Source: a virus. Taken from it: 64,000 bases of DNA. Below the pieces are notes generated by a model that saw only the letters and a program-made list of their open reading frames with translations, ran no database searches and had not been told where the DNA came from. The position numbers and the translations under genes were made by a program. The stretch spans positions 9,454-73,453 of the IMG/VR virus record IMGVR_UViG_3300032893_000030; one strand, given 5' to 3'. Shown here in pieces: positions 1 through 64,000 of the stretch. Each line of letters begins with the position of its first letter. Within the stretch, counting starts at the first letter, position 1.

Positions 1-1
1 T

Positions 2-199
2 GAAGGACAGTTCCTAAAGCCATTCACTGAAATCATCGGGCACTGCATCGCCCATCCTGATTTTCCAGGCATCAAGGACAAGAAGGGTGGATATGTCAAG
101 CACGTTCAATGGTGGATGGATTGGTTTGCTTCACATTGCATTGTAGAGATCAAGGGGACTGTGGTTGATTTGAAGGCAAAAACATTTGTGCGGCAGTGA
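2..199 (+). CDS. hypothetical protein, C-terminal fragment (5' end outside window)
   Basis: Frame 2 is open from the window edge to TGA at 197-199. Translation ...GHCIAHPDFPGIKDKKGGYVKHVQWWMDWFASHCIVEIKGTVVDLKAKTFVRQ. No recognisable family. Confidence 0.3.
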   Translation, partial: EGQFLKPFTEIIGHCIAHPDFPGIKDKKGGYVKHVQWWMDWFASHCIVEIKGTVVDLKAKTFVRQ

Positions 200-248
200 G
201 TGCTGTATGGTATATTTTGCAACAAAAGAATGAAAATGGACCGCCATT

Positions 249-947
249 TTGGTTTTGGATAATCGGGGCACTGATTATGGTAATCGTAGTTTACTGTTGC
301 TCATGAGCAATTATTTTGATCACGAATACCTGTCTCACTCCGATCTCAAATCCTTTGAGAAGAAGGTTGGTTTGCTCCGAGAGGATCCGCCAAATCTTCA
401 AGCCATTTTTGATCTTGGTACATTGATACATTCCACAATCCTTGAACCACATCTTGTAGAACACCCAGACGGTGATCCAGATTACGAACTTGCCAAGAAA
501 ATGCGCAAGACTTTCTTTGAAGATGGTCTGTGTCGGGCAATTGTGATGGGGAATGATTTTGTGCGCGAAAAAGAGTTCTATAATCCCAAAATGGAACTTG
601 GAGTCAAGTCGCGGTGTAAAATGGATGGGGCACGAACGAATCAGAAATTCTGTCTTGAATTGAAGGGATTAAATGTGATGACAGAAAATCAGTTCAATGA
701 TGCCCTGGTGAACTTTAATTACGATCGCGGAATTGCGTGGTATCTGCTCACCGCTGAATATCGTTGGGCGGTAATAGTAGGCATTAGCAAGAAAGACCCC
801 ACAAGATTGTTCAAACGGGTTGTAAAAAGAGGAGATGAATTCTATCTTGCCGGAGAACAAAAATGCATTGATGTGTTGAAACTTCTCAAGAACTACAGTC
901 CAGAGGACTTTAACGATATTGGGGGTTTTACAAACGTTCATAATTAA
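249..947 (+). CDS. PD-(D/E)XK superfamily nuclease (recombination/repair exonuclease-like)
   Basis: 232 aa ORF. D...E-x-K catalytic signature: CKMDGARTNQKFCLELKG, followed by a conserved Q/Y region. Start uncertain: TTG at 249 or ATG at 303. Sits in the nuclease/SSB module. Confidence 0.55.
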   Translation: MVLDNRGTDYGNRSLLLLMSNYFDHEYLSHSDLKSFEKKVGLLREDPPNLQAIFDLGTLIHSTILEPHLVEHPDGDPDYELAKKMRKTFFEDGLCRAIVMGNDFVREKEFYNPKMELGVKSRCKMDGARTNQKFCLELKGLNVMTENQFNDALVNFNYDRGIAWYLLTAEYRWAVIVGISKKDPTRLFKRVVKRGDEFYLAGEQKCIDVLKLLKNYSPEDFNDIGGFTNVHN

Positions 948-1011
948 ACATGGAAGCGTTAGGTAAGGATTGATTTAACATAAAAAACTAAAAAGAGTTT
1001 CCCCCAAGAAA

Positions 1012-1494
1012 ATGATAACTATTGATGATTTATTAAAGAGAATTCGGAAACACGCCTCAAGACAAGCAACTGGTATCTCTTTAAAATCAAGTGGTTATTA
1101 TGTAATCACAGTAGGTCCACATAAAGATCGGCCACTACATCGAGTTTTATTTGAGATGAATCTTGGTAGGCGATTATTGCATGATGAGATAATTCATCAC
1201 AAAAATCACAATAAAACTGACAATCGATTATCCAATTTGAAATTAACAAACCCATCCTCACATGGAAGACATCATGCAATCGACAGAGTTAAAAAAGGAA
1301 TAAATTTTGACATCAGTCAAATAGATAATCGCGGGGAAAGACATCCATTACACAAATTAAGTTTATCGGAAGTTAGAAGTATTCGTAAAAATTATAAACA
1401 CAACACCCGCGGATGGAGGCAAAAAGTAGCAGATCGATATAATGTGACAATAAGTTGCATCAAACATATTATGGCTAAACACACATGGAAATAA
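1012..1494 (+). CDS. HNH homing endonuclease (free-standing)
   Basis: 160 aa. Classic HNH motif EIIHHKNHNKTDNRLSNLKL...HGRHH. C-terminal basic DNA-binding tail typical of phage HNH_3-type homing endonucleases. Confidence 0.85.
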   Translation: MITIDDLLKRIRKHASRQATGISLKSSGYYVITVGPHKDRPLHRVLFEMNLGRRLLHDEIIHHKNHNKTDNRLSNLKLTNPSSHGRHHAIDRVKKGINFDISQIDNRGERHPLHKLSLSEVRSIRKNYKHNTRGWRQKVADRYNVTISCIKHIMAKHTWK

Positions 1495-1495
1495 A

Positions 1496-1939
1496 ATGAG
1501 CAGTTTAAATCGAGTAACACTTATTGGAAGATTAGGGAAAGATGTAGAAATCAGAACAATTGCATCAGGAGATATGGTTGCATCATTTTCCATGGCTACA
1601 TCCGAAACATGGAAGGATAAAGCAACTGGAGAAAAGAAAGAATCTACTGAATGGCACAACATTGTTGCCTGGCGCGGTCTTGCTGAGATTGCTTCCAAGT
1701 TTATGCACAAAGGCGATCTTGTCTTTATTGAAGGCAAGATGAAGACGCGTTCTTGGGAGAAAGACGGTGTGACCAGATACACCACTGAAGTCCTTGCAGA
1801 CAAAGTGATTCTGCTTGGCGGCAAACGGGAATCTTCGGCACCGCCTCCGCCAGATAGTGCGCCAGAGTCTGTGCGAAGTGCGCCGGCAAAGCAATCTCCT
1901 GCTTCAATGCAAGATGAAGTTGATTCGCTTCCTTTTTGA
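1496..1939 (+). CDS. ssb: single-stranded DNA-binding protein
   Basis: 147 aa. OB-fold SSB signature (RVTLIGRLGKDVEIR...WHNIVAWRGLAEIASKFMHKGDLVFIEGKMKTRSWEKDG). Gly/Pro-rich linker and acidic C-terminal tail DEVDSLPF (DDDIPF-like). Confidence 0.9.
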   Translation: MSSLNRVTLIGRLGKDVEIRTIASGDMVASFSMATSETWKDKATGEKKESTEWHNIVAWRGLAEIASKFMHKGDLVFIEGKMKTRSWEKDGVTRYTTEVLADKVILLGGKRESSAPPPPDSAPESVRSAPAKQSPASMQDEVDSLPF

Positions 1940-2415
1940 TCATGACTCTCAAAGAACTCGCTCAGGCATTAGTCAATAAAAAGTACTCCCATATTCCGGA
2001 GCATGCGCGCCCTGTAGTGAAATACCGAGATGGGACAGCGAATGAATTGACAAAAGCGATTCTTGCCTATTTTGAACTCAGGGGATGGAAGGCATTTCGC
2101 CAGGCTTCTGAAGGCCGATATCTGCCGGAACAGAAAGTAAAAAATGTACTCGGTCAGCAAGTGACAGTTAAAAAAGGGATGTATATCCCGCGTTCGCGCG
2201 GAGCAAAAGGCAGCGGAGATATTTCGGGGGCACTTCCTCCGCATGGGACGAGAATTGAAATTGAAATTAAGATAGGTAAGGATCGGCAATCAGATGTGCA
2301 GAAGGAGTTTCAGGCAGAGATTGAGGCCATGGGGGCCATCTACATGATTGTTCGGACATGGCAAGATTTCATCTTCCAAATTTCAAAATATGCACCAAAG
2401 AATGCTTCAGTTTGA
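1936..2415 (+). CDS. VRR-NUC domain nuclease
   Basis: 159 aa. Start overlaps ssb stop (ATGA). C-terminal GDISGALPPHGTRIEIEIKIGKDRQSDVQKEFQAEIEAMGAIYMIV matches the VRR-NUC (PD-(D/E)XK-related) motif pattern. Confidence 0.7.
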   Translation: MIMTLKELAQALVNKKYSHIPEHARPVVKYRDGTANELTKAILAYFELRGWKAFRQASEGRYLPEQKVKNVLGQQVTVKKGMYIPRSRGAKGSGDISGALPPHGTRIEIEIKIGKDRQSDVQKEFQAEIEAMGAIYMIVRTWQDFIFQISKYAPKNASV

Positions 2416-2602
2416 AACACCGATTCCAGTCATTCTTAAAGACACTAAGCAAGAGGCTTATGCTCTCTATGTGGAAAGTGGTGGTCTTCTTGAGAACGAC
2501 ATTTGGACTGTTATAGTCTGCGAGACATCGCAGATATTGCATTGCATGACTGATCAGCTTTTGATACACGCGAACTTTACTTTTGGAATTAAACGACAAT
2601 AG
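2402..2602 (+). CDS. small hypothetical protein
   Basis: 66 aa from in-frame ATG at 2402 (table ORF 2348..2602). Fills the gap before groEL and overlaps the VRR-NUC stop by 14 nt. No family recognised. Confidence 0.25.
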   Translation: MLQFETPIPVILKDTKQEAYALYVESGGLLENDIWTVIVCETSQILHCMTDQLLIHANFTFGIKRQ

Positions 2603-2608
2603 AATTTT

Positions 2609-4207
2609 ATGATGCCCAAGAACATTACATTCGATCAGGAAGCCACCGCCAAACTCAAGGCCGGCATCGACAAACTTGCAAACGCAGTCAAGGTTACTCT
2701 TGGCCCCGGAGGGACCAATGTGATCTATGAGAAGCAATTCGGTATTCCGTCCATCACAAAAGATGGTGTCACGGTTGCCCGTGAGATTTTTCTTGAAGAT
2801 ATCATTGAGAATATGGGTGCCCAGCTCGTCAAGGCTGTAGCCAATAAGACCGCAGATTCGGCTGGTGATGGAACTACGACAGCGACTGTATTGGCGCAGG
2901 CCATATTTACGGCTGGCATTAAGAACGTTGCCGCTGGGGCAAACAGGATGGATATCAAGAGAGGAATTGATGCTGCCGTTCAACAGACGGTAGCCAATCT
3001 CAAAAAAATGAGCCAGCCGGTTTCTGGAGATGACATTCAAAAGATTGCCACCATTTCTTCCAACGGAGATGAAGAAATTGGGCGATTGATCGCAACAGCC
3101 ATGGCAAAGGTCGGCAATGATGGGATTATTACCGTAGAGGACGCTAAGGCGACCAATAAGACGGAAGTTACCATTGTTGAAGGAATGCGCCTTGCGCGCG
3201 GATTCATCAGTCCCTATTTCATTACTGATCAGGAGAAGCAGGAAGCTGTGTTGATGGATCCATGCATTTTACTGTATGAAGGTGCGGTGACCAGCATGCG
3301 TCAACTTATTCCAATTCTTGAGGCGCAGCGTGAGAACAAGAAGACACAAGGTCGCCCAGTGCTTTTGATTGTGGAAGATGTTATCGGAGAAGGATTGTAC
3401 ACCCTGATCAAGAATTTTGTGCAGAAAGCCTTTGTTGGATGTGCGATTCAATGCCCTGATTTTGGCGAACAGCGCCGCGAGATCATGAAGGATATTGCGG
3501 CCATGACCAATGCCACAGTAATCAACAAAGAAACTGGATTGACGCTGGAGAAGGCAACACCGGACCATCTGGGTGGTGCTGAAAAAGTGCGTATTACCAA
3601 GGGCACGACTATTATCATTGGTGGACACGGACAGGGACCACGTAGTCAGCAGCGCATTGCGCATTTGAAGGCGCAACTGGAAGATGAGAATGTCTCAGAA
3701 GCATCAGGCAACCAGATCAGGGAGCGGCTGGCAAATTTGAGCAATGGCATTGCTGTGATTCATGTGGGGGGAGCAACTGATGTTGAGATTCTGGAGAAGA
3801 AAGACCGGCTTGATGATGCATTACACGCAACGCGGGCCGCTGTCCAGGAAGGAATTCTTCCTGGCGGTGGTGTAGCGCTGATTAGAAGCATGCCATCTGA
3901 AGTTCCGCCTGGTAATCCGGATTTTATTACCGGTGTCGATATCATTGAATCGGCTATTCAGGAACCGCTCAAGATCATCGCTGAGAATGCCGGCCAGAAC
4001 AAAGATCTAGTATTAAGTAAGGTGCTTGAAATGGAAGGAAACGTTGGATATGATGCCAAGCAACTCAAATATGTTGACATGATTGAGGCAGGCATCATCG
4101 ATCCAACAAAAGTTGTACGTCTGGCGCTGGAGAATGCGGCATCCATCGCTGGATTGTTATTGACCAGCCGCGCAGTTATTTCTCACGTTGAACCACCGCA
4201 ACAATGA
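2609..4207 (+). CDS. groL: chaperonin GroEL (Cpn60), phage-encoded
   Basis: 532 aa. Unmistakable Cpn60 sequence, including the ATP-binding AGDGTTTATVLA motif and conserved equatorial/apical segments. Lacks the C-terminal GGM repeat tail. Confidence 0.95.
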   Translation: MMPKNITFDQEATAKLKAGIDKLANAVKVTLGPGGTNVIYEKQFGIPSITKDGVTVAREIFLEDIIENMGAQLVKAVANKTADSAGDGTTTATVLAQAIFTAGIKNVAAGANRMDIKRGIDAAVQQTVANLKKMSQPVSGDDIQKIATISSNGDEEIGRLIATAMAKVGNDGIITVEDAKATNKTEVTIVEGMRLARGFISPYFITDQEKQEAVLMDPCILLYEGAVTSMRQLIPILEAQRENKKTQGRPVLLIVEDVIGEGLYTLIKNFVQKAFVGCAIQCPDFGEQRREIMKDIAAMTNATVINKETGLTLEKATPDHLGGAEKVRITKGTTIIIGGHGQGPRSQQRIAHLKAQLEDENVSEASGNQIRERLANLSNGIAVIHVGGATDVEILEKKDRLDDALHATRAAVQEGILPGGGVALIRSMPSEVPPGNPDFITGVDIIESAIQEPLKIIAENAGQNKDLVLSKVLEMEGNVGYDAKQLKYVDMIEAGIIDPTKVVRLALENAASIAGLLLTSRAVISHVEPPQQ

Positions 4208-4596
4208 ACTTATCCAAAGGAATTCCGCTCGAAGATCGAGTGTTGATCAAACCAAAAACTCCTGAAGAAAAAGTAGGAGATTTTTATCTCGGTGAAAAGG
4301 ATATCGAGAAACCCGTTGAGGGTGAAGTCATCTCGGTAGGTCCAGGTGCCTACAGTTACGGTGAAGAATTGATGGGGTCAATCCTTGAAGGAATCAATGT
4401 TCTTATTGAGAACAAAGGGTTGCAACCCATTCAGCGGCCATATTATCAGGCAATGAAGGTAAAGCCTGGTGATTATGTGTTGTACGGTCGTCATGCCGGC
4501 ACCAAACTAAGCATCAATGGAGAGACGTATCTGATGATTCGCCAATCGGACATTTTCATGATTATCGAAAAAGAGGTAGATTCGATAAACCAATGA
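4204..4596 (+). CDS. groS: co-chaperonin GroES/Cpn10-like (extended, gp31-like size)
   Basis: 130 aa. Overlaps groEL stop (ATGA). PLEDRVLIKP...GEVISVGPG...VKPGDYVLYGRHAGTKLSINGETYLMIRQSDIFMIIE aligns with GroES. About 35 extra residues relative to bacterial GroES. Confidence 0.85.
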   Translation: MNLSKGIPLEDRVLIKPKTPEEKVGDFYLGEKDIEKPVEGEVISVGPGAYSYGEELMGSILEGINVLIENKGLQPIQRPYYQAMKVKPGDYVLYGRHAGTKLSINGETYLMIRQSDIFMIIEKEVDSINQ

Positions 4597-4760
4597 TTCA
4601 TGTCTTGGAAAATTCTGATCGACTTAGATCCGAAAGGCTTAAAAAAGCAGTCAAACGGCTTAACCAAGAAAATGATAATCGCCGTCTTGGGAAACAATTC
4701 AAGGTAATTGTATTGATGATTATCATTGCCGTGGTATTATATTTCATCCGAAAACATTAA
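4593..4760 (+). CDS. small membrane protein (hypothetical)
   Basis: 55 aa, below the ORF-table cutoff. ATG overlaps groES stop (ATGA). Basic N-terminus then a hydrophobic helix (VIVLMIIIAVVLYFI). Confidence 0.3.
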   Translation: MIHVLENSDRLRSERLKKAVKRLNQENDNRRLGKQFKVIVLMIIIAVVLYFIRKH

Positions 4761-4926
4761 AACATAAATGGCGGTTTGAAAAATCGAACTGAAAGAGCAG
4801 TGGTCATGCTCCGTGGCCCCGAAAAGACGGGATAAGTCCACCTGAGTCGATGTAATAAATAACCTACGATGCGGGAGCATTTTAAGCCGAACAAACAGAT
4901 GCAATGCTAGCCAACGACCAATCGGT

Positions 4927-4952
4927 GGTCCCCGCTACAATGAGCGGGGACC
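4927..4952. terminator. GC-rich hairpin between convergent genes (putative bidirectional terminator)
   Basis: GGTCCCCGCT-acaatg-AGCGGGGACC. Perfect 10 bp stem at the convergence point of the + groES block and the - GT2 gene. It overlaps the GT2 stop codon. Flanking U-tracts are weak. Confidence 0.35.
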
Positions 4953-5702
4953 ATTAGGGTAGCGTTCCTTCACCCACTCTTTGATAAATTTTGGCAAGTC
5001 ACTTTGAATCGGAATGACATCTTCTGTTGCAAAGAATCTTGATGGATCAAATTCTTCAATCCCCTCAATGCGGCGCTCTGGTTCTAACCGAAACACTTCA
5101 TTGATCATGTGACGGATCTTCACAAGGTGTTTCTTTGGGTCACGCACGTAACCCATGTGAAATATGTGAATGTTCTCCATGAAATTAAAACACACTTCAT
5201 TGCAAGCCAGACTCTCCGCGTCATCATAGCACCGGTATTTGGTTTTTGCCAATCGAAGCACTTCTGTTGAGCACGGCTTACGCTCCTGTGGAACATTGAG
5301 TTGATGCCAAGGATCATAGAACAGGTTGTGCCGCTTGACCATGTACGATTCAAATCCATACTCGATTGCCTCTCTAATGAGGGGGAATGAATCTTCGTGG
5401 ATGATCTCATCCATCTGGAGATAAAATTGGTAATCGGTTTCAAGGCGACTGATGGCCATATTGGAAAAGTAGCTGAGTTTCTCTTTTCCTTGTTGGTTAC
5501 GCCATTCTTCTGGAGCACACAGAATAATGGTGGTTTTTTTATCTCCAAGTTTCAATAGATGCTCCTGTGTTCCGTCCGTAGACCCAGCATCCAGGACAAT
5601 GACATGATCCGCTAACTCCTGCATGCAGGCAATAGTTTCGCGGAAATTATAGTCTTGCTCTATGGCATTGTAGACGAAAGAAGCACATCCAAGTGTTTTC
5701 AT
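4935..5702 (-). CDS. glycosyltransferase family 2
   Basis: 255 aa. N-terminal GT-A motif VIVLDAGSTDGT and a DxD-like region (LQMDEII). Confidence 0.8.
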   Translation of the reverse strand: MKTLGCASFVYNAIEQDYNFRETIACMQELADHVIVLDAGSTDGTQEHLLKLGDKKTTIILCAPEEWRNQQGKEKLSYFSNMAISRLETDYQFYLQMDEIIHEDSFPLIREAIEYGFESYMVKRHNLFYDPWHQLNVPQERKPCSTEVLRLAKTKYRCYDDAESLACNEVCFNFMENIHIFHMGYVRDPKKHLVKIRHMINEVFRLEPERRIEGIEEFDPSRFFATEDVIPIQSDLPKFIKEWVKERYPNGPRSL

Positions 5703-5726
5703 TAAATTAGAGGTAAAATTACAGTT

Positions 5727-5975
5727 ATGGCATACGAAGATGATGATGAAACCGAAGGACCAGGTGCCCCGCCAGCACAGCCATCTGACAAAAAGAAACT
5801 CAAGCAGCGCATCAGTGATCTGAAGATGGATAAGCGCGTTGGTAAATGGGTGGGCGATCCGGATAATCCTACCCGTGGAATATATAAGGCACCACGATCA
5901 GAACAGCGTGAATACCGCAAGACCATCAAACAAAAGATCAGAAATTTGAGGTCTGGCCTGCCGGAGGATAGTTGA
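5727..5975 (+). CDS. small basic hypothetical protein
   Basis: 82 aa. Acidic N-terminus, Lys/Arg-rich remainder. GAGGT upstream of the ATG. Lone + strand gene between - strand enzymes. An alternative antisense ORF 5702..5980 looks like a low-complexity artefact. Confidence 0.4.
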   Translation: MAYEDDDETEGPGAPPAQPSDKKKLKQRISDLKMDKRVGKWVGDPDNPTRGIYKAPRSEQREYRKTIKQKIRNLRSGLPEDS

Positions 5976-5976
5976 T

Positions 5977-6519
5977 TCATATTTTCTGGGCAACAACGTA
6001 GAATGAATAGCGGTCGCGTCCATGATCTTCTCCGCTTTTTACGTGAACAAATCGCGCCTTAATGTTGCGTCCATTATAATCATAAGCTCCTCCACAGAAT
6101 GCGCGCTCGAAGAAGAACATGAAATTCATGAATGTGTAAGCGCGAATGTGCTCTTTGTTGTCATAATGATTATAGTGAATACCGTTCGGTAGATATAATA
6201 CCAGATGTCCACCAGGCTTGAGAATCCGATGCCATTCAGTGATCATCGCATAATCGTCCAGCACATGCTCGAGGAAATGCGAAGAGAATACGGTGTCAAA
6301 ATGCTGAGCAGGGTATGATGGGAATTCTCCTACAAAGGTTACCCCTTCCAGTTTACGTCCGTCCACTCCATCTGCCGAAGAAACAATCTTGTCCGGGCCG
6401 CAACCCCAATCCACAATTCGCCCTTTGATAAAACCCATCAATTCTGGCATGTCACGAACCTTGGCGGATTCAGACATATAAAGTTTCAGTTTAGGATCAT
6501 TGTTGTTTTCCATTGACAA
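5977..6519 (-). CDS. class I SAM-dependent methyltransferase (MT type 11-like)
   Basis: 180 aa. Motif I VDWGCGPDK and motif post-II LKPGGHLVLYLP. A second enzyme at 15520..16128 shares the HF(L/V)EH..LKP(G/E)G pattern. Confidence 0.8.
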   Translation of the reverse strand: MSMENNNDPKLKLYMSESAKVRDMPELMGFIKGRIVDWGCGPDKIVSSADGVDGRKLEGVTFVGEFPSYPAQHFDTVFSSHFLEHVLDDYAMITEWHRILKPGGHLVLYLPNGIHYNHYDNKEHIRAYTFMNFMFFFERAFCGGAYDYNGRNIKARFVHVKSGEDHGRDRYSFYVVAQKI

Positions 6520-7921
6520 AGGATTTGATACGGGTAATGATTGAAGTTGTGGTGTGCGTAATACATGGAGGCAGAATAGTATTTATCTGGCAATTTTGTC
6601 CGCGTACAGAAATCACATCATGGTAACAACCGGCAAACTGGCAATCATTTTGTACTACCTCAATATTGGTAAGATCAGCATACCGATAGGCGGGGTTTAC
6701 AGATCCGAAAAATATCATCGATTTTACTCCGCATGCTACCGCAATGTGAGCTGGGCCAGAATCCAATCCGATAAAGAAATCCGCTCCGGCGATCACGAAA
6801 CTCAACATAGCCTCTGTCATAGTTTCCATCTTAACACCCACGCCATGGTCCTCTCTTCCAACCTGAATCGCGATGTATCCTAATGATCGGACAAATTCGC
6901 CAATACGTTTCCAGTCAACGCCATGAACATATCGGTGCGGCATGTCATTATGGTCCAGATGGAATACGATGTACTTTTTGAATAATCTGGTTTTATCAAC
7001 CTTGATGTTCAATCGAGAATTTCTCAGCGGACCCTTTTTGACCTTAGAGAACTGATAAAATGACTTTAGTACTAATTGCTGTGGAGTGACCTCATAGGTC
7101 ATATCCAGGTTGATAGTGAGTGGATTAAACAATGTGCCTTCCACATCATCATAGAATTCAATCGGGAAATAGTGATTTTTAAAGAGAGCATAGTTCTTCT
7201 CAGTTGTCTTCAAAATTATCCGATAACCATTGCTGTAATACCATTCCATGACTGGCTCCAGCATGATCACATCACCCATCGCCATGTGCCGGACAAATAC
7301 TACAGGCGGTTTCCATGGGGGATGAAAATAATTATGGAATCCAAAAGTTGGTCCTTTTGGGGCATGTAGTTCATAGCTGAATGAATGAGCAAGATCATCA
7401 GGGGCATAACGTATACCTTGCTTTTCCAGATAACCTCTGTACAGCCGACAGATTATTTCATCCTCTGGAGAACAGATATCAATATTGGTATCACTGATAA
7501 GCAGGTCATGCAATTTTTTTGTACGCATTGAAAATCCACCATTGCCGACATTGCGGCCGTCACGGTACATCCATGGAGCGCCGATGTAATCGTACTCAAG
7601 GAATCTGTCATCCCAGGCGTCCGCATTGATGACATAGCCATCATGCTGGATGATCATTACATGAGAAGTCTCAATATACTTACCCATTTCTTTGACGATA
7701 TAGCGATTGTAATCGACTACCGATCGAAATGGTTCAATCAACACGCACTGAAAGGCCGTGGATTCAAATTGGATGTCACAGAACAAAATCACTTTCGCAG
7801 GTGCAATCTGCATGAGTGTTTTGTGAATGGCGGTGATTGTGTTGCCGTAATCTTTGGTTGTGACAGCAACCACTGTGACTTCTGGAAGCTGTAGGCGATT
7901 ATCCTGCGAGTTCTCTGACAT
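6497..7921 (-). CDS. two-domain glycosyltransferase: N-terminal DUF5672-like domain fused to GT9 (heptosyltransferase-like) domain
   Basis: N-terminal half has YDYIGAPW...GNGGFSMRTKK, which is DUF5672-like. C-terminal half has MAMGDVIMLEPV... and FFIGLDSGPAHIAVACGVKSMIFFG, the GT9 signature. The longest ORF starts at 7996 but would overlap the upstream gene by 98 nt. In-frame ATG at 7921 preferred. Confidence 0.7.
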   Translation of the reverse strand: MSENSQDNRLQLPEVTVVAVTTKDYGNTITAIHKTLMQIAPAKVILFCDIQFESTAFQCVLIEPFRSVVDYNRYIVKEMGKYIETSHVMIIQHDGYVINADAWDDRFLEYDYIGAPWMYRDGRNVGNGGFSMRTKKLHDLLISDTNIDICSPEDEIICRLYRGYLEKQGIRYAPDDLAHSFSYELHAPKGPTFGFHNYFHPPWKPPVVFVRHMAMGDVIMLEPVMEWYYSNGYRIILKTTEKNYALFKNHYFPIEFYDDVEGTLFNPLTINLDMTYEVTPQQLVLKSFYQFSKVKKGPLRNSRLNIKVDKTRLFKKYIVFHLDHNDMPHRYVHGVDWKRIGEFVRSLGYIAIQVGREDHGVGVKMETMTEAMLSFVIAGADFFIGLDSGPAHIAVACGVKSMIFFGSVNPAYRYADLTNIEVVQNDCQFAGCYHDVISVRGQNCQINTILPPCITHTTTSIITRIKSFVNGKQQ

Positions 7922-8744
7922 AAGATTCAAAACAGCGTTGATAATAAAAGTCGTATGCTTTTTCTCCAGTTGGAATATTGCATGGCGCAAAGTCACATGC
8001 TTCCAGTATTCGAGGCACTTTTATTGCCTCAGCGAGTGCCATGCACAGTGATTGGTTGCCGATAAAAAATGAAGAAGATTTTATGACGATGGCTAATTCC
8101 AAAAAATCATTCACTCTCAGGAGTGGAATTTTGAGGTTGAATTTTTCACTGAAATCGCGCCACTCATGATCCAGGCCTGCAAAGAGAAGGCGCGACTCAA
8201 GCGGCTTCAAAAATGAATAATTGATTTGCTCATTCCGATATCGCTCCGTGCGATTGATGATGATTGTGTTTGGCGGCACCATATCATTGGTTGGTACAAA
8301 AAGCCATGGCTTTGAAATATCACAAGCCATTTCAGGATAAATGTAGAATGGCCAGCGCGTGATACAGCCATACGGTTTGTTGATGTCCACATCCGGATTT
8401 ACCATCATGTCCAGATCGATGTATGTCTTGCTTTGATCTATCTCAGGGATGAACTGATATTCTGGTGTCCCTTCATTTTCTCGCCGGTAAGTGAAGGTAC
8501 TCACTTCAACAATCCAGTCTTGCGACAGGAGAAGAGGCTTGAGCATTTTGACGTTGTGTTCTTGCAAAAGAATTCCATCGTCAGGATGCTTTGCTCCTTC
8601 ATAAAAGAACCCGATCAACCCTAATCCTAGATGAAGATGCGCTGGCCGATTAAACTTCCGGCAAACTTCCCGGATGCCGGCTAGTGACTGAATCAAATCT
8701 CCTGGTAGAAGAGAGAATTTGAAGTTTATCGGATCGGTTGTCAT
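7899..8744 (-). CDS. GT9-like glycosyltransferase (heptosyltransferase homologue)
   Basis: 281 aa. C-terminal LLFAGLDHEW...FFIGNQSLCMALAEAIKVPRILE matches the GT9 nucleotide-sugar binding region. Confidence 0.65.
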   Translation of the reverse strand: MTTDPINFKFSLLPGDLIQSLAGIREVCRKFNRPAHLHLGLGLIGFFYEGAKHPDDGILLQEHNVKMLKPLLLSQDWIVEVSTFTYRRENEGTPEYQFIPEIDQSKTYIDLDMMVNPDVDINKPYGCITRWPFYIYPEMACDISKPWLFVPTNDMVPPNTIIINRTERYRNEQINYSFLKPLESRLLFAGLDHEWRDFSEKFNLKIPLLRVNDFLELAIVIKSSSFFIGNQSLCMALAEAIKVPRILEACDFAPCNIPTGEKAYDFYYQRCFESYVRELAG

Positions 8745-8765
8745 TGTAGCAATTTTCGCTTAATT

Positions 8766-9059
8766 TTGATTCAACTTAAAAAAAATTCTATGGCACGTTC
8801 AATTGATGTCCTTGTTTACCACTTTGTTGCCGGCGATCCTAACGGAGGACCCGCGAAATTGCTGGGTACGAGGCGCAGAGGTATCTCCGTGGATAACATC
8901 TTGGCACTTGATTCAGTCAATGTCCGAGGCGGGATGTCCGTCTACGGCCTTCCCATGCTGTATGGGAAGATTACATTGAAGCAGCCAGGATTGAGCCAGG
9001 AACTCTTCGTCATCGACACGGTTCAAGATCTCCTCAACAAAGAGAATACAGGAAACTAA
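8766..9059 (+). CDS. hypothetical protein (terminator-insulated small gene)
   Basis: 97 aa ORF. Probable start ATG 8790 (MARSIDVL...). AT-rich upstream region containing TAATTTTG. Followed by two hairpins. Confidence 0.4.
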   Translation: MIQLKKNSMARSIDVLVYHFVAGDPNGGPAKLLGTRRRGISVDNILALDSVNVRGGMSVYGLPMLYGKITLKQPGLSQELFVIDTVQDLLNKENTGN

Positions 9060-9066
9060 AACGAAA

Positions 9067-9090
9067 ATGCCGGAGCGTAATCCGGCATTT
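9067..9090 (+). terminator. hairpin ATGCCGGA-gcgtaa-TCCGGCAT
   Basis: 8 bp GC-rich stem immediately after the stop of the 8766..9059 gene. Short T stretch follows. Confidence 0.35.
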
Positions 9091-9125
9091 CGTGGCAACT
9101 TCCTCATTATTTGTTTTTCGGTTGT

Positions 9126-9160
9126 GCCTTCGGGGTGGTTCCCGAAGGCTTTTTTGTTTC
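9126..9160 (+). terminator. rho-independent terminator
   Basis: GCCTTCGGG-gtggtt-CCCGAAGGC followed by TTTTTTGTTT. Textbook intrinsic terminator. Confidence 0.7.
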
Positions 9161-9212
9161 ATCAAAGCTATACAAAAGTTTTTCATATTCAAATGTTCAT
9201 TATTTTAGTGGG

Positions 9213-9941
9213 ATGATTTTTTTGGAGGATTATTTCATTGTTCGGCCTGATTCATTCTATGCCGAGAAGAAAACCGCAACGGGACTTGAAACCCTCAATA
9301 CAGCATGGATCATGCGCGGTGATCGCGATGAAAACGAATTCAAATGCCTTAAAGGAACCATCATTGCCTCCCCGATCGGGTATTCATTGAACCGGTATTC
9401 GCCAATTGATCGCGGACTTCCAAATCATCGGCTATTCATCAGCCATGACCGTCTTCAGTATCGCGAGAATACCGGAGCCAACATTGAGAAAACCCCCTAT
9501 CATCCGGGAATGATGCTTGATTTCAAATACCTGAGTTTTCAAGATTATGCCCAGCGCGTAACAGCAAAAAAGGGTGATCAAGTCTACTTTCATCCACATG
9601 TAACCGAACAGGAAAATCTATTTCCGGATGGCACCTATAAAGTGCGTGTTGATCAATTGATCTGCACACTCGATCCTATCTGTCCACAAGGCCAATATGT
9701 ATTGATCCAGCCGGTTATGGAATCCGAAGATGAGATCACCATGGGTGGATTTCAAATCAAAATTGAGGCGCAAGTAAAAGCACTCCAGGGAATTGTGCGG
9801 TACACGAATAATGGGATGGTGAGTGCTGGAGATCATGTAATTTTCGAAGAGGCATCTGATTGGGAAGTTGACATTGAGGGTGAAAAATTTTATGTGATGC
9901 AAATGGAAAATCTCCTGATGAAACTAAAACCAGCAGTATGA
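9213..9941 (+). CDS. tandem (double) Cpn10/GroES-fold protein
   Basis: 243 aa from ATG 9213. Table ORF starts at 9111 but that would include the terminator. C-terminal half ITMGGFQIKIEAQVKALQGIVRYTNNGMVSAGDHVIFEEASDWEVDIEGEKFYVMQMENLLMKL aligns with GroES (TAGGIVL...GEVLAVGNG...VKVGDIVIF...IDNEEVLIMSESDILAIV). N-terminal half has a weaker repeat of the same pattern (FIVRPDSFYAEKKTATGL...KGTIIASPIG...KKGDQVYFHPHVTEQENLFPDGTYKVRVDQLICTL). Confidence 0.5.
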   Translation: MIFLEDYFIVRPDSFYAEKKTATGLETLNTAWIMRGDRDENEFKCLKGTIIASPIGYSLNRYSPIDRGLPNHRLFISHDRLQYRENTGANIEKTPYHPGMMLDFKYLSFQDYAQRVTAKKGDQVYFHPHVTEQENLFPDGTYKVRVDQLICTLDPICPQGQYVLIQPVMESEDEITMGGFQIKIEAQVKALQGIVRYTNNGMVSAGDHVIFEEASDWEVDIEGEKFYVMQMENLLMKLKPAV

Positions 9942-10315
9942 TAAAGCAACTTGATTATGTGGTTTTTCCCAGCGAAGAAAAAACCATTTCAGTGGAAGAC
10001 GATGATCAATATGGCGGTGCCCATCGCTATGTGATCAGGAATTGCCGAGGTTTCAATGACGGTAAAACGGAATACATCGAGCAGCCACAAGTCATTCAGT
10101 TCGTCAAGAAACTTGATGACGGGACTATTATTGATGGATTACAATCTGAGCAGCTCGCCCTGGTTCTCTTTGATCGTGCCAAGAAACTCAATGAACGATT
10201 CCCAAGTACACAGAACGAGACGATGCTTGAAGGATTGAAAATTTTTCTTCAGGCATGTCAGGATCGTGTACAGGAAAGAATGTCGCGCGGAGTAATGGGC
10301 GAACTCAAGAAGTAA
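9938..10315 (+). CDS. hypothetical protein
   Basis: 125 aa. ATGA overlap with the upstream gene. No family recognised. Confidence 0.45.
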   Translation: MIKQLDYVVFPSEEKTISVEDDDQYGGAHRYVIRNCRGFNDGKTEYIEQPQVIQFVKKLDDGTIIDGLQSEQLALVLFDRAKKLNERFPSTQNETMLEGLKIFLQACQDRVQERMSRGVMGELKK

Positions 10316-10322
10316 AACAAAA

Positions 10323-10358
10323 AAGCCCGAACTTCAATCTGAGTCAGGGCTTCTTGTA
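10323..10358 (+). terminator. weak hairpin after + strand gene
   Basis: AAGCCC-(18 nt)-GGGCTT preceded by an A-run. T-tract poor. Confidence 0.25.
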
Positions 10359-10427
10359 AATTACTTGCCCAAAGTGGTGAGGAGCCAAATGGACTAGGTT
10401 GAGACAAATGTAAGTAAATATTTGATT

Positions 10428-10694
10428 ATGTTGCACGAAGAACTTTTGGAACACCTTGAACGCGAACTTGATCTTTTACACCAAAAAGTAAAACACATGG
10501 CACTTACCATCAATGATTTGAGTACCAAACTGGATACTCTTCAATCGACAGTTGATCAGAAATCCTCAGAAGTTACCGCAGCACTCGCGGACCTGAAGAA
10601 TCAAATTGCCAACTCATCCAATCCTGATGTCCAGGCGCTTGGAGACAAGGTAGATGCGATTGCTGCTGCTGTTGCCGGCATACCAACAACGTGA
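10428..10694 (+). CDS. coiled-coil hypothetical protein
   Basis: About 88 aa. Heptad-like LEHLERELDLLHQKVKHMALTINDLSTKLDTLQSTVDQK. Table start 10422 is TTG; ATG at 10428 preferred. Confidence 0.4.
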   Translation: MLHEELLEHLERELDLLHQKVKHMALTINDLSTKLDTLQSTVDQKSSEVTAALADLKNQIANSSNPDVQALGDKVDAIAAAVAGIPTT

Positions 10695-10891
10695 GTCATC
10701 AGTTCTCTTTATTTGGATATCAGCGGCCGCGCGCGAAAGTCCCCATAAGCGCTGAACGGATTCGGCAGATACAATCTGAGATTGAATCAGGCAAGGATAA
10801 GGACGCGCTTGATCACATGCGATTGCTTCGTGAGTCTCTGGAGAATTACGAACGCAGGATCAGAACAAAATCACTTGTTGAGGGTGAATAG
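10691..10891 (+). CDS. hypothetical protein
   Basis: 66 aa. ATGA overlap with the upstream gene. Converges on the - strand structural block. Confidence 0.35.
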   Translation: MSHQFSLFGYQRPRAKVPISAERIRQIQSEIESGKDKDALDHMRLLRESLENYERRIRTKSLVEGE

Positions 10892-11395
10892 AACCTGGGT
10901 GTTGGATGCTGAAGCATCATAAGATACCGGTGCCCCGCCATTCTGGAATTCAGCATTTGTTGGAAATGTTTGTTCCTGAAGAACAGCCGCAGCGGATCCC
11001 AAACTCTGAGCTTTGATTCTCCGATATGGTTTCGGGATTTTGTAGACCGAAATCCCAGATTGTGAACTGGGGAATGCCGCTTCCAGCGTCATCCGGTTTT
11101 GGCTCTTGACAAACAAAATCCTGCGCGCATACAGGCACAAGCCATCAGTGATGTAATCGTTTGGATTGAACTCGTCCTGAAACTTGGTATTGGCATCACC
11201 GAGTACTTCTTTACCCAAAGAGGCATCTGTATTGAATGTGCTCAGGGTTCCTGATTTGTAGACCCTGATCGGCAAAACACCTTTGTTGGGCACCGTCCCA
11301 AGAATAGGATGAGATGTGGATCCTGAAGGACCGACAACGACCCGTATGGCTTCTATGTCATCATGTATGAGGGTCGGATTCAAGCCTGTTGCCAT
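10871..11395 (-). CDS. hypothetical virion-module protein
   Basis: 174 aa. Last gene of the long - strand block. Confidence 0.5.
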   Translation of the reverse strand: MATGLNPTLIHDDIEAIRVVVGPSGSTSHPILGTVPNKGVLPIRVYKSGTLSTFNTDASLGKEVLGDANTKFQDEFNPNDYITDGLCLYARRILFVKSQNRMTLEAAFPSSQSGISVYKIPKPYRRIKAQSLGSAAAVLQEQTFPTNAEFQNGGAPVSYDASASNTQVLFTLNK

Positions 11396-11420
11396 AAGCG
11401 TAATTTTAGATTAAAGGTAC

Positions 11421-14400
11421 TCAAAAGTTTGGTTTGGAGGACTTCTTAACCTGGTTCATCTGCCACTTGAGTAGATCCACATCTATTGGCAGGGTCACTT
11501 TTGTCTTCACATTAAGTCCAGTATTCGTCAGGAACTGATCACGGCCAAGGTCAGCGGCTTTGTCATACAGAAAGCGAAGTGTTTTCTTGCGCGTTTCCGG
11601 GGAATCATTATCCCAAGTCTTGATATATGAGGATGCGTAATTTGCCCGTTGCTGACCAACGTATTGCGCCAATAGCGAATATTCATCTCCGGTAAGTTGA
11701 CGGCTTTGGCCATTGTAAGTGATCTTTCGCGTTGGACTTTGTGGCAACCAGTCGCCACTGTAATCGGTTTTCCAAGCCTCATATAATTTGAATCGGAAGC
11801 CATCAGTATCAACAGCACGGAATTTTGATGGATCGAATAAATAATAAAATGCCTTGTTACGTCCTTCGGGGGCACCGGTTATCTTGTCACCCCAGATATT
11901 GACTTTTGCCGGCAGACTTTCACCAATGAATAGTTTGGTCTTGTAGGTATTGACGAGTTTCTTTCCAAAGGAGTCATCCTTAATATCCCTGGAATAAGTG
12001 TCCGATGCCCTGCTGATAGATGCAACAACATTTGGAAGGGCAATCGCGCCAAGCGTTTCGGTGGTCTTCAATAACCAGGCCTGCGTTTTCTCATCTCCTC
12101 CGTCTCGAATGGCCTCAAGCAATGTTGATGTACCAGAAAGGAAAGTTTGATCAAGCGCATTGGAAGCTGTCCTGATGCCAGTTTCGGAGATGTCGGTCAG
12201 ATATGTCTCGAGTCCGCCATGCATACTGCCGGTTTTGGCTACGCGATCTTTGTACAGATTGGAATAATTATCGAATAGCACACCAAGCACACCCATCCGC
12301 TGATAGCTGACCCAGATGTCATCTTTTTTTGTTTCCCAACCGTGTCCAGACAGGCCTCGCGATATGGCCGAAGCATTGATGGAATTCGCTGGCGGTGCCC
12401 CGCCTTCAGCCTGGAAGTCACGTTTCTTTTTTTCCTTGTCATCATCCCCGGTCAAAAGTCCACGCATGAATAGACTCGAGGCGACCGACCAAATCATTGT
12501 GCCTACCATGGCCTTTCCGGCCAGTACGCTTGCCTGACGTTTATTCCCAAGATTTGCCTGATGAATGGCCATTCCGAGCGTGATCGGCGGTGCTGCATAT
12601 TGCAGAGTTTCCGACATCAGGTTCCATGGTGTTTTAATGAAGAGAATCTGCGATTTCAATAGCACCTTCGCGGCACCGCCAAGCAATGGACCGCCCTTCT
12701 CCTCAATCATATTGAGAAATGAGGCAATTCCCCGCTGCAGGTTCTGTCCAAAGTGCCCTTGTTGTTGAAATGTTGATTCCTCCCCAGCTTTCGTGATCTC
12801 GGCCTGTGATTCTTCATCCGGCAGAGCAATGAATTTCTCCGCCTCTGCACCGGTAAGTCCTTTCAATTTTGCCAATTCATAGGCTTTTGCCATTTCAGCC
12901 GCGCGCCGCCATGGTTTATCCCCAAGATTTAGTGCTCGGAACATGGCTTCTGCCTCCCAACCTATGGTGCCCTCAATGGCATCATTAATCTTTTGGGAAA
13001 GTGATCGATCGGCCTGCACCCAACGCTCAATGGCGCGTCCAGGATTAAAGTTTGAATGGATCTCTCTCAGATTGCGTTCATTGGCTTGGGCACCTGTCTT
13101 GAGTTGATTAAGACCTTCAATTGTGCCACTCCATCCGCCCTTAAAATATCCTTTCTGTGCAGCTACAAGATCAATCGTCCGATCCTTGAATGTTTCCGGT
13201 AGCATGCCGAGTTTAGCCATCTGTGACATCATGTAATCAGCGAACTGCCCGCTGGCGGTGGACATAAACCGGATTGGCTGAAATGTCAGATTGTAAAAGA
13301 CGTTTGATACTAAAGAAAGCACCGACATGACATTACCCTGCATTATGGCAATTAATGTATCGGATAATTTATTCGGGGTGGTAGCGAAATTCTGCAAGTG
13401 CTGATTTGCCTGAATTGCCGCTTCACGTAATTCTTTCAACTTAGCAAATCCTTCAGGAGTGAAGTTTTCGCGTAGGTCTTTTTCAAATTTCTCAGCCGTT
13501 GAAATTGTTTTGGCTAATTCACGAACTTTTGCTTTGTCTTCAGCAGACAATTTGCGGTATCCCAATTGTTTTGCATACAGATCATTGAACTTCTGATCGG
13601 TAAGTTTACCCTCATTGTACGCATCAACAACCGACTGAATGAAGTCTTTCTTTTTCTTTCCCTTGATCTTTGGTGTTTCTACTGCTTGCTCATTGATATT
13701 TTCGGCCTTAACTGGTGAAGTCAATAACTGTTCGACCCCTGGCTGGACTGCCTGTTTGAATTTTTCTTCATCGAATGGCTCCTTTTGATTGGCCTTGATG
13801 TAGTCGATGCCGGCTTGAATGGCATTTGCGACATCCGCCCCCGTCAGTATGGCTTGCTTAATGATGTCCAGCGAAGCATTCCAGACATGCGGCAATACAC
13901 CAATCGGAAGAATAGTTGCCGTGGCAATGCCGCCCTTGGTGTTGATCTTGAGTTTATCGAAGAAGTCACCGATTTGCTTCTTTTTTGACTCACTGATCAG
14001 TTTTGCCTTCTCAAGACGTTTGCCGACCTGCTCTTGAACTCCCTTTTCTACCAAGCGCCTGATTTCCGCTTCAATCTGCTGCTTGGACATTGCCACCGCA
14101 TTTTGAATAGGGCCAAGCAGATTATCGGCCTGTTGCCGGTTCTGCCGCTCGACGGCCATGACAATTTGGTCCTCTCCAGACTGTAGAATCTTCTTCCAGA
14201 ATTTACCGGTATTGGATGTGCGGCCGGACTGCATCAGGAAATTCTCAGCCCAGAAAGCCAAATCCACGGCCTTTTCGTATAGAACGGTTTTTTCCTGTGG
14301 ATCCGTTGCCGCCTCAGCCTGCCGGGTGTATTGGTCGAATAATTGTCCCGCCATCACACTGCGCGTGTCTCCTGATATTCCATTGCTGGTATCTCTGATT

Positions 14401-14870
14401 GCGGCTTCGGAGGCCTCTGGACCAAGTTCCTTGATCTTTTGGGCGGCCTGTTCTTCAGTCAGATTCAATCCCTTTGGAATGTAGGTATCACCCTTGGTTT
14501 TCAGGCCGGATTTGACCTCTGTAGGCTGTCCAGACTCTTCTACTCGCTTACCAAGTGCAAATTGCCTGGCTGCGGGTTCATTAGAGGCTGTAGAAGGCGT
14601 TGTAGTTGTTGGTGGTGCTGGAGGTTGTCCAGATGTCGGTTCGCTTGGCTGGCTTTGAATCTTGCCGCGTGTAGTGCCTTTTAATCCAAGCTGTTTATGA
14701 ACCTGCTTTATCCCTTCAACAATCTTTGCTTGCTCATCAGACAAAGCCTTCATATCAGCCTCCTTCTCACTCATGCCGGATTTCTGATATTCCTGACTTC
14801 TGGCGAGTAATGCCGCCTTGTCCTGTTCGGTGAGAACCTTGTTTTTGCCTAAACAATCACCCAGCGCCAT
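11421..14870 (-). CDS. large virion-associated protein (putative internal/ejection or tail protein)
   Basis: 1149 aa. N-terminal coiled coil. Pro/Thr linker (PPAPPTTTTPSTAS). Central hydrophobic TM-like segments (AAPPITLGMAIH, VLAGKAMVGTMIWSVASSLFMRGLLTG). No enzymatic motif recognised. Confidence 0.55.
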   Translation of the reverse strand: MALGDCLGKNKVLTEQDKAALLARSQEYQKSGMSEKEADMKALSDEQAKIVEGIKQVHKQLGLKGTTRGKIQSQPSEPTSGQPPAPPTTTTPSTASNEPAARQFALGKRVEESGQPTEVKSGLKTKGDTYIPKGLNLTEEQAAQKIKELGPEASEAAIRDTSNGISGDTRSVMAGQLFDQYTRQAEAATDPQEKTVLYEKAVDLAFWAENFLMQSGRTSNTGKFWKKILQSGEDQIVMAVERQNRQQADNLLGPIQNAVAMSKQQIEAEIRRLVEKGVQEQVGKRLEKAKLISESKKKQIGDFFDKLKINTKGGIATATILPIGVLPHVWNASLDIIKQAILTGADVANAIQAGIDYIKANQKEPFDEEKFKQAVQPGVEQLLTSPVKAENINEQAVETPKIKGKKKKDFIQSVVDAYNEGKLTDQKFNDLYAKQLGYRKLSAEDKAKVRELAKTISTAEKFEKDLRENFTPEGFAKLKELREAAIQANQHLQNFATTPNKLSDTLIAIMQGNVMSVLSLVSNVFYNLTFQPIRFMSTASGQFADYMMSQMAKLGMLPETFKDRTIDLVAAQKGYFKGGWSGTIEGLNQLKTGAQANERNLREIHSNFNPGRAIERWVQADRSLSQKINDAIEGTIGWEAEAMFRALNLGDKPWRRAAEMAKAYELAKLKGLTGAEAEKFIALPDEESQAEITKAGEESTFQQQGHFGQNLQRGIASFLNMIEEKGGPLLGGAAKVLLKSQILFIKTPWNLMSETLQYAAPPITLGMAIHQANLGNKRQASVLAGKAMVGTMIWSVASSLFMRGLLTGDDDKEKKKRDFQAEGGAPPANSINASAISRGLSGHGWETKKDDIWVSYQRMGVLGVLFDNYSNLYKDRVAKTGSMHGGLETYLTDISETGIRTASNALDQTFLSGTSTLLEAIRDGGDEKTQAWLLKTTETLGAIALPNVVASISRASDTYSRDIKDDSFGKKLVNTYKTKLFIGESLPAKVNIWGDKITGAPEGRNKAFYYLFDPSKFRAVDTDGFRFKLYEAWKTDYSGDWLPQSPTRKITYNGQSRQLTGDEYSLLAQYVGQQRANYASSYIKTWDNDSPETRKKTLRFLYDKAADLGRDQFLTNTGLNVKTKVTLPIDVDLLKWQMNQVKKSSKPNF

Positions 14871-15135
14871 GTAAAAATGCTTGAATTACACCAAAGATAA
14901 TCTCTTCCTCCTCAAGTTCTTCCTGTTCATTGAACTGTGGGAGTTTGGATTCGCCAAAATGAACAGGACCACCGCCGATCGGCGGCTGACTTAAACTGTG
15001 CGATCCGCGCGAAACTGGCGGCGGAGGCGGAGGAATAAATGTAAAAATGAGCAGACCGCGAGAAGCAATGGCCAGCGGAATATGAGTGCCATCGGAAAGA
15101 TACCCATCAGAAGCGGCTGAAATCGGACTGACCAC
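14857..15135 (-). CDS. hypothetical protein
   Basis: 92 aa. Tightly packed between neighbours with a 14 nt overlap. Pro-rich centre. Confidence 0.35.
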   Translation of the reverse strand: MVSPISAASDGYLSDGTHIPLAIASRGLLIFTFIPPPPPPVSRGSHSLSQPPIGGGPVHFGESKLPQFNEQEELEEEEIIFGVIQAFLHGAG

Positions 15136-15136
15136 A

Positions 15137-15535
15137 TTAAGTTCTGGTTACTGTACTTGTTGTGACTCCATCTCCGGTAATTGCCTGATTTATCGCTCCA
15201 GCACTACGAGTAGTCGGAGTGACCGTCATTGGATTGGCCGACTGAAGACCCTGCAATTTATGCAACTCATCAAGCTGAGTGGAGAGCACGATTTGATTTC
15301 CCGCGAATTGAATCTCTTTATATCCCTTGACTACACCACCATTTGTTTGAATAATGGCGATGTAGATACCATCAGCAATTGATCCTGGTGCATTGCCATA
15401 ATAATGCCCGCTTCGGTTCGTGTTTTCAGTCATGGTTACATCACTTCCGATCTGCGTATTTCCAGACCAGAATTTGCACACCAAGGTTAAACCGGTGTCC
15501 GAAGCGGGGAGTACTATGTTTATTTCGTTGGCCAC
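15137..15535 (-). CDS. hypothetical protein
   Basis: 132 aa. Ser/Thr/Gly-rich. Confidence 0.45.
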   Translation of the reverse strand: MANEINIVLPASDTGLTLVCKFWSGNTQIGSDVTMTENTNRSGHYYGNAPGSIADGIYIAIIQTNGGVVKGYKEIQFAGNQIVLSTQLDELHKLQGLQSANPMTVTPTTRSAGAINQAITGDGVTTSTVTRT

Positions 15536-16128
15536 GGTTGCTTTGTAAAGGTAGCGATAATATCCTGTGCTGCTTCCTTATAATTTTGGAATGCCATCTG
15601 CTGATACTCTTGATTTCTCGCGGCCAATTCAGGAGTCATAGTGTAACCCCATGTCACATTGAAGTGACATTTGTAGAAATCGTTGTGTGGCGCGTTCAAT
15701 GCTCTCCAGTTTACATCCAGATAGTAGAACCAAAATTCTGCCACCGGAGGGAATTTATGAGTAAGATCCCCGTAGGCGCGCGATGATGCCCAATGCGGTG
15801 TGACGATCAACGCTTTCCCTTCAGGCTTGAGTACACGGTACAATTCATTGACGAAGTGAACTCGCTCCATTGGCTCAAGATGTTCCACGAAATGTGAAGC
15901 ATGTGCTTCTTCTACTGAGTTGTCTTTCCATGGCCATTTATCCTTGCCGATATTCATCACGACATCGACACCCTCAAACTTGATGATGTCAATACCGGTG
16001 AATCCTTCTTTCTTTCTTGTGCCACAGCCAAAATCAAGTTTGATCGGTGGGTTTCCTTCCAGCGTATCCTTGATGCGCTTTGATGATTTCATTTTATTCA
16101 TTGGTTTTTCGGTTGTTTCTGATTTCAC
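15520..16128 (-). CDS. class I SAM-dependent methyltransferase
   Basis: 202 aa. Motif I LDFGCGTRK. HFVEHLE...LKPEGKALIV. Paralogue-like to 5977..6519. Confidence 0.75.
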   Translation of the reverse strand: MKSETTEKPMNKMKSSKRIKDTLEGNPPIKLDFGCGTRKKEGFTGIDIIKFEGVDVVMNIGKDKWPWKDNSVEEAHASHFVEHLEPMERVHFVNELYRVLKPEGKALIVTPHWASSRAYGDLTHKFPPVAEFWFYYLDVNWRALNAPHNDFYKCHFNVTWGYTMTPELAARNQEYQQMAFQNYKEAAQDIIATFTKQPWPTK

Positions 16129-16835
16129 CAGGTTATGTCTTCAACGGGATCATAGTGACCAACTTTCACTGAACAATCAATCGCTGCCCGATATCCAAAC
16201 TTTCTGAAATCAGACCACGCGTATAAGTCTTGAGTTCCAGCACCTTCTTTGCCGGCTGTAGTCTTGAACCATGGTTTTCTGAGTCGTTCATCTTTGAAGA
16301 GTTTCATGCGAAAAAGAGTGAACCCCATTCCTGTTCCGCAACACTCAACGAGTCCGCCATTCGGATCTGGTGGCTGTGGTCTGAAGTTCAAAATCGGATC
16401 TTTCGGATCTCCCCAGATTTGACAGCACCCTCCAATTCCTTTTGTGAAATAAAGTCCTCCTATCGCGGCAAATTCTTTATGCATTTCCATTCGCTCCAGA
16501 AGCCTTATCAATCCATCTGGTGGCGGGATATTGTCGTGTTCGATTGTGAGGATATACTCCCACTTTGATAACTCAGGATGTTTCAATATTTCTTCAATGG
16601 CATTGGAGAATGCTTCACCTACTTCCATGCCGATACATGCCATCCGGTATGAAGGATTGTTGGGTGGGAAGATCAATCCGCAATGTGAAAGATAAACTTT
16701 TGTTGGAATGCTTGGGCCAGCAGGGATTAGCATGATCACGCGCTGTCTCCGCCATGATCCTCCTTGAATAAGTCGCTGTCCTGATTTGTGTAAGTCTTTG
16801 TTATGGACTCCTTGTTCTAATCCGATGATAGGCAT
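16125..16835 (-). CDS. glycosyltransferase (GT-A fold, family-2-like)
   Basis: 236 aa. ILTIEHDN (DxD-like) and C-terminal DLYAWSDFRKFGYRAAIDCSVKVGHY, typical of GT2/GT25-type LPS/capsule transferases. Confidence 0.65.
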   Translation of the reverse strand: MPIIGLEQGVHNKDLHKSGQRLIQGGSWRRQRVIMLIPAGPSIPTKVYLSHCGLIFPPNNPSYRMACIGMEVGEAFSNAIEEILKHPELSKWEYILTIEHDNIPPPDGLIRLLERMEMHKEFAAIGGLYFTKGIGGCCQIWGDPKDPILNFRPQPPDPNGGLVECCGTGMGFTLFRMKLFKDERLRKPWFKTTAGKEGAGTQDLYAWSDFRKFGYRAAIDCSVKVGHYDPVEDITW

Positions 16836-16847
16836 AGTGGTTTATGC

Positions 16848-18338
16848 TTATTGAATTCCTAAAATTTGAAAATACATCCGTGAATGATTGCCAAGTGAGC
16901 TGATTGCTGACAGCGGGAAATTCGCTGTAGTTCCGCCTCCAGCAGTTGAGAAACTACCAGCACCAAGCATTAGACCGGCTGATGTACCATTGGTTGATCC
17001 CATTACTCTGAAGATAGAGTTAACCATCGTACCAGCGAAGTAGTTTGAGTACTGCACGTTAGCGCCAGTCATATTTGAATAACCACCAGCAGAATTTGTT
17101 GCCGATGAAGAACTGTAACCAATGACTGCCCAATATGGTCCATCCAAAAGACTTCCGATCATTTCAATGTCAATGAACCGGCCAGCGGAAAACTGTGTAG
17201 CAATCTGATTTGTGGTCAGTGAATAGTTAGTATTGGATATGGAATATTGCGTAGTTAATGTCGTTCCTGCGCCATTGGCATGCGCGGAAAAAGCCTGTGT
17301 CACGGAGTATTGAGTACCATTGACGGCAACACTCATGGAGTTCATGAATGTGTAACCGTTGCTTCCGGAAGTGACTGAATAAAGCTGGGTTGAATTTGTT
17401 CCTGTGCCGACTGAATAGATCACAGCGTTCCATGTGCTATACAATGCTCCTGACACATTGGCCGTCTGTGCTGTTGTACCAAAAGTGGTACTACCTGTTG
17501 TCATGCTTACAGGAATACGTAAGTACGACATGGTGATTGGATTTGGCACCTGAAATACAGCGGCGTGTGATATAGAGACACCGTTTATTCCACCAGTTGC
17601 AGCAGCAATAGGAGCAAAGAAATTTTCGTAAGATGAAATGAATGGCTGTACAACAGCAATCACCAATGATGAGTTGGAAAATCCAACTGAAGCAAGACCA
17701 CTACCATAAATCGATTGTGAACGCGCATCAAAAGTTGATGACGTTGATTGCCCTCCTATCGTGTTACCTACTGCATATTCACCGAATGTCTGATTGGACT
17801 GTGAGAATGAAACAGTTCCGGTAATAGTCGAACCACTTAATCCAAAAGAAATGTTATTGGAATTGGAAAAAACAACTGATCCAAGATTGCCACTACTTCC
17901 ACCGGCAGAGAAATTTACCGGTGAAGGCGCTGCGGAAAATGATGCAGTGACTGTTGATCCACTCAGTCCGAATGAAATGCTATTGGCATTTGAGAAGACA
18001 AGACTACTCAACAGATTACTTGCTGTACCGGCAGAAAAAGCAATGTTTGTCAAACTCGAAGCAACTGATGCGGTAACTACCGATGAGTTGCTCATTCCAA
18101 ACGTCACGTTGTTGCTGTTGGAGAAGAAGATATCTCCGGTGCGTCCAACTTGAGTTCCGGCACTTATTCCTTGGACATTGCTTTGCGTCTGATTTGACTG
18201 TGAAAAAGATGCTGTGACAGTCTGTCCGTTGATTCCAAAAGAAACACTGTTACTATTTGAGAATACAACTTGCCCTAATGAGGCCGAACCAGCACCTGCT
18301 GAAATCGAACCTGGCGCTATGAGTTGTTCAGCAATCAC
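16848..18338 (-). CDS. tail fibre / receptor-binding protein with internal repeats
   Basis: 496 aa. At least 4 tandem ~35-40 aa repeats of (V/I)(V/F)FSNSN-x-(S/T)FG-x-(S/N)G-x-T(V/I)TAS. The repeats are also visible at DNA level around 17.8-18.2 kb. Confidence 0.7.
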   Translation of the reverse strand: MIAEQLIAPGSISAGAGSASLGQVVFSNSNSVSFGINGQTVTASFSQSNQTQSNVQGISAGTQVGRTGDIFFSNSNNVTFGMSNSSVVTASVASSLTNIAFSAGTASNLLSSLVFSNANSISFGLSGSTVTASFSAAPSPVNFSAGGSSGNLGSVVFSNSNNISFGLSGSTITGTVSFSQSNQTFGEYAVGNTIGGQSTSSTFDARSQSIYGSGLASVGFSNSSLVIAVVQPFISSYENFFAPIAAATGGINGVSISHAAVFQVPNPITMSYLRIPVSMTTGSTTFGTTAQTANVSGALYSTWNAVIYSVGTGTNSTQLYSVTSGSNGYTFMNSMSVAVNGTQYSVTQAFSAHANGAGTTLTTQYSISNTNYSLTTNQIATQFSAGRFIDIEMIGSLLDGPYWAVIGYSSSSATNSAGGYSNMTGANVQYSNYFAGTMVNSIFRVMGSTNGTSAGLMLGAGSFSTAGGGTTANFPLSAISSLGNHSRMYFQILGIQ

Positions 18339-18931
18339 TTAGCGGTGGCAGTAATAGAATCCATCCGGCCGTTATTGCGGCGCTGGATGACAAAGTTCCA
18401 TTCTTTAGGTGATGTCTTGGTAGAAAGTCCCTTGCTGATTTCCATCAAGTGTTGTGAGTAATCGGGAGATTCGGACTGTTCTTTGGATTGAATGGCCACG
18501 ATCAAATCAGCGATGTCTTTGGAATTTCGATTTGCGGAAAGTTCAATGAGTCGAATGGCCTTATCAATCAATGCTCCATACTTCTCATTGTTGGCTGTTA
18601 CCAGGGAAGAGATGGTTGAAGTCATCTTCTCATTCTGCTCTTTGATCTCCTGCACAATCTGAGTCAGGCGAGTGTTGGTCTTAGCCACGTCGGGCACGTC
18701 AACCCGAAGTGTCACTTTACTGAGTGCCTCCAGGGTAGTATTGATCTTGCCAAGCGCCTGGCCGATGGAAGTTTTCAACTCCTCATCGAAATGTTGCACA
18801 TCACCAAGTTTGCTTAATGCTTCAGTGAGTTCAGTAATGAGTCCATTGAGATAAGCATCGCGCTCCTGGCTCTGCTTTTCAGTGGATCTGATCTCTTCGA
18901 GTAAGTCTTCAACCCTGCTCATAGTATGCAA
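18335..18931 (-). CDS. coiled-coil protein (possible fibre assembly/structural)
   Basis: 198 aa, predominantly alpha-helical heptads. ATGA-type overlap with the fibre gene. Confidence 0.45.
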   Translation of the reverse strand: MHTMSRVEDLLEEIRSTEKQSQERDAYLNGLITELTEALSKLGDVQHFDEELKTSIGQALGKINTTLEALSKVTLRVDVPDVAKTNTRLTQIVQEIKEQNEKMTSTISSLVTANNEKYGALIDKAIRLIELSANRNSKDIADLIVAIQSKEQSESPDYSQHLMEISKGLSTKTSPKEWNFVIQRRNNGRMDSITATAK

Positions 18932-21507
18932 TTTACGACTTTTTCAAGTGCAGAATATTTGTTCTTCAAAGCCGTTCTGGCCTGATAGGCTTTGACTTTG
19001 ACTGTTTCACCGGGTGAAGTAGTCGATGGCATCTCCACCATGGTATTCAGATGCTCTTTGGGGATATCTCGTTTGAATAAGTCCTTGAGAGCATTCTTAA
19101 TTTCCTCAGCAGGCTTTTCTTCATAGACCCATGCCTTTTCGCCATTTTCAAGAGTGATTTCCTTGCGATTGTATTTCTCCTCCCAATGATCGAGTTTCTC
19201 AATTTGCTCTGGGGTCAGCGTCAAGACGTGGCCCTGGACTTGATGTTCTCCTTCAGGATGGAAATCTGGATATTTATTTTCGTTAGTTATTGTACCGCGC
19301 GCGGTTGCCGGTTCAACAGGAACATCACCTTCAATGCCTAATGCCTGACGGCGCGTGGCCTGATCTTGAAGGGTGCCATAGACAAAGACTTTTTCAGGAG
19401 AAGTAGATGTCTCAGTGGTAGAAGCAGGAGCCGTCATCGTTTTAGTCTGGTCGATCGGCTCCTGTTGTGCTTCCAAAGGCTCCGTCCTGGACTGTTCGCC
19501 TTCTTTCGGTTGGTTTATTTGTTCATCTGCTTGAACCTCTTTATTTTTGTGTGAGGCATTTTCTTTATGGGTCACGCTTGGAATTTCGCTAACGTCAGCA
19601 TTCTCTGTCCCCAATGTGGTATTAGATTCTTTCGTCCTCCCAGCCGTAGTACTGGTAGAATTTTCTGTAGCAAGAATTGCCGAGCCGCGTACTATCGCGT
19701 CCACAATAGGGGCCACTATGTCGGAAGAACGTTTAGAGGAAAGCGCATTGATGAGCACAGACTTGTTATGCAACAAATCATTGGTCGTAAACTTCTTTCC
19801 ACTGAAATTGTTCACCACATCAATGGGGACAAAAGGGACAATCGCCCTGAAAATCTTGTCATTGTTAATGCCTCCCAGCACATGAGAGAGCACATTAAGC
19901 CTAGATGGGACGTCGAGTTGGGAATATCCCTTTTCAAGCAAGGATGGAGTACTGCTAAGATTGCTGAAAAACTCGGAATGAGTCAGGGGGCGATTTCCAG
20001 TTACTTCAGTAAGTGGAATATTCGAAGGTGATTTTATCTCTTGTTTTTGGCCGCTACTTTCTTCGCGATTTCCGGATGGTCCCGAAACCATTCCGCTATT
20101 TTGAGTCGGCGCATTGCCTGACCCTTTGATAGATTCGGTTTGGATAGGTTCCGCCCGCTCTCCGATTTTGCTTGCCAACCGTGATTCGTTTGTACCAGCA
20201 TCGTTTTTCGTGTTTAGTTGATCTTCAACTTTTTTTGCTACTTGATCAGCATTCTCTGTGGTTGCTCCGGCAGTTGCCTGAGAAACAACTTTATTTGCTT
20301 GTGCTAAGGTAGCGGATTTTTCTGTAGGAGTTGCCGTTGGGAGTTTGGCAAGTTTATCGGATGTACGCGATCCAATGGCATGCAGACCAATACCACCAAC
20401 AGCACCTTGGGCCATGGATTCAAGGCGTTCGAGTGCTTTATCATTCGTGTTGGCTTCATTCCATGCTTTACCGAGATCCTTGCCGGCAACTTGAGAAGCA
20501 CCAATTTGTTCCATCCAAGTCTGTGCATACTCGGTGCCAGCTTCAATGCTACCGGTCTTGATCATATCCGTTGCCCGCCTGCGAAGGCTTGAAATCAGTG
20601 ATCGCTTACCAAATGACATGACATTTTTTGCACCCACATAGTCCAGCAATCCTGCTGCTGTACCATAAGCAATAGCAAGTGCAGGTTTATCCAGATTTTT
20701 GTCGATGACTTCAGATGGTGTGATTCCTTCATCTTGAGCAATCTTTTTGACTCCATCCATGTAGATTGAACCAACCTCCTGACCAATGGATGTTGCACCA
20801 CCAGAAAGAACAGATGCCGGTATTTGTCCAGCGGCTTGTCCTAAAGCATAGGATACCCAATTAAGAGCATCGATAGGATCTTTAATTTTATCAAGACTGC
20901 TTGTGAGATTTTTAACTGTCTCTTCACCCTTGGCACTACGCTCAATTGCCCAATTGATGAGATTCTTTTTGGTATTTGCGGCAATTTCTTCTGAAGTAAC
21001 AATTGGCTTTTTGAAGTCGGGGAACATTGCCTCTGCGCTTGGACGATCCATGCTTGGCTTTGTCACTGCCGCCATGCCAGCAGTTATTGCGGAAGGAAGC
21101 TGATAGGCAAGCGTATTCCATCCACTCTTACTACCTGTTACGACAATATTTTTTTCCCGCTCTTCCGGAAAGACACCGGCATTATTTCTGGCGCGTATCT
21201 CATCCCAAGAAGGAGGCTTAAATCTTTCAAGTGCTCTTTGTGAATCGGTCTTCTTGAGATTTGCTTCGAAACTTTCCAGAAGCGTAGGCTTTGGCAAAGG
21301 CTTTGGCCCCTGCGCTAAAGGCTGCGAAGATTCTATGCCACCAGGAGCGGTCGTACCATCTTCTGAATTTGGAGCGCCGGTGATAACGTCTTTTTTTTTT
21401 ACTTCAACAGCATCGGATGGAGGAGTCCATTCTTGTTCAGCGGTTGTAGTTTCAACAGCGTCAGATGGCGGTTCCCATCCCTTTGGGTTTTCTGGTCCAG
21501 TCTTCAT
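18919..21507 (-). CDS. large virion protein with C-terminal gamma-glutamyl cyclotransferase (AIG2/GGCT)-like domain; central part antisense to an HNH gene
   Basis: 862 aa continuous ORF. N-terminal ~490 aa are protein-like, with repeated W(E/T)PPSDAVE and GQIPASVLSGGATSIGQEVGSIYMDG. C-terminal ~110 aa EKVFVYGTLQDQ... carries the VxxYGTL AIG2/GGCT hallmark. Residues ~490-650 are low complexity and lie exactly antisense to the HNH ORF 19567..20031. Confidence 0.5.
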   Translation of the reverse strand: MKTGPENPKGWEPPSDAVETTTAEQEWTPPSDAVEVKKKDVITGAPNSEDGTTAPGGIESSQPLAQGPKPLPKPTLLESFEANLKKTDSQRALERFKPPSWDEIRARNNAGVFPEEREKNIVVTGSKSGWNTLAYQLPSAITAGMAAVTKPSMDRPSAEAMFPDFKKPIVTSEEIAANTKKNLINWAIERSAKGEETVKNLTSSLDKIKDPIDALNWVSYALGQAAGQIPASVLSGGATSIGQEVGSIYMDGVKKIAQDEGITPSEVIDKNLDKPALAIAYGTAAGLLDYVGAKNVMSFGKRSLISSLRRRATDMIKTGSIEAGTEYAQTWMEQIGASQVAGKDLGKAWNEANTNDKALERLESMAQGAVGGIGLHAIGSRTSDKLAKLPTATPTEKSATLAQANKVVSQATAGATTENADQVAKKVEDQLNTKNDAGTNESRLASKIGERAEPIQTESIKGSGNAPTQNSGMVSGPSGNREESSGQKQEIKSPSNIPLTEVTGNRPLTHSEFFSNLSSTPSLLEKGYSQLDVPSRLNVLSHVLGGINNDKIFRAIVPFVPIDVVNNFSGKKFTTNDLLHNKSVLINALSSKRSSDIVAPIVDAIVRGSAILATENSTSTTAGRTKESNTTLGTENADVSEIPSVTHKENASHKNKEVQADEQINQPKEGEQSRTEPLEAQQEPIDQTKTMTAPASTTETSTSPEKVFVYGTLQDQATRRQALGIEGDVPVEPATARGTITNENKYPDFHPEGEHQVQGHVLTLTPEQIEKLDHWEEKYNRKEITLENGEKAWVYEEKPAEEIKNALKDLFKRDIPKEHLNTMVEMPSTTSPGETVKVKAYQARTALKNKYSALEKVVNCIL
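19567..20031 (+). CDS. HNH homing endonuclease (nested antisense in a - strand ORF)
   Basis: 154 aa. N-terminal zinc finger CPQCG...CSKNC. HNH motif EIVHHINGDKRDNRPENLVIVNASQHMREH. C-terminal HTH-like STAKIAEKLGMSQGAIS. Confidence 0.7.
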   Translation: MGHAWNFANVSILCPQCGIRFFRPPSRSTGRIFCSKNCRAAYYRVHNRGHYVGRTFRGKRIDEHRLVMQQIIGRKLLSTEIVHHINGDKRDNRPENLVIVNASQHMREHIKPRWDVELGISLFKQGWSTAKIAEKLGMSQGAISSYFSKWNIRR

Positions 21508-23432
21508 TTCTTTGTGTACACTTTTCCATCAGGACCAATCAACCGGTCACCTGATCGAAGTGCATTCCATTTTTTATTGAATTCTTCAGGATCGGATACT
21601 TTAGGTATGCCACTCGCGGCTTGTACTTTTTTTATCATATCCTCTTTGGCCTGTGTCTTCCGTTGTATCGTCTGTGCAGGTGTCTCCCTACCATAATTGT
21701 TTCCTGCCGCCTGCTGTATTCGTTGTTGGATTGCCTGATTAACCACTTTCATTTCCGGTGACCAATTCTTCTGGTTGTTAATATCGAATCCACCGGTAAT
21801 TGCCTTGATCCGATTTGTGTCTTGTTGATCAGCTACAACAAGTTCATTGTGTTCAACATCAAATCCGAGATATGGAAGCAATGCCTGATACTGATCCTTT
21901 TGATCAGGAGTCAATTCATCGAGTCCTGCAAGCTGGCGAATCTTATTAATCTGATCACGTTGTTGAGTAAGTGTGGCAACTTTATTGGCATCACCGGCAA
22001 TATTTGCATCTGCGATCTGCTGATTGAGACTTTTCTCTTGCTGAAATGCGGCCTGTAAAACCTTTGCTTTGTCGGTGGTTGTTCCGCGAAGCGCTATCTT
22101 AATTCCTGTGATGGCATTCTTTTTATTCGGATCAAAGGCACTATCTGGAAGTGCCTGGATATCCTGAATCATTTGCTGTGGTGATTTCGCAGTGATGTTG
22201 ATCGGTGTATCATCTTTCCCGACCGGCACCAATTGATATCCCTCAACAGAGAAATCACGTTTGCCGCGCATGTCATGTGTGACTTCACCAGTATTCAGAT
22301 CAAGTCGATTGGCACTTGTGCTCGGCATTGAAAATGAGCGTCCGGTTTTTAATGGGATTACGCCACCAGGGCCAGCAAAGTCATTTTCATGAAATGTGTA
22401 GGCGTGTGCAACTTTGTCGTTGGTGAATCCTAAGTCGCCTTCTGGAGTTCTGTTCTTGGCATCATAAGCATTGGAAAGCTGGACCTTCTCATAAGATGCC
22501 ATGTCTTTCTTAGCCAAATCACGCGCTCTTTCATTGAACTCAAGTGGTCGGCGTGTATTACCTTCTGTAATCCATGCTTTAGGATTCGGGTTCAAATCAG
22601 GATTATGCCGTAATTCAGAAAGTATCTCAACATCCGATTTGCCAGCCATCCAATTTGGATCACGCGCTTTATTCTCGCGGATTTCATTTACCAGTTGTTG
22701 ATTTGCGATCTCATCATAATATTGTGCGAAACGCTTGTCCTTGCGAAACATATCAACGACATGCGAATCGGTCACTCCCGGGGAGCCTTGATCATCAAAG
22801 AAAATCCGCGAGACAAGTTTTTTGGTCTTGATGCCGGATGGAGTAGTAACTTCTGTCTCATATTGCTTTTCCTTGTGGGCATTGACATAATCTGAAACAG
22901 CCTTTCCAGCATCGAATGATTTGAGTATATCGTTGCCTAAAGTATTTTTGAGATCCTGAATCTTTTGTCCGGTCTGCTGAATGTCTTGTTCGACCGGAAG
23001 ATTATTGCCCTGAAGCAAACTCATCACCCGGTCACGATCGTAATTTGGCTTATAGTATGGGTCGTCATTTTGCCTGGCTGTGATCTGAGTATCGAGTTCC
23101 TTGAGTTGTGCTGCCTGAGCTTTTGATTCTGCATTGAGTGATTGAAGTGTCATCAAGCGCTGTTTCACTGCCGGATCAATCAATCCGGTATTGCGCAGGC
23201 TACTGTAAGCATAACGGCCTGCATCAATTGCTTCTTGGTTGATTTTTTGATTGTGGGTTGGAATTGTCGTATCGGCAACAAATGACCGGTAGTTGTTGGC
23301 CATATGCTGTTCGGCCAATTGTCTGTTGGCGCGATATTGTTGAACTGCCGCTAATGCGGTAAGTTCCCTGGGACCAATCTGAAGGTCGGGAGCAACGAAA
23401 GGCCTGGCATTGTAAAACTCTCTGTATGCCAT
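21504..23432 (-). CDS. hypothetical virion protein
   Basis: 642 aa. Gln/Asn/Asp-rich, coiled-coil segments. ATGA overlap with the downstream gene. Confidence 0.5.
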   Translation of the reverse strand: MAYREFYNARPFVAPDLQIGPRELTALAAVQQYRANRQLAEQHMANNYRSFVADTTIPTHNQKINQEAIDAGRYAYSSLRNTGLIDPAVKQRLMTLQSLNAESKAQAAQLKELDTQITARQNDDPYYKPNYDRDRVMSLLQGNNLPVEQDIQQTGQKIQDLKNTLGNDILKSFDAGKAVSDYVNAHKEKQYETEVTTPSGIKTKKLVSRIFFDDQGSPGVTDSHVVDMFRKDKRFAQYYDEIANQQLVNEIRENKARDPNWMAGKSDVEILSELRHNPDLNPNPKAWITEGNTRRPLEFNERARDLAKKDMASYEKVQLSNAYDAKNRTPEGDLGFTNDKVAHAYTFHENDFAGPGGVIPLKTGRSFSMPSTSANRLDLNTGEVTHDMRGKRDFSVEGYQLVPVGKDDTPINITAKSPQQMIQDIQALPDSAFDPNKKNAITGIKIALRGTTTDKAKVLQAAFQQEKSLNQQIADANIAGDANKVATLTQQRDQINKIRQLAGLDELTPDQKDQYQALLPYLGFDVEHNELVVADQQDTNRIKAITGGFDINNQKNWSPEMKVVNQAIQQRIQQAAGNNYGRETPAQTIQRKTQAKEDMIKKVQAASGIPKVSDPEEFNKKWNALRSGDRLIGPDGKVYTKK

Positions 23433-23435
23433 GTT

Positions 23436-24089
23436 TTAGCCACCAGATTCACCTGTGTAATCGTAGTTTCCGGCAGCGGCTTCATCTGGATAGTATGCAG
23501 GACCGTATCCAGCCATAAAACCTCTGTTCAGAGTATTTTTTGCATTCAGATAGTCCATGAACTTCCATCCGGTTTCAGCACCATATTTGTTGAGTTGCTG
23601 TTGCTGCTCGAGTTGCAACTGATACGGCATATTGACATTGTAGTTCCATGCTTTATCAGCCTCCTCGGCTGATGCAACATTGGCACCAGCGAGTTGCTGA
23701 CGACCTTGTTGTTGATATTGAGCGTCCATGCCGGCCAATTGTCGTTTACCCTGAATTTTTGAACCGGTTATAGATCTCAAAGTATTCAAGAGCGAATTGG
23801 TGTTTGAGGAATATCGCTGGGCATTGTACATAGCCTCAGCGCTATCTTGATCAAGTTGATCTTCGCCTCTTCTCACCGCAGCATTTTGTCCAAAGGCAGA
23901 CATTGCGGCCAAAGCCTTGTTTTGATCATATTCTGGCTGGACATTGTATTTTGGACGTTTTGGTGTGCCAAAATATCCAATAGCGGCACCACCAAGTCCG
24001 CCGATGGCGGCTCCCCATGGGCCAAATGCAGCACCGGCAGTGGCTCCGGTTATCGCCCCTTGTTCCGCTCCCTGTAATTGAGGATCCAT
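23436..24089 (-). CDS. glycine-zipper membrane-associated virion protein (hypothetical)
   Basis: 217 aa. N-terminal GAITGATAGAAFGPWGAAIGGLGGAAIGYFG glycine-zipper/TM-like segment, then a Gln-rich coiled coil. Confidence 0.45.
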   Translation of the reverse strand: MDPQLQGAEQGAITGATAGAAFGPWGAAIGGLGGAAIGYFGTPKRPKYNVQPEYDQNKALAAMSAFGQNAAVRRGEDQLDQDSAEAMYNAQRYSSNTNSLLNTLRSITGSKIQGKRQLAGMDAQYQQQGRQQLAGANVASAEEADKAWNYNVNMPYQLQLEQQQQLNKYGAETGWKFMDYLNAKNTLNRGFMAGYGPAYYPDEAAAGNYDYTGESGG

Positions 24090-24104
24090 AGAAACAAAGT
24101 TAGT

Positions 24105-27100
24105 TTATTTTTTGACGGTTTTTTCTGAGATCGCCCAGCGAACTACAAGGCAATTTAACCAGGAATACCAGTTCACATCTGGATCGAGTTTTACAAGCAA
24201 AGACAATGCCCTGCTTCGCATTACATTGCCATTTACGATTGACGTAGGCTGATCGGGCGGATTTATAGTCCAGATATCACGCTTGATGTCAGCCCACAAT
24301 GTACCCTCAAGATTTTTAAAATCTGTCAATAGCAGACGTGTTTGTTGATTGATCTGGCCATTGGTTTTGAAATCACTCTCAATCAATGGTGCTGACCATC
24401 CATCGGTTGCCTGAATATTGAGCGCCTGCCATATCTTCATCGTGCGCAAGTACCGGTTGGCTACCGGTTGCCACATTGTATCTTTTTTGAGACCATAGAA
24501 AGAACCAAAATCATCGCCTTGTTCATGGATATGAACTACTGCACCAATAATGGAATACGTTTCATTATCCAAACCGGCAAACGCATCCGGTGCGTAGCTG
24601 TACACAGACTTCCATCGTTTGTCCATCGGACGTTCGGAGAATGCGATGCATTTGTAATCGTCATAGCCACGGAAATTATCTGGTAGAGATGAATGATCAT
24701 TGAAGCAAATCCATTCATCATAGTATGCATCATATACAGATTTTGCCGTTGCTGGGGTGTCAGAATCATAGGTGTCAATCAGCATTTCAATAAGCTGATT
24801 GTACCAGATTGACATTCCCTCTTCACTGATGGCAGTTAATCCATCATCGCTGTATCTGATCCATCCTCCCTTTTTTGCATTCCAGAACATGACTCTGGAA
24901 TTTCTCTTACTCACGCTTTCAGGATTAAGTGTGCCATGACTTCCAATCAATGTGTTATATGCCCCGAGCACTTGATCGCTGAGTGTAACTTGCGTGTCTC
25001 CAGCAATATTTTGAAGCGTTGCGCGGTTTATGTAGACTGACCAGGTTTCTGATTCACCAATCACCAAGAGAATGTTACCCATCGATTTTACCTGAATATT
25101 GCTCACATTCACCATCGCGCGAATCTTTCCATATTCTGACGGAAAAATTTTCTGGTCCTGATCCTGGAAATTATTGAGGTTTATGAAAAGACTGTTCTCA
25201 ATAAACTTGCCACCGAAGCGAATCTGTGTACCAATGACAAATTGTGTAGGCACATTTTGATATGCGACAAATGGCCGTCCCGTGTTATGCTCCCATGGTG
25301 TGGATGCAGCTTTTGCGCGGTCTACATTCATCTGCACGAACTGCGGATATTCGCTCAATGTTGGAGGAATAGTAATGCTTCCAATGAATCCTTTCCATGG
25401 GTATCCACTGCCGCCATATCCTTCATCTAAAAGTCTTTGAGAATAAAAAAAGTTTTTCGCAACTATCCACACATCCCCATTTGTGATTGGAAGTTTATTG
25501 TAGAATGTGAATCCATTGAGTGTTGACGGTGAAACTGATGCTAAGTTCGTCCACGTAAAATCACGCTTTGCAAAATCTCTATTTGCTGTTTTTGGTTTTA
25601 TGATTGGATACCATTCACCCATCTCATAGAAAAGGACATTGGAGTCTTCGATGTTGATCACCGAATTACTGACCACTGTGCCAGATTGCAATGCTACAAC
25701 CTGCGTATTTCCACCTAAAACACCAGTGTTTATTTTGCCTTCTAATGCGAATTTTTTTGGGCGATATATCTCAATTGAGAATTGACGCGATTTTGTAGTT
25801 GAACTTTGTGTTCTATTTTTTAGTGTATAAAGAGTTTCTGGTTTTGCGACAATGATCCCAGTGCCGGTAAAAGTGATGATCTCTGCATCGAAGCGATTAT
25901 AAGTAGTATCTGTAGAATCTGTGCTTCCCCAAAAGCGCACACGATCGCCTGGTTGCCAACTGTAGAAGACATTATTACATGGCCATGGCGTACTTAAACT
26001 ACTTTTCGTTGAATCCAGATAAAAGTTGGATATATCAAAGTAGATAAGAGTACAATTATGTGAATCTGGTGCAAGATCATTTTTTCTGATTTGTGCTAAT
26101 ATGCGTGACACAAGATCATACTCTGCCCCAGATCCACTATTGAAATTATCATAATATCCAGAAATGATATCGCGAATTTCAGAATCTGTTTGCAAAGACC
26201 CATCGGCAAATCCTGTATTTAGATTTAAAAACTTGATGTAGTTGACAATGCCTAACACGAAGTAATCAATATTCAAGCAATTACTGCGCACAATCTGATA
26301 TGACACTGCCCAATCAGGAGGCGTGACCGAATTGGGAATTTTGAATCCAAGAGCATGATATCGTTCTTGCGCAGTAGGATTCGCATCAGTAGTTGGATTA
26401 AAGTCTGGAATCAGGTATGACCATTTGTCAAGGGTTTGTACTAGACCTGTTCGACCTGCTTCGTCTGAGAAAAGTATTCCGCATTTATAAATTCCTTTTT
26501 CCTTGAAACTGAATCGTTGAATTGGAAAATAGGAACTCAAGCCAGATACATTAAACCAATTGGGATCGGTTGATTCAATCGAGTAGACTTCAATATTGGT
26601 GATGTCAAGATTTGAAATAGGTTGGAACTGATCCTTGTTGTTGGCCAGCATTATTCGATTGTCAATTGCTTCAAGTGAAGCACTCAGCAATGGCACACTG
26701 TCAAAGTATTGCCCTATTTCCGTATCCGAAATTGTTCTTGTTGGTCCTGAATTATCAAATACCACACTGGCCGGTGCTGCTCCATTCAATGCAACTTTTG
26801 CAAATGACTTCCATGTGTCAATGGTTGATTGACGATAAGCGTACTCAATTGAATCGACAAACGAATAAAATCGAATATCGCTATGCTGGAAGGAAGTATT
26901 GGAAGGATTGTTGCTATCAAAGAGCCATCCATTGGCCACAATGTTAAAAGTCACCGGATCTCCAATCAAAGGACTTGGTTGCACCCCGTGACTTATATCT
27001 GAATTGACCTTGAATAGAAATTGATTGCTTACAAAATTGCTTGGCGGTGACCAGCATGATGCAAATCCTCCAACATAGATGTATCGGTAGGCAAATTGAA

Positions 27101-27767
27101 ATATTCCTTTAGTCAGAAAATCATTGGTTGCAGTAGCCCCCATGGTTACAAGCGGAGGCTTAATCGGTGCCCATTTAATCAGACTGATGTGAAATTCCGA
27201 GAATGAATTTCCAAGTGTGGACTTCAGTGTATAGATACTTGTGACATCGATGATCCGTGGTGGATTTCCAGTATTAGCAGTTGGGTTACCGTCTGTAAAA
27301 ATCAGATACTTGTCAATCTTGGTAATGGACACAAAGTTGTCCAGCGAAAAATTCAATCCTGACCAGAGAAGCAATTCGAAAATCTGCCGAGTACTTTTCT
27401 GATACATCAAAATGGTATGGCTACCATTTGAATTATAGACGGCCCAATACAGTTTCCGCTCCTTATGATCTTCGTATGGCTTACTGATGCAGGTATTATT
27501 TCCAGATGGCGCGCTTACCGCAGTCCATGCACTACCGTTCCAACGCTGGTATTCGGTGATCTCAAGAGTACTCCACATGTTCTCAAGAGCACCATCATTG
27601 TTACCAGATGTGGAACCAATCCGTGCATTGAGGGCATAGCGATAGTCTCCAAGAGCCTCAAAATCAGAACGGCCTTCTGATCCCTTTGAGGGCGACAGAA
27701 GGCCGGCATCTTGATTCATGCCACCGGCCGGGTAAAGAGGTATCAGTAACTCTTCGTCTGCCATCAA
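24105..27767 (-). CDS. large tail-associated structural protein (putative host-recognition/tail hub)
   Basis: 1220 aa. Beta-rich Asn/Ser/Thr/Trp/Tyr composition typical of tail or spike proteins. No enzymatic motif recognised. Confidence 0.55.
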   Translation of the reverse strand: MMADEELLIPLYPAGGMNQDAGLLSPSKGSEGRSDFEALGDYRYALNARIGSTSGNNDGALENMWSTLEITEYQRWNGSAWTAVSAPSGNNTCISKPYEDHKERKLYWAVYNSNGSHTILMYQKSTRQIFELLLWSGLNFSLDNFVSITKIDKYLIFTDGNPTANTGNPPRIIDVTSIYTLKSTLGNSFSEFHISLIKWAPIKPPLVTMGATATNDFLTKGIFQFAYRYIYVGGFASCWSPPSNFVSNQFLFKVNSDISHGVQPSPLIGDPVTFNIVANGWLFDSNNPSNTSFQHSDIRFYSFVDSIEYAYRQSTIDTWKSFAKVALNGAAPASVVFDNSGPTRTISDTEIGQYFDSVPLLSASLEAIDNRIMLANNKDQFQPISNLDITNIEVYSIESTDPNWFNVSGLSSYFPIQRFSFKEKGIYKCGILFSDEAGRTGLVQTLDKWSYLIPDFNPTTDANPTAQERYHALGFKIPNSVTPPDWAVSYQIVRSNCLNIDYFVLGIVNYIKFLNLNTGFADGSLQTDSEIRDIISGYYDNFNSGSGAEYDLVSRILAQIRKNDLAPDSHNCTLIYFDISNFYLDSTKSSLSTPWPCNNVFYSWQPGDRVRFWGSTDSTDTTYNRFDAEIITFTGTGIIVAKPETLYTLKNRTQSSTTKSRQFSIEIYRPKKFALEGKINTGVLGGNTQVVALQSGTVVSNSVINIEDSNVLFYEMGEWYPIIKPKTANRDFAKRDFTWTNLASVSPSTLNGFTFYNKLPITNGDVWIVAKNFFYSQRLLDEGYGGSGYPWKGFIGSITIPPTLSEYPQFVQMNVDRAKAASTPWEHNTGRPFVAYQNVPTQFVIGTQIRFGGKFIENSLFINLNNFQDQDQKIFPSEYGKIRAMVNVSNIQVKSMGNILLVIGESETWSVYINRATLQNIAGDTQVTLSDQVLGAYNTLIGSHGTLNPESVSKRNSRVMFWNAKKGGWIRYSDDGLTAISEEGMSIWYNQLIEMLIDTYDSDTPATAKSVYDAYYDEWICFNDHSSLPDNFRGYDDYKCIAFSERPMDKRWKSVYSYAPDAFAGLDNETYSIIGAVVHIHEQGDDFGSFYGLKKDTMWQPVANRYLRTMKIWQALNIQATDGWSAPLIESDFKTNGQINQQTRLLLTDFKNLEGTLWADIKRDIWTINPPDQPTSIVNGNVMRSRALSLLVKLDPDVNWYSWLNCLVVRWAISEKTVKK

Positions 27768-27982
27768 GCCTTCAGAGGATGTTCCTTGGTGTACGTTTCG
27801 CTGGACTTATACTCATCTCCTTCTTTCCAGCGCCGGTGAATAATGTGACCATTGTCGATTTTCCTGATTTCGATAGTTTCTCCCCGCTTCATTGGTTTTA
27901 CCGAAGATGCACCAGCCGCAATGGGTTTGTCTTCTGATTTCGTTCCACTGGATTTTGAGTATCCCGCTTTAACAGTTGCCAT
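27764..27982 (-). CDS. hypothetical protein
   Basis: 72 aa. Overlaps the neighbour's start (ATGA). Confidence 0.4.
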   Translation of the reverse strand: MATVKAGYSKSSGTKSEDKPIAAGASSVKPMKRGETIEIRKIDNGHIIHRRWKEGDEYKSSETYTKEHPLKA

Positions 27983-27988
27983 GGTATT

Positions 27989-28792
27989 TTAAATTTTGTT
28001 GGTGAGTCTGTAGCCTTTTCGAGTTAATGCAATCAGTGTGTCCTTGTCAATAATATTGGAACGTGCGCGCACAAGCATTTCTGCCGACCATAATTCACGT
28101 CCGGTTCTTACGATTGCTGCTTCTGATTTCTCTGGTCCTTTTCGGAAACGTTCATACTGATGAATAATGTACTGCCTGGCATAATCAGCCAAATAAGGAC
28201 TGAGGACCGTTTCACCGCAAGGATTGATTCCAAGAGCAATGTATTCAAGATAAATCTGAGTGGTGCCTGCTGGAAGATTTGAATCAAGAAGCATTTCCTT
28301 TACTCCACCTGGACGATCCACAACGACAAATTGTCCGCGATGCGCAAGACCCCCGCCAACCGAAAATATTGATCGGCCACCGTAGTTGGAGAAATTGTAG
28401 CCACCATAAGCTGTGATATCTACTCCGTTCGGCAACCAATCCGGAGGGTAGTTCTTTGAGAAGTCTGGATTGCCAGGCGTTCTGTCGATATGCGATAACG
28501 AACTGTTAACTGAAAAAGTCTTGACATATTGTCCCCATGGAATTCCAACTTTTGTCCAATCGATGTAATCAACCGGCAACGTACAGGTGCGCACATCGCT
28601 TATGTCCATCACAATCGTCTTTGGCTCCTGCGCGGTATCGAGTTTAAGTTGTGCAATACCCCAGCAGGCCCAGGATAAGAGCTTGTTGAAATAATGAGGA
28701 GTTAAATCAAGGTCAATGAGTACTTGATCGCAAATAGCGGCCAGCGTGAAGTAAGTCTTCTTGGCATCAATCGGTTCAACCTCCTCTGACAT
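27989..28792 (-). CDS. hypothetical structural protein
   Basis: 267 aa. Confidence 0.5.
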   Translation of the reverse strand: MSEEVEPIDAKKTYFTLAAICDQVLIDLDLTPHYFNKLLSWACWGIAQLKLDTAQEPKTIVMDISDVRTCTLPVDYIDWTKVGIPWGQYVKTFSVNSSLSHIDRTPGNPDFSKNYPPDWLPNGVDITAYGGYNFSNYGGRSIFSVGGGLAHRGQFVVVDRPGGVKEMLLDSNLPAGTTQIYLEYIALGINPCGETVLSPYLADYARQYIIHQYERFRKGPEKSEAAIVRTGRELWSAEMLVRARSNIIDKDTLIALTRKGYRLTNKI

Positions 28793-29465
28793 TTCCTGTT
28801 GCTGTTGTGATGTCGTTATTGTCTCTGATCAAGTCCTGCGGTTGTGCTCTGCGCGAACGGAACCATTGCACTAAGTTAGCGATAATTAGGTGTTCCTTGT
28901 CTGCCGGAATAGGATATGGCTGATCGTCGGCTATGGATGAGCTGTCTCTCACCACAAGCGCCATTCCAATGTTCCCATAAATCTTATTGATGTTGCCACG
29001 GTCAAAGTAAAGATTACCATTGCGCGGATAGCAAGAAATCCGTCCTTCCAACTTGCCGGCCATATTTGAACGATACAGCGACACTTCCTGATAGGTTGTG
29101 ATTATTACCGGATCGAAGTATTTCTTCTTGGCCGATGTGAAATCATTTTGAAAGTAGACCTGATTAATGCCGCCATTTTTGGCAAGAGCGACATAGTTTG
29201 CCGGAATAGCTATGTAGCTGGGGGATTTATCCGTTGGATCAGTTACCGTCAGCCATTCCCACCGCGTCAAATATTGTTCATCGGTCTGATAGCCAAAGCC
29301 AAGTTTCCAATTCTCCAGCACTCCTTCCTTGGCCATTTGATTGACAATGGCATCCATGCGGATGATGACTTCTCTTTTATCCACCTGTTCATCGCGATTT
29401 CTCAACGACTCCTGGAGTTCCAAGAGAACGGCTTCCGCATATCCTATTTTGGTTTTGTATGCCAT
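28776..29465 (-). CDS. hypothetical structural protein
   Basis: 229 aa. Confidence 0.5.
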   Translation of the reverse strand: MAYKTKIGYAEAVLLELQESLRNRDEQVDKREVIIRMDAIVNQMAKEGVLENWKLGFGYQTDEQYLTRWEWLTVTDPTDKSPSYIAIPANYVALAKNGGINQVYFQNDFTSAKKKYFDPVIITTYQEVSLYRSNMAGKLEGRISCYPRNGNLYFDRGNINKIYGNIGMALVVRDSSSIADDQPYPIPADKEHLIIANLVQWFRSRRAQPQDLIRDNNDITTATGNVRGG

Positions 29466-30130
29466 TATGCTCCAGATGCTTCTATTGCTGCAGCGTATTC
29501 GGTAACCTGACCAAGAGACAAATTTACACCTGCCATCTGTAATATTTTAGCGCAGATTCTCAAATGCAGGAGTTCTCCGAGTTCAAAGTCTTGGCTTCCG
29601 GTAGGATTATAAATCGGTACATCATTGGAGATGGTATAATTCCACTTCGGTGTCAGTGGCCGGCGCACATAGGTTATGGTGCCGGAAGTGATAGTAGAGG
29701 GTAATATATACATATTTCCACCCAGCATGTAGTAGCATGGATATTGTGTGGTCGGTGGCTTAATGACGCTTTCGTTGAGTAAAATTGCTTCATCCTGTTC
29801 CACTGGACGCACAAGTTTCCCATCAACCGATACTAGATTGAAGATATAAATTCCGTCCGCAGGGTAAGAACCGATTCCAGAACTAAAAGAAATCGATTGT
29901 GGAATCTTAATAATAGGACGAAGATCCTCCATGATTTTTTGGTTCAACCCAAATCCGTAGCGCGGAATAGGGCGACCTGGGCCATATTCTTGTTCATTAC
30001 CCAGAATTTGATTGATGACCGACAATTGCATAGATGGCGCAATAGCATTGAATTGATCAGGGGAAATATTCCCCTGTTGCGTTTTGTTTAAAACGAACTG
30101 CACAAGCTGATATACTGCATCAATTGTCAC
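29465..30130 (-). CDS. hypothetical structural protein
   Basis: 221 aa. Confidence 0.5.
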   Translation of the reverse strand: MTIDAVYQLVQFVLNKTQQGNISPDQFNAIAPSMQLSVINQILGNEQEYGPGRPIPRYGFGLNQKIMEDLRPIIKIPQSISFSSGIGSYPADGIYIFNLVSVDGKLVRPVEQDEAILLNESVIKPPTTQYPCYYMLGGNMYILPSTITSGTITYVRRPLTPKWNYTISNDVPIYNPTGSQDFELGELLHLRICAKILQMAGVNLSLGQVTEYAAAIEASGA

Positions 30131-30666
30131 GTCTTGTTTGTTTTTTCTTCGTCATCTACCGGAAGTACATCTTCCTTAAAATCATACATGAGTTCCTTGG
30201 CCATCTCTTCTGTGATCACAATTTTCTTGATCGCGCGCAAGATGATGAAATCTTTGGCAATGGATTTAGGAACGCTTGTTATCTTGGACAAAGGATACAC
30301 TTCAACTTCAACCTCTGCATCGGCTAGTGCTTGCGTTTCACTGATCATGCGTTCTTCATTCTTGCGCGTATAGTGATACACCATTTCTTCCTCCATAATT
30401 GTCATCCCTTCTTTGTCTTTGCCTTCAGTTGGAATCTTGCGGCCAGATGGCACCTTCCGGATTGAATCATCTTTGTCGGTGCTGGCATATTCACGGCGGA
30501 TCAATTCATGCTTGTTCTGGTACTTTGTTACCAGCGGTTCAATTTCAGTCACATTAAAATTGACGGATCGTTTAAAGGCATTGTCAATTCCGTTGGGTCG
30601 GCGCAGGAATTGCGCTGCCCAATTGTAGAAGTTGACGAGTTCGCGGTTTTTGAGAATTGCTTTCAT
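30127..30666 (-). CDS. hypothetical protein
   Basis: 179 aa. Charged, Glu-rich C-terminus. Confidence 0.45.
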   Translation of the reverse strand: MKAILKNRELVNFYNWAAQFLRRPNGIDNAFKRSVNFNVTEIEPLVTKYQNKHELIRREYASTDKDDSIRKVPSGRKIPTEGKDKEGMTIMEEEMVYHYTRKNEERMISETQALADAEVEVEVYPLSKITSVPKSIAKDFIILRAIKKIVITEEMAKELMYDFKEDVLPVDDEEKTNKT

Positions 30667-30679
30667 TTTGGTTTTTCGG

Positions 30680-31048
30680 TTATAGCCAATCAGTATGATA
30701 AAATGCTACTATTGATGCGATAGCAAGAACAATCTTGAAAAAAATTATTGGTGTCTGCGCCTGCGCTTCAAATCGATCAAGCCAGGCAGTCTTCCCAAGG
30801 AAATCGAGTGGCTTTGGAATCATGTAATTGAGAATCGGGTTAAAGAAAAGCCAGAACGTGAAGAATGCACCGGTTCCCCAAAACAACAATCGCAGATATC
30901 CGATCGGATGATATGCCAACCAAATTACTCCCCATACTCCAAGTCGATAGAGAGTATTTATGCTGTGATTGACTTTGTTTATTCTCAGAAGGCCAAGATT
31001 GACAATCGCATCGACAACAATAAATACCAGCCACCAAATCCAGATCAT
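30680..31048 (-). CDS. polytopic membrane protein (about 4 TM)
   Basis: 122 aa, almost entirely hydrophobic helices (IWIWWLVFIVVDAIVNLGLL, GVWGVIWLAYHPIGYL, FWGTGAFFTFWLFF, IIFFKIVLAIASIVAFY). Confidence 0.5.
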   Translation of the reverse strand: MIWIWWLVFIVVDAIVNLGLLRINKVNHSINTLYRLGVWGVIWLAYHPIGYLRLLFWGTGAFFTFWLFFNPILNYMIPKPLDFLGKTAWLDRFEAQAQTPIIFFKIVLAIASIVAFYHTDWL

Positions 31049-31398
31049 TGTTTCTTGTGTTGTTGATTACGCAGAGAAATATCTCCGGTGATAATCATGT
31101 TGATCATTTCTTTCATCCCTTTAAGAGTGGCATCTAAAGAGGCCACAGATTGATTCAGCTTTGAATTACTGTTTGCCAACTCGCCAATAGTTTCCATGAC
31201 CTTGTTGTTATCCCGGACAAGCGTTTCAAGCGTTCCGTTCATGTCTTGTACCTCTTTGAGTTCTCTTTTTAAGCCATCAATTTCTGTGCGCATAGATGTC
31301 ATAGATTGGACATTTTTGCCCTTGAAATATGCCTCGCGGATTACCATCACCAGGATAGATCCAAAAAAGGCGAGAATTGATCCAACTATTTCTGACAT
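31045..31398 (-). CDS. N-terminally anchored coiled-coil membrane protein (i-spanin-like)
   Basis: 117 aa. Single N-terminal TM (IVGSILAFFGSILVMVI), then a periplasmic-type coiled coil (EIDGLKRELKEVQDMNGTLETLVRDNNKV...). Confidence 0.45.
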   Translation of the reverse strand: MSEIVGSILAFFGSILVMVIREAYFKGKNVQSMTSMRTEIDGLKRELKEVQDMNGTLETLVRDNNKVMETIGELANSNSKLNQSVASLDATLKGMKEMINMIITGDISLRNQQHKKQ

Positions 31399-31416
31399 CC
31401 ATTTCGCTCTTTAAAG

Positions 31417-31626
31417 TTAATGCTTATTTATTTCTCTTAAGGAATCCATAATTACTACTATTGAAAGCAATAACCATAATCCCCATGGAACTGCACCAAG
31501 CCAATCTTTGGCGGCATCTGAAATCACATCAGCTACCCATGGATTTATTAGATGGATCACAATTACCGGAATGGTCATGAGCAACCAAAGCAAGATGATT
31601 TTTTGAAAAAGAGTTAAATTTTTCAT
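31417..31626 (-). CDS. small two-TM membrane protein (holin-like)
   Basis: 69 aa. Two hydrophobic helices separated by a short loop and a charged C-terminus, a class II holin-like architecture. Confidence 0.4.
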   Translation of the reverse strand: MKNLTLFQKIILLWLLMTIPVIVIHLINPWVADVISDAAKDWLGAVPWGLWLLLSIVVIMDSLREINKH

Positions 31627-31633
31627 TTGGCTT

Positions 31634-33871
31634 TCAATATTGAGTCATCCCCATCCGGTATTGAACCGCTGAACTTTCTGCGCCAAAGCCATAACCATTA
31701 TACATGATCAGGCGATGCGGACCAGCACCGTCTGTTGGTAATGGCACCCATGAAGCCTTATAAATTTTAGAGTTGTCCCATGTATGATTCGCTGTTGGCC
31801 TTAGCAGATAATTATGTGGAAGGAACCAATTCGTTCCATCAATTGAAGAATAGACAACCAACGATCCTACTCCTGAGCCATCGTCATTTGTTGTGAGTGA
31901 AGCTAGAATCACATAACATCCGTAATCATCATCCCATCCTTCATACTCAATATGCCATGGCGGATATTGCCAATCGGACCATGGTTGTCCAGTTGTTCCC
32001 ACATTGCATATTGTCCTGTTTCCGTATGGCCCACTGACAGAAGGTGAACTATAAAATACAAGTCCATTTCGGTAACCTGCGCCATAAGTTCCGTTGATGA
32101 CTACATCGTAAAGTTTCCAATTGTTTGCCTGCTTATCATAATGGATTGTTTGATAAACTTCAATCGGAACTGAGTTTATCAAAATTGTTACCGAGTCACC
32201 TTTTGTCTGCCATCCATCTGTTGAAGGAATTAAATATGTTCGCGAAATATTTGTGTTGTGATCAGTATATCTGATCAGAACATACATGGTCATTGTGGAT
32301 GGATCAAAAATCAGTGATGGATCAGAATTGTTTCCTCCGCCCTGCATGTTGACAACAGGATTTTTGTATGGCGTTGCCCAAGTAACAAAATCATTAGTCG
32401 CGAAAATTGATGCATTTTCGTATTTGTCAAGATTGGATGGAACTCCAACAGCGACTAGCCAATATCGATAACCAAACCATGTCTGACCTGGACCAATTTC
32501 TTTATCCATATCCAGAATCTGATTCTCAACCCAGCAATATGGTATCAGACTTGTGTTGGGTGTATAAGTGAGTTGTACCCATTCATTTTGTCCGGCTTGA
32601 CTTGCATCAGTAATCTGCCATGAGGTTGTATTATAGGTGAGCAAGAGTTTTTGATTTACTCCAATACTTACGGGCGTTGGAGTGATCGGAAGTGCTCCAG
32701 TTGAATTCAGATTGAATGTTGGATTTTGAATCGTGTTCGCCTTAGTGAAGGTGACAAAGATCCGATACGTGCCGTTTGAAAAATTGGGGGCTGGTGATAC
32801 TGTGCCAGTGTAAGCATTCGTACCGTTCCCGGTGCAATTAAAGATGTAGTCATTAGGCCGAATGTAAGTTGGAGGCGAGTCCGGTGTAGTTTTGGTCTGC
32901 AAATAATACGCTCTCCATGTAGTGCCATCATCAAGCGTTGTGTACAGTCCATCATAGGCATGACCAGTACCATTTCCGAATGGCTGATTAAATGTGACTT
33001 TATTTCGCATTGAAGCGTAGTCTGTAAAGTCAACATTTGTCGGTGAATAAGTCTCCGGCAATGACCTAATGTAATCCGGTGCATTAGGAGCAACCGCCTC
33101 AATGAGCGGAGGAAGATTACATTCTGGCAATGAGATGCCACGCGATGCCAGTCTGGATGCGATGTAATTATTTGCCGCTTGAATTTCTGCTTCAGTTAAT
33201 GTTCTGGTGAATCCAATGAACGCTCCAACTTTTCCTCCACTAAGAATATAGCCGTTGGGATTTACAGGATTTGCGTAATTAGCAGCACCCATTGTAACAA
33301 GACCGGCAATGTCTGCGGTGGTTGTGTACATGCCAGTGTTCCATGCTGCCCGTGAAGCATTGAGTCCTCCCGTTTTATCCACTGCCCCATTGCGCCGGAT
33401 GTCTGGCATCACACTGATGGCAAATCCATTTGTGATGGTATTGACCTGAAAACTTGTATTACTTACACTTCCTTTGAAGATCATTCCGGTATTTGGATTG
33501 GGCACATAAAAAGCGATGAAGACGGTCTTGTAAGTGAGTTGTGGCAAATAGAACCATGAGTTACCATCAAATTGAATTCCTTCTTGGCATCGCTGTGGCC
33601 AATGACCATAGCCATTTTGTCCTTGTGTCGGAACTTGAATATCACGATGATTGGGACTTGCATCAATAAAAGCAGTGCCACTGTCACCTTCAAAGAAATA
33701 GGCGACATCTGCCTGCTGCAAGATCACCGAGTCAGCAAGACGCGATGTAAGAAGTTGTTTCTGTATTTTGATTGGTGGAGAAACAACTGTCTTTTTGGAC
33801 GTTACATCCAATCCAGGGTTGCATGCAATCATTGCAATCCAGAGTGTGAGAAGAATAAATTGGTTTTTCAT
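31634..33871 (-). CDS. secreted lipoprotein with LamG-like N-terminal domain and Asp-box (BNR) beta-propeller, glycosidase/sialidase-like
   Basis: Preferred start is Met17 of table ORF 31634..33919, which avoids overlap with the fibre gene. Signal peptide plus lipobox MKNQFILLTLWIAMIAC. The N-terminal ~200 aa are jelly-roll/LamG-like. C-terminal region has Asp-boxes PSTDGWQT and SSIDGTNW plus Trp/Tyr-rich propeller-like blades. Confidence 0.55.
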   Translation of the reverse strand: MKNQFILLTLWIAMIACNPGLDVTSKKTVVSPPIKIQKQLLTSRLADSVILQQADVAYFFEGDSGTAFIDASPNHRDIQVPTQGQNGYGHWPQRCQEGIQFDGNSWFYLPQLTYKTVFIAFYVPNPNTGMIFKGSVSNTSFQVNTITNGFAISVMPDIRRNGAVDKTGGLNASRAAWNTGMYTTTADIAGLVTMGAANYANPVNPNGYILSGGKVGAFIGFTRTLTEAEIQAANNYIASRLASRGISLPECNLPPLIEAVAPNAPDYIRSLPETYSPTNVDFTDYASMRNKVTFNQPFGNGTGHAYDGLYTTLDDGTTWRAYYLQTKTTPDSPPTYIRPNDYIFNCTGNGTNAYTGTVSPAPNFSNGTYRIFVTFTKANTIQNPTFNLNSTGALPITPTPVSIGVNQKLLLTYNTTSWQITDASQAGQNEWVQLTYTPNTSLIPYCWVENQILDMDKEIGPGQTWFGYRYWLVAVGVPSNLDKYENASIFATNDFVTWATPYKNPVVNMQGGGNNSDPSLIFDPSTMTMYVLIRYTDHNTNISRTYLIPSTDGWQTKGDSVTILINSVPIEVYQTIHYDKQANNWKLYDVVINGTYGAGYRNGLVFYSSPSVSGPYGNRTICNVGTTGQPWSDWQYPPWHIEYEGWDDDYGCYVILASLTTNDDGSGVGSLVVYSSIDGTNWFLPHNYLLRPTANHTWDNSKIYKASWVPLPTDGAGPHRLIMYNGYGFGAESSAVQYRMGMTQY

Positions 33872-33881
33872 TATTTGTTTT

Positions 33882-36800
33882 TTAGTTGTTCGATACTGGT
33901 AGCCAATTGGCGCGCGCAAATTTTAACACTATGTCGTTCGTAGCTGCGCCAGTTCCACCTGCCTGGCCGGTTAGTTTCAGAATGTTAGTATTGGAAAGAG
34001 TAAGTCCGGTCAATTCACCTACCGATTCATCGGAAGAAAATCCACCTAAACCTGTTACAATTGAATATCGCACAACTGTTGAACTCACACGAATGATTGT
34101 AACTTCCAAGGAAAATCCTGCACCCAATGCAGTATTTTGGGCAGTGCTATCATAGATCATAGTCCCCCCAAAGTACACACGAAGCTGTCGGGTGGCTGTT
34201 GAAGAAGCGACCATTTTACCCACATATTGTGCTTTGATCTTTGCACCGTTCGCTTCTAAAGTGTTTGCTGGAGTTGTATATGAATGCAGATCCGTTTCTG
34301 TTGTTGAAGTGTTTCCAGCATCAGCATAGGCTTCAAATATCTCTCCGCCTATACCAAATCTGAGTCCGCTATTTTTGGTGAAGTAAAGTGAATTATTGTA
34401 TTCCAAATTACCTGCAACAGCCGTTGTAAGATTTGTACCACTTGTAAGTTTGAAGGGGCCAACGGTCGCTGTACCGGCACCAAGATGCATGATTGCAGTA
34501 GGCGTTCCGCCTGCTCCAAAACTATTGAGCATCCGAGCATCTCTGATTAGTACGCCATACAAAGTGGCGGCATTACTGCTTGTTAGATTGAAACTCGGAT
34601 TGAAATCAATGAATGAGAATGTGAGTGTCGATGTGCCAGTGGTTTGAATCAATGTACTATAGTCAAGCCATTTTGCTGTGACAATAGAACTGTTGGTCGA
34701 AGAAACCGTATTTGAACTTCCATATTCAAGCCATGTGAATGCGCTGGTGCCGGTGGATGGCCCTAAAATGACGGATTGAATTGTGAAAAATCTTCCAGTA
34801 CCAGATGTCTGAGTATAATTTGAACCATTGGTGAATGTAAATGCACCAGTAGTTCCGTATGCTCCAGATGTTCCAGCTTGCCAATACCATCCATAAGCAC
34901 CTAGCGAAGCACCACTTGATGTAGCACCCATGAAAAAATTCGCGGTATTGCCGTCAGAATAAATTTTGCTGGTAGTGGCATTGAAAGTATAAGCCGCAGG
35001 AGTGGTTCCAATTGTTCGGAAATTTACATTTCCAGAACTATCTACAGTAAATACATCATTACCTAATCCACTGCCAGTACGAACCCTGAAAAGCAATAAT
35101 GTCGTGCCTGTTTTTCCACCGGCTGATAATGTGCCAGTGATATCAACGCCAGCCAGTACTTGATTATTCTGCGCGGCTGTCATTGTGGGATTGAATAAAA
35201 TCCCATTTGTATAATCTCCCAGTGTACCGTCTCCGGTTATTGTGGGAGAAAATGTCATGTGGTATTGGTTATTCGCTGAGGCTGTCCATGTTCCATCAAA
35301 TGTCCATTGATTAGCGGCATTTGATGTCAATGATGTTGCTCCAGTTAATGTACCACCAAGTTTTACATTTGTCGTGGTGGCCGTTAATCCATTCGTTACT
35401 GATGCATACGCTGGTTTTACACCAACACCTTGTGAGGCTAGGACTGATCCTGTAGCAACAGCCGAAAGAAGAGCATAAGTTGAAGAATTGCCAACCAGTA
35501 AATCTCCATCCGTTGGCGCTCCATTTCCGGTGCCTCCATTGTTGGCTCCAAGAACAAGAGTAACATCGGCAGTGAGATCCACCTTGCTCCATGATGGTGA
35601 TGTTCCTCCATGTAAAACGGTAGTGGATGATCCAGCAGCCAGGCGAGTCAATGTTCCTGATCCACCATTGTAATAAATGTCTCCGGTTGCATCAGACCCC
35701 AGCAATACTTTTGTTCCTGATCCAAGCGTCTTATTAGTCAATGTCTGCGTGAATGCAGCAGTAACCATCGTGTCATTTCCAGTGAGCAATGGAAGGGTAA
35801 TATTGCGATCAGCGGCAATGGCACTTCCGACTAGGGTATAAACGTGTGTGACCGCAGGATTGTAAATCGAAAGTTTTGAACTCTGAAATGAATGAGTTCC
35901 GGTCCACACAAAATTGTATGTCAAATCAACGGATGCATCGGTGCGTGTTGCACCGCCATTGTCAACTGCGGATAATCCGCTGGTAAAGTTTAAGACAATT
36001 TCCTGAATGAGTGGAGTTCCGCCACTTTCAATCGTTCCGTAGAATTGTCCTTCAAGTACACCACCAACAAAAGAAAATCCTAAACCAAGAGCCACTTCTT
36101 CAATACTTCCAGCTCCCGAACTGAAACGACCCAACAGTCGATTAGTTGCAGATACATTTTGAATCTTACTGTATGTTACAGCCGCTGCGGCAATAGTAGT
36201 GGCAAATGATCCTGTTCCTGATCCAGTTACGTCTCCGGTCAGTGTGATTGTCTGATCGCCAGTGTTTGTTCCTGAAACCGAAGCATCAAGTGGAACTGTT
36301 AAGGTCTTTGATGTTGTGCCACCGGCAATAGTGAATCCTACAGAAACAGCCGTCAATGTCAATCCATTTACGGTAGATGGAGTAATCGCTCCAAGGCTTA
36401 ATGTAATTGCCGGTGTTGTTGTCGGATTGCTGACTGAACCAGAAACCCCATTTGCAGTGACCACTGAAACAGTGGTTACGGTCCCCGCGCCAGGCGCTGC
36501 TGCCCATACAGGAACTCCGCTGGAAAGTGTTAACACATAACCATCGGTAGTCGCTGTGAGTTTTGAAAGCACATTGCTTGCTGAAGCATACAAAATGTCA
36601 CCCGTCGCATAGCTGGTAAGATTAGTTCCTCCATGCGTGGTGCCAAGTGTTCCGGCCATTGTAATAGTACCGGTAGTTGTGACAGGACCACCTGAGAACG
36701 TCAATCCAGTTGATCCACCACTCACATCGACTGATGTTACAGAACCCGTACCTGTTACTGTCTGCCAAACAGGCGCACCACTGACAATTGTTAACACCGT

Positions 36801-37763
36801 TCCATTTGCTCCTGGCCCCAACTGTGATGCTGTATTGCTGGCATTACCAACAAAAATTGAATTCAGCGCAAGTGAATTGATCAGACGATTGTTGATCTGC
36901 ACCTGAATGTCTGAGGCGGCTGTATTGAGATAATTCAATTGCGCGGTAGTGGATGTTATTCCACTCAGAACATTGATTTCCGCTGCGGTGGCGCTGATAT
37001 CGGTGACATCAGCCATGACAAGCGTATGCCAAGTGGTATCATAATCAGTTCCTGAGTTTTTGACCAAGAATTGATTTGTGCTGCCACCTGCCGGCATTGA
37101 CGGTGATGGAGTATTGATCCAATTTGTGCCGTTGTAAGAAATAATATCTCCGCTCGCTGGAGATGTTAATACAACAGTAAGTTTGGAATCAAGTTGTGAT
37201 TGAATTCCAGACGTGACACCGGAAACATATCCTATCTCAGTGGTTGTGGTTCCACTTACTGCAACTTTTCCGGATCCATCGCTTATAAGTGCATAGCCGG
37301 CCGTGAGATTCGAAGTCACAATAGATGAAGCGCCTCCGGTAATTGTCGCCTGCTTGGCATTGAGTTGGGTTTGGATCGCACTGGTAACACCAGAGACATA
37401 CCCCAACTCAATTGATGTTGTCGGAGAAACTCCCAATAAACCACCGGCAGTACTCATCACAGCGCGGGCAGCAGTCAGACTAATGGTATTCTGTTTGGAA
37501 TTAATCTGCGCTTGAATATTGGACGTAACATCTGTGAGATATCCAAGTTGTGTTGCGGTAATCAGACTGGATGTGAGAAATCCACTTCCATCATAAACAG
37601 CCACAACGTTTGGATTCTGTGCAGTAAGACGGGCAACGTCAAGAGTAGCATATTTGACAATACTCCCTGATGAATCATAAGCCAAAAAATGATCGCTTGA
37701 TCCGCCATCGGCAGGAGTGAAATCAAGTTGTAGGCCATTGGGTATGATAACGGGATGGCTCAT
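33882..37763 (-). CDS. tail fibre protein (1293 aa) with repeated E(L/I)GYVSGVTSxIQxQL(N/D)xK motifs
   Basis: Multiple phage tail-fibre-repeat-like motifs near the N-terminus. The long Gly/Thr/Ser-rich beta region is typical of fibres. Confidence 0.75.
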   Translation of the reverse strand: MSHPVIIPNGLQLDFTPADGGSSDHFLAYDSSGSIVKYATLDVARLTAQNPNVVAVYDGSGFLTSSLITATQLGYLTDVTSNIQAQINSKQNTISLTAARAVMSTAGGLLGVSPTTSIELGYVSGVTSAIQTQLNAKQATITGGASSIVTSNLTAGYALISDGSGKVAVSGTTTTEIGYVSGVTSGIQSQLDSKLTVVLTSPASGDIISYNGTNWINTPSPSMPAGGSTNQFLVKNSGTDYDTTWHTLVMADVTDISATAAEINVLSGITSTTAQLNYLNTAASDIQVQINNRLINSLALNSIFVGNASNTASQLGPGANGTVLTIVSGAPVWQTVTGTGSVTSVDVSGGSTGLTFSGGPVTTTGTITMAGTLGTTHGGTNLTSYATGDILYASASNVLSKLTATTDGYVLTLSSGVPVWAAAPGAGTVTTVSVVTANGVSGSVSNPTTTPAITLSLGAITPSTVNGLTLTAVSVGFTIAGGTTSKTLTVPLDASVSGTNTGDQTITLTGDVTGSGTGSFATTIAAAAVTYSKIQNVSATNRLLGRFSSGAGSIEEVALGLGFSFVGGVLEGQFYGTIESGGTPLIQEIVLNFTSGLSAVDNGGATRTDASVDLTYNFVWTGTHSFQSSKLSIYNPAVTHVYTLVGSAIAADRNITLPLLTGNDTMVTAAFTQTLTNKTLGSGTKVLLGSDATGDIYYNGGSGTLTRLAAGSSTTVLHGGTSPSWSKVDLTADVTLVLGANNGGTGNGAPTDGDLLVGNSSTYALLSAVATGSVLASQGVGVKPAYASVTNGLTATTTNVKLGGTLTGATSLTSNAANQWTFDGTWTASANNQYHMTFSPTITGDGTLGDYTNGILFNPTMTAAQNNQVLAGVDITGTLSAGGKTGTTLLLFRVRTGSGLGNDVFTVDSSGNVNFRTIGTTPAAYTFNATTSKIYSDGNTANFFMGATSSGASLGAYGWYWQAGTSGAYGTTGAFTFTNGSNYTQTSGTGRFFTIQSVILGPSTGTSAFTWLEYGSSNTVSSTNSSIVTAKWLDYSTLIQTTGTSTLTFSFIDFNPSFNLTSSNAATLYGVLIRDARMLNSFGAGGTPTAIMHLGAGTATVGPFKLTSGTNLTTAVAGNLEYNNSLYFTKNSGLRFGIGGEIFEAYADAGNTSTTETDLHSYTTPANTLEANGAKIKAQYVGKMVASSTATRQLRVYFGGTMIYDSTAQNTALGAGFSLEVTIIRVSSTVVRYSIVTGLGGFSSDESVGELTGLTLSNTNILKLTGQAGGTGAATNDIVLKFARANWLPVSNN

Positions 37764-38455
37764 ATAATGCGCACTCCTTTTATGGACCAGTTATTTGTTG
37801 CTACTGTTGCGACAAGTTGTACCACACCACTGCTGATACTGACTGAAAATGTCAACGGTGATGTGATTCCTCCAACATCGGAAGCTGGCAATTCATACCA
37901 ATCTGCTGATGCTGAATCACGCCAATCTGCAACAATCATCCCTGCGCGAGATCCTTCTCCAGGATTTGAACCCCTGGCATTGTAATACCACACAGCAAAT
38001 TCCTGTGCGATTGCTACATTGAATGAATCGACAATCCCATTCGGACTGTTTACGGTGCTTGAAAATCGCGCAAGACTATCGGGGGTCGGTGCCGGTGTTG
38101 ATCCCCCGGTTGCCGGAAAAAACAGCAGGGGTTGATTAATTGAGCCAAGACGTGGTATTGCCGGACCATCAAAGATGCGTGAGAGTTTTACAATGCCATC
38201 AAGAATATTGTTGAGTTTCTTTTCATTTCCGGCATCGAGATAATAATTCTTGATGTCGCCATCAGGATTGAGCAGATTGGCAAAATAAGCACAGAGTAGA
38301 ATCAGCCTATACATCTTATCGCGATGGTCACGATCAGTAGAATCAATCCCTCTTTTTTCTTCAGCAACCAAATCATTGGACAAATCAGCAATTGTATGCT
38401 GTCCCCGAGTGACGATCTGATCTATTTCAGTCTGACTCCGAATTGGTGCTCCCAT
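37760..38455 (-). CDS. hypothetical structural protein
   Basis: 231 aa. ATGA overlap with the fibre gene. Confidence 0.5.
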   Translation of the reverse strand: MGAPIRSQTEIDQIVTRGQHTIADLSNDLVAEEKRGIDSTDRDHRDKMYRLILLCAYFANLLNPDGDIKNYYLDAGNEKKLNNILDGIVKLSRIFDGPAIPRLGSINQPLLFFPATGGSTPAPTPDSLARFSSTVNSPNGIVDSFNVAIAQEFAVWYYNARGSNPGEGSRAGMIVADWRDSASADWYELPASDVGGITSPLTFSVSISSGVVQLVATVATNNWSIKGVRII

Positions 38456-38458
38456 GAA

Positions 38459-39133
38459 TTACTGTGGTAAAGCAAGCCATTGATTGTCTACAAAATCAAT
38501 CACGTTCTGTGCATCTTCAAGTGTGAGTCGTCTGAAATTTATGATTGCTCCTTGAATTAATGCTGCTCCGTATAAAGCTTTTGCGGCATCTTCCCAATTC
38601 TTACACTTACCCTGTACAATCTTCTGACTCAATGCCTGAAGTTGATCTCCTACCGGAATCTCAGCCTTACATGTGGTGAAATTATTGGTCTGTGTGATGT
38701 AGACGTTACTATTGGAAAGATTGAGTACCGTTCCGAGAATATCCGTAATCAAAGTCCAATCGGAATCTGTTCCAGGGACTGAAGTTGTGCTTGCCACCGC
38801 ACACTGATAGTAATTTCCATCAGAATAGTGAACACAATTGTTCATTGTGTAGGTGCCGGCAGCCCACAGAGGAAATCCAAACAGAATGCCTACGTACCAA
38901 CCATCTGGCGGAGCCAAAGAAAATGACCATGTTCCAACTGTAAGTGGAGTGGTATTATCAACAGTGATCGGAGTATCGTTATCCTGTGCATCACGTTTAT
39001 AGAGATACAGAAAAAGGGCCAATGTATTCCGATTTGGCGCAGATCCGCCATAAACGGTTAAGTCAACCAGATCAGCAGTTGTGCAATCAGCAGACTCATT
39101 TTCAATGGCGGTGACAAACGGAATTGATGACAT
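38459..39133 (-). CDS. hypothetical structural protein
   Basis: 224 aa. Confidence 0.5.
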   Translation of the reverse strand: MSSIPFVTAIENESADCTTADLVDLTVYGGSAPNRNTLALFLYLYKRDAQDNDTPITVDNTTPLTVGTWSFSLAPPDGWYVGILFGFPLWAAGTYTMNNCVHYSDGNYYQCAVASTTSVPGTDSDWTLITDILGTVLNLSNSNVYITQTNNFTTCKAEIPVGDQLQALSQKIVQGKCKNWEDAAKALYGAALIQGAIINFRRLTLEDAQNVIDFVDNQWLALPQ

Positions 39134-39142
39134 AGGCTTGAA

Positions 39143-39169
39143 ATTAAAAAGGCCCGATATTCTTCGGGC
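39143..39169 (-). terminator. rho-independent terminator (works in both orientations)
   Basis: GGCCCGA-tattct-TCGGGCC. Flanked by an A5 run on the + strand (U-tract for - strand transcripts) and TAATTT on the other side. Lies just downstream of gene 39198..40298. Confidence 0.6.
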
Positions 39170-39197
39170 CTAATTTACTCAATTTTTCAGTCCGGTT

Positions 39198-40298
39198 CTA
39201 CACCCAGAAACTCAGCATGTTCTCCATTGCTTTCCGGTCCTCTTTTCCTTCAGCGGAAGAAAGATATCCAGCCAGGGCTTCAATCGGAGTTTGTTCAAGC
39301 GGTACAACAAACATCGGCTTGTCATCATCACTTGCAAAGAAATATTCATTTGTCTCTGGGCGATAGTCGATAATGCCCAAATCCATGGCACTGATCACGT
39401 TCATGGTAATTGAATGCGTTGGATTGGGTGCTTTGAACAGTACTTCTTCCGGATTATTCCGTGCGCGTAACCGCAATGCCAGACGAATTTCATTGGGTGG
39501 CATCGCAGTGGAAATTACCGGATTGGTCATGGCGGAGGCCAAATTGATGAGTTCGTCCGCCCGCAGACCAATGACGTATCGTTCAGCTTCCTGCTGCAGG
39601 TCCATCTTCATCATCTGTTGATGCGGGGACTTGTATTCGATGTCAATGCGCTTGAACACCGGAGGACGTTCTTTTGGCCTCCATTTGTTGGATGCGTTTT
39701 GCGGATGCAATTCCCACCATACGTAATGTGGATAATTGTTCTCGATTTCAACAACCACCTGACCATTGATAAAACCCGGTTCCCCGAGTTGTTCATCGAT
39801 AGTCTGATCTGGCTGTTTTGTGACTGGATTCTCAAAACTGCGGACAGAGGCGCGGGTGACATATTTCATTACCTTGTTGCGCCGTGCCAGATCGGGTTCA
39901 AACCGATCAAAAATCGTGTAGGTAGGAGTCAATCCGAATGGCGGAGGATCAATGAACTTGTTTGCCTCCACAATGCGCGGATCAATTGCCCGCCCCGCAT
40001 AGATCTCCCGTCCACTGTATTTATCAGCATTGTTGAGATTCAGCAATTCATAGATGGCTGTTTTTTTCTTGGTGATCGGCGGAAGCATCATTTCGCTCAA
40101 GGGAATTGATGCCGGCAACTTGAATTTGCCGAATCGCCCGCGATTCATCAGTACTCTGGGCCGTTCATCACCAGGTTTTTTGGGAATTACATCGACTATG
40201 CCCTTGCGGGTGGGTTTTTTGGCGGTTCCGGAAAGAAATTCTTGGGTTTCTTCATCAAGTCCTTCTGTGGACTCTGAAGACTGTTGGTCTTGTGCCAT
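39198..40298 (-). CDS. hypothetical head/tail-proximal structural protein
   Basis: 366 aa. First gene after the major capsid gene. Acidic N-terminus. Confidence 0.5.
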   Translation of the reverse strand: MAQDQQSSESTEGLDEETQEFLSGTAKKPTRKGIVDVIPKKPGDERPRVLMNRGRFGKFKLPASIPLSEMMLPPITKKKTAIYELLNLNNADKYSGREIYAGRAIDPRIVEANKFIDPPPFGLTPTYTIFDRFEPDLARRNKVMKYVTRASVRSFENPVTKQPDQTIDEQLGEPGFINGQVVVEIENNYPHYVWWELHPQNASNKWRPKERPPVFKRIDIEYKSPHQQMMKMDLQQEAERYVIGLRADELINLASAMTNPVISTAMPPNEIRLALRLRARNNPEEVLFKAPNPTHSITMNVISAMDLGIIDYRPETNEYFFASDDDKPMFVVPLEQTPIEALAGYLSSAEGKEDRKAMENMLSFWV

Positions 40299-40310
40299 TG
40301 GTTTTTCGGT

Positions 40311-40348
40311 TAAATTTTAAAGAAACGGGGGTTTTTAGCCCCCGTTTC
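40311..40348 (-). terminator. strong rho-independent terminator after major capsid gene
   Basis: AAACGGGGG-tttttag-CCCCCGTTT (9 bp stem), with T/A-rich tracts on both sides. Lies 8 nt downstream of the MCP stop. Confidence 0.7.
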
Positions 40349-40355
40349 AGGTTTT

Positions 40356-41813
40356 TTAGAACAGATCGTACACTCCGAGAATGTGCTTTTGCGATCCCAC
40401 CACGCGAACGCCCTTTTCAGAGCCTAAGCTGATAGTTCTCAAACGCTGTGTGTTGGTAGGCACCGGAGCATTACCACCTGTTTGCCAGATTTTGTAATGT
40501 CCGCGCGAACCTCCACCGACTTGGCGCTTGTACATGATCGTGAAAGCGTCCATCGGAATTCCCGTCTTTGCATCCTGCGTTTTGTCCATCGGTGCGATGA
40601 TGAAGTAGTAAGGATACGGACGGCCGGGGATATTGGTCAACTGAGGATTGTTGAGAATCCGCAGTTCTTTCATGTTGAATGTGGCCCCGGGAATGGTGAT
40701 GGAGTCGATGCCCAGATCAACGGCCTTGTGATCATACACAATACTACCATTGTTTCCAAGGGCAGTGATTGTGTCGGACGCAAGATATCCGAATTCCTGG
40801 CCATACCACATCATGCAATCCCGCTTCTGGTTCAACCTGTTGCGCAGGCGGGCCAGTTGCTTGTACAGCGTGAAGGTGATGTTGTCACCATATTGCTGAT
40901 GTGGAGCATTGGCATCCAGCACGGGGATATATCCGTTCGAAGTGGTCAGCGTTTTGTTGCTGGCACTGATCGGATCATACACTACGGCAGCGGCATCCGC
41001 AGCCGGTACTACGAACAATCCCATGGCTTCCATGGTGAGGAACACGTCCTCAGTGTCGCGCAGACCGATTTCATGCCAGAATTTGATGGTCTGACCGGTC
41101 TGCGGATCATAGATTTCGTAGGTCTTGTTCATTTCCTGCTTATCGGTCACGTTGTACACGTTTCCGAAGGTGGACAGATAGCTGCGGTAGGTCGTGAAGA
41201 CCGGTACAGAACCATCCTGCATACCCCAGGTTGCTTCTTCGAAGTTCGCTGTGGGTAGCGTGATTTGGTCGCCTCCATAGGTAGATCCAACCAAGCTGAT
41301 GGTGGCTGAAAGTGCCGGATATGAAGCCGAAAGCGGTGTGATGTACAGTCGGTGCGCATTTGCGACCGATTCGCGCTTGCCCTGAATTCGCCAGAAATAC
41401 TTTCCGGTGAATTCGATGATCATCCCCACACGCGGATAAGACTTCGTGTTGGTCAGATCACCAGCCGTGGGACTGTGGGACAGCGGAGAAAGCTGCACAT
41501 ACTGATAGCCGGAGAAGGCCGCAGGATCACCATTGCCAACCGATGCCGTTCCGTACACGTTGGTGATAACCGTGTCAGAATTCAGATAAGGCGCATCGAT
41601 GATTTTTCTTTTCTCGCGGTGAATGATTTCTTCACCGAAGACTTCTTCCATCATCCCCATCTTCATGAAATCTCCGACATCGGATTCCAGCGGGTTGACG
41701 TTGAAGAGTTCTTTTACGATCTGAGGTTCCAAAAGGAACTCGATATTGGAGATTAACGGATAGGCCTCGGTGGCCGCTACCGAAAAATCTCTGTACGTGT
41801 TAGTCGTTGCCAT
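40356..41813 (-). CDS. major capsid protein
   Basis: 485 aa. Sits directly downstream of the scaffold gene and upstream of a strong terminator. Composition and size fit HK97-fold phage capsid proteins. Order is TerL-portal-scaffold-MCP. Confidence 0.8.
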   Translation of the reverse strand: MATTNTYRDFSVAATEAYPLISNIEFLLEPQIVKELFNVNPLESDVGDFMKMGMMEEVFGEEIIHREKRKIIDAPYLNSDTVITNVYGTASVGNGDPAAFSGYQYVQLSPLSHSPTAGDLTNTKSYPRVGMIIEFTGKYFWRIQGKRESVANAHRLYITPLSASYPALSATISLVGSTYGGDQITLPTANFEEATWGMQDGSVPVFTTYRSYLSTFGNVYNVTDKQEMNKTYEIYDPQTGQTIKFWHEIGLRDTEDVFLTMEAMGLFVVPAADAAAVVYDPISASNKTLTTSNGYIPVLDANAPHQQYGDNITFTLYKQLARLRNRLNQKRDCMMWYGQEFGYLASDTITALGNNGSIVYDHKAVDLGIDSITIPGATFNMKELRILNNPQLTNIPGRPYPYYFIIAPMDKTQDAKTGIPMDAFTIMYKRQVGGGSRGHYKIWQTGGNAPVPTNTQRLRTISLGSEKGVRVVGSQKHILGVYDLF

Positions 41814-41869
41814 TTTCGGGAATTATTAGTTTCCCTGGTCCGGCGTGGATTCAAAGCTGGGGTTCCCTC

Positions 41870-43135
41870 TTAAACCTGCTTGATCCCTTTTCGCGCTCTT
41901 TCAGCCGCTGCCTCTTTTGCAAGTAATTTGAACTGATCTTCTACTGGCATATTCTTTCGATCTATTCCGCCATCTACTCCGCTTTCGGTTTTGTCAGGTT
42001 TGGCTTTGGCAATCTCCTCGGCCTTTGTGACCTGCGAAAGAATCTTTATCTGCTTGAGTTTTTCCTGATCCATCCAATCGCCATACAGCAAATTAGTCAT
42101 GGTCATTGCCAACTCAGCGGGATCAAAGTTAGGTATTTTTCCGGATTTGTCGTACACACGCGGATCTCCAAGATAAAGGTTCATGGTTTCGCGGATTGTT
42201 TTGATCTTGTCCGGAGAGAGTTTGATGGTGAATAAATCCTTGCCATCATCGTCTTTGAATATCCAGGAATCAAAGGATTCTCCATCCTTTTCTCCTTTGA
42301 AAAACCGATCAATCTGCGTGGAGTATCCCTTAAGCGTTTCTTCTGGAATGAGTGGCTGTTTGGGGTCTTCTTTCTTGGCCTCTGCCGGTGCTTTGAATTT
42401 TTCTTGAAGTGAACTGAGTTCACGTTTGGCATTGGCTACATCGCGCTTGAGTTTGATTTCGCGCAAATCTTTTTCTTCCTGATACTGTTGATCATCATCG
42501 TAATCTTCTTTTTTGACCTCATATTTCTCGCGGTATTCGCGCTGAAATAATTTTTCTGCTTCCCGGCGACTGAGGTCTTTTTCCTTCAGAATGAAGGCTT
42601 CTTCGAGCGCCGATCGATCGTCCAGGTTCCCGACCGTCAAATCCATCAAAGCCGCGTATGCCTTCAGGCCTTCGCCATGGCGCGATAACGGATATTGTTT
42701 GATGAATTCGTAGGCTTTTTTGTCGGTTTCCGACTCAAATTCAGGTTCTTTGGTGGCTTTTTCGGCCCTGACTTTCTCGAGTTCTTTGCCCAGCAAATCC
42801 TGATTTTCAAGCACTTCAAGCAAGTCTTCTTTGGATTCAATGCCGTATTTCTCGGCTAATGAACTCTTGAGAAACTCGTTAAGTTGTTCATCTGTGAACT
42901 TTACTTTAGGTTCCTCCCCTTCTTTCTTGGTTTCAGATTCGGCTTTGGCCTTGGCTTCAGCGGCCGCTGCGGCTGCATCATCATCGGCTTTTTGTGCGGC
43001 TTTGGCTTCAGGAGAGTTTCCGTCAGGTTTGGGATCTGTTTTTGGTTCCTCCTTGGCAACGGGTTCAAGGGTTGCTTTATCCACCATTCCCTTTCCGATC
43101 ACATAAACTTGTTCTTTTTCTGCGGTTTCAGCCAT
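41870..43135 (-). CDS. scaffolding protein
   Basis: 421 aa. Extremely charged (Glu/Lys/Asp), Ala-rich, predicted all alpha-helical. Lies between portal and capsid. Confidence 0.65.
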   Translation of the reverse strand: MAETAEKEQVYVIGKGMVDKATLEPVAKEEPKTDPKPDGNSPEAKAAQKADDDAAAAAAEAKAKAESETKKEGEEPKVKFTDEQLNEFLKSSLAEKYGIESKEDLLEVLENQDLLGKELEKVRAEKATKEPEFESETDKKAYEFIKQYPLSRHGEGLKAYAALMDLTVGNLDDRSALEEAFILKEKDLSRREAEKLFQREYREKYEVKKEDYDDDQQYQEEKDLREIKLKRDVANAKRELSSLQEKFKAPAEAKKEDPKQPLIPEETLKGYSTQIDRFFKGEKDGESFDSWIFKDDDGKDLFTIKLSPDKIKTIRETMNLYLGDPRVYDKSGKIPNFDPAELAMTMTNLLYGDWMDQEKLKQIKILSQVTKAEEIAKAKPDKTESGVDGGIDRKNMPVEDQFKLLAKEAAAERARKGIKQV

Positions 43136-43244
43136 GACTTTTTGGTTTTCGGTTGTGTGAAATTAGGAAATAATCTACATTTATCGTTCATACGTTTGCA
43201 GGGTGATGGGATGTACGAAAGGGGGTGAAGGGGTTTGCCCCCTT

Positions 43245-45632
43245 TTACTTTTCAGATTTTTCAAGTTGTTTCCTGTCCTGCGCTGCCGCTTTGACAAGAG
43301 ATGATTCATGTTGTTTATCTGCCTTATAATTTTCGCTTCGTGCCCGCATTGCCTCTTTCAGAATCATATCGATGCCAGCCTGCTTCTTGATTTGCATTTC
43401 CACCATGTCAGAAACCTTGTTCACTTCGCCCTCGAGCATGGCTTTCTTGGTCATCAATGCATCATCAATCTTGGCCTGAATGGCCATTAATTCCTTGGCA
43501 TCCGCCTGTTTCTGCTGCAGAAGTGCCATTTCCATCTGAAGTTTACGCTGGTCGGACTTTTCACCAGCCTGCATCTGGAATTGTTGATCCTGCGCGCGCA
43601 TCTTCAGCGCCTTGGCTTCATTGATTTTCTCGCGGTTGGCCATGATCTGGCGGGCCATCTTCATGTTTCGGATGTCACGAATAAATGCGCTATCGCTGGC
43701 ATTGAGTTTGCCTTCCTTAACGTTTGAAGCCAGTTCATTGTAGAAATCAATCCACTCTTCTTCCGTTGGTTCACGTTCCATGACAAGGCCATATTCGCAG
43801 TAGGCAATGTCATCCGGAACTTCAAAGAATTCGGTCGTTGATGTACCAAGGGCAGGAATCATTCCTTTGATGGCTACTTTATCGCGCATTGATTCCTGGG
43901 CCAACAAAAGCATGATATGACTAGCCTGTTGATAACTCTGAAGCCGTCCGTTGACCAAATATTCAATTGCATCAGATCCGGCATTGACATTGGCCTTCAT
44001 CGCCCCCACCGCCAGGCGATCCGGCAATGAGGCAGATTCAATCACGGTTGATCCGCTGAGTTCATCAAGGAATCGAATCGAAGTGGTGATTGTGTTGAAA
44101 TAATCAGCAAGCGTAAGTCCAGCGCCAATTTCACGGATTGCCTCACCGACTTGTTGGCCGTAGGCTGAGATATTCCTCCGACTGATGATGATGTTGCTCT
44201 GCATGAAAAAGTCAATAACATCATTGGCATTCCAAACCTTCCCTCCGCGGGTAAGAGCCACTTCATCCAGCGCAGTCAGGTTCAGGTCCAGAACGCCCAT
44301 GCGGCCTTTGGCCAGGATATCCTTGATCTTATTCCACGCGACATTGATCATGGTCAGTGGTTCAATCATCTGTGACACCAGACTCACCACGCGACCCTCT
44401 TTCATGTTGGGAGCAAAGGTGATAATTGGCAGGCGCTGATTGACCAGATTCAAACGCGGCATTTCTTTGCGGCCATAGTTGAATACAACTTCACTGTCAA
44501 TCACCCAACTGCCGCCATACAGAGAAGTGTACTGATTGCGAATTACCGAGCTGTTCTTCAGAGGGTTTTTTGCCGGATTGTATTCATAATGCCGTTCTTC
44601 GATCTGTGGATTGCCGTAGCTATTCTTCCATACCTTGAATGCGCGCGAATCATTGGACAAGAAATAGAAACGCATCACCGGTATATAGTCCAAACCATCG
44701 AAATTCTTATAAAATTCAGGTAAGGTTCCGTAGGTAACCCCCGCGTTGGGGAAGGCGTGGCTGGTGAGAACCTGATCAATTTTATCCTTTGACAGAGTGC
44801 CTTCTACTTCTTTTTTGAACTGATTGCGCGTGATAAAATCCACGAAGAAGGCATATTCCTGCCGGGAATAGTCTTCATTCTCCACGTAAGAACCACCCCA
44901 ATATTTGGGATTTATCCGGTGAATCCGTGGCACCTTGTTGCGATCATTGAAGCAGTGCATGTGCCGGCGACCAAGGACCACAGAATCCCAATCGGTTTCA
45001 CGTAACACCTGGTCGGTGTTGTTAATCGAATGCAATAAGCGCAAGGTCTTTTCGGCATCAATAACCTTCTTGATCTTCTGGTTGACGCTTAAGTCAAACA
45101 TCAATTCTTCAGGATATTCCGGCAGAAGCGACACATCGAGTTCCGGAAAAATCTGCTGGGGATCAACCTTAAGCGATTTGAACCAATCTTTAAGTTCGTA
45201 CAGAGTCCTGATTTGAGCATTGTAGGACTTGGCTTCATCCACGGAGATTGGGTCAACAGCAGAAAGCGCGATGTTGTAGCGATACCGTTGCAGTTTAGCC
45301 ACCGCGCGGTTTACGTACTTCGTACACAGATTGAGTACCTGGATATCGATATATGCCAGCGACTGTTGATCATCTCCCGTCTGACCCCGGTCAGTAAAGT
45401 ACCCATACATCCGGAAGATGTTATCAACAGATTGCCGCCCTTGCGCTACCTCGACAAGTGCATTGTAGGTGGAGTCTTCAGAATAAAGACGATATCCATA
45501 TCGATTGGTCGCATAATACATTGCTCTGGCCTCAGCCAAGCCAAACCAATCTTCCTCCTTTTCTTGTGGAGGGGTATATTCATCTGGAAATTGGAAACTA
45601 AGTCCTGTGCGACTTAACTCTGAAGATGCCAA
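43245..45632 (-). CDS. portal protein (large, ~795 aa, C-terminal coiled coil)
   Basis: Located between TerL and the scaffold gene. Size and charged coiled-coil C-terminus resemble large podovirus-type portals. Table start is TTG at 45632 with no upstream in-frame ATG. Confidence 0.8.
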   Translation of the reverse strand: MASSELSRTGLSFQFPDEYTPPQEKEEDWFGLAEARAMYYATNRYGYRLYSEDSTYNALVEVAQGRQSVDNIFRMYGYFTDRGQTGDDQQSLAYIDIQVLNLCTKYVNRAVAKLQRYRYNIALSAVDPISVDEAKSYNAQIRTLYELKDWFKSLKVDPQQIFPELDVSLLPEYPEELMFDLSVNQKIKKVIDAEKTLRLLHSINNTDQVLRETDWDSVVLGRRHMHCFNDRNKVPRIHRINPKYWGGSYVENEDYSRQEYAFFVDFITRNQFKKEVEGTLSKDKIDQVLTSHAFPNAGVTYGTLPEFYKNFDGLDYIPVMRFYFLSNDSRAFKVWKNSYGNPQIEERHYEYNPAKNPLKNSSVIRNQYTSLYGGSWVIDSEVVFNYGRKEMPRLNLVNQRLPIITFAPNMKEGRVVSLVSQMIEPLTMINVAWNKIKDILAKGRMGVLDLNLTALDEVALTRGGKVWNANDVIDFFMQSNIIISRRNISAYGQQVGEAIREIGAGLTLADYFNTITTSIRFLDELSGSTVIESASLPDRLAVGAMKANVNAGSDAIEYLVNGRLQSYQQASHIMLLLAQESMRDKVAIKGMIPALGTSTTEFFEVPDDIAYCEYGLVMEREPTEEEWIDFYNELASNVKEGKLNASDSAFIRDIRNMKMARQIMANREKINEAKALKMRAQDQQFQMQAGEKSDQRKLQMEMALLQQKQADAKELMAIQAKIDDALMTKKAMLEGEVNKVSDMVEMQIKKQAGIDMILKEAMRARSENYKADKQHESSLVKAAAQDRKQLEKSEK

Positions 45633-45665
45633 TGTTGAAGATTTGATACCAAAGATAGTTTGTTT

Positions 45666-47858
45666 TTACAAAACTCGCTGTCCTTGCACCGGAACCAATT
45701 TTCCATTGACCATCCGGAAAGTCCGGAAATAATGACTCACATCTTTGGCTTCCGGTGGTTTATACCCCTGGCGCATCCGGGGAATAAGTACCAAATTCCC
45801 ATACGCTACCGCATAATCATGGGGTTTTGTCTTCAGTGGATTAAAAATCAATAAATCTTCCACCACTTCGATAAAAGGAATGGTATGCCCGAAATAATCC
45901 ACTTCGGTGCTCAAGGCGGAGGTATATTCATTGATGATCAATGGCGAAGCTGGTGTGCCTTCCACATCATCGGATCGTTTCACTTTTTCCGGATCAGGGA
46001 CATACTTCTTCCAAATGAAGTCTATACAACCAGCATCTCTAAACCAGTTGATGATGCCTGGCTTCTGCGCCTCTACTTGCAACTTCACACTCAGTAACCA
46101 GCAAATCATCAAAGATCGCTCAAAGAGAATATTCGGATCTGTTGGTCTGGTGTCCATCATCCATATCAACTTGTTGGTCTTGTAAGGATACTTATCTCGC
46201 GCGCGTTGCTCCAGAATTTCCTGCGTAAGTTGTCCATCGATAGCCGGATCATATTTCCTGCGCACTAGCTGCACCGGCCGCGACCGGCGTGAACTCACAT
46301 ACTCATCCTTTTCCATGATGTTCTCGATGACTACACCATGGTCAATAGGGTCGATAGCGGATTCAAAAATTTCATCATTCTTCGGAAAGAATAACTGCCG
46401 ACCACCTTCCTGTCTGCGTCCCACATTATTCAGCCAAGCCTTTTCTTCTGCTGTCTTGGGTAACCAAATACAATCCAGCCATCCATTATCTGGATTATCA
46501 ATCATCACTACATTAGTGAAGCGCCGGTTGTTCTCCCATTTCAAATCTACGCGGCGGCGGATTGGAGGATTTATCAATAAATCCGATTTTTGATCTTGCA
46601 GAATTGTTGCATTGAACTCACAATTTTCACTTGAGATATAAAAGACTTCATTCCAGTTTAGCGGATATTTGCGTACAAGTTCTGAATAGTCTTTTGGCTT
46701 ATCTTTGACTTTGCTACGCTTGATCATTATTTCCTTAGTTGCTCTCTCTCGTATCGGGAATCCCCACTCGTCAATACAGCCTTCCATTGCACAATCTGCC
46801 GGCATCAGTGCAGCATATAGACCCGAAGTCGTTTCGCCATCTTCACCTTTGTCATCAAAGTCACTTTCATAAACCAACTTCTTGTATGCCTTACCTCCTG
46901 AAGTCGAAGAATTAAAAAACTCCACCGTAGTTCCGAGAAATGCTTTGCCAATAATATTGATGCCAAGTGTCAAACATGGTTTTACACGACTCCAACGTTC
47001 ATGCACACTATAATCCTCCGTTTTGCCAGGCTCCTCCATGCCATAACTATGTAATTTTCTTTGGTCATACTTTCCGGATTCACTCGAGCGATAATCCAAC
47101 ATTGACTCTAATACAAGTTTACTAGTAGATTGAATTCGTTTTTTATTTCGCCTGGGTGCATCTCGAAAAATGATCCCTCTTTTTTGCAGTGTACTAATGT
47201 CATACGTGGGTTTGAAAAAATACGAGAATTTATAGAATGGTTCAATGACATGTTCTTCGTAAAAACTTTTGATTTTATCATTTGTCTCTCCTTGCATTCC
47301 AGAAATATGCCGGAAATTTGTGCAGGTGCGATTCATTATCCAAAATCCCATCTTCGCTGATTTTCCCATACGACGACCGGAGTTCAGCGCACCCCCGTAA
47401 GATTTTGGATCTTCCTCCCAATATTGAATCCAATAAAAAATTTCACGATCGGCCTCCCAATAATCAGGTGGCCCAAAAAGAGGATTCCAATGACATAAAT
47501 ATTTGTAGTGATATCCTGTTAAGTAAGTTTTTCCTCCTTTCAGCCAAAACCAAATACCATTTTCACTTCGTGTCCATTCCTGATCTTCCCATTTGTTAAT
47601 TTCCTCTTGATGCGGATGAATATAATTTGGATTGATATTTCTTTCTTGTTCAAATTCATTCATCCAAGCCTGCAAATAATCTGGAGGAGTCGGACGCACG
47701 AATTTGTGGTCCTCAGAAAGCGTCAATACTTCTGAATCAGCAGGTTCTTCTGGAAGATAGACCTCCTTGATACCTGCACCCTTGATGCCGGTGATTAAAT
47801 ACTGAAAATGATACGGATTATTGGTCTTGGCAAACACCTTGGTTCGGTTGTGAACCAA
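45666..47858 (-). CDS. terminase large subunit
   Basis: 730 aa. Walker A-like GRRMGKSAKMG. Conserved acidic nuclease-domain residues toward the C-terminus. Lies immediately upstream of the portal gene. Confidence 0.75.
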   Translation of the reverse strand: MVHNRTKVFAKTNNPYHFQYLITGIKGAGIKEVYLPEEPADSEVLTLSEDHKFVRPTPPDYLQAWMNEFEQERNINPNYIHPHQEEINKWEDQEWTRSENGIWFWLKGGKTYLTGYHYKYLCHWNPLFGPPDYWEADREIFYWIQYWEEDPKSYGGALNSGRRMGKSAKMGFWIMNRTCTNFRHISGMQGETNDKIKSFYEEHVIEPFYKFSYFFKPTYDISTLQKRGIIFRDAPRRNKKRIQSTSKLVLESMLDYRSSESGKYDQRKLHSYGMEEPGKTEDYSVHERWSRVKPCLTLGINIIGKAFLGTTVEFFNSSTSGGKAYKKLVYESDFDDKGEDGETTSGLYAALMPADCAMEGCIDEWGFPIRERATKEIMIKRSKVKDKPKDYSELVRKYPLNWNEVFYISSENCEFNATILQDQKSDLLINPPIRRRVDLKWENNRRFTNVVMIDNPDNGWLDCIWLPKTAEEKAWLNNVGRRQEGGRQLFFPKNDEIFESAIDPIDHGVVIENIMEKDEYVSSRRSRPVQLVRRKYDPAIDGQLTQEILEQRARDKYPYKTNKLIWMMDTRPTDPNILFERSLMICWLLSVKLQVEAQKPGIINWFRDAGCIDFIWKKYVPDPEKVKRSDDVEGTPASPLIINEYTSALSTEVDYFGHTIPFIEVVEDLLIFNPLKTKPHDYAVAYGNLVLIPRMRQGYKPPEAKDVSHYFRTFRMVNGKLVPVQGQRVL

Positions 47859-47868
47859 AGTTACAATT

Positions 47869-48213
47869 TTACCAATTCAATAGCGCATCCGAGTCTTCCA
47901 CTTCATCGCCTTCCTGGACGGGGGCGGTAGGCATTCGATGCAGGTTTAAATGGCGGAATAAGTTCGCAGCGAACTCTTGATCGTCAAATGGATTTAGTCC
48001 TTTATAGACTACGTGATACAATTTGTTATCACTATCGATGCGGTTAAGCCGGCGCATGATGATGCAGCGATTGAATGCTTTGTCAAAGCCAATGAAGACG
48101 GATCCTTTACGATACTTGCGCTTGCTGGATGCGATTAGCACATAACCGCGTTCGGAAAGAAAATCATGTGGATTGCCAATGGGTTCCAAAGTAAATTCGT
48201 TGAGTTCACTCAT
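47869..48213 (-). CDS. hypothetical protein (position compatible with terminase small subunit)
   Basis: 114 aa, directly upstream of TerL. No motif recognised. Confidence 0.35.
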   Translation of the reverse strand: MSELNEFTLEPIGNPHDFLSERGYVLIASSKRKYRKGSVFIGFDKAFNRCIIMRRLNRIDSDNKLYHVVYKGLNPFDDQEFAANLFRHLNLHRMPTAPVQEGDEVEDSDALLNW

Positions 48214-48644
48214 TTCTTTATTCGTTGTTCTGGACTGTAAGTAACTTTTGTATGCTCTTTGGCCGCATCAATGATGTCAGCGGATTCAAATATTTCACGA
48301 TAGAGTTTTGCGATACCTTCCATTAATCGTTCACTGAGTTGATCAAGTTCTTTTTTTAGTTTGACAATCTTGATCTGTTCATCGGTGTCCGTGGCATCGA
48401 CAATCTGATTCCTCAGTTTTGAAAGTGTTTCCCAATACATCTCCTGGCGGCTGACCAACAGAGAATACTTCAGATCATTTTGTGTAATCAGGTAGCGCAT
48501 GATCTCTTGTTCAAGGCCTTTTGCTTCTTTAAGTCCCGATCTTGCCAGTGCTGCTTTTTTACGTTCTTCAATCTTGTCGATGAACTTAAGTTCAGACTGC
48601 CGTCCATAAACTAATGCAATGTAATGTTGTTCTTCGGGAGTCAT
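48210..48644 (-). CDS. hypothetical coiled-coil protein
   Basis: 144 aa. ATGA overlap with the downstream gene. Confidence 0.4.
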   Translation of the reverse strand: MTPEEQHYIALVYGRQSELKFIDKIEERKKAALARSGLKEAKGLEQEIMRYLITQNDLKYSLLVSRQEMYWETLSKLRNQIVDATDTDEQIKIVKLKKELDQLSERLMEGIAKLYREIFESADIIDAAKEHTKVTYSPEQRIKK

Positions 48645-48783
48645 TTCGGTGGTTCAAGTTTGGTCTTCTTTCCTCTTGGAAAAGCATTTTGATGGATTTC
48701 ACAGAGTTTAAAATGGACTCCCATATCTATTACGAGATAGACTGGCTTCTCCTTGCATCCAGCCTTAGCGCATTTTTCCCTTT

Positions 48784-49059
48784 TCATTTGCGTGTTATGT
48801 GAAATTTTGATTCAACTCCTTCTGCTCCTTCAAGGTTGTAAATGATTAACATTTCCCTCCACAAATCAGCCTGCACTTCTTCAGGTACATTCCAAAAATC
48901 CTCTGTCGGCATCCCGCAACGATTGCAACACATAATAGAGGTTTCGCCATGCTGTTCTTCGGGCAAACAGTGGCACATTCCGCGAGGTGATTTAGGGGTT
49001 TCGATCATGGTTTTTCTTTCCTTTATAAGTTTCGTAGGCTTGCAACACATCATTTCCAA
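48784..49059 (-). CDS. small Cys-rich zinc-ribbon-like protein
   Basis: CxxC-like pairs (MCHC ... CCNRCG). Probable real start at the internal Met (MIETPK...). Confidence 0.35.
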   Translation of the reverse strand: MEMMCCKPTKLIKERKTMIETPKSPRGMCHCLPEEQHGETSIMCCNRCGMPTEDFWNVPEEVQADLWREMLIIYNLEGAEGVESKFHITRK

Positions 49060-49474
49060 TTTCCCAACTGATAACTCCCATCTGTCTGTTTGATGCTATT
49101 TTCAAGACATAATAAAATCTCTCCAACAGTTCTTCCTGCTCCTTTGCCTTTGTGGTTAAGGCGGTGAGTTTATATTCAAGGTCTTTCCTCTTGTTGAGTT
49201 CATCCATGTCCCGTTCCTGCCAACGCTCAGTCTCTCTATCAAATTTAGAGCCTAAGGCGTGGTATTCCTTCTCGCTTGTCATCAGTTGCAGCCGTAGGTT
49301 TTGATTCTCCTTCTTTAAGGATTCAAGGTCGGCGGTCAAAGAATCAATCTTTCGTGATTGAAGCGAATGATCCTCGGAGATTGTATTTGCCGCTATTATA
49401 GTCTCTGCTTTCAATCTTTTGAGTTCATCCCGTTCATTAATCAGTTGTTGGATGGTTTGTTCCTCTGTCATGGC
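48992..49474 (-). CDS. coiled-coil protein, paralogue of 61281..61709
   Basis: Shares DLESLKKENQNLRLQL and a ...QMG(V/K)(I/V)(S/N)W(E/N)... C-terminal block with the + strand gene at 61.3 kb. Start chosen at MTEEQ (49474) because the 20 nt upstream of that ATG are identical to the upstream region of the 61111 ORF. Table ORF extends to 49525. Confidence 0.5.
   Translation of the reverse strand, partial: AMTEEQTIQQLINERDELKRLKAETIIAANTISEDHSLQSRKIDSLTADLESLKKENQNLRLQLMTSEKEYHALGSKFDRETERWQERDMDELNKRKDLEYKLTALTTKAKEQEELLERFYYVLKIASNRQMGVISWEIGNDVLQAYETYKGKKNHDRNP
49284..49331. repeat. inverted DNA repeat copy A (partner 61334-61361 and 61414-61444)
   Basis: The reverse complement contains CGACCTTGAATCCTTAAAGAAGGAGAAT immediately followed by CAAAACCTACGGCTGCAACT. 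The same two blocks occur in direct orientation at 61.3-61.45 kb separated by a 52 nt insert. Confidence 0.7.
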
Positions 49475-49487
49475 GTGGGTAGGGTTA
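49464..49487. repeat. inverted repeat of gene-start region AACCCTACCCACGCCATGACAGAG (partner 61096-61119)
   Basis: 24/24 nt identity in reverse complement. Includes the ATG of both paralogous loci. Confidence 0.7.
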
Positions 49488-49745
49488 AAATTGAATTTTA
49501 GGTTGGCGATAAAGCATTTCGTCAATAGAAACTTCGAGCACTCGACAAATAGCCATTACTTCCTCAAGGGTAGGCTTGCCTCTTCCTTCTTCAATATCCG
49601 ACACTCTTTTCAACTGTCTTAATTCGGCTCTTTCAGAAAGTTCTCTTGAGGTTAGTCCCCGAAAGGCTCTTACTCTAATTATGTTTGTACGAAATAAAGT
49701 CAGGTCCGATTCTTTCATAAACAAATTTGAAATAGTTTGGAACAT
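49485..49745 (-). CDS. XRE-family helix-turn-helix transcriptional regulator (Cro/CI-like)
   Basis: 86 aa. RAFRGLTSRELSERAELRQLKRVSDIEEGRGKPTLEEVMAICRVLEVSIDEML is a canonical HTH_3 pattern. Confidence 0.7.
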   Translation of the reverse strand: MFQTISNLFMKESDLTLFRTNIIRVRAFRGLTSRELSERAELRQLKRVSDIEEGRGKPTLEEVMAICRVLEVSIDEMLYRQPKIQF

Positions 49746-49838
49746 TGTAGTTTTGTCTCTTCATCTCCTTCCAGAGAGGAAGTTCAATCGGAATTAAAAT
49801 CAAGAAGTAAAAGGGGTAGAACATTATCTTAATGATTT

Positions 49839-50084
49839 TCATTTTGTCTCCTGTTTAGTTTCTTGTTTGGTGATGGTGAAATTGTTCTTCAAATATTCAA
49901 GAACATAATCCACTTGTTCTGAAAACTCATCTTCTTTGTCCACCCCATAGTTCTCGTTCACATACTCAGTGATTCTGTAAATTAATTGTGCATTATTTTT
50001 CCAACCTGACTTAACGTCAATAATTCTTGGTTCAAATGGATGTTTCATTGTTTTCTTGTTTGGTGATGGTGGAAAGGAACTCAT
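49839..50084 (-). CDS. hypothetical early protein
   Basis: 81 aa ORF in the packed early array. The real start may be an internal Met. Confidence 0.35.
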   Translation of the reverse strand: MSSFPPSPNKKTMKHPFEPRIIDVKSGWKNNAQLIYRITEYVNENYGVDKEDEFSEQVDYVLEYLKNNFTITKQETKQETK

Positions 50085-50400
50085 TTCGGGCTTTCATTAA
50101 ATCCCAACTTTCCTTAAAGTGGAAACCGTCTGATTCTGCTAACTCCTTCCATCTTTTTATCAATTCAATCGCCTCTTTCTCCTGCTCAACGGTTAACAGG
50201 TGGCGGGACTCTTGGTCAGCGGCTCCTTTGATGTAACCATTTGTAAATCCTTGTATCGCAGCCCATTGTTGAATGAAATCGCATCCATCATCCTGGCGTA
50301 CCCAAACGCCATGATTTTTCTCAATCCAATATTCATTCGCCTTTTCCTTAGCAATTTCCTTTAACTCAATCGCTCTTTGTTCTAAAGTCTTGTCGGTCAT
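50032..50400 (-). CDS. hypothetical early protein
   Basis: 122 aa. Confidence 0.4.
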   Translation of the reverse strand: MTDKTLEQRAIELKEIAKEKANEYWIEKNHGVWVRQDDGCDFIQQWAAIQGFTNGYIKGAADQESRHLLTVEQEKEAIELIKRWKELAESDGFHFKESWDLMKARNEFLSTITKQENNETSI

Positions 50401-50816
50401 AACAGGTCAGGATTTTGATATATGTTTCCGATTACTCTTGCATGAATATCGTGCAGTTCTTCTGACAGAATTTGCTCATCTTCTCCCTCCTTTTGCGAAG
50501 TCCAGAAACCCGCATCGGAAAATCTCACAACCCCCAATTCTTTCCCCTCAGACCACAGATCAAATTCAAGGATGTCGCCCTCGTAAATGTCCAGTCCGGT
50601 TTCATCTTTGAGGCCGGTAAATTGCATGAGGATTCCAGGTGTATTCAGAATTGCGTTCGGATCGCCCGTCACAAGTCTTCTGTCCGTTCCGATTTCAAAA
50701 AGCCCCCAAGGAATGCCCTCGGAGAAAAAGGACAAATATAAATGCGAACCTTTCACCATATAGTGCATTTCTCCATCGTGGAAAACCCGAAATCTAATTT
50801 CTCTCTTGTCGGTCAT
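50397..50816 (-). CDS. YopX-family phage protein
   Basis: 139 aa. N-terminal REIRFRVFHDGEMHYMV and C-terminal GNIYQNPDLL are the YopX hallmarks. Confidence 0.65.
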   Translation of the reverse strand: MTDKREIRFRVFHDGEMHYMVKGSHLYLSFFSEGIPWGLFEIGTDRRLVTGDPNAILNTPGILMQFTGLKDETGLDIYEGDILEFDLWSEGKELGVVRFSDAGFWTSQKEGEDEQILSEELHDIHARVIGNIYQNPDLL

Positions 50817-50828
50817 TTTTGGTTGGGG

Positions 50829-51059
50829 TTAGATTCTTTGCTGCTGTTTAAATTCTTCATATAAATCACTCCATGAGTATTTCACCCAGTTTTGTTTCCC
50901 CTCAGGTAAATGTGGTTGCGTATTAAAAAACCAAAGTTTTTCGTCCCCTTCCGCGAGAAGTTCTAATTCGTGGGCCAGCATTTTCTCATGCTTCCAGATG
51001 GCAAATTGAATAGCCTCAGATTTAAGACTATTACTTGTAACGTATTTTCCTATTATCAT
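50829..51059 (-). CDS. hypothetical early protein
   Basis: 76 aa. Confidence 0.35.
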   Translation of the reverse strand: MIIGKYVTSNSLKSEAIQFAIWKHEKMLAHELELLAEGDEKLWFFNTQPHLPEGKQNWVKYSWSDLYEEFKQQQRI

Positions 51060-51442
51060 AAAACGTATTCTTTACTTGGTTCTTTAAATCCTTCTGGAAC
51101 GCCGGAACTGAGAAAGCGGATGATACGGCGGGCGGCTCCTTTGGCGGTGTTGTCGTATTTGTTCCATCTCGAAGTGAAAAGGTATTTATAGGATGGACTT
51201 CCAAAGAATATTCCAAATGCACGATCTCTGTAATGGGGAAACATTTCATAACGCCACTTTTTAATATCAGCGTATGGGCCATGTCCAACCGCGCAACCAA
51301 TAGTACCGCATGATTCGCCGTCGTTGCTATAAAAGCTCATATCAAATCCTGCCTTCAAATTCTTTTCATCCATCAGATACATTGCCAACTTATGAAGGTT
51401 GGCGATCTGTGTCTTTGTTAATCCTTTCAGATGTGATTTCAT
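51056..51442 (-). CDS. hypothetical early protein
   Basis: 128 aa. ATGA overlap. Confidence 0.4.
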   Translation of the reverse strand: MKSHLKGLTKTQIANLHKLAMYLMDEKNLKAGFDMSFYSNDGESCGTIGCAVGHGPYADIKKWRYEMFPHYRDRAFGIFFGSPSYKYLFTSRWNKYDNTAKGAARRIIRFLSSGVPEGFKEPSKEYVL

Positions 51443-51642
51443 ATCGAAATAACTTTTTCGCCCTTACGGTCTTTGCCCCGATATTTAAACCATTCACGAT
51501 CTGCACGTGCATTATCAAGATGTACTATTCGTGGACGGTCAGTACAATACAAATAATCATAACCTACTCTTGTATAAACTTCCAAATCTCCATGTTCCTC
51601 CTTGAGGTTACTGAGATGCGTGATTAGTTCTGAGACTTTCAT
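51439..51642 (-). CDS. hypothetical early protein
   Basis: 67 aa. Confidence 0.35.
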   Translation of the reverse strand: MKVSELITHLSNLKEEHGDLEVYTRVGYDYLYCTDRPRIVHLDNARADREWFKYRGKDRKGEKVISI

Positions 51643-51842
51643 TCGAGTTTCGGTTTATTTATTTCCTTCCATCGTAAACTATCATCCACGCTGATATCCT
51701 GCATGCGACCGGACTTGATCTTCCACAGCGCGTCTTCAATCTGCGCGGAGATGACAAACCACTGCTTGCGTTCCGGTGTTACCAGATCCTGCGCGCGAAC
51801 CGCTTCTTCAATGACCAGTAAAAGTTCACTGATTGTTGCCAT
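51639..51842 (-). CDS. hypothetical early protein
   Basis: 67 aa. Confidence 0.35.
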   Translation of the reverse strand: MATISELLLVIEEAVRAQDLVTPERKQWFVISAQIEDALWKIKSGRMQDISVDDSLRWKEINKPKLE

Positions 51843-51977
51843 TTAGTTGTGTGGTAAAATCCAGCGCCGATCATTCAACCAGCATACGTCATAGACGAAC
51901 TTACCATCTCTGAAGCGATACCATGTGTCGCCCTCAAGAAAGAAGTAGATTTCAGATGTTGAAGTGATGGTGATCAT
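51843..51977 (-). CDS. small hypothetical protein (44 aa, below ORF-table cutoff)
   Basis: MITITSTSEIYFFLEGDTWYRFRDGKFVYDVCWLNDRRWILPHN. Its TAA is immediately followed by the ATG of the next gene (AACTAAATGG). Confidence 0.25.
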   Translation of the reverse strand: MITITSTSEIYFFLEGDTWYRFRDGKFVYDVCWLNDRRWILPHN

Positions 51978-51986
51978 GAGTGCCGG

Positions 51987-52157
51987 TTATTTGATTATTT
52001 GTTTTACTCTTATCCACCCCAATAACAAGTCGTCTATCAGGCGTAAATATTCTTGTATAGATTCTTGATATTCTTGTGGATCAAACGACTCAAACTTTAA
52101 ACTCGGTTCTTTCACCAGCGTCTTGCAGTCAACACGGATCAGATAGCTGTCGATCAT
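51987..52157 (-). CDS. small hypothetical protein (56 aa, below ORF-table cutoff)
   Basis: MIDSYLIRVDCKTLVKEPSLKFESFDPQEYQESIQEYLRLIDDLLLGWIRVKQIIK. ATGA overlap with the upstream gene 52154..52432. Confidence 0.25.
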   Translation of the reverse strand: MIDSYLIRVDCKTLVKEPSLKFESFDPQEYQESIQEYLRLIDDLLLGWIRVKQIIK

Positions 52158-52432
52158 TGCGGATGCTCGTTTTTGAATTTATAAATCTTATCCATCAATT
52201 CATTGCACTGCGTATGAAATTTTTCCGGCATCTGCATCACTGATAGAAAGCCGGAGCCAGTGCACTTGCCGATAAGATCATACATCTCCGGCGCATACAT
52301 GACCTTCTCTAGGCCGATCAGCCGGATGGCATGCAGGGTGTTCAGGGCATCATTGATTTCCAGCGCATTCGCGGAGGAAGTCTTAGCCAATTCCTGAATG
52401 GCAGTGATCTGTTGTTGCAGAGTCGTGGTCAT
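52154..52432 (-). CDS. hypothetical early protein
   Basis: 92 aa. Confidence 0.35.
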   Translation of the reverse strand: MTTTLQQQITAIQELAKTSSANALEINDALNTLHAIRLIGLEKVMYAPEMYDLIGKCTGSGFLSVMQMPEKFHTQCNELMDKIYKFKNEHPQ

Positions 52433-52902
52433 GATTCTTTCTTTGCAAACAACTCAAACGAACTCGTTGCAGATCCGGCCTCCAACTTTCCATAACAGAA
52501 AACCCGAAGCAAGCCGCTTCGCTCCAGCGAATCAATCCCCCAGTCAATCGGTTCAACTTTCCCTGGGATCATTCCTTCATACCATTTCCCAAACCCACCG
52601 ATGCCACCAAGATGGATCACATCTGAACATCCTGACAAGCGGCATACAGGTTTGTCTTCCCTGATGGCCACAAAGTCCATGCAGCGCCAGCCACTGTCAT
52701 GCAGATGCTTGAGCGGAATAATCACAATGGCATCAATGTCCTTTTCGGCAATGTGCCAGCTTTGGCGATACGGCACAATCAAGAACTGCCAGCGATACCA
52801 CTTGGTATAATGCCTGCGCATCAATGGCGCAACAACCCAATCACGTAATGCAAAAATTAGTTTGCGGATGGCTACAATTATGGTCCTCAGTAAAGTTTTC
52901 AT
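52429..52902 (-). CDS. hypothetical early protein
   Basis: 157 aa. Trp/Arg-rich N-terminus. Confidence 0.4.
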   Translation of the reverse strand: MKTLLRTIIVAIRKLIFALRDWVVAPLMRRHYTKWYRWQFLIVPYRQSWHIAEKDIDAIVIIPLKHLHDSGWRCMDFVAIREDKPVCRLSGCSDVIHLGGIGGFGKWYEGMIPGKVEPIDWGIDSLERSGLLRVFCYGKLEAGSATSSFELFAKKES

Positions 52903-52913
52903 TTCTAATTGTT

Positions 52914-53153
52914 TTAATTCCCCGAATGTTTCGCCCAGGCATCCATCACTAAACTCTGTGCTTCCTTCTTGCAGCGGCCTTCAGGACCACCGACAATCAA
53001 CGGCATCAGCTTACCCTTCACGGTGATCATGAATAACTGATAACTCCAATGGCCCTTGCGTTCATGCTTCACAGCCAGGCGATACTTGTCAAGTTCTGCG
53101 CGGAACATTCCATCCTGGAAAGTCCACGCCAGATGCGGATAGCGCTTGTTCAT
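52914..53153 (-). CDS. hypothetical early protein
   Basis: 79 aa. Confidence 0.35.
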   Translation of the reverse strand: MNKRYPHLAWTFQDGMFRAELDKYRLAVKHERKGHWSYQLFMITVKGKLMPLIVGGPEGRCKKEAQSLVMDAWAKHSGN

Positions 53154-53344
53154 CGGTCGAAGATTGAAGACGGCTCCCCGGGCAGGCGATCTGATTCTTC
53201 TTTACCACCATTCAAGTAGTGTACGCGCTTGGCAGCGGCATCGCTTGAATCATGATCACTCTCTGGTTCCCACTCTCCATCCGGACGGTAGAATCTTACG
53301 GTCCATAATCCTGGCTCTGATTGAATGTAAACGTACATAGTCAT
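53150..53344 (-). CDS. hypothetical early protein
   Basis: 64 aa. Confidence 0.35.
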   Translation of the reverse strand: MTMYVYIQSEPGLWTVRFYRPDGEWEPESDHDSSDAAAKRVHYLNGGKEESDRLPGEPSSIFDR

Positions 53345-53508
53345 ATTAGTTTAGTGTTCCAATAAGTTGCAAATTTTTCTGCTTCTGCGTGATCGATGAA
53401 GTAATAAGACCGGTAACCACCCCACGAAACTTTGTAAATCTCATTTCCCCAATGTGCTGGGCATTTGTACAAATCAGTTTGCTTATCGTCATTGTTGTCA
53501 TTTTTCAT
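53341..53508 (-). CDS. small hypothetical protein (55 aa, below ORF-table cutoff)
   Basis: MKNDNNDDKQTDLYKCPAHWGNEIYKVSWGGYRSYYFIDHAEAEKFATYWNTKLI. ATATGA start/stop overlap with the 53150..53344 gene. Confidence 0.25.
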   Translation of the reverse strand: MKNDNNDDKQTDLYKCPAHWGNEIYKVSWGGYRSYYFIDHAEAEKFATYWNTKLI

Positions 53509-53805
53509 TTTTCAAAAATTAGTTTGTGGCTCTAGAAAGAAGTTTGTGGGCCGACAAGCGAAAAACATCCACCAAAAAATCGGCCCTTGAAATTTCAACT
53601 TCACCTGCATTCAAATTCTCTTTTTAAATAGTCTGTCAATAATTTTTTTTCCTTCCATCAGTTCATTCCCTATGCCTTGCCTTTGTCCCTTTGTCCTCAA
53701 GTTAACCCTTGGCCCGAATGCAAACGCACCCAAAGCCAAGGGAATAACCCAAACACAAATCTTTAGACCGATACGCTGTAGTTTTCCCGGTCTTGATCGT
53801 CGGTA

Positions 53806-54072
53806 TTAGCCTTTACGATCTTGTCCCTCGGTCCCTTCGTCTTCGTCTGCCTTGCTGGCAAAATGTTCCTCAATTGCCTGGTTTTGTCCTTCTTCGTATG
53901 CCTCCCATTTTTCGCCGGATTCGTCTTCGTTAAACTCCTTAGCGTAAAATTCAAAGGGAGTGAACGAACGAAAATGATCGATTGCATCAAATGCGTCATC
54001 GATTGTCGCATTGTTTTCAGCTAGTCCCTTGCCGTGTGCAAGGCCTAACTGTTTTGCTTCCTGAATTGTCAT
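53806..54072 (-). CDS. acidic hypothetical early protein
   Basis: 88 aa, strongly acidic C-terminus. Confidence 0.4.
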   Translation of the reverse strand: MTIQEAKQLGLAHGKGLAENNATIDDAFDAIDHFRSFTPFEFYAKEFNEDESGEKWEAYEEGQNQAIEEHFASKADEDEGTEGQDRKG

Positions 54073-54094
54073 AACGTTTTTAGGGGTTTAGTTT

Positions 54095-54283
54095 TCAATT
54101 TGCCTTGTAATTCAAATAGCCTTGCAGCCATTTGATCAAAACCTTTGCACTCTCTTCATTCAAGTTCATGCGGTTCGTCTTTGTGTGCTCGTCCGAAAAT
54201 TGAAAGGTCGGTTCGAATTGGCCATTGATCACGATCTTATTCATTTGATCTTGATAGTAGGTCGTTCGTTGTGTCGTCTTCAT
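54095..54283 (-). CDS. hypothetical early protein
   Basis: 62 aa. Confidence 0.35.
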   Translation of the reverse strand: MKTTQRTTYYQDQMNKIVINGQFEPTFQFSDEHTKTNRMNLNEESAKVLIKWLQGYLNYKAN

Positions 54284-54411
54284 AATTTTTGTGTTTGGTT
54301 AAGACGGGCCCACGGGCCCGTTTCGGCTATTGAAGCCTCTTCAGTTAACCTTTTGACCATCCAACAACATCCGCAAATCGATAGATCTTTATTTCTTTCG
54401 TCTTCATAGCC

Positions 54412-54789
54412 TTAGCGTTTCATTAAATAATTCGCTATCACTGCCAGCGCCGTCGGTGTTGCCAAGATCAGTAACCCTATTAACTTTTGCTTAAGCGTTA
54501 AACGCTTTGCCTTGGCCGATGTCGCAACCTGCGCGACCTTGGGCCTGTCTAAAACTTCTTGCATTGTGTTTGTGCTGATTGCCTTTGCCTCGATACTGAT
54601 TCCGTACTTTTCGGCCAATGGCTTAAGCAGTTGATTAATTTCGTTCCTGACTACGTTATAGTCGGAATTCTTTAACGCTGTGAAATCTTTAATCTTCATA
54701 AGTGTTTGTATTTCGTTCGGCCTGCTATCCTGGCTGCAGACCTTCGCCATTGATACCACTAAGGTACAACTTGTAAAATTAACATACAA
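54412..54789 (-). CDS. hypothetical protein with C-terminal TM helix
   Basis: C-terminal LIGLLILATPTALAVIANYLM. Start likely an internal Met. Confidence 0.4.
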   Translation of the reverse strand: MYVNFTSCTLVVSMAKVCSQDSRPNEIQTLMKIKDFTALKNSDYNVVRNEINQLLKPLAEKYGISIEAKAISTNTMQEVLDRPKVAQVATSAKAKRLTLKQKLIGLLILATPTALAVIANYLMKR

Positions 54790-54853
54790 TAATAATATAT
54801 AGATTATTTTAACCTGAAGGCCTGATAAAGGCCAATACTAAAAACCTGAAGCC

Positions 54854-55399
54854 TTAAACCGGTTGTGTGTTGTCCTGGACGGCCTGAACCCTGTTGCCCT
54901 TTGGTTTATAGATCCGAACATACTTAGCCGGCAATTCCTTGCGTTCACGATCCATTATTTCGCCAGCAATCCGGTCATAAAAGTCCAAAATCCGCTGCCC
55001 CTTGGCTGTTATCGCAATCGCATAGCCGTTGAAGGCCTTAACCCACTCAATACACCCCAATTCAATACATTTTTCTATTCCCGTTCGGATCCTATATTGC
55101 CAATTGCTTCGATGTCCTGACCATTTTACAACATGGTCCAACGCGGCACCCTCCTTGTTTCGGATTGCTAAAAACGTCCACGTTATCCCTAACGCTTCCA
55201 ATTCCTTGGCACCCACCCCAAACTGCGCAGCTATTGCCCTTGTTGCCTTCGCGTCAATTGCTTTATTGCCTGGATAATACTGACCGTACGTAAGCCTTTC
55301 TTTGCGGGAAACCTTCACCCCATTGCCTGGCAAGCTTTGTCCCGCGTTTGCCGCGTCCGTTTTCCCTTCAGTTGAGGTGTTTTGCCCGTTTTCCGTCAT
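54854..55399 (-). CDS. hypothetical protein (first gene of the leftward early operon)
   Basis: 181 aa. Preceded on the - strand by TTGACA...ATAATA-like promoter elements in the 55.4-55.5 kb region. Confidence 0.45.
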   Translation of the reverse strand: MTENGQNTSTEGKTDAANAGQSLPGNGVKVSRKERLTYGQYYPGNKAIDAKATRAIAAQFGVGAKELEALGITWTFLAIRNKEGAALDHVVKWSGHRSNWQYRIRTGIEKCIELGCIEWVKAFNGYAIAITAKGQRILDFYDRIAGEIMDRERKELPAKYVRIYKPKGNRVQAVQDNTQPV

Positions 55400-56004
55400 C
55401 TTGTCACGCTGTTATATAATTTGTATTATGTTAAGTAGCTTTGTATCGCGCTGATAATCAGTAATTTCTATTATGTTCAAAAAATCTTTTTCGTGTCAAA
55501 CTGGCACCCGGGCTCGTAAAAGATCGATTGCCCCAACCGAAAAGGCAGGGGGGACTTGGATACGCCTGGCCGGTGTGTGAGTTCGCGGGGATCATGGGGG
55601 TGAAGATATGGTGGAGGGTGGAGAAAGTCAACACCACTCGGATTGGGAGTGCTTGAAGGCAGGCTGGGTGAGCATAGCGTAAACATATTAGCGTAGATAT
55701 GTCACACAGTTACGGTTACGCTTTTAAGGTGGTGATTTCTACCCGTAACCAGAACCGTAACCATGCGTTTTTGACCGTTTCCTATATCTTTTATTCTTCT
55801 TTAGTTACACTTAAGAGAATAAAGAGATAAGAGTATAGATAATGGGGCTAGTATAGAGTCATAAATATATAAATGTTGAGAGTGAAAAACGCCGTAACCG
55901 TAACCATGATTTCAGGCTGATTTGAGGGTTTTTGGCGTTTTGGGCGAAATAAGCGTAACTGGAGGAAAATAAAATGTAGAAATATTTGGAAAGTATGTCT
56001 ACGT
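55400..56004. promoter_or_regulatory. divergent early control region with repeated GTAACC motifs and G-rich island
   Basis: About 600 bp without credible ORFs between diverging gene blocks. CCGTAACCGTAACCATG at 55892-55908. CGTAACCAGAACCGTAACCATG at 55744-55766. Inverted copy AGTTACGGTTACGC at 55708-55721. AAAACGCC ... GGCGTTTT inverted pair. Sigma70-like TTGACA/ATAATA on the - strand near 55.45-55.5 kb. TACGTTTG (TAnnTTTG-like) near 56000. Confidence 0.45.
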
Positions 56005-56088
56005 TTGTGTTATGTTTACATCAACAATTCAGGACAACGATTCGGGGAACAGTTAAAGACAACTCAATGGCACAATGAAGACGCAGGT

Positions 56089-56595
56089 ATGACCATACAG
56101 CATGATGATCGGATTTATTATCAGGTGTACGCGGTAGCGCGCAAGCTGTTCACTACACTTGGAGATGTGCGGACAAAGGAGATTTATGCGGAGTGTCAGG
56201 CTGCTGGGTTGCGGATTGATTACAACCGGATCACGGTGGCTGTGCGGGAGATTATGGCCGACATGGTGGCGCGCGATGAGGCTTCCAAGTCGGGATATGG
56301 TAAGTGGCGGATCAGCCATGTAGAGCGTCCCATGCCGGATGCGGGGATCATCGTTGGACGGGTCAGGGAGTTGATTGCTCCACTGTTGCGGCAGGGCGGT
56401 GTGATCCGGCCATCGAGTGCCTATGAGTTGTGCAAGGGGAAGGTGCGCTTCTGCCATGTGGTGGATGCTTTGCAGGTGATCATGCCGGCCGTGGGAGGGA
56501 AGGAACTGTCGCCCCTATGGTGGGAACTGTCGGCACCGGCCACAAGGTCAACCAGCGGGGCAGACCAGGAAGAAACAAACCAAGAGAAGATATGA
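56089..56595 (+). CDS. hypothetical protein (GC-rich island)
   Basis: Table ORF begins at TTG 56005. The first in-frame ATG at 56089 has AGGT spacing upstream. GC-rich codon usage unlike the early region. Confidence 0.4.
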   Translation: MTIQHDDRIYYQVYAVARKLFTTLGDVRTKEIYAECQAAGLRIDYNRITVAVREIMADMVARDEASKSGYGKWRISHVERPMPDAGIIVGRVRELIAPLLRQGGVIRPSSAYELCKGKVRFCHVVDALQVIMPAVGGKELSPLWWELSAPATRSTSGADQEETNQEKI

Positions 56596-57158
56596 AGCAG
56601 TGGGAGTATAAGATTGTTGACGGAGACTGTGTCTCGGTCAAAGAAATGTCCGACATAGGGGCCGAGGGATGGGAGCTTATAACGGTGTTTCAAGGAAATG
56701 AGGTTGTTTTGTACTTCAAACGCGAGATCCCGGCTGAGTCTGTTAAGGAGAAATGGTCCAAGATGTGTATGGAAGAAGCACTCGCCACGCTGTTTCCTGG
56801 CCGGACTGATGAGGAAGTGAAGGCGATCTTGGCGGGATGGAAAGAGCAGGAGAAGGCCAACGAAAGTTTCAACCGGCACTCTGAGTGGGTACAGCGAACA
56901 CGGAAGGAGGTTGAATCACAACAAGGGGGTGAACCAGAGGATGAAGATCTGATGTCCTACATCGGCACCAAGGTCGTGTGTGCAAGGCCAATGTCAGAAG
57001 ATAAGTTCAACGCCATGAAAAAGGGAGTATGGACAACAGATAGCGGCAGGCCCGGCTACCTTGTCATCTACGAAGACGGTTATAGGTCGTGGTCACCCAA
57101 GGACGTGTTCGAGCGGTGTTATCGGCTGATCACTGAGGCAGAAAAGAAATTGATATGA
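56592..57158 (+). CDS. DUF4177-like domain protein
   Basis: Start MKQWEYKIVDGD... (ATGA overlap with the previous gene). Table ORF 56430 has an implausible Gly/Arg-rich extension. Carries the MKxWEYKIV...GWELI pattern of DUF4177. Confidence 0.45.
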   Translation: MKQWEYKIVDGDCVSVKEMSDIGAEGWELITVFQGNEVVLYFKREIPAESVKEKWSKMCMEEALATLFPGRTDEEVKAILAGWKEQEKANESFNRHSEWVQRTRKEVESQQGGEPEDEDLMSYIGTKVVCARPMSEDKFNAMKKGVWTTDSGRPGYLVIYEDGYRSWSPKDVFERCYRLITEAEKKLI

Positions 57159-57352
57159 TTGAACGGGGTGATACGGTTCAATTAAAATCTGGCGGTCCTG
57201 TAATGACCGTAAAGAGGGTTGTTGCTGAAGAAAAGGAAAAATTCTTATTCTGGCAGATGATCACTCCACCCATGGTTGTGTGTACCTGGTTTGATATAAA
57301 GAACCAAACAAGAACAGAAGTTTTTCATCCTGACTTACTCAAAAAAATATGA
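57155..57352 (+). CDS. DUF2158 (YodC-like) small protein
   Basis: 65 aa. MIERGDTVQLKSGGPVMTVKRV matches the conserved GDxVxLKSGGPxMTV motif. Confidence 0.55.
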   Translation: MIERGDTVQLKSGGPVMTVKRVVAEEKEKFLFWQMITPPMVVCTWFDIKNQTRTEVFHPDLLKKI

Positions 57353-57558
57353 AGATAACCGCGCGGGCGACCGCACCCATGGATCAGGAATTTGAGATGA
57401 CCATCACGATGACGCTGGCACAGTGGCAGACGCTGGCCAATCAGATACATAAGGGCGGGGAGTGGTACTTCGGTCCTGCCGGACGATTGATTGAGGGCAT
57501 CCGTGCCATCGAATCACAGGCGACACAAAGATTCAAGGAAACTATTGAGAAGCATTGA
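57349..57558 (+). CDS. hypothetical protein
   Basis: 69 aa. ATGA overlaps at both ends. Confidence 0.4.
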   Translation: MKITARATAPMDQEFEMTITMTLAQWQTLANQIHKGGEWYFGPAGRLIEGIRAIESQATQRFKETIEKH

Positions 57559-57905
57559 TGGCGATGAATTGGCTTAACAGAATACGTTTGCGCTTCCTTG
57601 CCACCGTGGACATGATTGTCCTTGAACGTGGATACAGCTACGTGCGCATTCCGGATGGGAAGCATGCCGATGTGGTTGCCGGAATCTATCACGATGACGG
57701 ATATGAACTCTACGACATCGGCACTGTCACCTATGCGTATTGGATGCGCCGACCGGTTGATTACGTGCAGGTAGTGCATGAGTCGATCATCACGGGGCCA
57801 GTGTCCTTGTGGTACGAAGGTATTCCGCTGGAGTTGACACCGGGGCGCTGGCGGGTGCGCAGGGTTGGAAAGAGTATATCGATAACGAAAATAGCGATTG
57901 AGTAA
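57555..57905 (+). CDS. hypothetical protein
   Basis: 116 aa. Confidence 0.4.
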   Translation: MMAMNWLNRIRLRFLATVDMIVLERGYSYVRIPDGKHADVVAGIYHDDGYELYDIGTVTYAYWMRRPVDYVQVVHESIITGPVSLWYEGIPLELTPGRWRVRRVGKSISITKIAIE

Positions 57906-59829
57906 TAATGTGGATACTACCGCCAGCGATCAAAGCATCATTTCGTTCTGCACGGGGATTGGAGGACTTGAACGAGGAATTGCCCTTGGTGGGTGTCGCG
58001 TTAAGCCAGTCTGCTATGTGGAGATCGAAGCCGTCCTCTGCGAAAACATGGTTGCAGCGATGCAAGCGGGCGCGATGGATGCAGCGCCTATCTGGACGGA
58101 TCTTAAGACTTTCCCTGCACGACAGTTTCACGGACTGGTGGACGGCATCATTGGCGGCTACCCGTGTCAGCCCTTCAGTTTGGCCGGCAAGCGAAAAGGA
58201 ACTGACGATCCGCGACACCTTTGGCCGTTTATACGAACTTATGTCGCGGCAATACGACCTGTTTGGTGCTACTTCGAAAACGTCGATGACCACATCACCA
58301 TGGGATTCGATCTTGTTTACAAGGACTTATCGGCGATGGGTTACCGCGTTGAGGCTGGAATATTCTCAGCGGCAGAGGTTGGCGCGCCACATGAACGACA
58401 GCGGCTATTCATACTGGCTGTCGCCCAGGGCGAGCGAGATCCCCGAAGACTACGCGCAATATCTGGCGCGTATGCGCGCTTCGAACAACCCGAAGAACAA
58501 CACCAAGACCAAGGAAGGGAATCTATCGATGCAGGTGTACCGGCAGTGGCCGACATCGCATGCGAGTCCGCAGGAGAACCGGTCGATGGGCGAGACTCCG
58601 AGTCAGAAGCAGGGCAAACACGGGGGATATCTGGCCAGCGAGGCGGACAAGTGGACCACCCCGACATCGCACCAGCAGAACACACAGTATCAGCAGGGCG
58701 GCACTCCGCTTCAGGCGCAGGTGAACCAGAAGAAGTGGAAGACGCCGGGAGCCAGCGAGACGGAGGGCGGGGCGATGAAGGAGTTGACGGGGGACGCGAA
58801 GTACAAGCTCAGGGATCAGGTGAATTGGCCGACACCGGATACATTCGACAAGGGGAATCCGAACATAAATCAGAAGAGCAACAAAAAGAACATACCGAAG
58901 AATTTTCACGAAGCAATAAACTGGCCGACCGCGAGCGCGCGGGACTTCAAGGACACACCGGGGATGAGTATGGATCGGGACGGGAAGGAACTTGGGAGGG
59001 TAGATCAACTGGCGCGGTCGGTTTACCACCATGGCCAGCCGGACCAGGAGAACAGCAGTACGAGTGGGAATACCCACGAACTAAACCGAGGCCGATTAAA
59101 CCCAGCGTGGGTAGCACAACTTATGGGGATGAGAATTCAAACAATTTGGTTTCTGTAAATTATGTGGCCTACACCACCAATAAAACAAGGACCATTGAAG
59201 AACTGCACAGGGTGTGGCAAGCAATTGATCAGAAAGCGGTTCAAGGATGGTCGATTGGAAGATTACAGTGTTTTTTTGAGGAGGAAATTCTGCAATCGGG
59301 AGTGTTACAAAAATTTTCTCCGTTCGGGATACATTCATCCGCTGACGGCAAGAAAATATTCAAGAGAATTCAGAACGGAGGCATGCGAGATGTGCGGCAC
59401 GGACCACTTGTTGGGGATACATCACAAAGACAGGAATATTTGGAACAACTCCGAGGAGAATTTGCAGACGCTATGTGCATCCTGTCATACGAAATTACAT
59501 TGGCAAGAAGGCAAGAAAGGCCGACCAGCGATAGCAGTGAAGGCATGCAGCGTTTGTGGGATAGTCTCAAAGACGCGTGGTGGGATGTGCCAGAAACATT
59601 ATCAGCGATTCAAGCGGCATGGAAGCCCGTTTCTGAAAAAAATAATTGGCAAGAACAGATTGCAAGTGCTTATAGAAGTTACAGATTAGAATTTAACGAT
59701 GAATTCAGAGAAGATATTTTAAGAGCACTTGGAAACGCAGTAGTGCCGGCACAGGCCGCGAAGGCATGGATAGAATTATGGGAGAAATTTTTAACCAATG
59801 AAGACGCTTACAATTCGCGAAAAAGGTGA
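57898..59829 (+). CDS. DNA (cytosine-5)-methyltransferase, mosaic/disrupted (frameshift at CCCC run; HNH gene inserted in motif IX)
   Basis: Frame of 57898 (TTG, or GTG 57910) carries motif I FCTGIGG, motif IV GGYPCQPFSLAGKRKG, motif VI ENV and motif VIII GAPHERQRLFILA, up to about 58440. The +1 frame then carries six W-x-TP repeats and RLNPAWVAQLMGM (motif IX-like) until TAA 59158. Motif X (ILRALGNAVVPAQAAKAW) is back in the first frame at 59690-59829. The 643 aa ORF stays open throughout only because the out-of-frame middle is GA-rich low complexity. Confidence 0.6.
   Translation: MSNNVDTTASDQSIISFCTGIGGLERGIALGGCRVKPVCYVEIEAVLCENMVAAMQAGAMDAAPIWTDLKTFPARQFHGLVDGIIGGYPCQPFSLAGKRKGTDDPRHLWPFIRTYVAAIRPVWCYFENVDDHITMGFDLVYKDLSAMGYRVEAGIFSAAEVGAPHERQRLFILAVAQGERDPRRLRAISGAYARFEQPEEQHQDQGRESIDAGVPAVADIACESAGEPVDGRDSESEAGQTRGISGQRGGQVDHPDIAPAEHTVSAGRHSASGAGEPEEVEDAGSQRDGGRGDEGVDGGREVQAQGSGELADTGYIRQGESEHKSEEQQKEHTEEFSRSNKLADRERAGLQGHTGDEYGSGREGTWEGRSTGAVGLPPWPAGPGEQQYEWEYPRTKPRPIKPSVGSTTYGDENSNNLVSVNYVAYTTNKTRTIEELHRVWQAIDQKAVQGWSIGRLQCFFEEEILQSGVLQKFSPFGIHSSADGKKIFKRIQNGGMRDVRHGPLVGDTSQRQEYLEQLRGEFADAMCILSYEITLARRQERPTSDSSEGMQRLWDSLKDAWWDVPETLSAIQAAWKPVSEKNNWQEQIASAYRSYRLEFNDEFREDILRALGNAVVPAQAAKAWIELWEKFLTNEDAYNSRKR
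59162..59689 (+). CDS. HNH homing endonuclease inserted within the C5-methyltransferase gene
   Basis: 175 aa. CEMCGTDHLLGIHHKDRNIWNNSEENLQTLCASCHTKLH is a complete HNH motif. C-terminal CSVCG...GMCQKHYQRFKRHG zinc module typical of phage HNH enzymes. GC content drops sharply at about 59100 relative to the flanking methyltransferase sequence. Confidence 0.8.
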   Translation: MWPTPPIKQGPLKNCTGCGKQLIRKRFKDGRLEDYSVFLRRKFCNRECYKNFLRSGYIHPLTARKYSREFRTEACEMCGTDHLLGIHHKDRNIWNNSEENLQTLCASCHTKLHWQEGKKGRPAIAVKACSVCGIVSKTRGGMCQKHYQRFKRHGSPFLKKIIGKNRLQVLIEVTD

Positions 59830-60124
59830 CCGTGTATTCTTCCTTGATTCCGAGGGATTCAAGGAGGGGTATGTGCATAGTGTGATCATGACTAGTGACA
59901 GCCAGGTCGAGTACAGGGTAAAGGTCAAAGATGATGCCGCTGTCTACGGAGGATATCCTAGGCTTCCAGATCAACTCTGGGATTCGGCTGAAGAGATGGT
60001 GTGGCACTATGCGAAGAAGATTGGGGTTCTGAAAGAGCATCTCAAACTCAAAGAAATCAAGGAACTTCTTACCCGTCTTGAAGCGACAATCAAAAGATAT
60101 CATGAAGCATCTACCCCTATCTAG
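59798..60124 (+). CDS. hypothetical protein
   Basis: 108 aa. Overlaps the methyltransferase 3' end by 32 nt. Confidence 0.4.
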   Translation: MKTLTIREKGDRVFFLDSEGFKEGYVHSVIMTSDSQVEYRVKVKDDAAVYGGYPRLPDQLWDSAEEMVWHYAKKIGVLKEHLKLKEIKELLTRLEATIKRYHEASTPI

Positions 60125-60275
60125 TGATATGACTGAAGAAGACTACGGAGAAGAGAACTACGAGCAAGAGGCGATGAATACTGGAATCTCTGCGCTGTTT
60201 TGGATCATGCTCGGTTGCGCATTGCTTGGGGCACTGGCATGGATGTGCGGTCAGATAATGGCTACGAAGATATGA
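60078..60275 (+). CDS. small membrane protein
   Basis: 65 aa. Acidic N-terminus, then one TM helix (ISALFWIMLGCALLGALAWMCGQIM). Confidence 0.35.
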   Translation: MKRQSKDIMKHLPLSSDMTEEDYGEENYEQEAMNTGISALFWIMLGCALLGALAWMCGQIMATKI

Positions 60276-60661
60276 GTGCGCACAGCTACACGGAAGGAAG
60301 TGAGGAGACGATGGGTATCACGGCATCAGGGCCGCTGAAGAAGGGAATCTTTTCTTTTAAGAAAGGCGACCACATTGATCACTTCTTTGATAAGGTTGGC
60401 CCAATGTGGTTTGATCTGTGGGACGATAAAGATGATCGGATAAACTGCGACTTTGAGATACAAGTTATCGTGAACCGCCGTGAAGAGAAAAAGATCACTC
60501 CGCAGAAAGTTGAACCGATAGTCAAAAAGCCGGTGACTTCAGAAGAAGCATGCGGCATCTGCTCAGGAACCGGTTACCGGTCAGCACTTGATGGCGGAGA
60601 TGGACGTAAGAAGTGCCTGGTGTGTAATGGGACGGGAAGAAAACGGGCGTTTAAACAGTAA
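60272..60661 (+). CDS. small protein with DnaJ-type CxxCxGxG zinc-finger repeats
   Basis: Start MSAHSYTEG (ATGA overlap; table ORF 60200). C-terminal CGICSGTGYRS...CLVCNGTGRK has two CxxCxGxG units, as in the DnaJ central domain. Confidence 0.45.
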   Translation: MSAHSYTEGSEETMGITASGPLKKGIFSFKKGDHIDHFFDKVGPMWFDLWDDKDDRINCDFEIQVIVNRREEKKITPQKVEPIVKKPVTSEEACGICSGTGYRSALDGGDGRKKCLVCNGTGRKRAFKQ

Positions 60662-60667
60662 GCGGAT

Positions 60668-60844
60668 ATGGGTATCAAGACTGAGAAAGCCTACATCGTG
60701 GTTTGCGACAAATGCGGAGATGGATTGGAGTTTGATGCGGAATATACTCCGGTGTTCTTCGACAGGGACGAGGCTAAACAGATAGCCATTGATTCCGACT
60801 GGGTATTTGTTGGAAGGAAATGTTTTTGTCCAGATTGCAAATAA
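60668..60844 (+). CDS. small zinc-ribbon-like protein (58 aa, below ORF-table cutoff)
   Basis: MGIKTEKAYIVVCDKCGDGLEFDAE...GRKCFCPDCK. CxxC...CxxC pairs. Confidence 0.3.
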   Translation: MGIKTEKAYIVVCDKCGDGLEFDAEYTPVFFDRDEAKQIAIDSDWVFVGRKCFCPDCK

Positions 60845-60864
60845 GAAACTAAACAGGAGACAAA

Positions 60865-61029
60865 ATGAAAAGGGATGATGGTTATTATTGGGTAAAATCA
60901 AAAGAAAATAATTGGTGGATTATCGCTTATTGGTCACTTGAAATGAATTGCTTTTACGTGGATGGATTCTATACGCCTGAAGGTGACTTTCTCGAAATCA
61001 ACGAAACTAAACTTGAAGAACCAAAGTGA
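60865..61029 (+). CDS. small hypothetical protein (54 aa)
   Basis: Preceded by AGGAGA 5 nt upstream of the ATG. MKRDDGYYWVKSKENNWWIIAYWSLEMNCFYVDGFYTPEGDFLEINETKLEEPK. Confidence 0.35.
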   Translation: MKRDDGYYWVKSKENNWWIIAYWSLEMNCFYVDGFYTPEGDFLEINETKLEEPK

Positions 61030-61110
61030 AAACGAAATACTCACAAGCGGGTTGTATTAATTGTCCGCCCGCAAAACCTTACGAAATTATCAGATAACCC
61101 TACCCACGCC

Positions 61111-61284
61111 ATGACAGAGAAAGAAAAAATAGAATTGCCAAAATACAAATCAGTAGAGCAACAAATGCAGGATATCATTTATCATTTTGCGTCTGCCAGT
61201 GTCAACGGACTTCCTGCAATCCCGGAAAAGCATTTCAAAGATTTAGGAACAATGATTTTGAATAAATTAAGGATAAGCAAGTGA
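61111..61284 (+). CDS. small hypothetical protein (57 aa) sharing its start region with the 49 kb paralogue
   Basis: ATG preceded by AACCCTACCCACGCC, identical to the sequence upstream of the MTEEQ start of the - strand gene at 49474. GTGA overlap with the next gene. Confidence 0.35.
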   Translation: MTEKEKIELPKYKSVEQQMQDIIYHFASASVNGLPAIPEKHFKDLGTMILNKLRISK

Positions 61285-61709
61285 AACTGGATGAAGAGAA
61301 ACATGAGGCACCTGAAAATGGTCCTCCTACTGACGACCTTGAATCCTTAAAGAAGGAGAATGAGAATTGGAAACAAATTGCGAAGGACATTGAACACGCG
61401 AATCATGGATTAGAGAAGGAGAATCAAAACCTACGGCTGCAACTAGAAACAGCGGATAAGTGGAAGGACCAAAGATTGGAGTTGCAAAAAGAATACGATT
61501 CTAAAGTACAGTCGCATGAAAATCCAGACTGGCGTGAAGGATATTTTGATGGACTCAGAAGTTCATTGATCCAGCTTGAAATGATGGATGAAAAACTTTC
61601 TGTGTCGCGCGCGATCATTAAGGAATTGCTACGTGCGCGTGACACCCAAATGGGTAAAGTCAATTGGAATGTTTTAAATGCACTTCTGTCAGCACATGAA
61701 GAATTGTAA
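61281..61709 (+). CDS. coiled-coil protein, paralogue of 48992..49474
   Basis: GTG start. DDLESLKKENENW...LEKENQNLRLQLE and a C-terminal MGKVNWNVLNALLSAHE block shared with the 49 kb gene. Confidence 0.5.
   Translation: MKLDEEKHEAPENGPPTDDLESLKKENENWKQIAKDIEHANHGLEKENQNLRLQLETADKWKDQRLELQKEYDSKVQSHENPDWREGYFDGLRSSLIQLEMMDEKLSVSRAIIKELLRARDTQMGKVNWNVLNALLSAHEEL
61334..61444. repeat. inverted repeat copy B (two blocks 61334-61361 and 61414-61444 matching 49284-49331)
   Basis: 28 nt and 31 nt exact matches to the reverse complement of the 49.3 kb copy. Separated here by a 52 nt insert that duplicates GAGAAGGAGAAT. Confidence 0.7.
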
Positions 61710-61712
61710 ATA

Positions 61713-62255
61713 ATGAGTTGGATCAACGATCTTATCGGATATTTTACCAGAATCTTCCAATGGTGGATTGTGGTCATGCCATGGGAAAAAGCGATTCGTG
61801 TGCGTTTTGGTAAGCGGCTTACGATTTTATCAGCGGGAGTTCATTTCAAGATTCCATTCTTTGATGCAATTTATCTCCAGTCTGATCGCTTGCGCGTGGT
61901 CACTATGTCACCGCAGACTATCGCCACTAAGGATGGAAAGACATTAACGCTTGTGACATGTGTGGGTTATTCAATCTCTGATATCGAAAAACTTTATCGC
62001 AAGATGTTTGCGCCAGAGGTCACAATTTCCAACATGGCGATGGGTGCAATTTCAGAATACATTTTCAATCATAATCTTGTGGATTGCGAACCAAGTCAGA
62101 TTGAGAATCATATCAATAAAGTTTTGAACAATGATGATTACGGAATCCGATATGAATATTTCAGAGTGCTTGGTTATGCCATTGTGCGCACTTATCGGAT
62201 AATTCAGGATTCCCATTGGTCACCAGACAATCTCAATACAACTACCAAACAATGA
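61713..62255 (+). CDS. SPFH/band-7 (stomatin/prohibitin-like) domain protein
   Basis: 180 aa. N-terminal hydrophobic segment. EKAIRVRFGKRLTILSAGVHFKIPFFDAIYLQSDRLRV...TKDGKTLTLV follows the SPFH domain pattern. Confidence 0.55.
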   Translation: MSWINDLIGYFTRIFQWWIVVMPWEKAIRVRFGKRLTILSAGVHFKIPFFDAIYLQSDRLRVVTMSPQTIATKDGKTLTLVTCVGYSISDIEKLYRKMFAPEVTISNMAMGAISEYIFNHNLVDCEPSQIENHINKVLNNDDYGIRYEYFRVLGYAIVRTYRIIQDSHWSPDNLNTTTKQ

Positions 62256-62626
62256 ACAAAATCGAAATTGTTATTCAAAGTAAAGACACTCCAAAAGACC
62301 TGTACCGAAAAGGAAAAATCTCGGACGGCCTGACGGTGGCAATCATGGAGAAAGCAACGGAGAGCGGTCAGATGGCCGTTGAGTTTCTGATCAGCATTGA
62401 CGGCCATGTGACAAGTGCCGTGGTCACTGAAAATAATTTTGAATCACTTATGGGTGCATTCCTTGGCGCGCGGGCAATGTGGGGGAGATTACCGAAAGAT
62501 GAGTTTGAACTCGTCCGATATTATGTCGGTTACTGTGTCGATAAATTCGTAAAGGCAATTCCTGATGACAGTAAATTCACCAAATCAGAGTTCGCTGATT
62601 TTTTACGTGACAAAGTAAAAATATGA
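62252..62626 (+). CDS. hypothetical protein
   Basis: Start MNKIEIV (ATGA overlap with the SPFH gene). Table ORF 62216 is a longer alternative. Confidence 0.4.
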   Translation: MNKIEIVIQSKDTPKDLYRKGKISDGLTVAIMEKATESGQMAVEFLISIDGHVTSAVVTENNFESLMGAFLGARAMWGRLPKDEFELVRYYVGYCVDKFVKAIPDDSKFTKSEFADFLRDKVKI

Positions 62627-62973
62627 GACGCATCACCGCATATCTTGAAGACAGGGAATTTGAGTTGATCAGCCAGGCTGTTCCGGATGGGAAGAGTTTG
62701 AGTAGCTGGGCGAAGGAAGTGATGATGGAGCGGGCGAATAGCCTGAACATAGCCTCCAGGCGCGCGCGCGATTATGAGTTTGAGTTGACAGATGGTTCTA
62801 CGTTTATTGAGGAGGGAGCAACAGCGGCAGAAGCGTATATGAGGAAGATGATTAACGACAAGGACTTTTCTTTGCTTAACCAGTGGCGTATGGTAGGTGA
62901 TGCGTTCTGGAGTCAGGGATTAAATGTTTGGAGTCATGGATTGACTGTAACGGGTAATTCGCTAGGTGTATGA
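62623..62973 (+). CDS. hypothetical protein
   Basis: 116 aa. ATGA overlaps at both ends. Confidence 0.4.
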   Translation: MRRITAYLEDREFELISQAVPDGKSLSSWAKEVMMERANSLNIASRRARDYEFELTDGSTFIEEGATAAEAYMRKMINDKDFSLLNQWRMVGDAFWSQGLNVWSHGLTVTGNSLGV

Positions 62974-63644
62974 CGGAGCATCCGATCATATTTTCAACAC
63001 CCATGGTCCAAGCCATTCTGGAAGGACGCAAGACGATGACTAGGCGCATTATCGGCAATGGGATTAATTTCCTCCCCGATGATACCGAATTTCTGCGCTT
63101 TCAAAATTACGCGGATGGAACCTGCAGGGCTATATTCCACAATGGTGATGAACCGGGAAATGTCAAATGCCCGTATGGAAAAGCGGGTGACATTCTGTGG
63201 GTGCGCGAAACATGGTCTAAGACCAACCGAAAAGAAGTAATTATTTTTAAAGCACCTGAAATGCCGGAGCCAACTGCATTCAGGTGGAAACCATCCATTC
63301 ACATGCCGCGAAAATTCGCGCGTATCTTCCTGCGTATTGATCGCATTGGAGTCGAACGATTGCAAGCGATAAGTCCTGATGATGTAAAAAAAGAGGGCGT
63401 TCGGTATCGGGTTATTGAGAAAGGCAGTGACATGGTTTCTCCATTATGGCGTTCTGGTGACAACGGAGCAATTGAGTTTATGCCAAAAGGATTTAAGGAT
63501 CGCCCGCTGAATGCTGACGAATTGATGTACGCGCACTGGGCTGAACTCTGGTGTGACATCAACGGACGTGCGTCCTGGGATGCAAACCCGTGGGTGTGGG
63601 TAGTGGAATTTTCGGTAATAAGCACAAATGAGAAATTAAAATGA
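62970..63644 (+). CDS. ASCH/PUA-like domain protein
   Basis: 224 aa. N-terminal PMVQAILEGRKTMTRR matches the conserved start of phage ASCH-domain proteins. Confidence 0.5.
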   Translation: MTEHPIIFSTPMVQAILEGRKTMTRRIIGNGINFLPDDTEFLRFQNYADGTCRAIFHNGDEPGNVKCPYGKAGDILWVRETWSKTNRKEVIIFKAPEMPEPTAFRWKPSIHMPRKFARIFLRIDRIGVERLQAISPDDVKKEGVRYRVIEKGSDMVSPLWRSGDNGAIEFMPKGFKDRPLNADELMYAHWAELWCDINGRASWDANPWVWVVEFSVISTNEKLK

Positions 63645-63961
63645 CTTTCTACGTACCATCAGATAAAGAAGCGCGGATTGACGAGTTCGTCAAGAGCCTT
63701 GGTATTTCGCGCAGCGCGTGGATCATGGGATTGATCGACAAGGAACTACAAGCGCATCAAGACCTACCCAAGAAGTCCTTTCGCTTCAATATGCGGGACG
63801 GATCCCGCAGGATCATTGCAGCAACTACACCTGCGCAGGCCGTGCAGATACTTGGTAATCCGGCATGGACAAGCTGGCGGGAAGTGGAAGAAAATCCTAT
63901 TGTGGATAGACAGGAACCAATAGTCTCTCGACCGGTAAAAGATGAACTGACATTCTTATGA
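63641..63961 (+). CDS. putative ribbon-helix-helix/DNA-binding small protein
   Basis: 106 aa. EARIDEFVKSLGISRSAWIMGLIDKEL resembles the RHH/Arc-MetJ N-terminal beta-strand plus helix. Confidence 0.4.
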   Translation: MTFYVPSDKEARIDEFVKSLGISRSAWIMGLIDKELQAHQDLPKKSFRFNMRDGSRRIIAATTPAQAVQILGNPAWTSWREVEENPIVDRQEPIVSRPVKDELTFL

Positions 63962-64000
63962 CAAAGCCTGTGATCAAACCGAGAGTCTGTGAGCATGATT
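63958..64000 (+). CDS. hypothetical protein, N-terminal fragment (runs off window)
   Basis: ATGA overlap. MTKPVIKPRVCEHD... Confidence 0.3.
   Translation, partial: MTKPVIKPRVCEHD

Follow-up and report, generated by a model that had tools for sequence, protein, structure and literature searches.

A crAss-like phage carries a signal-bearing gene at the end of its tail fiber block

The window analyzed here is a 64,000-nucleotide stretch of viral DNA that contains crAss-like portal, terminase, MCP-like, ring-like, and muzzle genes. Its source is a distant crAss-like phage, which also encodes glycosyltransferases and methyltransferases. The gene under study is located in the late operon of this phage, at the end of the tail fiber genes, and this crAss-like late-operon context ruled out a prophage or bacterial gene. 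The open reading frame (ORF) runs on the minus strand from an ATG at position 33871 to a stop at 31634 and encodes a protein of 745 aa. Its ATG lies 10 nt past the stop codon (33882) of an ORF for a 1293-aa fiber-like protein, which agrees with a sequence-only reading of this DNA that had placed the gene directly downstream of the tail fiber. The N-terminal 333 aa of the fiber-like protein are 41% identical to a syntenic 1287-aa gene of locus L005, and searches of PDB and Pfam with the 1293-aa protein gave no matches. Gene leaders in the window are A-rich and poor in Shine-Dalgarno sequences, with the core present in 3 of 26, and promoter and terminator scans remained at background level. The features of the locus are as follows.

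33882..37763, minus strand: 1293-aa fiber-like virion protein, upstream of the 745-aa gene (phrog_16122, "virion structural protein," E 3e-11)
31634..33871, minus strand: the 745-aa gene
33821..33871, minus strand: predicted signal peptide with lipobox, aa 1-17, MKNQFILLTLWIAMIAC; lipidation is predicted at Cys17, the +1 residue (sequence, PS51257 rule)
33734..33820, minus strand: linker after the predicted lipid anchor, aa 18-46, beginning NPGLDVTSKK and lacking K-(D/E)2 (sequence read; pLDDT <50 for aa 21-46)
33041..33733, minus strand: putative ConA/LamG-like jelly-roll domain, aa ~47-277, with a closing helix and an NLPPLIE linker
32534..33040, minus strand: inserted middle region, aa 278-446, with one ~90-aa tail fiber repeat module and TLDDGTTW at aa 312
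31637..32533, minus strand: five-bladed beta-propeller of the FpGalNAcDeAc (PDB 6N1A) family, aa 447-745 (phmmer, family profile, Foldseek, pLDDT, column conservation)
31417..31626, minus strand: 69-aa two-TM holin-like protein, starting 7 nt past the stop of the 745-aa gene (two hydrophobic segments)
31045-31398, minus strand: 117-aa protein with an N-terminal TM segment and a coiled coil (hydropathy; weak coiled-coil-type matches only)
30680-31048, minus strand: 122-aa multi-TM protein (hydropathy)

The 745-aa protein has a predicted lipoprotein signal peptide

The N terminus of the 745-aa protein, MKNQFILLTLWIAMIAC, contains Lys2, a 12-residue hydrophobic core, and M-I-A-C17 and conforms to the PROSITE PS51257 lipobox rule, in keeping with the signal peptide and lipobox Cys described in the sequence-only reading. 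Lipoproteins were defined by a positive n-region, a hydrophobic h-region, and the lipobox [LIVMFWSTAG]2-[LIVMFYSTAGCQ]-[AGS]-C at residues 15-35; the corresponding elements here are K2, FILLTLWIAMIA, and A-M-I-A-C17, which by this sequence rule predict Sec/SPII processing. The hydrophobic segment spans aa 5-23, and the signal region (aa 2-16) is a helix in the structure model. By itself the PS51257 rule is loose, with 34 of 3132 arbitrary start positions in the window complying (~1%), and among window ORFs of >88 aa the fit is unique to this gene, from either the ATG or the upstream TTG start. The -3 residue of the lipobox is Met, which the rule permits and which is not the commonest choice.

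Alternative start codons were also considered. The sole in-frame start 5' of the ATG is a TTG at 33919, and the signal peptide is retained from there. Met14 is the only start that bypasses most of the signal; it is absent from the two closest homologues (P0002 and P0004), and the next Met is Met130, within the jelly-roll domain (N-domain). A miscalled start was rejected, given that the signal is still encoded from the upstream TTG and that no Met occurs between Met14 and Met130. A mis-started tail spike, one of the options raised earlier, is disfavored, since the signal is not lost by choosing another start codon.

By sequence and model, the 745-aa protein has no N-terminal adaptor domain, and a signal peptide stands in its place. 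Since a lipoprotein export signal replaces a virion-attachment domain, the protein is probably sent to the host cell envelope. Export rather than virion assembly, as anticipated in the sequence-only reading, is well supported as far as computation on sequence goes, because Sec signals are found in this protein and its two closest relatives and because the signal is not lost with any alternative start; export and lipidation themselves are predicted. In Bacteroidetes, lipoproteins are directed to the surface by K-(D/E)2 or Q-A-(D/E)2 just past the +1 Cys (PMC5080379). Neither motif follows Cys17, as the predicted mature N terminus reads CNPGLDVTSKK, with a lone Asp at +5 and no acidic pair; the P0002 sequence at the same place is CSTDLIDK. 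Without a surface-export signal, the protein may never reach surface receptors, and its surface exposure is therefore doubtful on the basis of these residues.

Sec signals are present in all extension-less N-domain proteins

The N-domain is common to eight proteins and is located directly at the N terminus in three of them, namely, the 745-aa protein, P0002, and P0004. The last two are its closest homologues (37% and 32% identity, respectively), and both are encoded at the same position in crAss-like contigs. All three extension-less proteins carry a Sec signal, of the lipoprotein type in two and of type I in one. P0002 begins with MKIFSILISLIILAC, a Sec signal with a lipobox. P0004 begins with MKKYFLIFAIFFSWVTTIA followed by Q, a type I Sec signal whose predicted cleavage site, between TIA and Q, obeys the Bacteroidetes Q-rule for signal cleavage (PMC5837995). 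The five other N-domain proteins have N-terminal extensions of 110 to 250 aa (Ig-like Big_12, fn3, coiled coil), and none has a signal. The suggestion to check whether relatives use an upstream Met thus had a clear outcome, in that P0002 and P0004 begin directly with Sec signals.

Signal-bearing proteins of this type are a rare lineage, with only 3 in 1.8 billion cluster representatives. The 745-aa gene is among the most diverged between the window and L005, with 32% identity to its L005 counterpart versus 68% for MCP. No match was found by tblastn and megablast against 50,697 phage records, and a k-mer homologue search retrieved nothing besides the protein itself and, with the N-domain alignment, nothing at all. 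The N-domain alignment had no match among PDB sequences. Scans of IMG/VR and JGI metagenomes with the 745-aa protein, N-domain alignments, and the 69-aa neighbor gave no relatives.

A phage tailspike was among the best fold matches of the N-domain. The middle region that follows is modeled poorly (pLDDT <50) and is missing from P0002 and P0004. Its tail fiber repeat module (aa ~330-430, nt 32582-32884) forms tandem arrays in P0020 (six copies), P0052, and P0145 and also occurs within a fiber gene of L009. This module of ~90 aa had been overlooked in the sequence-only reading.

The C-terminal domain belongs to a sugar N-deacetylase propeller family

The AF2 model of the C-terminal domain (C-domain; aa 447-745) has a pLDDT of mostly >90 and about 18 strands, which supports the beta-propeller that had been suggested. 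The top Foldseek match of the propeller was 6n1b (E 3e-18; TM [target] 0.67), followed by five-bladed GH43 enzymes. With the 745-aa protein alone, phmmer matched 6n1a at E 4.2e-6 over aa 462-720, and a profile of 150 family members matched 6N1A at E 7.6e-70; the next-best chain for this profile was the GH43 protein 3qz4, deposited as endo-1,4-beta-xylanase D (E 4e-14). The resemblance to GH43, GH32, and GH130 is remote (profile E 4e-14 to 1e-5, Foldseek E ~1e-8, 12-15% identity). On these sequence and fold comparisons, the propeller is a member of the family of FpGalNAcDeAc (Flavonifractor plautii; PDB 6N1A/6N1B, UniProt P0DTR4), and the protein closest to it is a sugar N-deacetylase, not a sialidase. 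FpGalNAcDeAc, reportedly described by Rahfeld et al. in 2019, shares the five-bladed propeller with about 20% identity.

A GH33 sialidase was considered and rejected, as sialidase chains reached only E ~6e-4 with the family profile, versus 8e-70 for 6N1A, and the propeller has five blades. The sialidase/glycosidase-like class proposed from the sequence is corrected to the GalNAc deacetylase family, to which GH43, GH130, and GH32 are only remotely related. Pfam, NCBIfam, and BNR/sialidase models did not match the 745-aa protein, a PHROGs search gave only two weak matches of unknown function, and BNR_2 matched 4 of 30 homologues weakly. The Asp-boxes cited for that class were found in part: S-x-D-G-x-x-W occurs exactly once (SIDGTNW, aa 676), and the repeated motif did not hold up. 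Two degenerate copies, TNDFVTW (aa 492-498) and STDGWQT (aa 550-556), lie in family-conserved columns, and the sole canonical Asp-box, TLDDGTTW at aa 312, falls not in the propeller but in the middle region, which is modeled with low confidence.

The conserved residues E485, D494, D517, H640, and Y704 are all kept in the propeller. E485, D517, and H640 occupy columns that are 99%, 100%, and 97% conserved, respectively, and the columns of E485, D517, H640, and Y704 span 97 to 100%. The active-site residues of FpGalNAcDeAc, which we take to be E64, D100, and H252 (E84, D120, and H272 in the chain if it has a 20-residue tag), align with E485, D517, and H640, acidic and His residues of the central pocket that are putative catalytic residues or metal ligands. 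The H640 column alternates between His and Glu, as metal ligands can. The family His-Pro (95-97% conserved) is replaced by E449-N450. Glu is found in the aa 449 column in 5 of 142 family sequences, including P0004; P0002 has a gap there in hmmalign but the same AEL motif by BLASTP. FpGalNAcDeAc His97 aligns with Asn514, in a column that is Y/F/H across the family. Given the change of His to Glu at 449 and the presence of Asn514 in place of His97, activity may differ or be lost.

The propeller is typically a tail protein module

The C-domain is found in "minor tail proteins" of cultured phages, and homologous C-domains are carried by Microbacterium phage Leaf gp77, Arthrobacter phage Ranunculus gp34, 30 IMG/VR loci, and P0003. 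Among the IMG/VR loci, 28 of 30 lack a signal peptide, and several N termini resemble those of phage tail proteins. P0003, from a crAss-like contig, also shares the N-domain and the position between the fibers and the ring/muzzle genes. In a GTDB genome scan, the only relatives of the C-domain were distant ones, from Firmicutes, Chloroflexota, Saccharimonadales, an archaeon, and others, with none from Bacteroidota; a BFVD fold search gave no informative named match. The propeller domain family is thus typically a tail protein module. Since the C-domain is overwhelmingly a virion tail module and the gene is at the end of the fiber block, a structural role is the default expectation. However, tail proteins with the propeller have N-terminal extensions and no signal peptide, whereas the 745-aa protein lacks an attachment domain and begins with a lipoprotein signal.

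Small membrane genes follow the 745-aa gene

The downstream 69-aa protein shares 71% identity with a 68-aa protein of L005, whose gene and the end of the P0004 gene overlap, and only one other homologue of it was found. Together, the small membrane genes downstream resemble a lysis cassette, and small TM/coiled-coil genes also trail the homologue in L004. Within the 64-kb window, no endolysin was recognized with Pfam and/or PHROGs for ORFs of >=100 aa or by tblastn with the L004 DUF5675 and L009 NlpC/P60-like proteins, and no o-spanin ORF was recognized. An o-spanin is a small outer membrane lipoprotein encoded beside or inside the i-spanin gene. The 745-aa protein was rejected as an o-spanin on the basis of its length, its three folded domains, and the 69-aa gene that separates it from the TM/coiled-coil gene.

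Discussion

We tentatively favor the view that the gene product is exported by Sec, is anchored in the envelope by a lipid, is derived from a receptor-binding/modifying module of a tail spike, and edits a host envelope glycan. In place of its usual virion-attachment N terminus, the spike module would have acquired a type II (lipoprotein) signal peptide. Once exported and cleaved at Cys17, the protein would be tethered to a membrane by its lipid and, having no surface-export motif, would most likely face the periplasm of a Bacteroidota host. It would display a lectin-like jelly roll, a fiber-type beta module, and a five-bladed, putatively metal-dependent propeller of the GalNAc deacetylase family and would be expressed together with the late genes. 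It may N-deacetylate an acetamido sugar of the capsule, LPS, or another wall polymer or hydrolyze such a sugar in a related way. If the edited glycan were the one recognized by the phage's own fibers, infected cells and debris would no longer capture progeny or admit superinfecting phage. Late expression leaves little time for receptor remodeling, which counts against receptor editing. We consider it somewhat unlikely, yet conceivable, that a lytic crAss-like phage has made a host-exported lipoprotein of the spike module and that this lipoprotein works on a Bacteroidota envelope polymer from the periplasm late in infection, by N-deacetylation or another form of editing. It would then be either a receptor-destroying enzyme of an "inside-out" kind, which protects progeny, or an unconventional lysis enzyme that is coupled to the conserved 69-aa holin-like protein, in a phage whose 64-kb window shows no recognizable classical endolysin.

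The protein could instead be an ordinary virion tail spike or side fiber, in which a hydrophobic N terminus attaches to the fiber or hub, or a Met14 start yields a cytoplasmic form, and the LamG and propeller domains bind or modify capsule at adsorption. The occurrence of the C-domain as a tail protein module in cultured and uncultured phages is consistent with this, as is the position of the gene next to the fiber gene in a hypervariable spike region, which is typical of Crassvirales (review, PMC10136315). A fiber repeat module is inserted in the protein, its strong divergence from the L005 counterpart is expected of a receptor-binding protein, and a Met14 start would fall just before Cys17, but Met14 is not conserved in P0002 or P0004. 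We nevertheless regard a virion spike as unlikely: all three extension-less proteins have complete Sec signals, of two types, the Q-rule case is hard to square with cytoplasmic assembly, and the N-terminal adaptor of the signal-less homologues is lacking here. Improbable, in our view, is a role as the first gene of a lysis cassette, encoding an exported enzyme that degrades or loosens the envelope, waits in the periplasm until the holin-like protein fires, and replaces or assists an endolysin or outer membrane disruptor. Sec-exported endolysins occur in other phages (fOg44 Lys44 and SAR endolysins), but we know of no peptidoglycan hydrolase with the fold seen here, and the characterized family member removes an acetyl group without backbone cleavage (6N1A description). 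The pairing with the 69-aa two-TM gene 7 nt downstream is conserved in L005, where the two overlap, and TM-plus-coiled-coil and multi-TM proteins come after. Small genes also trail the homologue in L004, L009, and the P0010 contig; in L004, however, the next gene encodes a soluble 123-aa protein and not a holin. Putative lysins are found among the small genes of L004 and L009 (DUF5675 and, by sequence reading, NlpC/P60-like), which fits a lysis region but also gives these loci lysin candidates separate from the homologue. The lack of a recognized endolysin family or o-spanin ORF in the 64-kb window points the same way as the gene order, but ~9 kb of the 73-kb contig lies outside the window, and a lysin may lie there.

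Quite improbable is an exported, noncatalytic lectin that masks a host envelope glycan or receptor and excludes superinfecting phage by occlusion, as Llp and Cor do for FhuA. The lipoprotein architecture, the two carbohydrate-binding-type domains, the loss of His-Pro (E449-N450), and Asn514 at the position of FpGalNAcDeAc His97 would suit such a protein. However, E485, D494, D517, H640, and Y704 are all kept, the change of His to Glu is recurrent and ligand compatible within the family, and known masking lipoproteins are far smaller than this 745-aa, three-domain protein.

The glycan-editing envelope protein that we tentatively favor has partial parallels in known systems. T5 Llp and phi80/N15 Cor are Sec/SPII-exported phage lipoproteins whose target is the receptor of the phage itself, which shields infected cells and spares progeny from debris; they are nonenzymatic, are smaller than ~100 aa, and bind a protein receptor. 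The 745-aa protein has no detectable homology to them and combines enzyme-type and lectin-type domains. Phage G7C gp63.1, the Vi-phage acetyl esterases, and influenza C HEF deacetylate a receptor glycan without depolymerizing it and are virion-borne SGNH O-acetyl esterases, whereas the protein described here has an N-deacetylase-family propeller and is apparently exported by the host rather than borne on the particle. FpGalNAcDeAc is a secreted bacterial enzyme that acts on the blood group A antigen, in contrast to a phage-encoded protein with a predicted lipoprotein anchor, a putative N-terminal jelly roll, and a fiber module. FpGalNAcDeAc also has a C-terminal carbohydrate-binding module (PMC11762096). 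Temperate phages of Porphyromonas gingivalis encode Q-rule signal-bearing proteins of unknown function that have been proposed to be envelope modifiers (PMC10367356). P0004 has the same Q-rule cleavage site, and both appear adapted to the host Sec pathway.

Few phages of Bacteroidota are more abundant than Crassvirales and their relatives, and variation in capsule and surface glycans governs infection. To our knowledge, almost nothing has been reported on how these phages avoid the loss of progeny to infected cells and debris or on how they lyse their hosts. Likewise, we know of only one characterized member of the GalNAc deacetylase propeller family, in which interest has centered on blood group conversion. 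If virion borne, the 745-aa protein would simply be one more diversified spike. If the glycan-editing reading is true, a spike-derived enzyme delivered through the host Sec/lipoprotein pathway would make a concrete candidate, open to testing, for the editing of receptors from inside the cell. Phage biology would also gain a member of the GalNAc deacetylase propeller family, with a large reservoir of uncharacterized variants indicated in phage tail proteins.

Position of the gene in the late operon

The 745-aa ORF lies on the minus strand (ATG at 33871, stop at 31634-31636), within a minus-strand gene train of about 38 kb that runs as follows.

45666-47858, minus: terminase, first in the train
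43245-45632, minus: portal, followed by a 421-aa gene
40356-41813, minus: MCP-like gene, followed by three more genes
33882-37763, minus: 1293-aa Gly/Thr/Ser-rich fibre-like ORF, its stop 10 nt before the ATG of the 745-aa ORF
31634-33871, minus: the 745-aa ORF
31417-31626, minus: 69-aa two-TM protein whose C-terminus is charged, 7 nt downstream
30680-31398, minus: 117-aa protein with an N-terminal TM segment and a coiled coil, then a 122-aa multi-TM protein
After these three small membrane proteins, minus: 179-aa gene, then ring-like virion proteins
24105-27767, minus: 1220-aa protein with the crAss muzzle C-terminal domain

Starting instead at TTG 33919 would make the ORF overlap the upstream gene and otherwise only lengthen the positively charged N-region. 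Promoter and terminator scans stayed at background level, which is compatible with cotranscription in the late operon. Six metagenomic contigs, the longest 73 kb, carry the identical protein, which had no match in cultured phages at the DNA or protein level. A Shine-Dalgarno core was present in 3 of 26 late genes and the leaders were A-rich; together with the crAss-type virion genes, these features point to a probable Bacteroidota host.

Several other genes were recognized in the window.

4935-5702, minus: GT2 glycosyltransferase
5977-6519, minus: methyltransferase
6497-7996, minus: DUF5672 plus GT9 heptosyltransferase-like protein
15520-16128, minus: methyltransferase
16125-16835, minus: PHROG glycosyltransferase
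18919-21507, minus: 862-aa protein downstream of the muzzle gene, with a GGACT (gamma-glutamyl cyclotransferase-like) domain at aa 707-799 (E 9e-14)
2609-4207, plus: 532-aa ORF whose size fits GroEL
9111-9941, plus: 276-aa ORF with a Cpn10/GroES-like C-terminal domain

The carbohydrate and methyl transfer set (within 4935-8744 and 15520-16835, minus strand) suggests glycan or virion modification, and the 862-aa protein might act on gamma-glutamyl bonds as an enzyme carried in the virion. Plus-strand ORFs gave a Cpn60/GroEL match (E 4e-61) and a second Cpn10 match (E 1e-18); further matches were to SSB, C5 DNA methylase, YopX, Band_7, and HNH.

Signal peptide and N-termini of relatives

In the N-terminus, MKNQFILLTLWIAMIAC, Lys2 and a hydrophobic core of 12 residues are followed by A-M-I-A-C17, which fits the PROSITE PS51257 lipobox rule. 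This rule alone is loose, being met by 34 of 3,132 arbitrary start positions in the window; among window ORFs longer than 88 aa, only this one (from the ATG or the upstream TTG) meets it. In the AF2 model, aa 2 to 16 form a helix, and a disordered linker comes next. The sequence-only reading had left open that the gene was a mis-started tail spike. There is no in-frame Met between residues 14 and 130, so such a spike would have no usable start codon except Met14, and Met14 is not conserved in relatives; this option is disfavoured.

Searching 1.84 billion cluster representatives exhaustively with HMMER returned 454 homologues, only about 10 of which share the N-terminal domain. These relatives provide the strongest support for the predicted signal peptide. 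The two closest, P0002 (37% identity) and P0004 (32%), open directly with predicted Sec signals: MKIFSILISLIILAC, of the lipobox type, in P0002, and MKKYFLIFAIFFSWVTTIA, cleaved before QPD, in P0004. Cleavage of the latter, a type I signal, would leave Gln at the N-terminus, as in the Bacteroidetes Q-rule (PMC5837995). Each of the two genes occupies the same place in its crAss-like contig, with fibre genes before it and ring and muzzle genes after. No signal is present in the remaining five full-length N-domain proteins (P0003, P0005, P0006, P0007, and P0010), which instead carry N-terminal extensions of 110 to 250 residues made up of Ig-like domains (Big_12 or fn3) or of a coiled coil rich in Ala; the P0003 gene likewise occupies the same position in a crAss-like contig. 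Since the signal is present in 3 of 3 extension-less proteins and 0 of 5 extended ones, signal peptide and virion-type extension are mutually exclusive within this small set of eight. The N-termini of relatives, which the earlier reading had named as a check on its proposal of export, are thus in keeping with that proposal.

Domain organization and propeller family

BLASTP against P0002 and P0004 divided the protein into three regions.

aa ~47-277: N-domain
aa ~278-446: insert specific to this protein, modelled poorly
aa 447-745: C-domain, a propeller modelled at high confidence
32582-32884, minus: one copy of a ~90-aa module, within the insert

The module copy reads ...FTKANTIQNPTFNLNSTGALPI...LLTYNTTSWQI, with the pattern FTNANTxxxPTLNLNxxGAxxI...YDGTxF. 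Three other fibre-like proteins carry it in tandem, namely P0020 (six copies), P0052, and P0145, and a fibre gene of the crAss-like contig L009 (6644-7792) also encodes it. The scans of this analysis gave it no Pfam name. By its occurrence, it is probably a tail-fibre building block. The module appears mobile among fibre-like proteins.

Searched alone, the protein matched PDB entry 6N1A, the N-acetylgalactosamine deacetylase of Flavonifractor plautii, at E 4e-6. A profile of 150 propeller-family members reached E 7.6e-70 against 6N1A, with weaker matches to GH43 (4e-14), GH130 (1e-8), GH32 (3e-7), and sialidases (~6e-4), and Foldseek ranked 6N1B and 6N1A, entries of the same enzyme, at the top for the C-domain (E 3e-18, TM 0.67). 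Because profile and Foldseek place these entries far ahead, the C-domain is a five-bladed propeller of the deacetylase family. A GH33 sialidase assignment was rejected on the same profile values. The earlier description was essentially correct in what it observed, yet it overlooked the fibre module and mislabelled the propeller as sialidase-like. Its S-x-D-G-x-x-W motifs do correspond to family-conserved blade hairpins (aa 492-498, 550-556, and 676-682), although the motif is exact only at 676-682. This deacetylase family acts on the blood-group A antigen, turning it into the galactosamine form (PMC11762096).

Columns at least 95% conserved in the family are mostly retained (E485, D494, W498, D517, H640, and Y704). 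The family's N-terminal His-Pro is replaced by Glu449-Asn450; P0004 shares the Glu, and in pairwise alignment P0002 has the same AEL motif. HMM columns 17 (E449) and 199 (H640) are near-invariant His with a minority of Glu (five sequences in each column), and nothing else in them was notable. This His/Glu alternation would fit the pattern expected of metal ligands. We take the active-site residues of the F. plautii enzyme to be E64, H97, D100, and H252, which, given a 20-residue tag, correspond exactly to chain residues E84, H117, D120, and H272. These align with E485, N514, D517, and H640, a mapping that serves as a lead rather than a test.

Downstream genes

From the fibre gene upstream and the small membrane-protein genes downstream, the 745-aa gene is at the junction of the fibre block and a lysis-cassette-like cluster formed by the 69-, 117-, and 122-aa genes. 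The 69-aa protein is 71% identical to the product of a gene of contig L005 (11626-11832) that overlaps the P0004 gene at the latter's end, whereas the adjoining propeller proteins share 32%; these are its only two versions in a collection of 5.8 billion proteins. Genes after that of P0002 in contig L004 encode a DUF5675 protein, proteins of the two-TM and TM/coiled-coil types, and a peptide of 58 aa predicted to be secreted under the Q-rule, and in L009 a 178-aa protein two genes downstream of the homologue is NlpC/P60-like by sequence reading. No endolysin family or o-spanin ORF was recognized in the window, which covers all but about 9 kb of the longest contig.

In the L004 segment (12164-13800), the DUF5675 protein has an H..GN....T.(G/A)C motif recalling YkuD-type L,D-peptidases, and the peptide has a predicted cleavage between VIA and Q; the two could represent an endolysin and an o-spanin analogue that is not a lipoprotein.

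Distribution and exchange

Among cultured phages, the propeller occurs in annotated minor tail proteins, e.g., Microbacterium phage Leaf gp77 and those of several Arthrobacter phages. In IMG/VR it was found in 30 loci, 28 of them without a signal peptide, and several of these proteins have N-termini like those of phage tail proteins. Bacterial copies are scattered over Firmicutes, Chloroflexota, and other phyla, and about one-sixth of homologues carry a signal peptide. Since the family sits in phage tail proteins, we class the protein as a tail-spike-type module.

Against the related phage L005, identity is 32% for this protein, 68% for MCP, and 45% for muzzle. In the far more distant L004 and L009, the homologue is still 30 to 40% identical while capsid genes no longer match; it is among the few proteins detectable by tblastn, with capsid and muzzle proteins undetected. 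This divergence fits a host-interaction gene exchanged among phages. The L004 and L009 matches suggest that phage lineages have exchanged the module horizontally.

Possible role in the infected cell

Our leading, still tentative, reading is that a spike-type lectin-plus-enzyme module lost its virion adaptor, gained a host export signal, and acts in the envelope of the infected cell. Most economically, it would edit the glycan recognized by the phage's own fibres, so that edited cells and debris would cease to adsorb progeny or superinfecting phage. The analysis shows the gene and its start, the features of the signal peptide and that they recur in relatives, the three predicted folds, the family of the propeller, and the synteny; export, lipidation, activity, substrate, and role are inferred. 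A plain virion spike, its hydrophobic N-terminus not serving in export, would match the tail-protein setting of the family, but the signals of the extension-less relatives speak for export, and we consider it unlikely. The conserved 69-aa neighbor could suggest a lysis-cassette enzyme coupled to a holin-like partner; this seems improbable. Least probable is a noncatalytic masking lectin: the His-Pro pair is replaced, yet most conserved columns are retained.

An exported editing enzyme would resemble T5 Llp and viral receptor-destroying enzymes in principle, but architecture and route differ. Exported lipoproteins of phages are already known, as are spike enzymes that modify receptors; to our knowledge, their combination has not been described.

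Bacteroidota lipoproteins reach the cell surface only with a K-(D/E)2-type signal after the lipidated Cys (PMC5080379). The predicted mature N-termini, CNPGLDVTSKK here and CSTDLIDK in P0002, contain no acidic pair after the Cys. Because these two lack the pair and P0004 is not a lipoprotein, the compartment common to all three would be the periplasm, and a periplasm-facing anchor is most likely for the 745-aa protein. There the enzyme would meet glycoproteins, peptidoglycan, and the units of capsule and O-antigen during assembly or passage, and not the finished receptors of the surface.

Follow-up and report, generated by a model that had tools for sequence, protein, structure and literature searches.

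Two genes for related coiled-coil proteins lie in opposite orientation in the genome of an uncultured phage of ~73 kb, one copy in each of two divergent early operons, and short stretches of DNA which they share form inverted repeats. The locus raises the question of whether these repeats are substrates for inversion of the early segment between them or a shared promoter or ribosome-binding element, as the original prediction had considered, or whether they are of a different origin. For the analysis a stretch of 64,000 nucleotides of the virus record (IMGVR_UViG_3300032893_000030), referred to as the window, was used. The relevant features are listed in Table 1.

Inverted blocks in the coiled-coil genes

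A repeat search combined with blastn yielded four inverted blocks, A to D, of 32-38 nt with 89-97% identity and exact cores of 24-31 nt, which link the region 49.28-49.87 kb (-) with 60.84-61.44 kb (+). No other self-match in the whole 64 kb window reached E<0.01 in blastn. The 24-mer AACCCTACCCACGCCATGACAGAG has two exact copies, at 49463-49486 (-) and 61096-61119 (+), and was matched in 0 of 100 shuffled sequences. The blocks are placed in the left gene L159 and the right locus R57 plus R142, and additionally at the starts of two unrelated small upstream genes. Their order and frame relative to transcription are the same in both arms, and the distance from block A to the stop codon is nearly equal (878 nt in the left and 872 nt in the right arm). 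The exact cores of 24, 28 and 31 nt and their inverted orientation had thus been predicted properly; block A was missing from that list. The distance of ~11.6 kb between them also supports that prediction, whereas the description of the repeats as exactly flanking the early segment is loose, as small genes on the minus strand reach 48.2 kb and genes on the plus strand pass 64 kb.

Table 1. Positions of blocks, linker copies and genes discussed in the text.
Feature	Position	Strand	Description
Block A	49836-49869 / 60838-60871	- / +	34 nt, 97%; 3' half of the linker
Block A, left copy	49836..49869	-	AAGAAACTAAACAGGAGACAAA-ATG-AAAA; ahead of 55-aa gene (L55) 49675..49842
Block A, right copy	60838..60871	+	ahead of unrelated 54-aa gene (R54) 60865..61029
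Block B	49456-49487 / 61095-61126	- / +	32 nt, 94%, 25 nt exact
Block B, left copy	49456..49487	-	TAACCCTACCCACGCC-ATG-ACAGAG; HTH gene stop, 13 nt spacer, L159 start
Block B, right copy	61095..61126	+	at R57 start
Block C	49299-49336 / 61329-61366	- / +	38 nt, 89%, 28 nt exact
Block D	49284-49318 / 61410-61444	- / +	35 nt, 97%, 31 nt exact
Linker 5' half	49858..49880	-	TTCACCATCACCAAACAAGAAAC; copy downstream of 81/68-aa gene
Linker 5' half	50051..50073	-	copy at 3' end of 122-aa gene
L159, left coiled-coil paralog	48992..49471	-	159 aa; ORF, called gene in public assemblies
R57	61111..61284	+	57 aa; ORF and alignment; called gene in ENA and JGI
R142, right coiled-coil paralog	61281..61709	+	142 aa, GTG start; called gene; similarity to L159
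HTH_3 (Cro/CI-type) regulator gene	49485..49745	-	PF01381, E=1.6e-7; PHROG transcriptional repressor/regulator families
122-aa gene	50032..50400	-	start, middle and end blocks shared with 97-aa gene of L014
Possible 23-aa micro-ORF	61026..61097	+	GTG start, GTGA overlap with 54-aa gene; from sequence alone
PDDEXK-type exonuclease (DUF3799)	249..947	+	PF12684, E=2.9e-8
SSB	1496..1939		PF00436, E=3.6e-33
RecT	just outside window, L005 20138+		PF03837

The predicted paralogy was confirmed. L159 and R142 share 33% identity over 105 aa (E=3e-8), both are recovered by a family profile search, and the C-terminal motif QMG.V.W..N..L.A.E is common to them and to P0002, a protein of another metagenomic contig (see below). 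For L159 AlphaFold2 predicts one long helix (residues 3-128) followed by a helix at 136-150 (pLDDT 86); no Pfam or PHROG family was found above threshold. The left gene is located on the minus strand as described, but its ATG lies at 49471 and not at 49474. The right locus consists, as proposed, of a 57-aa ORF and a GTG-started protein. R57, without a match to a Pfam or PHROG family but with an identical entry among 15 billion collected proteins, comprises block B and the Met-Thr-Glu start region of the coiled-coil gene, joined to an unrelated body. The GTG of R142 is preceded by AAGGA 7 nt upstream, and a GTGA overlap joins R142 to R57.

In their left copies block C codes for DLESLKKEN and block D for KENQNLRLQL, together yielding the zipper core ESLKKENQNLRLQL. 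Both blocks overlap in the left gene, where the exact 28 nt and 31 nt stretches share 11 nt and are fused; in the right gene they are 52 nt apart, which results in 63 nt (21 codons) of extra, in-frame sequence. The "duplicated insert" of 52 nt corresponds to this spacing, whereas the real extra sequence is the 63 nt. Overall nucleotide identity between the two loci is 0.50; the longest exact runs measure 48 and 25 nt, all others are 6 nt or shorter, and a clustering as extreme was obtained in 0 of 20000 column permutations. Within block D, L159, R142 and P0002 share a run of ten identical codons, whereas in the C-terminal motif, which is kept in all three proteins, synonymous sites have freely diverged; protein constraint therefore fails to explain the blocks. 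In P0013, a more distant homolog, the corresponding K-E-N and L residues are encoded by different codons.

Start regions and their recurrence in another contig

Blocks A and B are translation-initiation regions. This agrees with the "RBS element" of the original prediction as far as block A is concerned, which carries AGGAGA; block B is a TAA-13 nt-ATG junction without a Shine-Dalgarno sequence. The shared promoter suggested for block B was not borne out, since it contains no sigma-70-like site and promoter-like counts equalled those of shuffles; likewise no promoter-like site is shared at block A or B. A single 9/12 promoter match occurs near block A, with its -10 hexamer in non-shared coding DNA. 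Stable stem-loops are absent from the six block contexts, which fold at 0 to -3.6 kcal/mol (z-scores -0.5 to +1.7), and the RNA of the left block B is unstructured. No Rfam family matches the blocks.

The junctions connect the stop codon of the upstream gene with the Shine-Dalgarno sequence and start codon of the small ORFan that follows it. Start regions are shared only within this gene cluster, against a background of 4-10 nt for the longest common substring. Block A precedes three unrelated genes, L55, R54 and a 91-aa gene of the contig L014; it is coding for the upstream gene in the left arm and intergenic in the right arm and in L014. Between blocks A and B the two arms carry unrelated genes, and the HTH_3 regulator gene is present there in the left arm only. 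The TAA stop of the putative micro-ORF in the right arm is the TAA of block B.

In all collections searched only three copies of the blocks were detected, two in the window and one in the metagenomic contig L014 (L014/L004), which is the only close relative and encodes P0002 (55% identical). Compared with the left arm, L014 shows blocks of 24-60 nt with 92-100% identity, split by unalignable DNA of varying lengths. Its sequence is 100% identical to the left block B (L014 2779-2810), to 33 nt of the left block A (2481-2513) and to 27 nt of the left block C, so that it is nearer to the left arm than the right arm is (94-97%). Further 100% blocks, one of 50 nt and those in the 122-aa gene, are common to the left arm and L014 only; the 122-aa gene and the 97-aa gene of L014 align in blocks of 52, 60 and 38 nt (92-96%) with unalignable DNA between. 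The backbone of L014 differs, and its blocks are single-copy and in one orientation. Partial linker copies also occur as direct repeats: in the window two 5' halves (23 nt, 96%) flank the 81/68-aa gene at 49839..50047, and in L014 such copies surround another gene, of 101 aa, in the corresponding place, a comparison of flanked genes that covers two genomes.

The island in L014 measures 1.4 kb and has a GC content of 43-46%, compared with 63-72% for the contig around it, and the assembly could be chimeric; against this, two assemblies agree and the ORFs are intact at both junctions. In a further contig, L020, genes resembling R54 and L55 and a coiled-coil gene stand in another order, accompanied by a 28 nt relic of the end of the 91-aa gene of L014 and by the initial 7 nt of block B. 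Conservation of the upstream half of block B does not extend to the genes of P0013 and P0005, which belong to the family but are more distant.

Origin of the blocks

As the same blocks stand in another contig ahead of unrelated genes, the supposed inversion arms can be reread as mosaic joints. On balance we lean towards the explanation that the blocks are joints, or linkers, at which a cassette of accessory genes has been shuffled by short-homology recombination, and neither an inversion switch nor a promoter; the inverted repeats would then, with similarly modest confidence, be a by-product and not a device. The phage and a few relatives would share a pool of small early-region accessory genes, including an orphan coiled-coil (leucine-zipper) family, which are swapped, inserted, deleted and partly rewritten via recombination at short common sequences. 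Most joints would be translation-initiation junctions, composed of stop codon, spacer or Shine-Dalgarno sequence, ATG and the first two to three codons, and a few would be in-frame zipper-coding stretches. Since the leftward and the rightward operon each contain a copy of the cassette and are opposed, its joints would show as inverted repeats 11.6 kb apart. RecT, the PDDEXK exonuclease and SSB constitute a phage recombination module and would be the likely engine. Proteins of the Red/RecT type recombine short and diverged sequences, and a driving role in phage mosaicism has been proposed for them (PMC2327257, PMC3945230); the shuffling mediated by PeSLs (promoter-early stem-loop cassettes) follows the same flanking-repeat logic (PMC2839356). 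We infer that recombination at the blocks created the pattern, presumably catalyzed by RecT. The length of the blocks speaks against such joints, since 24-35 nt is little even for recombinases of the annealing type. No recombination intermediate or polymorphic arrangement was observed, and with three block copies recent recombinational ancestry is inseparable from purifying selection on the nucleotide sequence.

Such selection would apply if the sequence itself were functional, as a translational operator, a Shine-Dalgarno-independent unstructured initiation region or a DNA site for the co-regulation of genes in the two operons. The exact position of A and B on translation starts, the unstructured RNA, the conservation of block A whether coding or intergenic, the identity held across three contexts and the HTH regulator gene adjoining block B in the left arm would all fit. 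We nevertheless regard this function as unlikely: neither a promoter-like site nor an Rfam family was found in the blocks, the genes 3' of block A are unrelated, and the upstream half of block B is not conserved ahead of P0013 and P0005. Moreover, blocks C and D are within coding regions and the other 100% blocks are restricted to the left arm and L014, so that the pattern tracks the relatedness of segments and not one motif. For the Shine-Dalgarno-independent initiation region, a phage or host factor would be the candidate binding partner.

Somewhat less credible still is an ongoing gene conversion between the arms of one genome, by which an old inverted duplication would have been homogenized in short patches without exchange between phages. 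Both copies do reside in one replicating genome that encodes RecT, and the blocks are colinear in segments of nearly equal length. However, L014 has every block on a different backbone, is nearer to the left arm than the right arm is and looks like a single-cassette relative with identical blocks, which counts against conversion, and the unrelated genes between A and B need replacement rather than conversion.

The inversion considered in the original prediction, for which the blocks would serve as homologous substrates in the 11.6 kb early segment, with both isomers present in the phage population, is possible but unsupported, and we consider it very improbable. The four blocks are inverted and colinear, crossovers in C or D would give in-frame hybrid genes (e.g., the predicted junction CAAAACCTTACGAAATTATCAGA+TAACCCTACCCACGCCATGACAGAG+GAACAAACCATCC), and the phage encodes RecT and an exonuclease. 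Inversion would leave both operons co-oriented, because block order and frame are the same in both arms, and would swap the early module reading into the packaging genes with that reading into the Band_7 and lysis genes. Contigs of four assemblies (ENA ERZ27256510, ERZ27256600 and ERZ27256505; JGI 3300032829), however, are colinear with the window and 100% identical across both repeat sites, and the four in-frame chimeric proteins (six spellings) expected from inversion at C or D are absent among 15 billion proteins. This negative evidence is weak, since consensus assemblies hide minor isomers and the protein search is blind to crossovers in A or B, after which the proteins would stay unchanged. 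Resolvase, invertase or integrase Pfam families were absent from the precomputed annotation of called genes in 38992-64000 and 7.7 kb beyond, and likewise from scans that covered the ORFs in 249-11395 and a selection of those in both arms. The homology amounts to just 24-35 nt, and an inversion role is not needed where the same blocks are single-copy and in one orientation in another contig. A plain ancient duplication, with the blocks as the most constrained parts of protein and ribosome-binding sites, is hardly tenable: the blocks do code for the zipper core, which resembles other leucine zippers (HALZ below threshold; T7 gp5.9, see below), but the identity of synonymous sites within the blocks, set against their divergence in a C-terminal motif that is equally conserved, already contradicts it, as do the unrelated proteins following block A and the permutation test.

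Comparison with known systems

Inverted repeats of ~26-34 bp bracket a multi-kb phage segment in Mu (G), P1 (C) and the Hin/Gin/Cin family. These systems include an enhancer and a neighboring gene for a serine invertase, and they show both orientations in any lysate. Inverted repeats at the segment borders are present here as well. In contrast, no recombinase was found in the regions scanned, one orientation occurs in the four consensus assemblies, which hide minor isomers, and the repeats comprise four distinct blocks located in paralogous genes. The early phage protein gp5.9 of T7, a RecBCD inhibitor (PDB 8b1r chain P), aligns through its dimerization coiled coil with a 36-residue zipper stretch (..ESLKKENQNLRLQLMT.D..) of the likewise early proteins described here at a borderline E=1.4e-3, a type of match that coiled coils produce through their composition. 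With 52 aa it is three times shorter than the 142-164 aa of this family, which additionally has the C-terminal motif. A target of a diversity-generating retroelement, in which a variable region of constant length differs from a template repeat at adenines and a reverse transcriptase is encoded nearby, was rejected, since the variable segments are of unequal length and cannot be aligned and the annotations contain no reverse-transcriptase hit.

Further parallels are offered by the conserved gene-boundary ("linker") sequences of lambdoid and other mosaic phages, a model cited in PMC2327257, and by homeologous recombination driven by Red/RecT (PMC2327257, PMC3945230). Both involve modules exchanged by homologous recombination at short conserved flanks, a phage-encoded Rad52-like annealase and patchy hybrid genes as products. 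Here, by contrast, one genome contains the same joints twice, oppositely oriented, exchange concerns individual small genes or portions of a gene, and the evidence is sequence comparison instead of crosses. The PeSLs of T4-type phages (Arbiol et al., 2010, PMC2839356; Comeau et al., 2014, PMC4122927) are likewise short conserved motifs from stop codon to Shine-Dalgarno sequence and start codon. They are concentrated among small ORFan early genes, and their copies flank genes that differ between related phages (here two genomes); recombination between copies explains insertion, deletion and replacement, as we propose here. PeSLs comprise ~100 bp with a sigma-70 promoter and a stem-loop terminator and occur ~50 times per genome (PMC2839356, PMC4122927), whereas the blocks described here are 25-45 nt without promoter match or stem-loop, some joints lie inside coding sequence, and five linker-A and three to four block-B copies are known. 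The phage is not T4-like, and its joints are known from sequence, whereas recombination between PeSL copies yields mini-circles or deletions. By analogy, the best reading is that these joints may function like T4 PeSLs or lambdoid boundary sequences.

Inverted repeat blocks in the early region

The phage genome comprises about 73.4 kb, most of which is covered by the window; several metagenomes yielded independent assemblies of it. Tail, head, portal and terminase-size genes occupy the minus strand from 11.4 to 47.9 kb and are followed on the same strand by small genes up to 55.4 kb; plus-strand genes begin at 56.0 kb. The left coiled-coil gene (L159, minus strand) is located 1.1 kb upstream of a 730-aa terminase-like gene, after an HTH_3 regulator, and a Band_7/SPFH gene comes after its right paralog (R142, plus strand).

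The inverted repeats that the original prediction described in these two genes are real. The 24-mer AACCCTACCCACGCCATGACAGAG occurs exactly twice in the window, at 49463-49486 (-) and 61096-61119 (+), and is absent from shuffled windows. Repeat finding and two blastn self-comparisons recovered four inverted blocks, A to D, which are the only self-matches at E<0.01 across the 64 kb; block A was missing from the earlier list. The left gene, first placed at 48992..49474, is present with its end corrected to 49471. As described, the right locus is split into a 57-aa ORF (R57, 61111..61284) and a 142-aa ORF from a GTG at 61281 (R142), and public pipelines call both. This GTG lies within a GTGA overlap and is preceded by AAGGA 7 nt upstream. 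A split pseudogene is a disfavoured reading of the two ORFs, as R142 has its own Shine-Dalgarno sequence and GTG, a coupling overlap and an intact conserved C-terminus.

Repeat blocks of the window and their counterparts in the metagenomic contig L014
Feature	Left arm	Right arm	Length (nt)	Identity	Exact core (nt)
Block A	49836-49869 (-)	60838-60871 (+)	34	97%	29
Block B	49456-49487 (-)	61095-61126 (+)	32	94%	25
Block C	49299-49336 (-)	61329-61366 (+)	38	89%	28
Block D	49284-49318 (-)	61410-61444 (+)	35	97%	31
L014 vs left arm, 122-aa/97-aa gene start, middle, end			52, 60, 38	92-96%	
L014 vs left arm, 5' half of linker			27	100%	
L014 vs left arm, block A			33	100%	
L014 vs left arm, block B			32	100%	
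L014 vs left arm, block C			27	100%	
L014 vs left arm, blocks C and D together					
L014 vs left arm, block encoding LTALTTKAKEQEELLE			50	100%	

The right gene had also been credited with a 52 nt duplicated insert. Indeed 52 nt separate its exact internal blocks, but the corresponding blocks of the left gene overlap by 11 nt, so that the right gene is longer by 63 nt (21 codons), in frame. Removing the 63 nt that lie between two copies of AAGGAGAAT from C and D of the right gene gives the fused C/D block of the left gene, and the same AAGGAGAAT duplication is found with a period of 84 nt in L014, a contig described below. This arrangement suggests unequal recombination at the short AAGGAGAAT repeats.

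Other gene starts of the minus strand are repeated as well. A 45 nt direct repeat (54258-54302 and 54382-54426, 71% identical) duplicates the start region of a 62-aa gene (TTAA..ATGAAGACGA) in the 128 nt spacer upstream of that gene and may be a further relic of a duplicated gene start. A YopX-domain gene and the adjoining 122-aa gene, starting at 50816 and 50400, are identical in their first 13 nt (ATGACCGACAAGA, MTDK).

Further genes of the window include a GroEL-type chaperonin at 2609-4207 (+) (PF00118, E=4e-61), followed by a GroES-like gene at 4204-4596 (+), and a second protein with a C-terminal Cpn10 domain at 9111-9941 (+). A cluster of glycosyltransferase (GT2, GT9-like, DUF5672) and SAM-methyltransferase genes at 4935-8744 (-) may modify the host surface or the virion. 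Within the GC island at 56-60 kb, a 643-aa ORF (57898-59829, +) combines N-terminal C5-cytosine methyltransferase motifs (PF00145, residues 14-222) with a long low-complexity middle and a C-terminal GNAVVP motif. It is overlapped in other frames by ORFs at 57908-59158 and 59162-59689, one with repeated WPTP/WPTS motifs and the other HNH-like (175 aa, PF01844, E=6e-4, below the Pfam cutoff). These could be nested or overlapping genes, or read-through in GC-rich DNA (GC 0.51 vs 0.42-0.45 around).

The coiled-coil family and its codons

The paralogy of the two coiled-coil genes holds with 33% identity over 105 aa (E=3e-8). L159 and R142 have in common a zipper, ..LKKENQNLRLQL.., and the C-terminal motif QMG.V.W..N..L.A.E, and an AlphaFold2 model consists of a single long helix (residues 3-128) and a short C-terminal helix (pLDDT 86). 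In an index of 5.8 billion proteins and an exhaustive HMMER scan of 1.84 billion representatives only three close members were found, L159, R142 and P0002 of L014; two distant proteins resemble P0002 at the N-terminus (P0013) or carry the C-terminal motif (P0005). No Pfam or PHROG family could be assigned to L159 and R142, generic coiled-coil matches lying below threshold only. A tblastn search with L159 and a megablast search with 48-63 kb gave no match among 50,697 phage records, and one family profile scan of IMG/VR gave no confirmed relative. The family is an orphan of three close and about two distant members among billions of proteins, without known function. Six IMG/VR terminase relatives of the phage (L008-L013, 55-60% amino-acid identity) contain neither the coiled-coil gene nor the blocks and are uninformative; one of them, L009 (IMGVR_UViG_3300020036_003211), carries its terminase-like gene in two inverted copies (2321-4471 and 9879-12029), probably a palindromic assembly artefact. 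The zipper (L159 residues 38-73) aligns weakly with the coiled coil of T7 gp5.9 (PDB 8b1r chain P, E=1.4e-3, 36 aa), a lead which could hint at an anti-RecBCD role of these early proteins or reflect coiled-coil composition.

At an overall nucleotide identity of 0.50, the left and right loci match without interruption over 48 nt, once C and D are joined by skipping the 63 nt gap, and over 25 nt, the next longest exact run being 6 nt; none of 20000 alignment-column permutations reached this clustering of identity. All three close members, L159, R142 and P0002, preserve the C-terminal motif at the amino-acid level, with synonymous codons that differ throughout, whereas the zipper block has ten consecutive codons identical in all three, CTA and CGG included. 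For the K-E-N and L residues that it has in common with them, P0013 uses other codons. Protein constraint alone is ruled out as an explanation by this comparison of zipper block and C-terminal motif. Since codons are identical in the one and divergent in the other, the blocks owe their similarity either to recent common ancestry or to selection on the nucleotide sequence.

Recurrence of the blocks in other contigs

The sole close relative is L014, a JGI contig of 6.8 kb that is 100% identical over 6341 nt to an ENA contig, L004. Its backbone is phage-like, with 63-72% GC and a DNA-polymerase-type exonuclease (phrog_192). Positions 1862-3290 (1782-3210 in L004) form a 1.4 kb island of 43-46% GC with four small genes, whose left junction lies 16 nt before an ATG and whose right junction lies six codons before a stop. 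The island sequence is identical in both assemblies; it arose either by transfer of genes between phages that differ strongly in base composition or as a chimera common to both assemblies.

The island matches the left arm only, as a patchwork in which the blocks are separated by unalignable DNA of differing length. Three unrelated proteins are encoded after block A: small genes L55 and R54 in the left and right arm and a 91-aa protein in L014. Block A itself falls within the upstream gene in the left arm, where it encodes the C-terminus, and is intergenic in the right arm and in L014. The linker TTCACCATCACCAAACAAGAAACTAAACAGGAGACAAAATGAAAA, composed of a 5' half and block A as 3' half, has partial copies as direct repeats around the 81-aa gene of the window (50051-50073 and 49858-49880); in L014, partial copies likewise surround a 101-aa gene that differs from the 81-aa gene but occupies its position. 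A third contig, L020, contains some of these small genes in another order. There, an R54-like gene adjoins the gene for P0005, followed by a 102-aa gene; next, 28 nt left over from the end of the gene for the L014 91-aa protein are fused to the first 7 nt of block B, followed by an L55-like ORF.

In a survey of all start regions, shared ones occurred in this gene cluster only; in the background the longest common substring is 4-10 nt. The exact blocks had no match in three scans of IMG/VR or two of GTDB genomes. A scan of JGI metagenomes returned L014 only, in a collection that is incomplete here, as the phage's own JGI contig was not returned.

Readings of the blocks and comparison with known systems

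Blocks A and B are, by their sequence, translation-start junctions, because block A places AGGAGA 5 nt before an ATG and block B is a TAA-13 nt-ATG junction, which closes the upstream ORF in the left arm and in L014. The suggested role as a shared ribosome-binding element thus stands for the position of both blocks at translation starts and for AGGAGA in block A, but not for block B, which is without a Shine-Dalgarno sequence. A possible 23-aa micro-ORF (MKTKYSQAGCINCPPAKPYEIIR, 61026-61097, +) was read from the sequence; its GTG overlaps the stop of the 54-aa gene (GTGA), and its own stop is the TAA of block B. With this micro-ORF, if it is real, the ORFs from 60865 to 62255 would be translationally coupled in an uninterrupted series.

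Concerning the recombination history, we infer with somewhat better than even confidence, as the most likely mechanism, that short-homology recombination exchanged, inserted or deleted small accessory genes and parts of the coiled-coil gene, with the blocks as the joints. Because such a joint spans the stop, the spacer or Shine-Dalgarno sequence, the ATG and the first two to three codons, an incoming body would inherit a working start. R57 looks like such a case, with block B and Met-Thr-Glu on an unrelated body and the coiled-coil ORF now translationally coupled behind it. One cassette copy in each of two divergent operons would give rise to the inverted arrangement. The phage encodes a PDDEXK exonuclease, an HNH endonuclease and SSB at 0.25-1.9 kb and RecT just beyond the window edge. 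A plausible catalyst would be the module of RecT, exonuclease and SSB, and Red/RecT-type proteins recombine short, diverged sequences into patchy hybrids (PMC2327257, PMC3945230).

An extension of this mechanism, which we regard as unlikely, would make the stop-spacer-ATG junctions (A, B and the linker's 5' half) dedicated portable linkers. A RecT-type annealase would thereby transfer individual small genes from one early operon of a phage to the other and between phages as different as 44% and 68% GC, incoming genes would automatically obtain a working, unstructured start, and occasional recombination of inverted copies would flip the 11.6 kb early segment with both operons unbroken. If true, the locus would be a promoter-less, translation-level counterpart of the T4 PeSL cassettes. 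The main rival to recombination joints is that the nucleotide sequence of the blocks is itself functional, for example as a shared translational operator. This appears quite improbable; the block copies number only three, which does not separate it from recombination joints.

For the proposed inversion of the early region no support was obtained. Both repeat sites are crossed by contigs from four assemblies (ENA ERZ27256510, ERZ27256600 and ERZ27256505; JGI 3300032829), all 100% identical to and colinear with the window. Inversion at block B is predicted to yield the hybrids ...ACGAAATTATCAGA-TAACCCTACCCACGCCATGACAGAG-GAACAAACCATCC... and ...AAAATTCAATTT-TAACCCTACCCACGCCATGACAGAG-AAAGAAAAAATAG..., and a crossover at C or D would give in-frame hybrid proteins. 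None of the latter occurred among 15 billion proteins, in which R142 and R57 are present, a result compatible with a rare isomer and with crossovers at A or B, where the proteins would stay the same. Neither an integrase nor an invertase appeared among the precomputed Pfam assignments for genes called between 38992 and 64000 and in the adjoining 7.7 kb, or in Pfam scans that took in ORFs of 249-11395 and a selection of ORFs from the two arms. A shared promoter likewise found no support, with no sigma-70-like site common to the blocks and a regional site count equal to that of shuffles. An RNA element was rejected, as no Rfam family or tRNA was detected and all six block contexts fold no better than shuffles.

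If the reading as recombination joints is right, the locus is a clean, small example of accessory-gene shuffling in phages, in which swapped genes inherit expression signals because the joints lie on translation starts, and these joints recur in the two divergent early operons as well as in a high-GC phage backbone that is unrelated. It would then bear on the debate whether mosaicism arises by illegitimate recombination and selection or by homologous exchange at short linkers, for which the locus supplies concrete junction sequences.

Among known systems, the locus differs from a Gin/Hin-type invertible segment, with no recombinase in the annotated and scanned parts of the genome and only one orientation seen. 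Diversification of the DGR type is rejected, as its variable segments are of unequal length and the annotations contain no reverse transcriptase. The locus is also in keeping with an earlier proposal, cited in PMC2327257, that lambdoid mosaics contain short conserved boundary sequences. Functionally closest are the PeSL cassettes of T4-type phages, conserved intergenic motifs reaching from stop codon to Shine-Dalgarno sequence and start around differential ORFans, which mediate modular shuffling (PMC2839356). Unlike these, the locus is without promoter and stem-loop, has far shorter blocks and places some joints inside genes, and its phage is not of the T4 type. The locus is a fresh example of the known mosaicism of phage genomes, in an orphan gene family, and no new kind of system.

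Follow-up and report, generated by a model that had tools for sequence, protein, structure and literature searches.

The question raised by this locus is what a tailed phage keeps in the one large space between its genes. In the window, i.e. the whole 64,000-nt stretch of viral DNA that was analysed, the gap at 55400-56004 is non-coding, separates the leftward gene 54854-55399 from the first rightward ORF and is the largest, all other gaps measuring 340 nt or less. The only sizeable non-coding stretch between divergent blocks, as announced in the original prediction, is thus there, and its role as a divergent control region between the leftward and rightward gene blocks is supported. The phage, of about 73 kb, encodes terminase and portal genes as well as RecT and an exonuclease-like protein, and a primase-helicase gene lies about 10 kb from the gap. 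Its host probably belongs to the phylum Bacteroidota, as Shine-Dalgarno sequences are nearly absent upstream of 74 genes and the nearest cultured relatives of the terminase are Flavobacteriia podophages. We put even odds on reading the gap as a conserved cis-acting hub of several parts, namely a Xer recombination site, a leader with the leftward promoter, an iteron region and the rightward promoter. The features on which this reading is based are collected in Table 1.

Table 1. Features in and beside the gap, with positions in the window.
Feature	Position	Strand	Description
First gene of leftward block	54854-55399	-	181 aa, P0001 family; MarR/SarA-like winged-helix protein
dif-type XerC/XerD core site	55409-55436	+	CTGTTATATAA (XerC arm) - TTTGTA (central) - TTATGTTAAGT (XerD arm)
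Palindrome CTGATAATCAG	55451-55461		candidate site for a dimeric winged-helix protein
Second XerD-arm core (C)TATTATGTT	55469-55478	+	45 nt from the first; direct-repeat family D4
G-rich island	55500-55705	+	36% G, 55% GC (window 45% GC); conserved blocks
Recurrent contig end/module boundary	55566-55567		after ...GGATACGCC; L105 and L106
Leftward promoter-like element (putative P_L)	55603-55631	-	TTGACT-N17-TATCTT; promoter scan
Left pair of GTARAYAT motif	55679-55700	+	GTAAACAT and GTAGATAT; motif scan
Left iteron cluster, inverted unit	55709-55720	-	CGTAACCGTAAC; repeat searches
Left iteron cluster, direct unit	55744-55771	+	CGTAACCAGAACCGTAACCATG, then GCGTTTT; repeat searches
AT-rich core	55776-55885		110 nt, 28% GC; candidate DNA-unwinding element
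Right iteron cluster	55886-55959	+	AAAACGC, CGTAACCGTAACCATG, TGATTTCAGG and TGATTTGAGG (11 nt apart), GGCGTTTT, single CGTAAC at 55954
Inverted GTAGACAT and GTAAACAT pair	55995-56019	-	brackets the P_R -7 box; inverted repeats I14, I25
Rightward -7 box (putative P_R)	56000-56007	+	TACGTTTG; consensus match
First rightward ORF	56089-56595	+	ATG start; 168 aa; gene callers start at TTG 56005

By DNA similarity, the gap had no match in 50,697 phage records, and scans of IMG/VR with either of the gap-flanking proteins singly returned nothing. A metagenome scan with a two-protein alignment found the L015 phage again and nothing else, and a P0001-family profile search of a word-indexed database returned four proteins only. 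Homologues of the first leftward protein number 72 among cluster representatives, and the P0001-family loci recovered are the window, L015/L101, L108-110, L111, L112, L113, L114 and L115; its gene is the sole neighbour of the gap that is conserved across relatives. The AF2 model of the protein has a mean pLDDT of 82.8 (about 98 over residues 45-150), with a disordered N-terminus of about 44 residues and a long C-terminal helix, and the top 50 Foldseek matches in the PDB all belong to the MarR or SarA family (E~1e-3, TM 0.4-0.6). There was no Pfam hit at E<=0.01 and no PHROG hit, and since the predicted fold matches but the sequence profile does not, the protein is termed MarR-like here, short of membership in the family. 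It is similar to the MarR/SarA autoregulators in its predicted fold and in that its gene edges a divergent intergenic region with a conserved palindrome, and it differs from them in the missing Pfam MarR hit, in the two terminal segments just described and in that the gene is always coupled to a dif-type site, which is no trait of the MarR family. On the other side of the gap, the first rightward protein has no homologue but itself (an ORFan) and no Pfam or PHROG hit, and its AF2 model is unusable (pLDDT 44.6).

The G-rich part of the gap had been taken for a possible small RNA or G-quadruplex-forming element. The G-richness itself is real, and the island contains the conserved blocks TTGCCCCAA (55530-55538), a G6 run (55549-55554), GTGAAGATAT and GAGAAAGTCAA. 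However, the island folds no better than its shuffles on either strand (z 0.18 and 0.33), shows no covariation in 4-5 homologous loci (consensus energies -6.3 and -3.9 kcal/mol) and has no hit in Rfam, and a canonical G-quadruplex motif (four runs of at least three G with short loops) occurs nowhere in the window. The island contains the leader of the leftward operon together with a promoter-like element, and we read it as sequence of the DNA and leader level, with no sign of a structured RNA. The G run was also considered as an FtsK-orienting sequence, since GGGNAGGG-like forms are present in L108, L113 and L114, and was rejected because it points away from the dif-type site, the orientation being judged by the rule for E. 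coli FtsK, whose motif may not be that of the Bacteroidota.

Sigma-70-like elements had been predicted for the gap, and five matches were found against 1.7 expected. The assignments of P_L and P_R are consensus matches only and both promoters are accordingly predicted ones, whose spacing recurs in relatives: TTG(A/C)..-N17-TA..TT was found 217-246 nt from the ATG of the P0001-family gene in five loci, and the box TAnnTTTG 590-624 nt from it in the window, L015 and L108. Transcription is predicted to start near 55596 on the minus strand and near 56013 on the plus strand. The motif GTARAYAT has four of its nine window copies in the gap, and L015 carries three tandem copies at the equivalent place. 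A strong sigma-70-like sequence, TTGACA-N18-CATAAT at 55499-55470, was discarded, as its -35 hexamer is unconserved in relatives and CATAAT alone is kept.

Between the predicted promoters lie the repeats that had drawn attention to the region, described as two direct copies and one inverted copy of a tandem hexamer with 0-4 nt between its halves. The copies are present, with two corrections: the middle one has a spacing of 6 nt (CGTAACC-AGAACC-GTAACCATG), and the inverted one reads CGTAACCGTAACTG, without the CATG tail. In addition, a fourth, single CGTAAC stands beyond these three at 55954. The sequence GTAACCGTAAC has exactly two copies in the window, at 55709(-) and 55894(+). The inverted pair AAAACGCC (55887-55894) and GGCGTTTT (55934-55941) was recovered as described, with a further GCGTTTT at 55765 (three of nine window copies in the gap). 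The repeats also exceed random frequency: seven of the 18 window copies of the CGTAAC core fall in the gap (55709-, 55715-, 55744+, 55756+, 55893+, 55899+ and 55954+), where 0.17 are expected (Poisson P~7e-10), and CGTAACC has nine copies in the window (shuffles: mean 2.6, maximum 6), five of them in 55714-55905. Repeats of the same kind are found in L113, and the units differ by relative, being GTARACAT in L015 and ACTCAGTTAAC in L115; a block GCTGATTT..GGG.TTTTGG in the right cluster is common to the window and L015. As they occur far above chance and recur in relatives, the repeats are very probably protein-binding sites. The 16-mer CGTAACCGTAACCATG has 10 matches in IMG/VR, which are regarded as chance because none is otherwise similar to the window.

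The arrangement of these sites, seven short cores in two clusters around an AT-rich segment, is of the iteron type. Equivalent AT-rich or palindromic cores are present in L108, L015 and L115, and both L108 and L115 keep the layout of two clusters around an AT-rich core; of L113 only a part of it can be seen, as the contig breaks off within the core. Since the clusters flank the core and the relatives keep this layout with other repeat sequences, lineage-specific iterons, either origin-like or a binding array, fit better than classic operators. The region is comparable to the iteron origins (lambda ori; oriV of F, R6K and pPS10) and iteron centromeres (R1 parC) in its direct and inverted short repeats, its two clusters by an AT-rich segment, and the combination of a lineage-specific repeat sequence with a conserved architecture. 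The differences are the very short units, with cores of 6-7 bp at 6- and 12-nt spacing, and the lack of a Rep-type initiator, a DnaA box or a partition gene near the gap; a search for DnaA boxes with up to one mismatch gave none, and no initiator gene was identified for the origin reading. The cumulative GC skew has its minimum near 55 kb, which is confounded with the switch in transcription direction. In the mechanism that we propose, the iteron region of about 365 nt, with its two CGTAAC(C) clusters, is probably untranscribed and would be bound by a phage-encoded, lineage-specific protein, most parsimoniously the winged-helix protein encoded next to the gap. The bound iterons would then form a nucleoprotein array, either origin-like or regulatory, between the two divergent promoters, and transcription from these would help to melt the AT-rich core. 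Across the loci, recognition-helix residues of the MarR-like protein and iteron sequence show a correlation that is suggestive at best.

The alternative that survives best, though we hold it to be rather doubtful, is the reading of the original prediction, according to which a repressor acting at the GTAACC repeats as operators controls a switch of the two divergent early promoters, and the island is a small RNA or G-quadruplex. In its favour, the repeats are far from random and stand where the gene blocks diverge; however, the clusters at 55709-55762 and 55893-55959 overlap neither predicted core promoter, being located 45-110 nt upstream of the putative P_R and about 75 nt beyond the putative P_L, and they consist of tandem hexamers around a 110-nt AT-rich core instead of short dyads. 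It is the GTARACAT inverted pair that overlaps the putative rightward -7 box, which speaks for a switch. A regulator is also at hand, since a winged-helix gene adjoins the gap and MarR-family regulators typically act in divergent intergenic regions, whereas the two repressors originally proposed are not supported: the XRE-type protein at 49485 gave weak HTH_3 hits only, the RHH-like protein at 63641 gave no family hit, and neither is linked to the motif. The RNA or G-quadruplex part finds no support in the folding results above. Compared with the CI/Cro switch of lambda, the divergent promoters and the repeated sites between two early gene blocks are alike, but no CI-/Cro-like pair was identified, the main repeats are off the predicted core promoters, and the region of about 600 bp with its AT-rich core is far larger than a tripartite operator.

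The most distinctive element of the gap, which is absent from the original prediction, is the 28-bp dif-type site, separated by 9 nt from the start codon of the MarR-like winged-helix gene. It is the only 13/13 match in the window to ATAA-N6-TTATGTnAAnT, the informative dif positions, and has the 11-6-11 arrangement of published dif tables. Its XerC arm CTGTTATATAA ends in ATAA, which results in the inner dyad ATAA / TTAT, and its XerD arm TTATGTTAAGT matches the E. coli arm at 10 of 11 positions, while the arms of L015, L111 and L113 match this reference (TTATGTTAAAT) at all 11. The published dif of E. coli reads GGTGCGCATAA-TGTATA-TTATGTTAAAT and that of Dechloromonas AACGCGCATAA-TTTGCA-TTATGTTAAAT. 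The 20-nt core of the site was found in the genomes of 46 bacterial and archaeal species against about one expected by chance, including 11 Bacteroidota, once per locus and in sequences that read like chromosomal dif sites; in the two long replicons for which its position was established, it lies at 51% of the Persicobacter chromosome and at 44% of Pseudoalteromonas chromosome 2. Judged by its sequence, the site is a canonical dif-type site. In all P0001-family loci recovered, such a site lies directly at the start codon or some 10 nt away at most, and it is nearly invariant base for base, although the proteins are just 25-50% identical. The central hexamer TTTGTA is the same in seven of nine loci, although the central region is the most species-variable part of dif in bacteria according to the published tables, which argues for a match to the host dif.

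The site is accompanied on its XerD side by a conserved module of about 130 nt. The palindrome reads CTGA(T/C)(A/T)ATCAG in four of five aligned loci (TTGATTATCAG in L113) and is degraded in L115, and the second XerD-arm core, which reads CATAAT on the minus strand, is CATTATGTT-like in five aligned loci and more diverged in L115. A scan of IMG/VR for the XerD arm followed by the palindrome gave four matches, all unrelated. A small ORF from the conserved ATG of CATTATGTT was also considered and rejected, as it has 35, 43, 59, 21, 17 and 7 codons across the loci and the conserved DNA blocks fall in different frames, so that neither frame nor length is kept.

The site suggests that an integrase-less phage uses the XerC/XerD recombinases of its host. 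No integrase or recombinase Pfam family was present in the gene calls covering window positions 44854-65399 and -7391..14207, the remainder being the structural block, on the basis of precomputed Pfam hits that a very divergent recombinase could escape, and no integrase was found around the relative L115 either. We infer that host XerC/XerD would act on the site, with a crossover that would part the leftward operon from its leader and promoter. Only in the excised circle would the operon's own promoter then drive it; as an alternative outcome, the same Xer chemistry would resolve circular genome dimers.

With integration as the outcome, this family of ~73-77-kb tailed phages, probably of Bacteroidota, would belong to the IMEXs, with lysogeny via Xer insertion at the host dif, an attP that cuts the leftward operon from its promoter and a MarR-like protein in the module, a tentative reading that we consider improbable. 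The leftward operon would comprise the MarR-like gene and early genes, followed by the terminase and virion genes on the same strand, and excision would re-arm it; the MarR-like protein would, for instance, be a Xer accessory or directionality factor analogous in role to XafT, or the iteron binder. No integrated copy was found, the family contigs checked all being 77 kb or shorter; in the 46 loci recovered by one scan of genomes with a single 20-mer, dif has no family gene beside it; and neither a CI-like repressor nor any other clear lysogeny gene came to light. The phage has several features in common with viruses known to exploit Xer. Dif-like sites flank microviruses of Bacteroidetes that have no integrase (PMC3091885), and here too a dif-like 28-mer, with the same XerD arm as in host dif sites, lies in a virus genome without an integrase of its own. 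In the Vibrio IMEXs, regulator genes such as rstR and xafT flank attP (PMC12715192), as a small regulator gene directly flanks the present site, and BMV4-6 and CTXphi have another dif-like core close by (PMC3091885), as is the case here. Differences are that the Xer-exploiting viruses in the literature searched are small and non-tailed, i.e. inoviruses, microviruses and double-jelly-roll phages (PMC3091885, PMC12715192, PMC11630473), compared with a tailed phage of about 73 kb, that the flanking protein is MarR-like without a Pfam hit, that the site is located between an operon and its promoter, and that the phage has no documented integrated copy.

Resolution as the only outcome, i.e. a dif-type site that serves multimers of a circular replicating genome or plasmid-like prophage in the manner of cer, psi or pdif and never integrates, also appears improbable. 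It would account for the lack of an integrated copy and for the fact that all assemblies place the site inside a phage-sized, circularly permuted genome, and with RecT and an exonuclease-like protein encoded, recombination would yield dimers to be resolved. However, a phage that packages by headful or from concatemers would have little need for dimer resolution, and between identical partner sites nothing would keep the central hexamer from drifting, whereas seven of nine loci share it. No partition or plasmid replication genes are present in the precomputed Pfam calls, and a search of 72,556 plasmid records with the terminase recovered no relative, so that a phage-plasmid receives no support. 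As in ColE1 cer, pSC101 psi and Acinetobacter pdif, an extrachromosomal replicon carries a dif-like core with a conserved accessory sequence (about 130 nt here). Cer and psi have their accessory sequences on the XerC side, as targets of ArgR/PepA or ArcA; the module described here lies on the XerD side and has a palindrome suited to a winged-helix dimer, and, unlike in the plasmid Xer sites, the central region is conserved across diverged phages.

The ends of several contigs fall in the same region. The contigs of L101, L111 and L112 stop at the outer edge of the XerD arm, which fits a site with several different partner sequences attached to it in the samples concerned, and a shared ~30-mer that breaks k=31 assemblies where related phages or a host dif co-occur can explain them as well. 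L105 and L106, from two samples, both stop at 55566, and L114, another phage of the family, stops at the homologous ...GCGCC; these three ends are not explained by the hub model. They could mark a physical terminus or packaging site (pac, cos or the boundary of a terminal repeat) at about 55566, with the two gene blocks read inward from the ends of the genome, and the block that is best conserved with L015 also stops at this position. We consider such a terminus quite unlikely, as the assemblies L097-L099, L103 and L104 read straight through, the two samples with exactly the same end may not be independent, coverage drops can come from G-rich sequence, and strains that are mosaic at a module boundary would produce such ends too. 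Finally, a dif-like sequence unused by Xer, either the relic of an earlier exchange with a host dif or a promoter or translation leader that is AT-rich and resembles dif by chance, is very unlikely, because, even though the site lies in the 5' leader right before the start codon, overlaps sigma-70-like hexamers on the plus strand and belongs to a genome with A/T-rich, Shine-Dalgarno-less initiation regions, it matches at 13/13 informative positions and its 20-mer is identical in the dif-like sequences of dozens of species, a relic would not stay near-invariant beside a protein that falls to 25-50% identity, and other genes of the phage are without such a dif-like leader.

If the hub reading with its Xer site is true, Xer exploitation would be extended to the Caudoviricetes, i.e. 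to large tailed phages without an integrase. As the central hexamer must match the host dif, it would provide a sequence-based handle on host prediction, and because the shared ~30-mer breaks short-read assemblies, such phages would be systematically fragmented in metagenomes. To our knowledge, no origin has been mapped so far in this phage group, and the lineage-specific iteron arrays that the conserved divergent promoters enclose are candidates for one. The location of the site, with an operon on one side and its promoter on the other, suggests a simple physical switch, in which the topology of the genome would be coupled to gene expression.

The gap at 55400-56004 is indeed non-coding and the largest of the window. 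The original prediction recognised its repeats and its G-rich segment but overlooked a dif-type site, that is, one of the type of the bacterial chromosome-resolution site for XerC/XerD; its reading as an operator switch with a structured G-rich RNA is borne out only in part. The site was exposed by comparison with L015, an IMG/VR contig of 72.9 kb and, among relatives with the leftward gene, the closest; the two leftward proteins are 28% identical, and the approximately 70 nt upstream are 84% identical and include an identical run of about 30 bases. An 18-mer from this run matches 34 IMG/VR contigs, about 20 of which extend the match, and the 20-mer TATAATTTGTATTATGTTAA matches 46 species genomes (about one expected by chance), which include Betaproteobacteria, 11 Bacteroidota, Bacilli and archaea; one match sits at 51% of the 3.6-Mb Persicobacter chromosome. 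Taken with their flanks, the betaproteobacterial matches read AATTGCG-TATAA-TTTGTA-TTATGTTAAAT, which is how Carnoy and Roten tabulate dif for E. coli (GGTGCGCATAA-TGTATA-TTATGTTAAAT), Nitrosomonas (ATTTCGTATAA-TGTATA-TTATGTTAAAT) and Dechloromonas (AACGCGCATAA-TTTGCA-TTATGTTAAAT) (PMC2731167). Because of this format, the phage sequence is, by its composition of arms and central region, identified as a dif-type site, and it alone in the window agrees with the dif pattern at 13 of 13 informative positions. Some loci are composites whose parts meet at the site, as is expected of a recombination site, such as L093, which combines the left flank of L022 with the right flank of L031. The dif flanks are shuffled among L022, L031, L033, L057, L058, L091 and L093, from Nitrosomonas and related Betaproteobacteria; L058 and L091 share the left flank and L033 and L057 the right flank of L093, which looks like module exchange at dif.

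Features of the gap and of other parts of the window
Feature	Position	Sequence or remark
Dif-type site	55409-55436	CTGTTATATAA (XerC arm) - TTTGTA (central region) - TTATGTTAAGT (XerD arm)
Palindrome	55451-55461	CTGATAATCAG; kept beside the dif-type site in aligned loci
Second XerD-arm-like core	55469-55478	CATTATGTT; kept beside the dif-type site in aligned loci
GroEL (Cpn60) and GroES (Cpn10) pair, plus second, longer Cpn10-domain protein	2609-4596 and 9213-9941	
C5 cytosine methyltransferase	57898-59829	643 aa; family profiles match the first ~220-250 residues only
Second long ORF	57908-59158	overlaps the methyltransferase gene in another frame
Four inverted-repeat segments	49284-49869 and 60838-61444	32-38 nt, 89-97% complementary; tie the leftward to the rightward block

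The leftward protein belongs to family P0001, for which an exhaustive HMMER search gave 72 cluster representatives. In every family locus retrieved, namely L108-110 (P0009), L111 (P0002), L112 (P0003), L113 (P0005), L114 (P0025), L115 (P0073) and L015/L101, a dif-type 28-mer lies at the start codon or no more than about 10 nt away, and the site is nearly invariant whereas the proteins are 25-50% identical. The central hexamer TTTGTA is common to seven of nine loci, the others being L114 (TTTATG) and L115 (TTACTA). In Xer recombination, the central regions of partner sites must match. The central region is also the most variable part of dif between bacterial species (PMC2731167), so that its conservation here is more readily explained if the phage site has to match a host dif than if it serves resolution between two identical phage copies.

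AlphaFold2, run with a 48-sequence family alignment, gave a confident model of the P0001 protein, with a pLDDT of about 98 in residues 45-150. The model shows a winged helix and a long helix at the C-terminus; its 50 best Foldseek matches in the PDB are all regulators of the MarR or SarA family (E about 1e-3). As the protein has no Pfam match, we call it MarR-like on the basis of the modelled fold. In each locus the conserved ATG of CATTATGTT opens a short ORF (window 55473-55580 (+), L108 2806-2937 (-), L015 2573-2752 (-)), which is annotated by gene callers in L108-110; it is probably spurious, since neither length nor frame is conserved.

The GTAACC repeats, originally proposed as operators of a repressor switch, are real and far above chance, with small corrections to their spacing and to the inverted copy. 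CGTAACC occurs nine times in the window, five of these within 192 nt (mean of shuffles 2.6), and 7 of 18 copies of the core CGTAAC lie inside the gap (expected 0.17, P about 7e-10). The gap also contains the AAAACGCC/GGCGTTTT pair, a third GCGTTTT and two TGATTT(C/G)AGG units. In the window, L015 and L108, the family ATG is 590-624 nt away from a TAnnTTTG box that sits shortly before the rightward gene; this box, as the putative rightward promoter, and the putative leftward promoter enclose about 365 nt, in which lie the pair of CGTAAC clusters and the 110-nt core with its 28% GC. L108 has a matching layout of (C/T)GTAAC(C) or GTAAACC units around an AT-rich, palindrome-rich core, and L113 has repeats of the same kind, its contig ending inside the core. 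The units are GTARACAT in L015, with a 34-nt inverted repeat in the core, and ACTCAGTTAAC in L115; in the gap of the window GTARAYAT also occurs four times, with two copies in inverted orientation on either side of the rightward -7 box. This conserved architecture with lineage-specific repeats therefore points to a putative co-evolving DNA-binding protein. The MarR-like gene is the sole conserved neighbour of the repeat region; the rightward block opens with an ORFan. An iteron-type origin would account better than operators for short repeats that cluster on both sides of an AT-rich core between divergent promoters, and it agrees with the minimum of cumulative GC skew near 55 kb, a signal that is confounded. 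Since neither an initiator nor a DnaA box was found, the origin is proposed only tentatively, at somewhat less than even odds, and a regulatory array is nearly as probable.

The G-rich segment exists (36% G), but its reading as a small RNA or G-quadruplex found no support: folding was no better than that of shuffled sequence on either strand, the weak consensus structures from alignments of four or five homologous loci brought no covariation gain, Rfam gave no match at gathering or relaxed thresholds, and no canonical G4 motif is present. The island has the conserved blocks TTGCCCAA, a G run, GTGAAGATAT and GAGAAAGTCAA; its minus strand contains TTGACT-N17-TATCTT, and each of the five loci with enough upstream sequence has an equivalent TTG(A/C)..-N17-TA..TT, 217-246 nt away from the ATG. 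We read the island as a putative promoter and leader of about 190 nt of the leftward operon. Position 55566 in the island is exactly where contigs L105 and L106 stop, and L114 stops at the homologous GCGCC, so that three contigs, from at least two phages, share a homologous end directly behind GCGCC (L105:1, L106:1 and L114:1). This could be a module or mosaic boundary, a physical genome terminus, a coverage artefact of G-rich sequence, or a sequencing or assembly artefact.

The window covers most of a phage genome of about 73 kb, and its genes include those for a GroEL/GroES pair, virion proteins, a portal and a large terminase; independent assemblies, 73.3 and 73.5 kb long, show circular permutation with respect to the window. 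The terminase shares only about 24% identity with the terminases of cultured podophages of Flavobacterium, Cellulophaga and Tenacibaculum, and 55-60% with those of a few uncultured IMG/VR contigs (L011-L016). A Shine-Dalgarno match, even a loose one, precedes 11 of 74 gene starts, upstream regions are A-rich, and several genes have a TAnnTTTG box in front. These initiation and promoter traits are established for Bacteroidota, and together with the terminase relatives we infer a Bacteroidota host. In the inverted-repeat segments, small genes have the same sequence upstream and at the start (…AAACTAAACAGGAGACAAAATG, …CCCTACCCACGCCATG), which suggests paralogous small genes on both arms; by coordinate arithmetic, the ends of contig L098 map to 49285 and 61443, positions that coincide with one inverted-repeat pair.

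No integrase family was found in the phage gene calls, which span essentially all non-structural DNA, or around the relative L115. There are precedents: integrase-less microvirus proviruses of Bacteroidetes have dif-like sites at their flanks (PMC3091885), and in Vibrio IMEXs (integrative mobile elements exploiting Xer) regulator genes flank attP (PMC12715192), much as the phage site lies beside the MarR-like gene. The same dif-type site occurs in microvirus-sized contigs (L021 and L041, about 5-6 kb, and probably L035, 8.4 kb) and in Microviridae records (H28, H29, H38 and H55 from INPHARED), in each as a 24-30-mer in a non-coding region, which fits the Bacteroidetes-associated microviruses of the literature. 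The exact site is also found in large viral contigs unrelated to the phage (L017, L018, L024, L029 and L038; IMG/VR, 28-188 kb), in several within a few kb of the contig end; these could be dif-bounded proviruses or further large phages with an Xer site. The small viral contig L118 (IMG/VR, 4259 bp) carries two dif-type sites in direct orientation, with a distance of about 55 nt between them.

No integrated copy was found, the family contigs checked being all at most 77 kb long; none of the 46 genome loci has a P0001-family gene beside dif, and no terminase relative was found among plasmids. Contigs L101, L111 and L112 all stop precisely where the XerD arm has its outer edge, which fits a site that has more than one right-hand partner sequence in those samples but is suggestive only, since a shared run of about 30 nt would also break k=31 assemblies when related phages or a host dif co-occur. 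The most informative element of the gap is its dif-type Xer site, conserved in a family of tailed, integrase-less phages and paired there with a MarR-like gene, a combination that would represent, with a putative function, a novel form of the IMEX or Xer-site theme.
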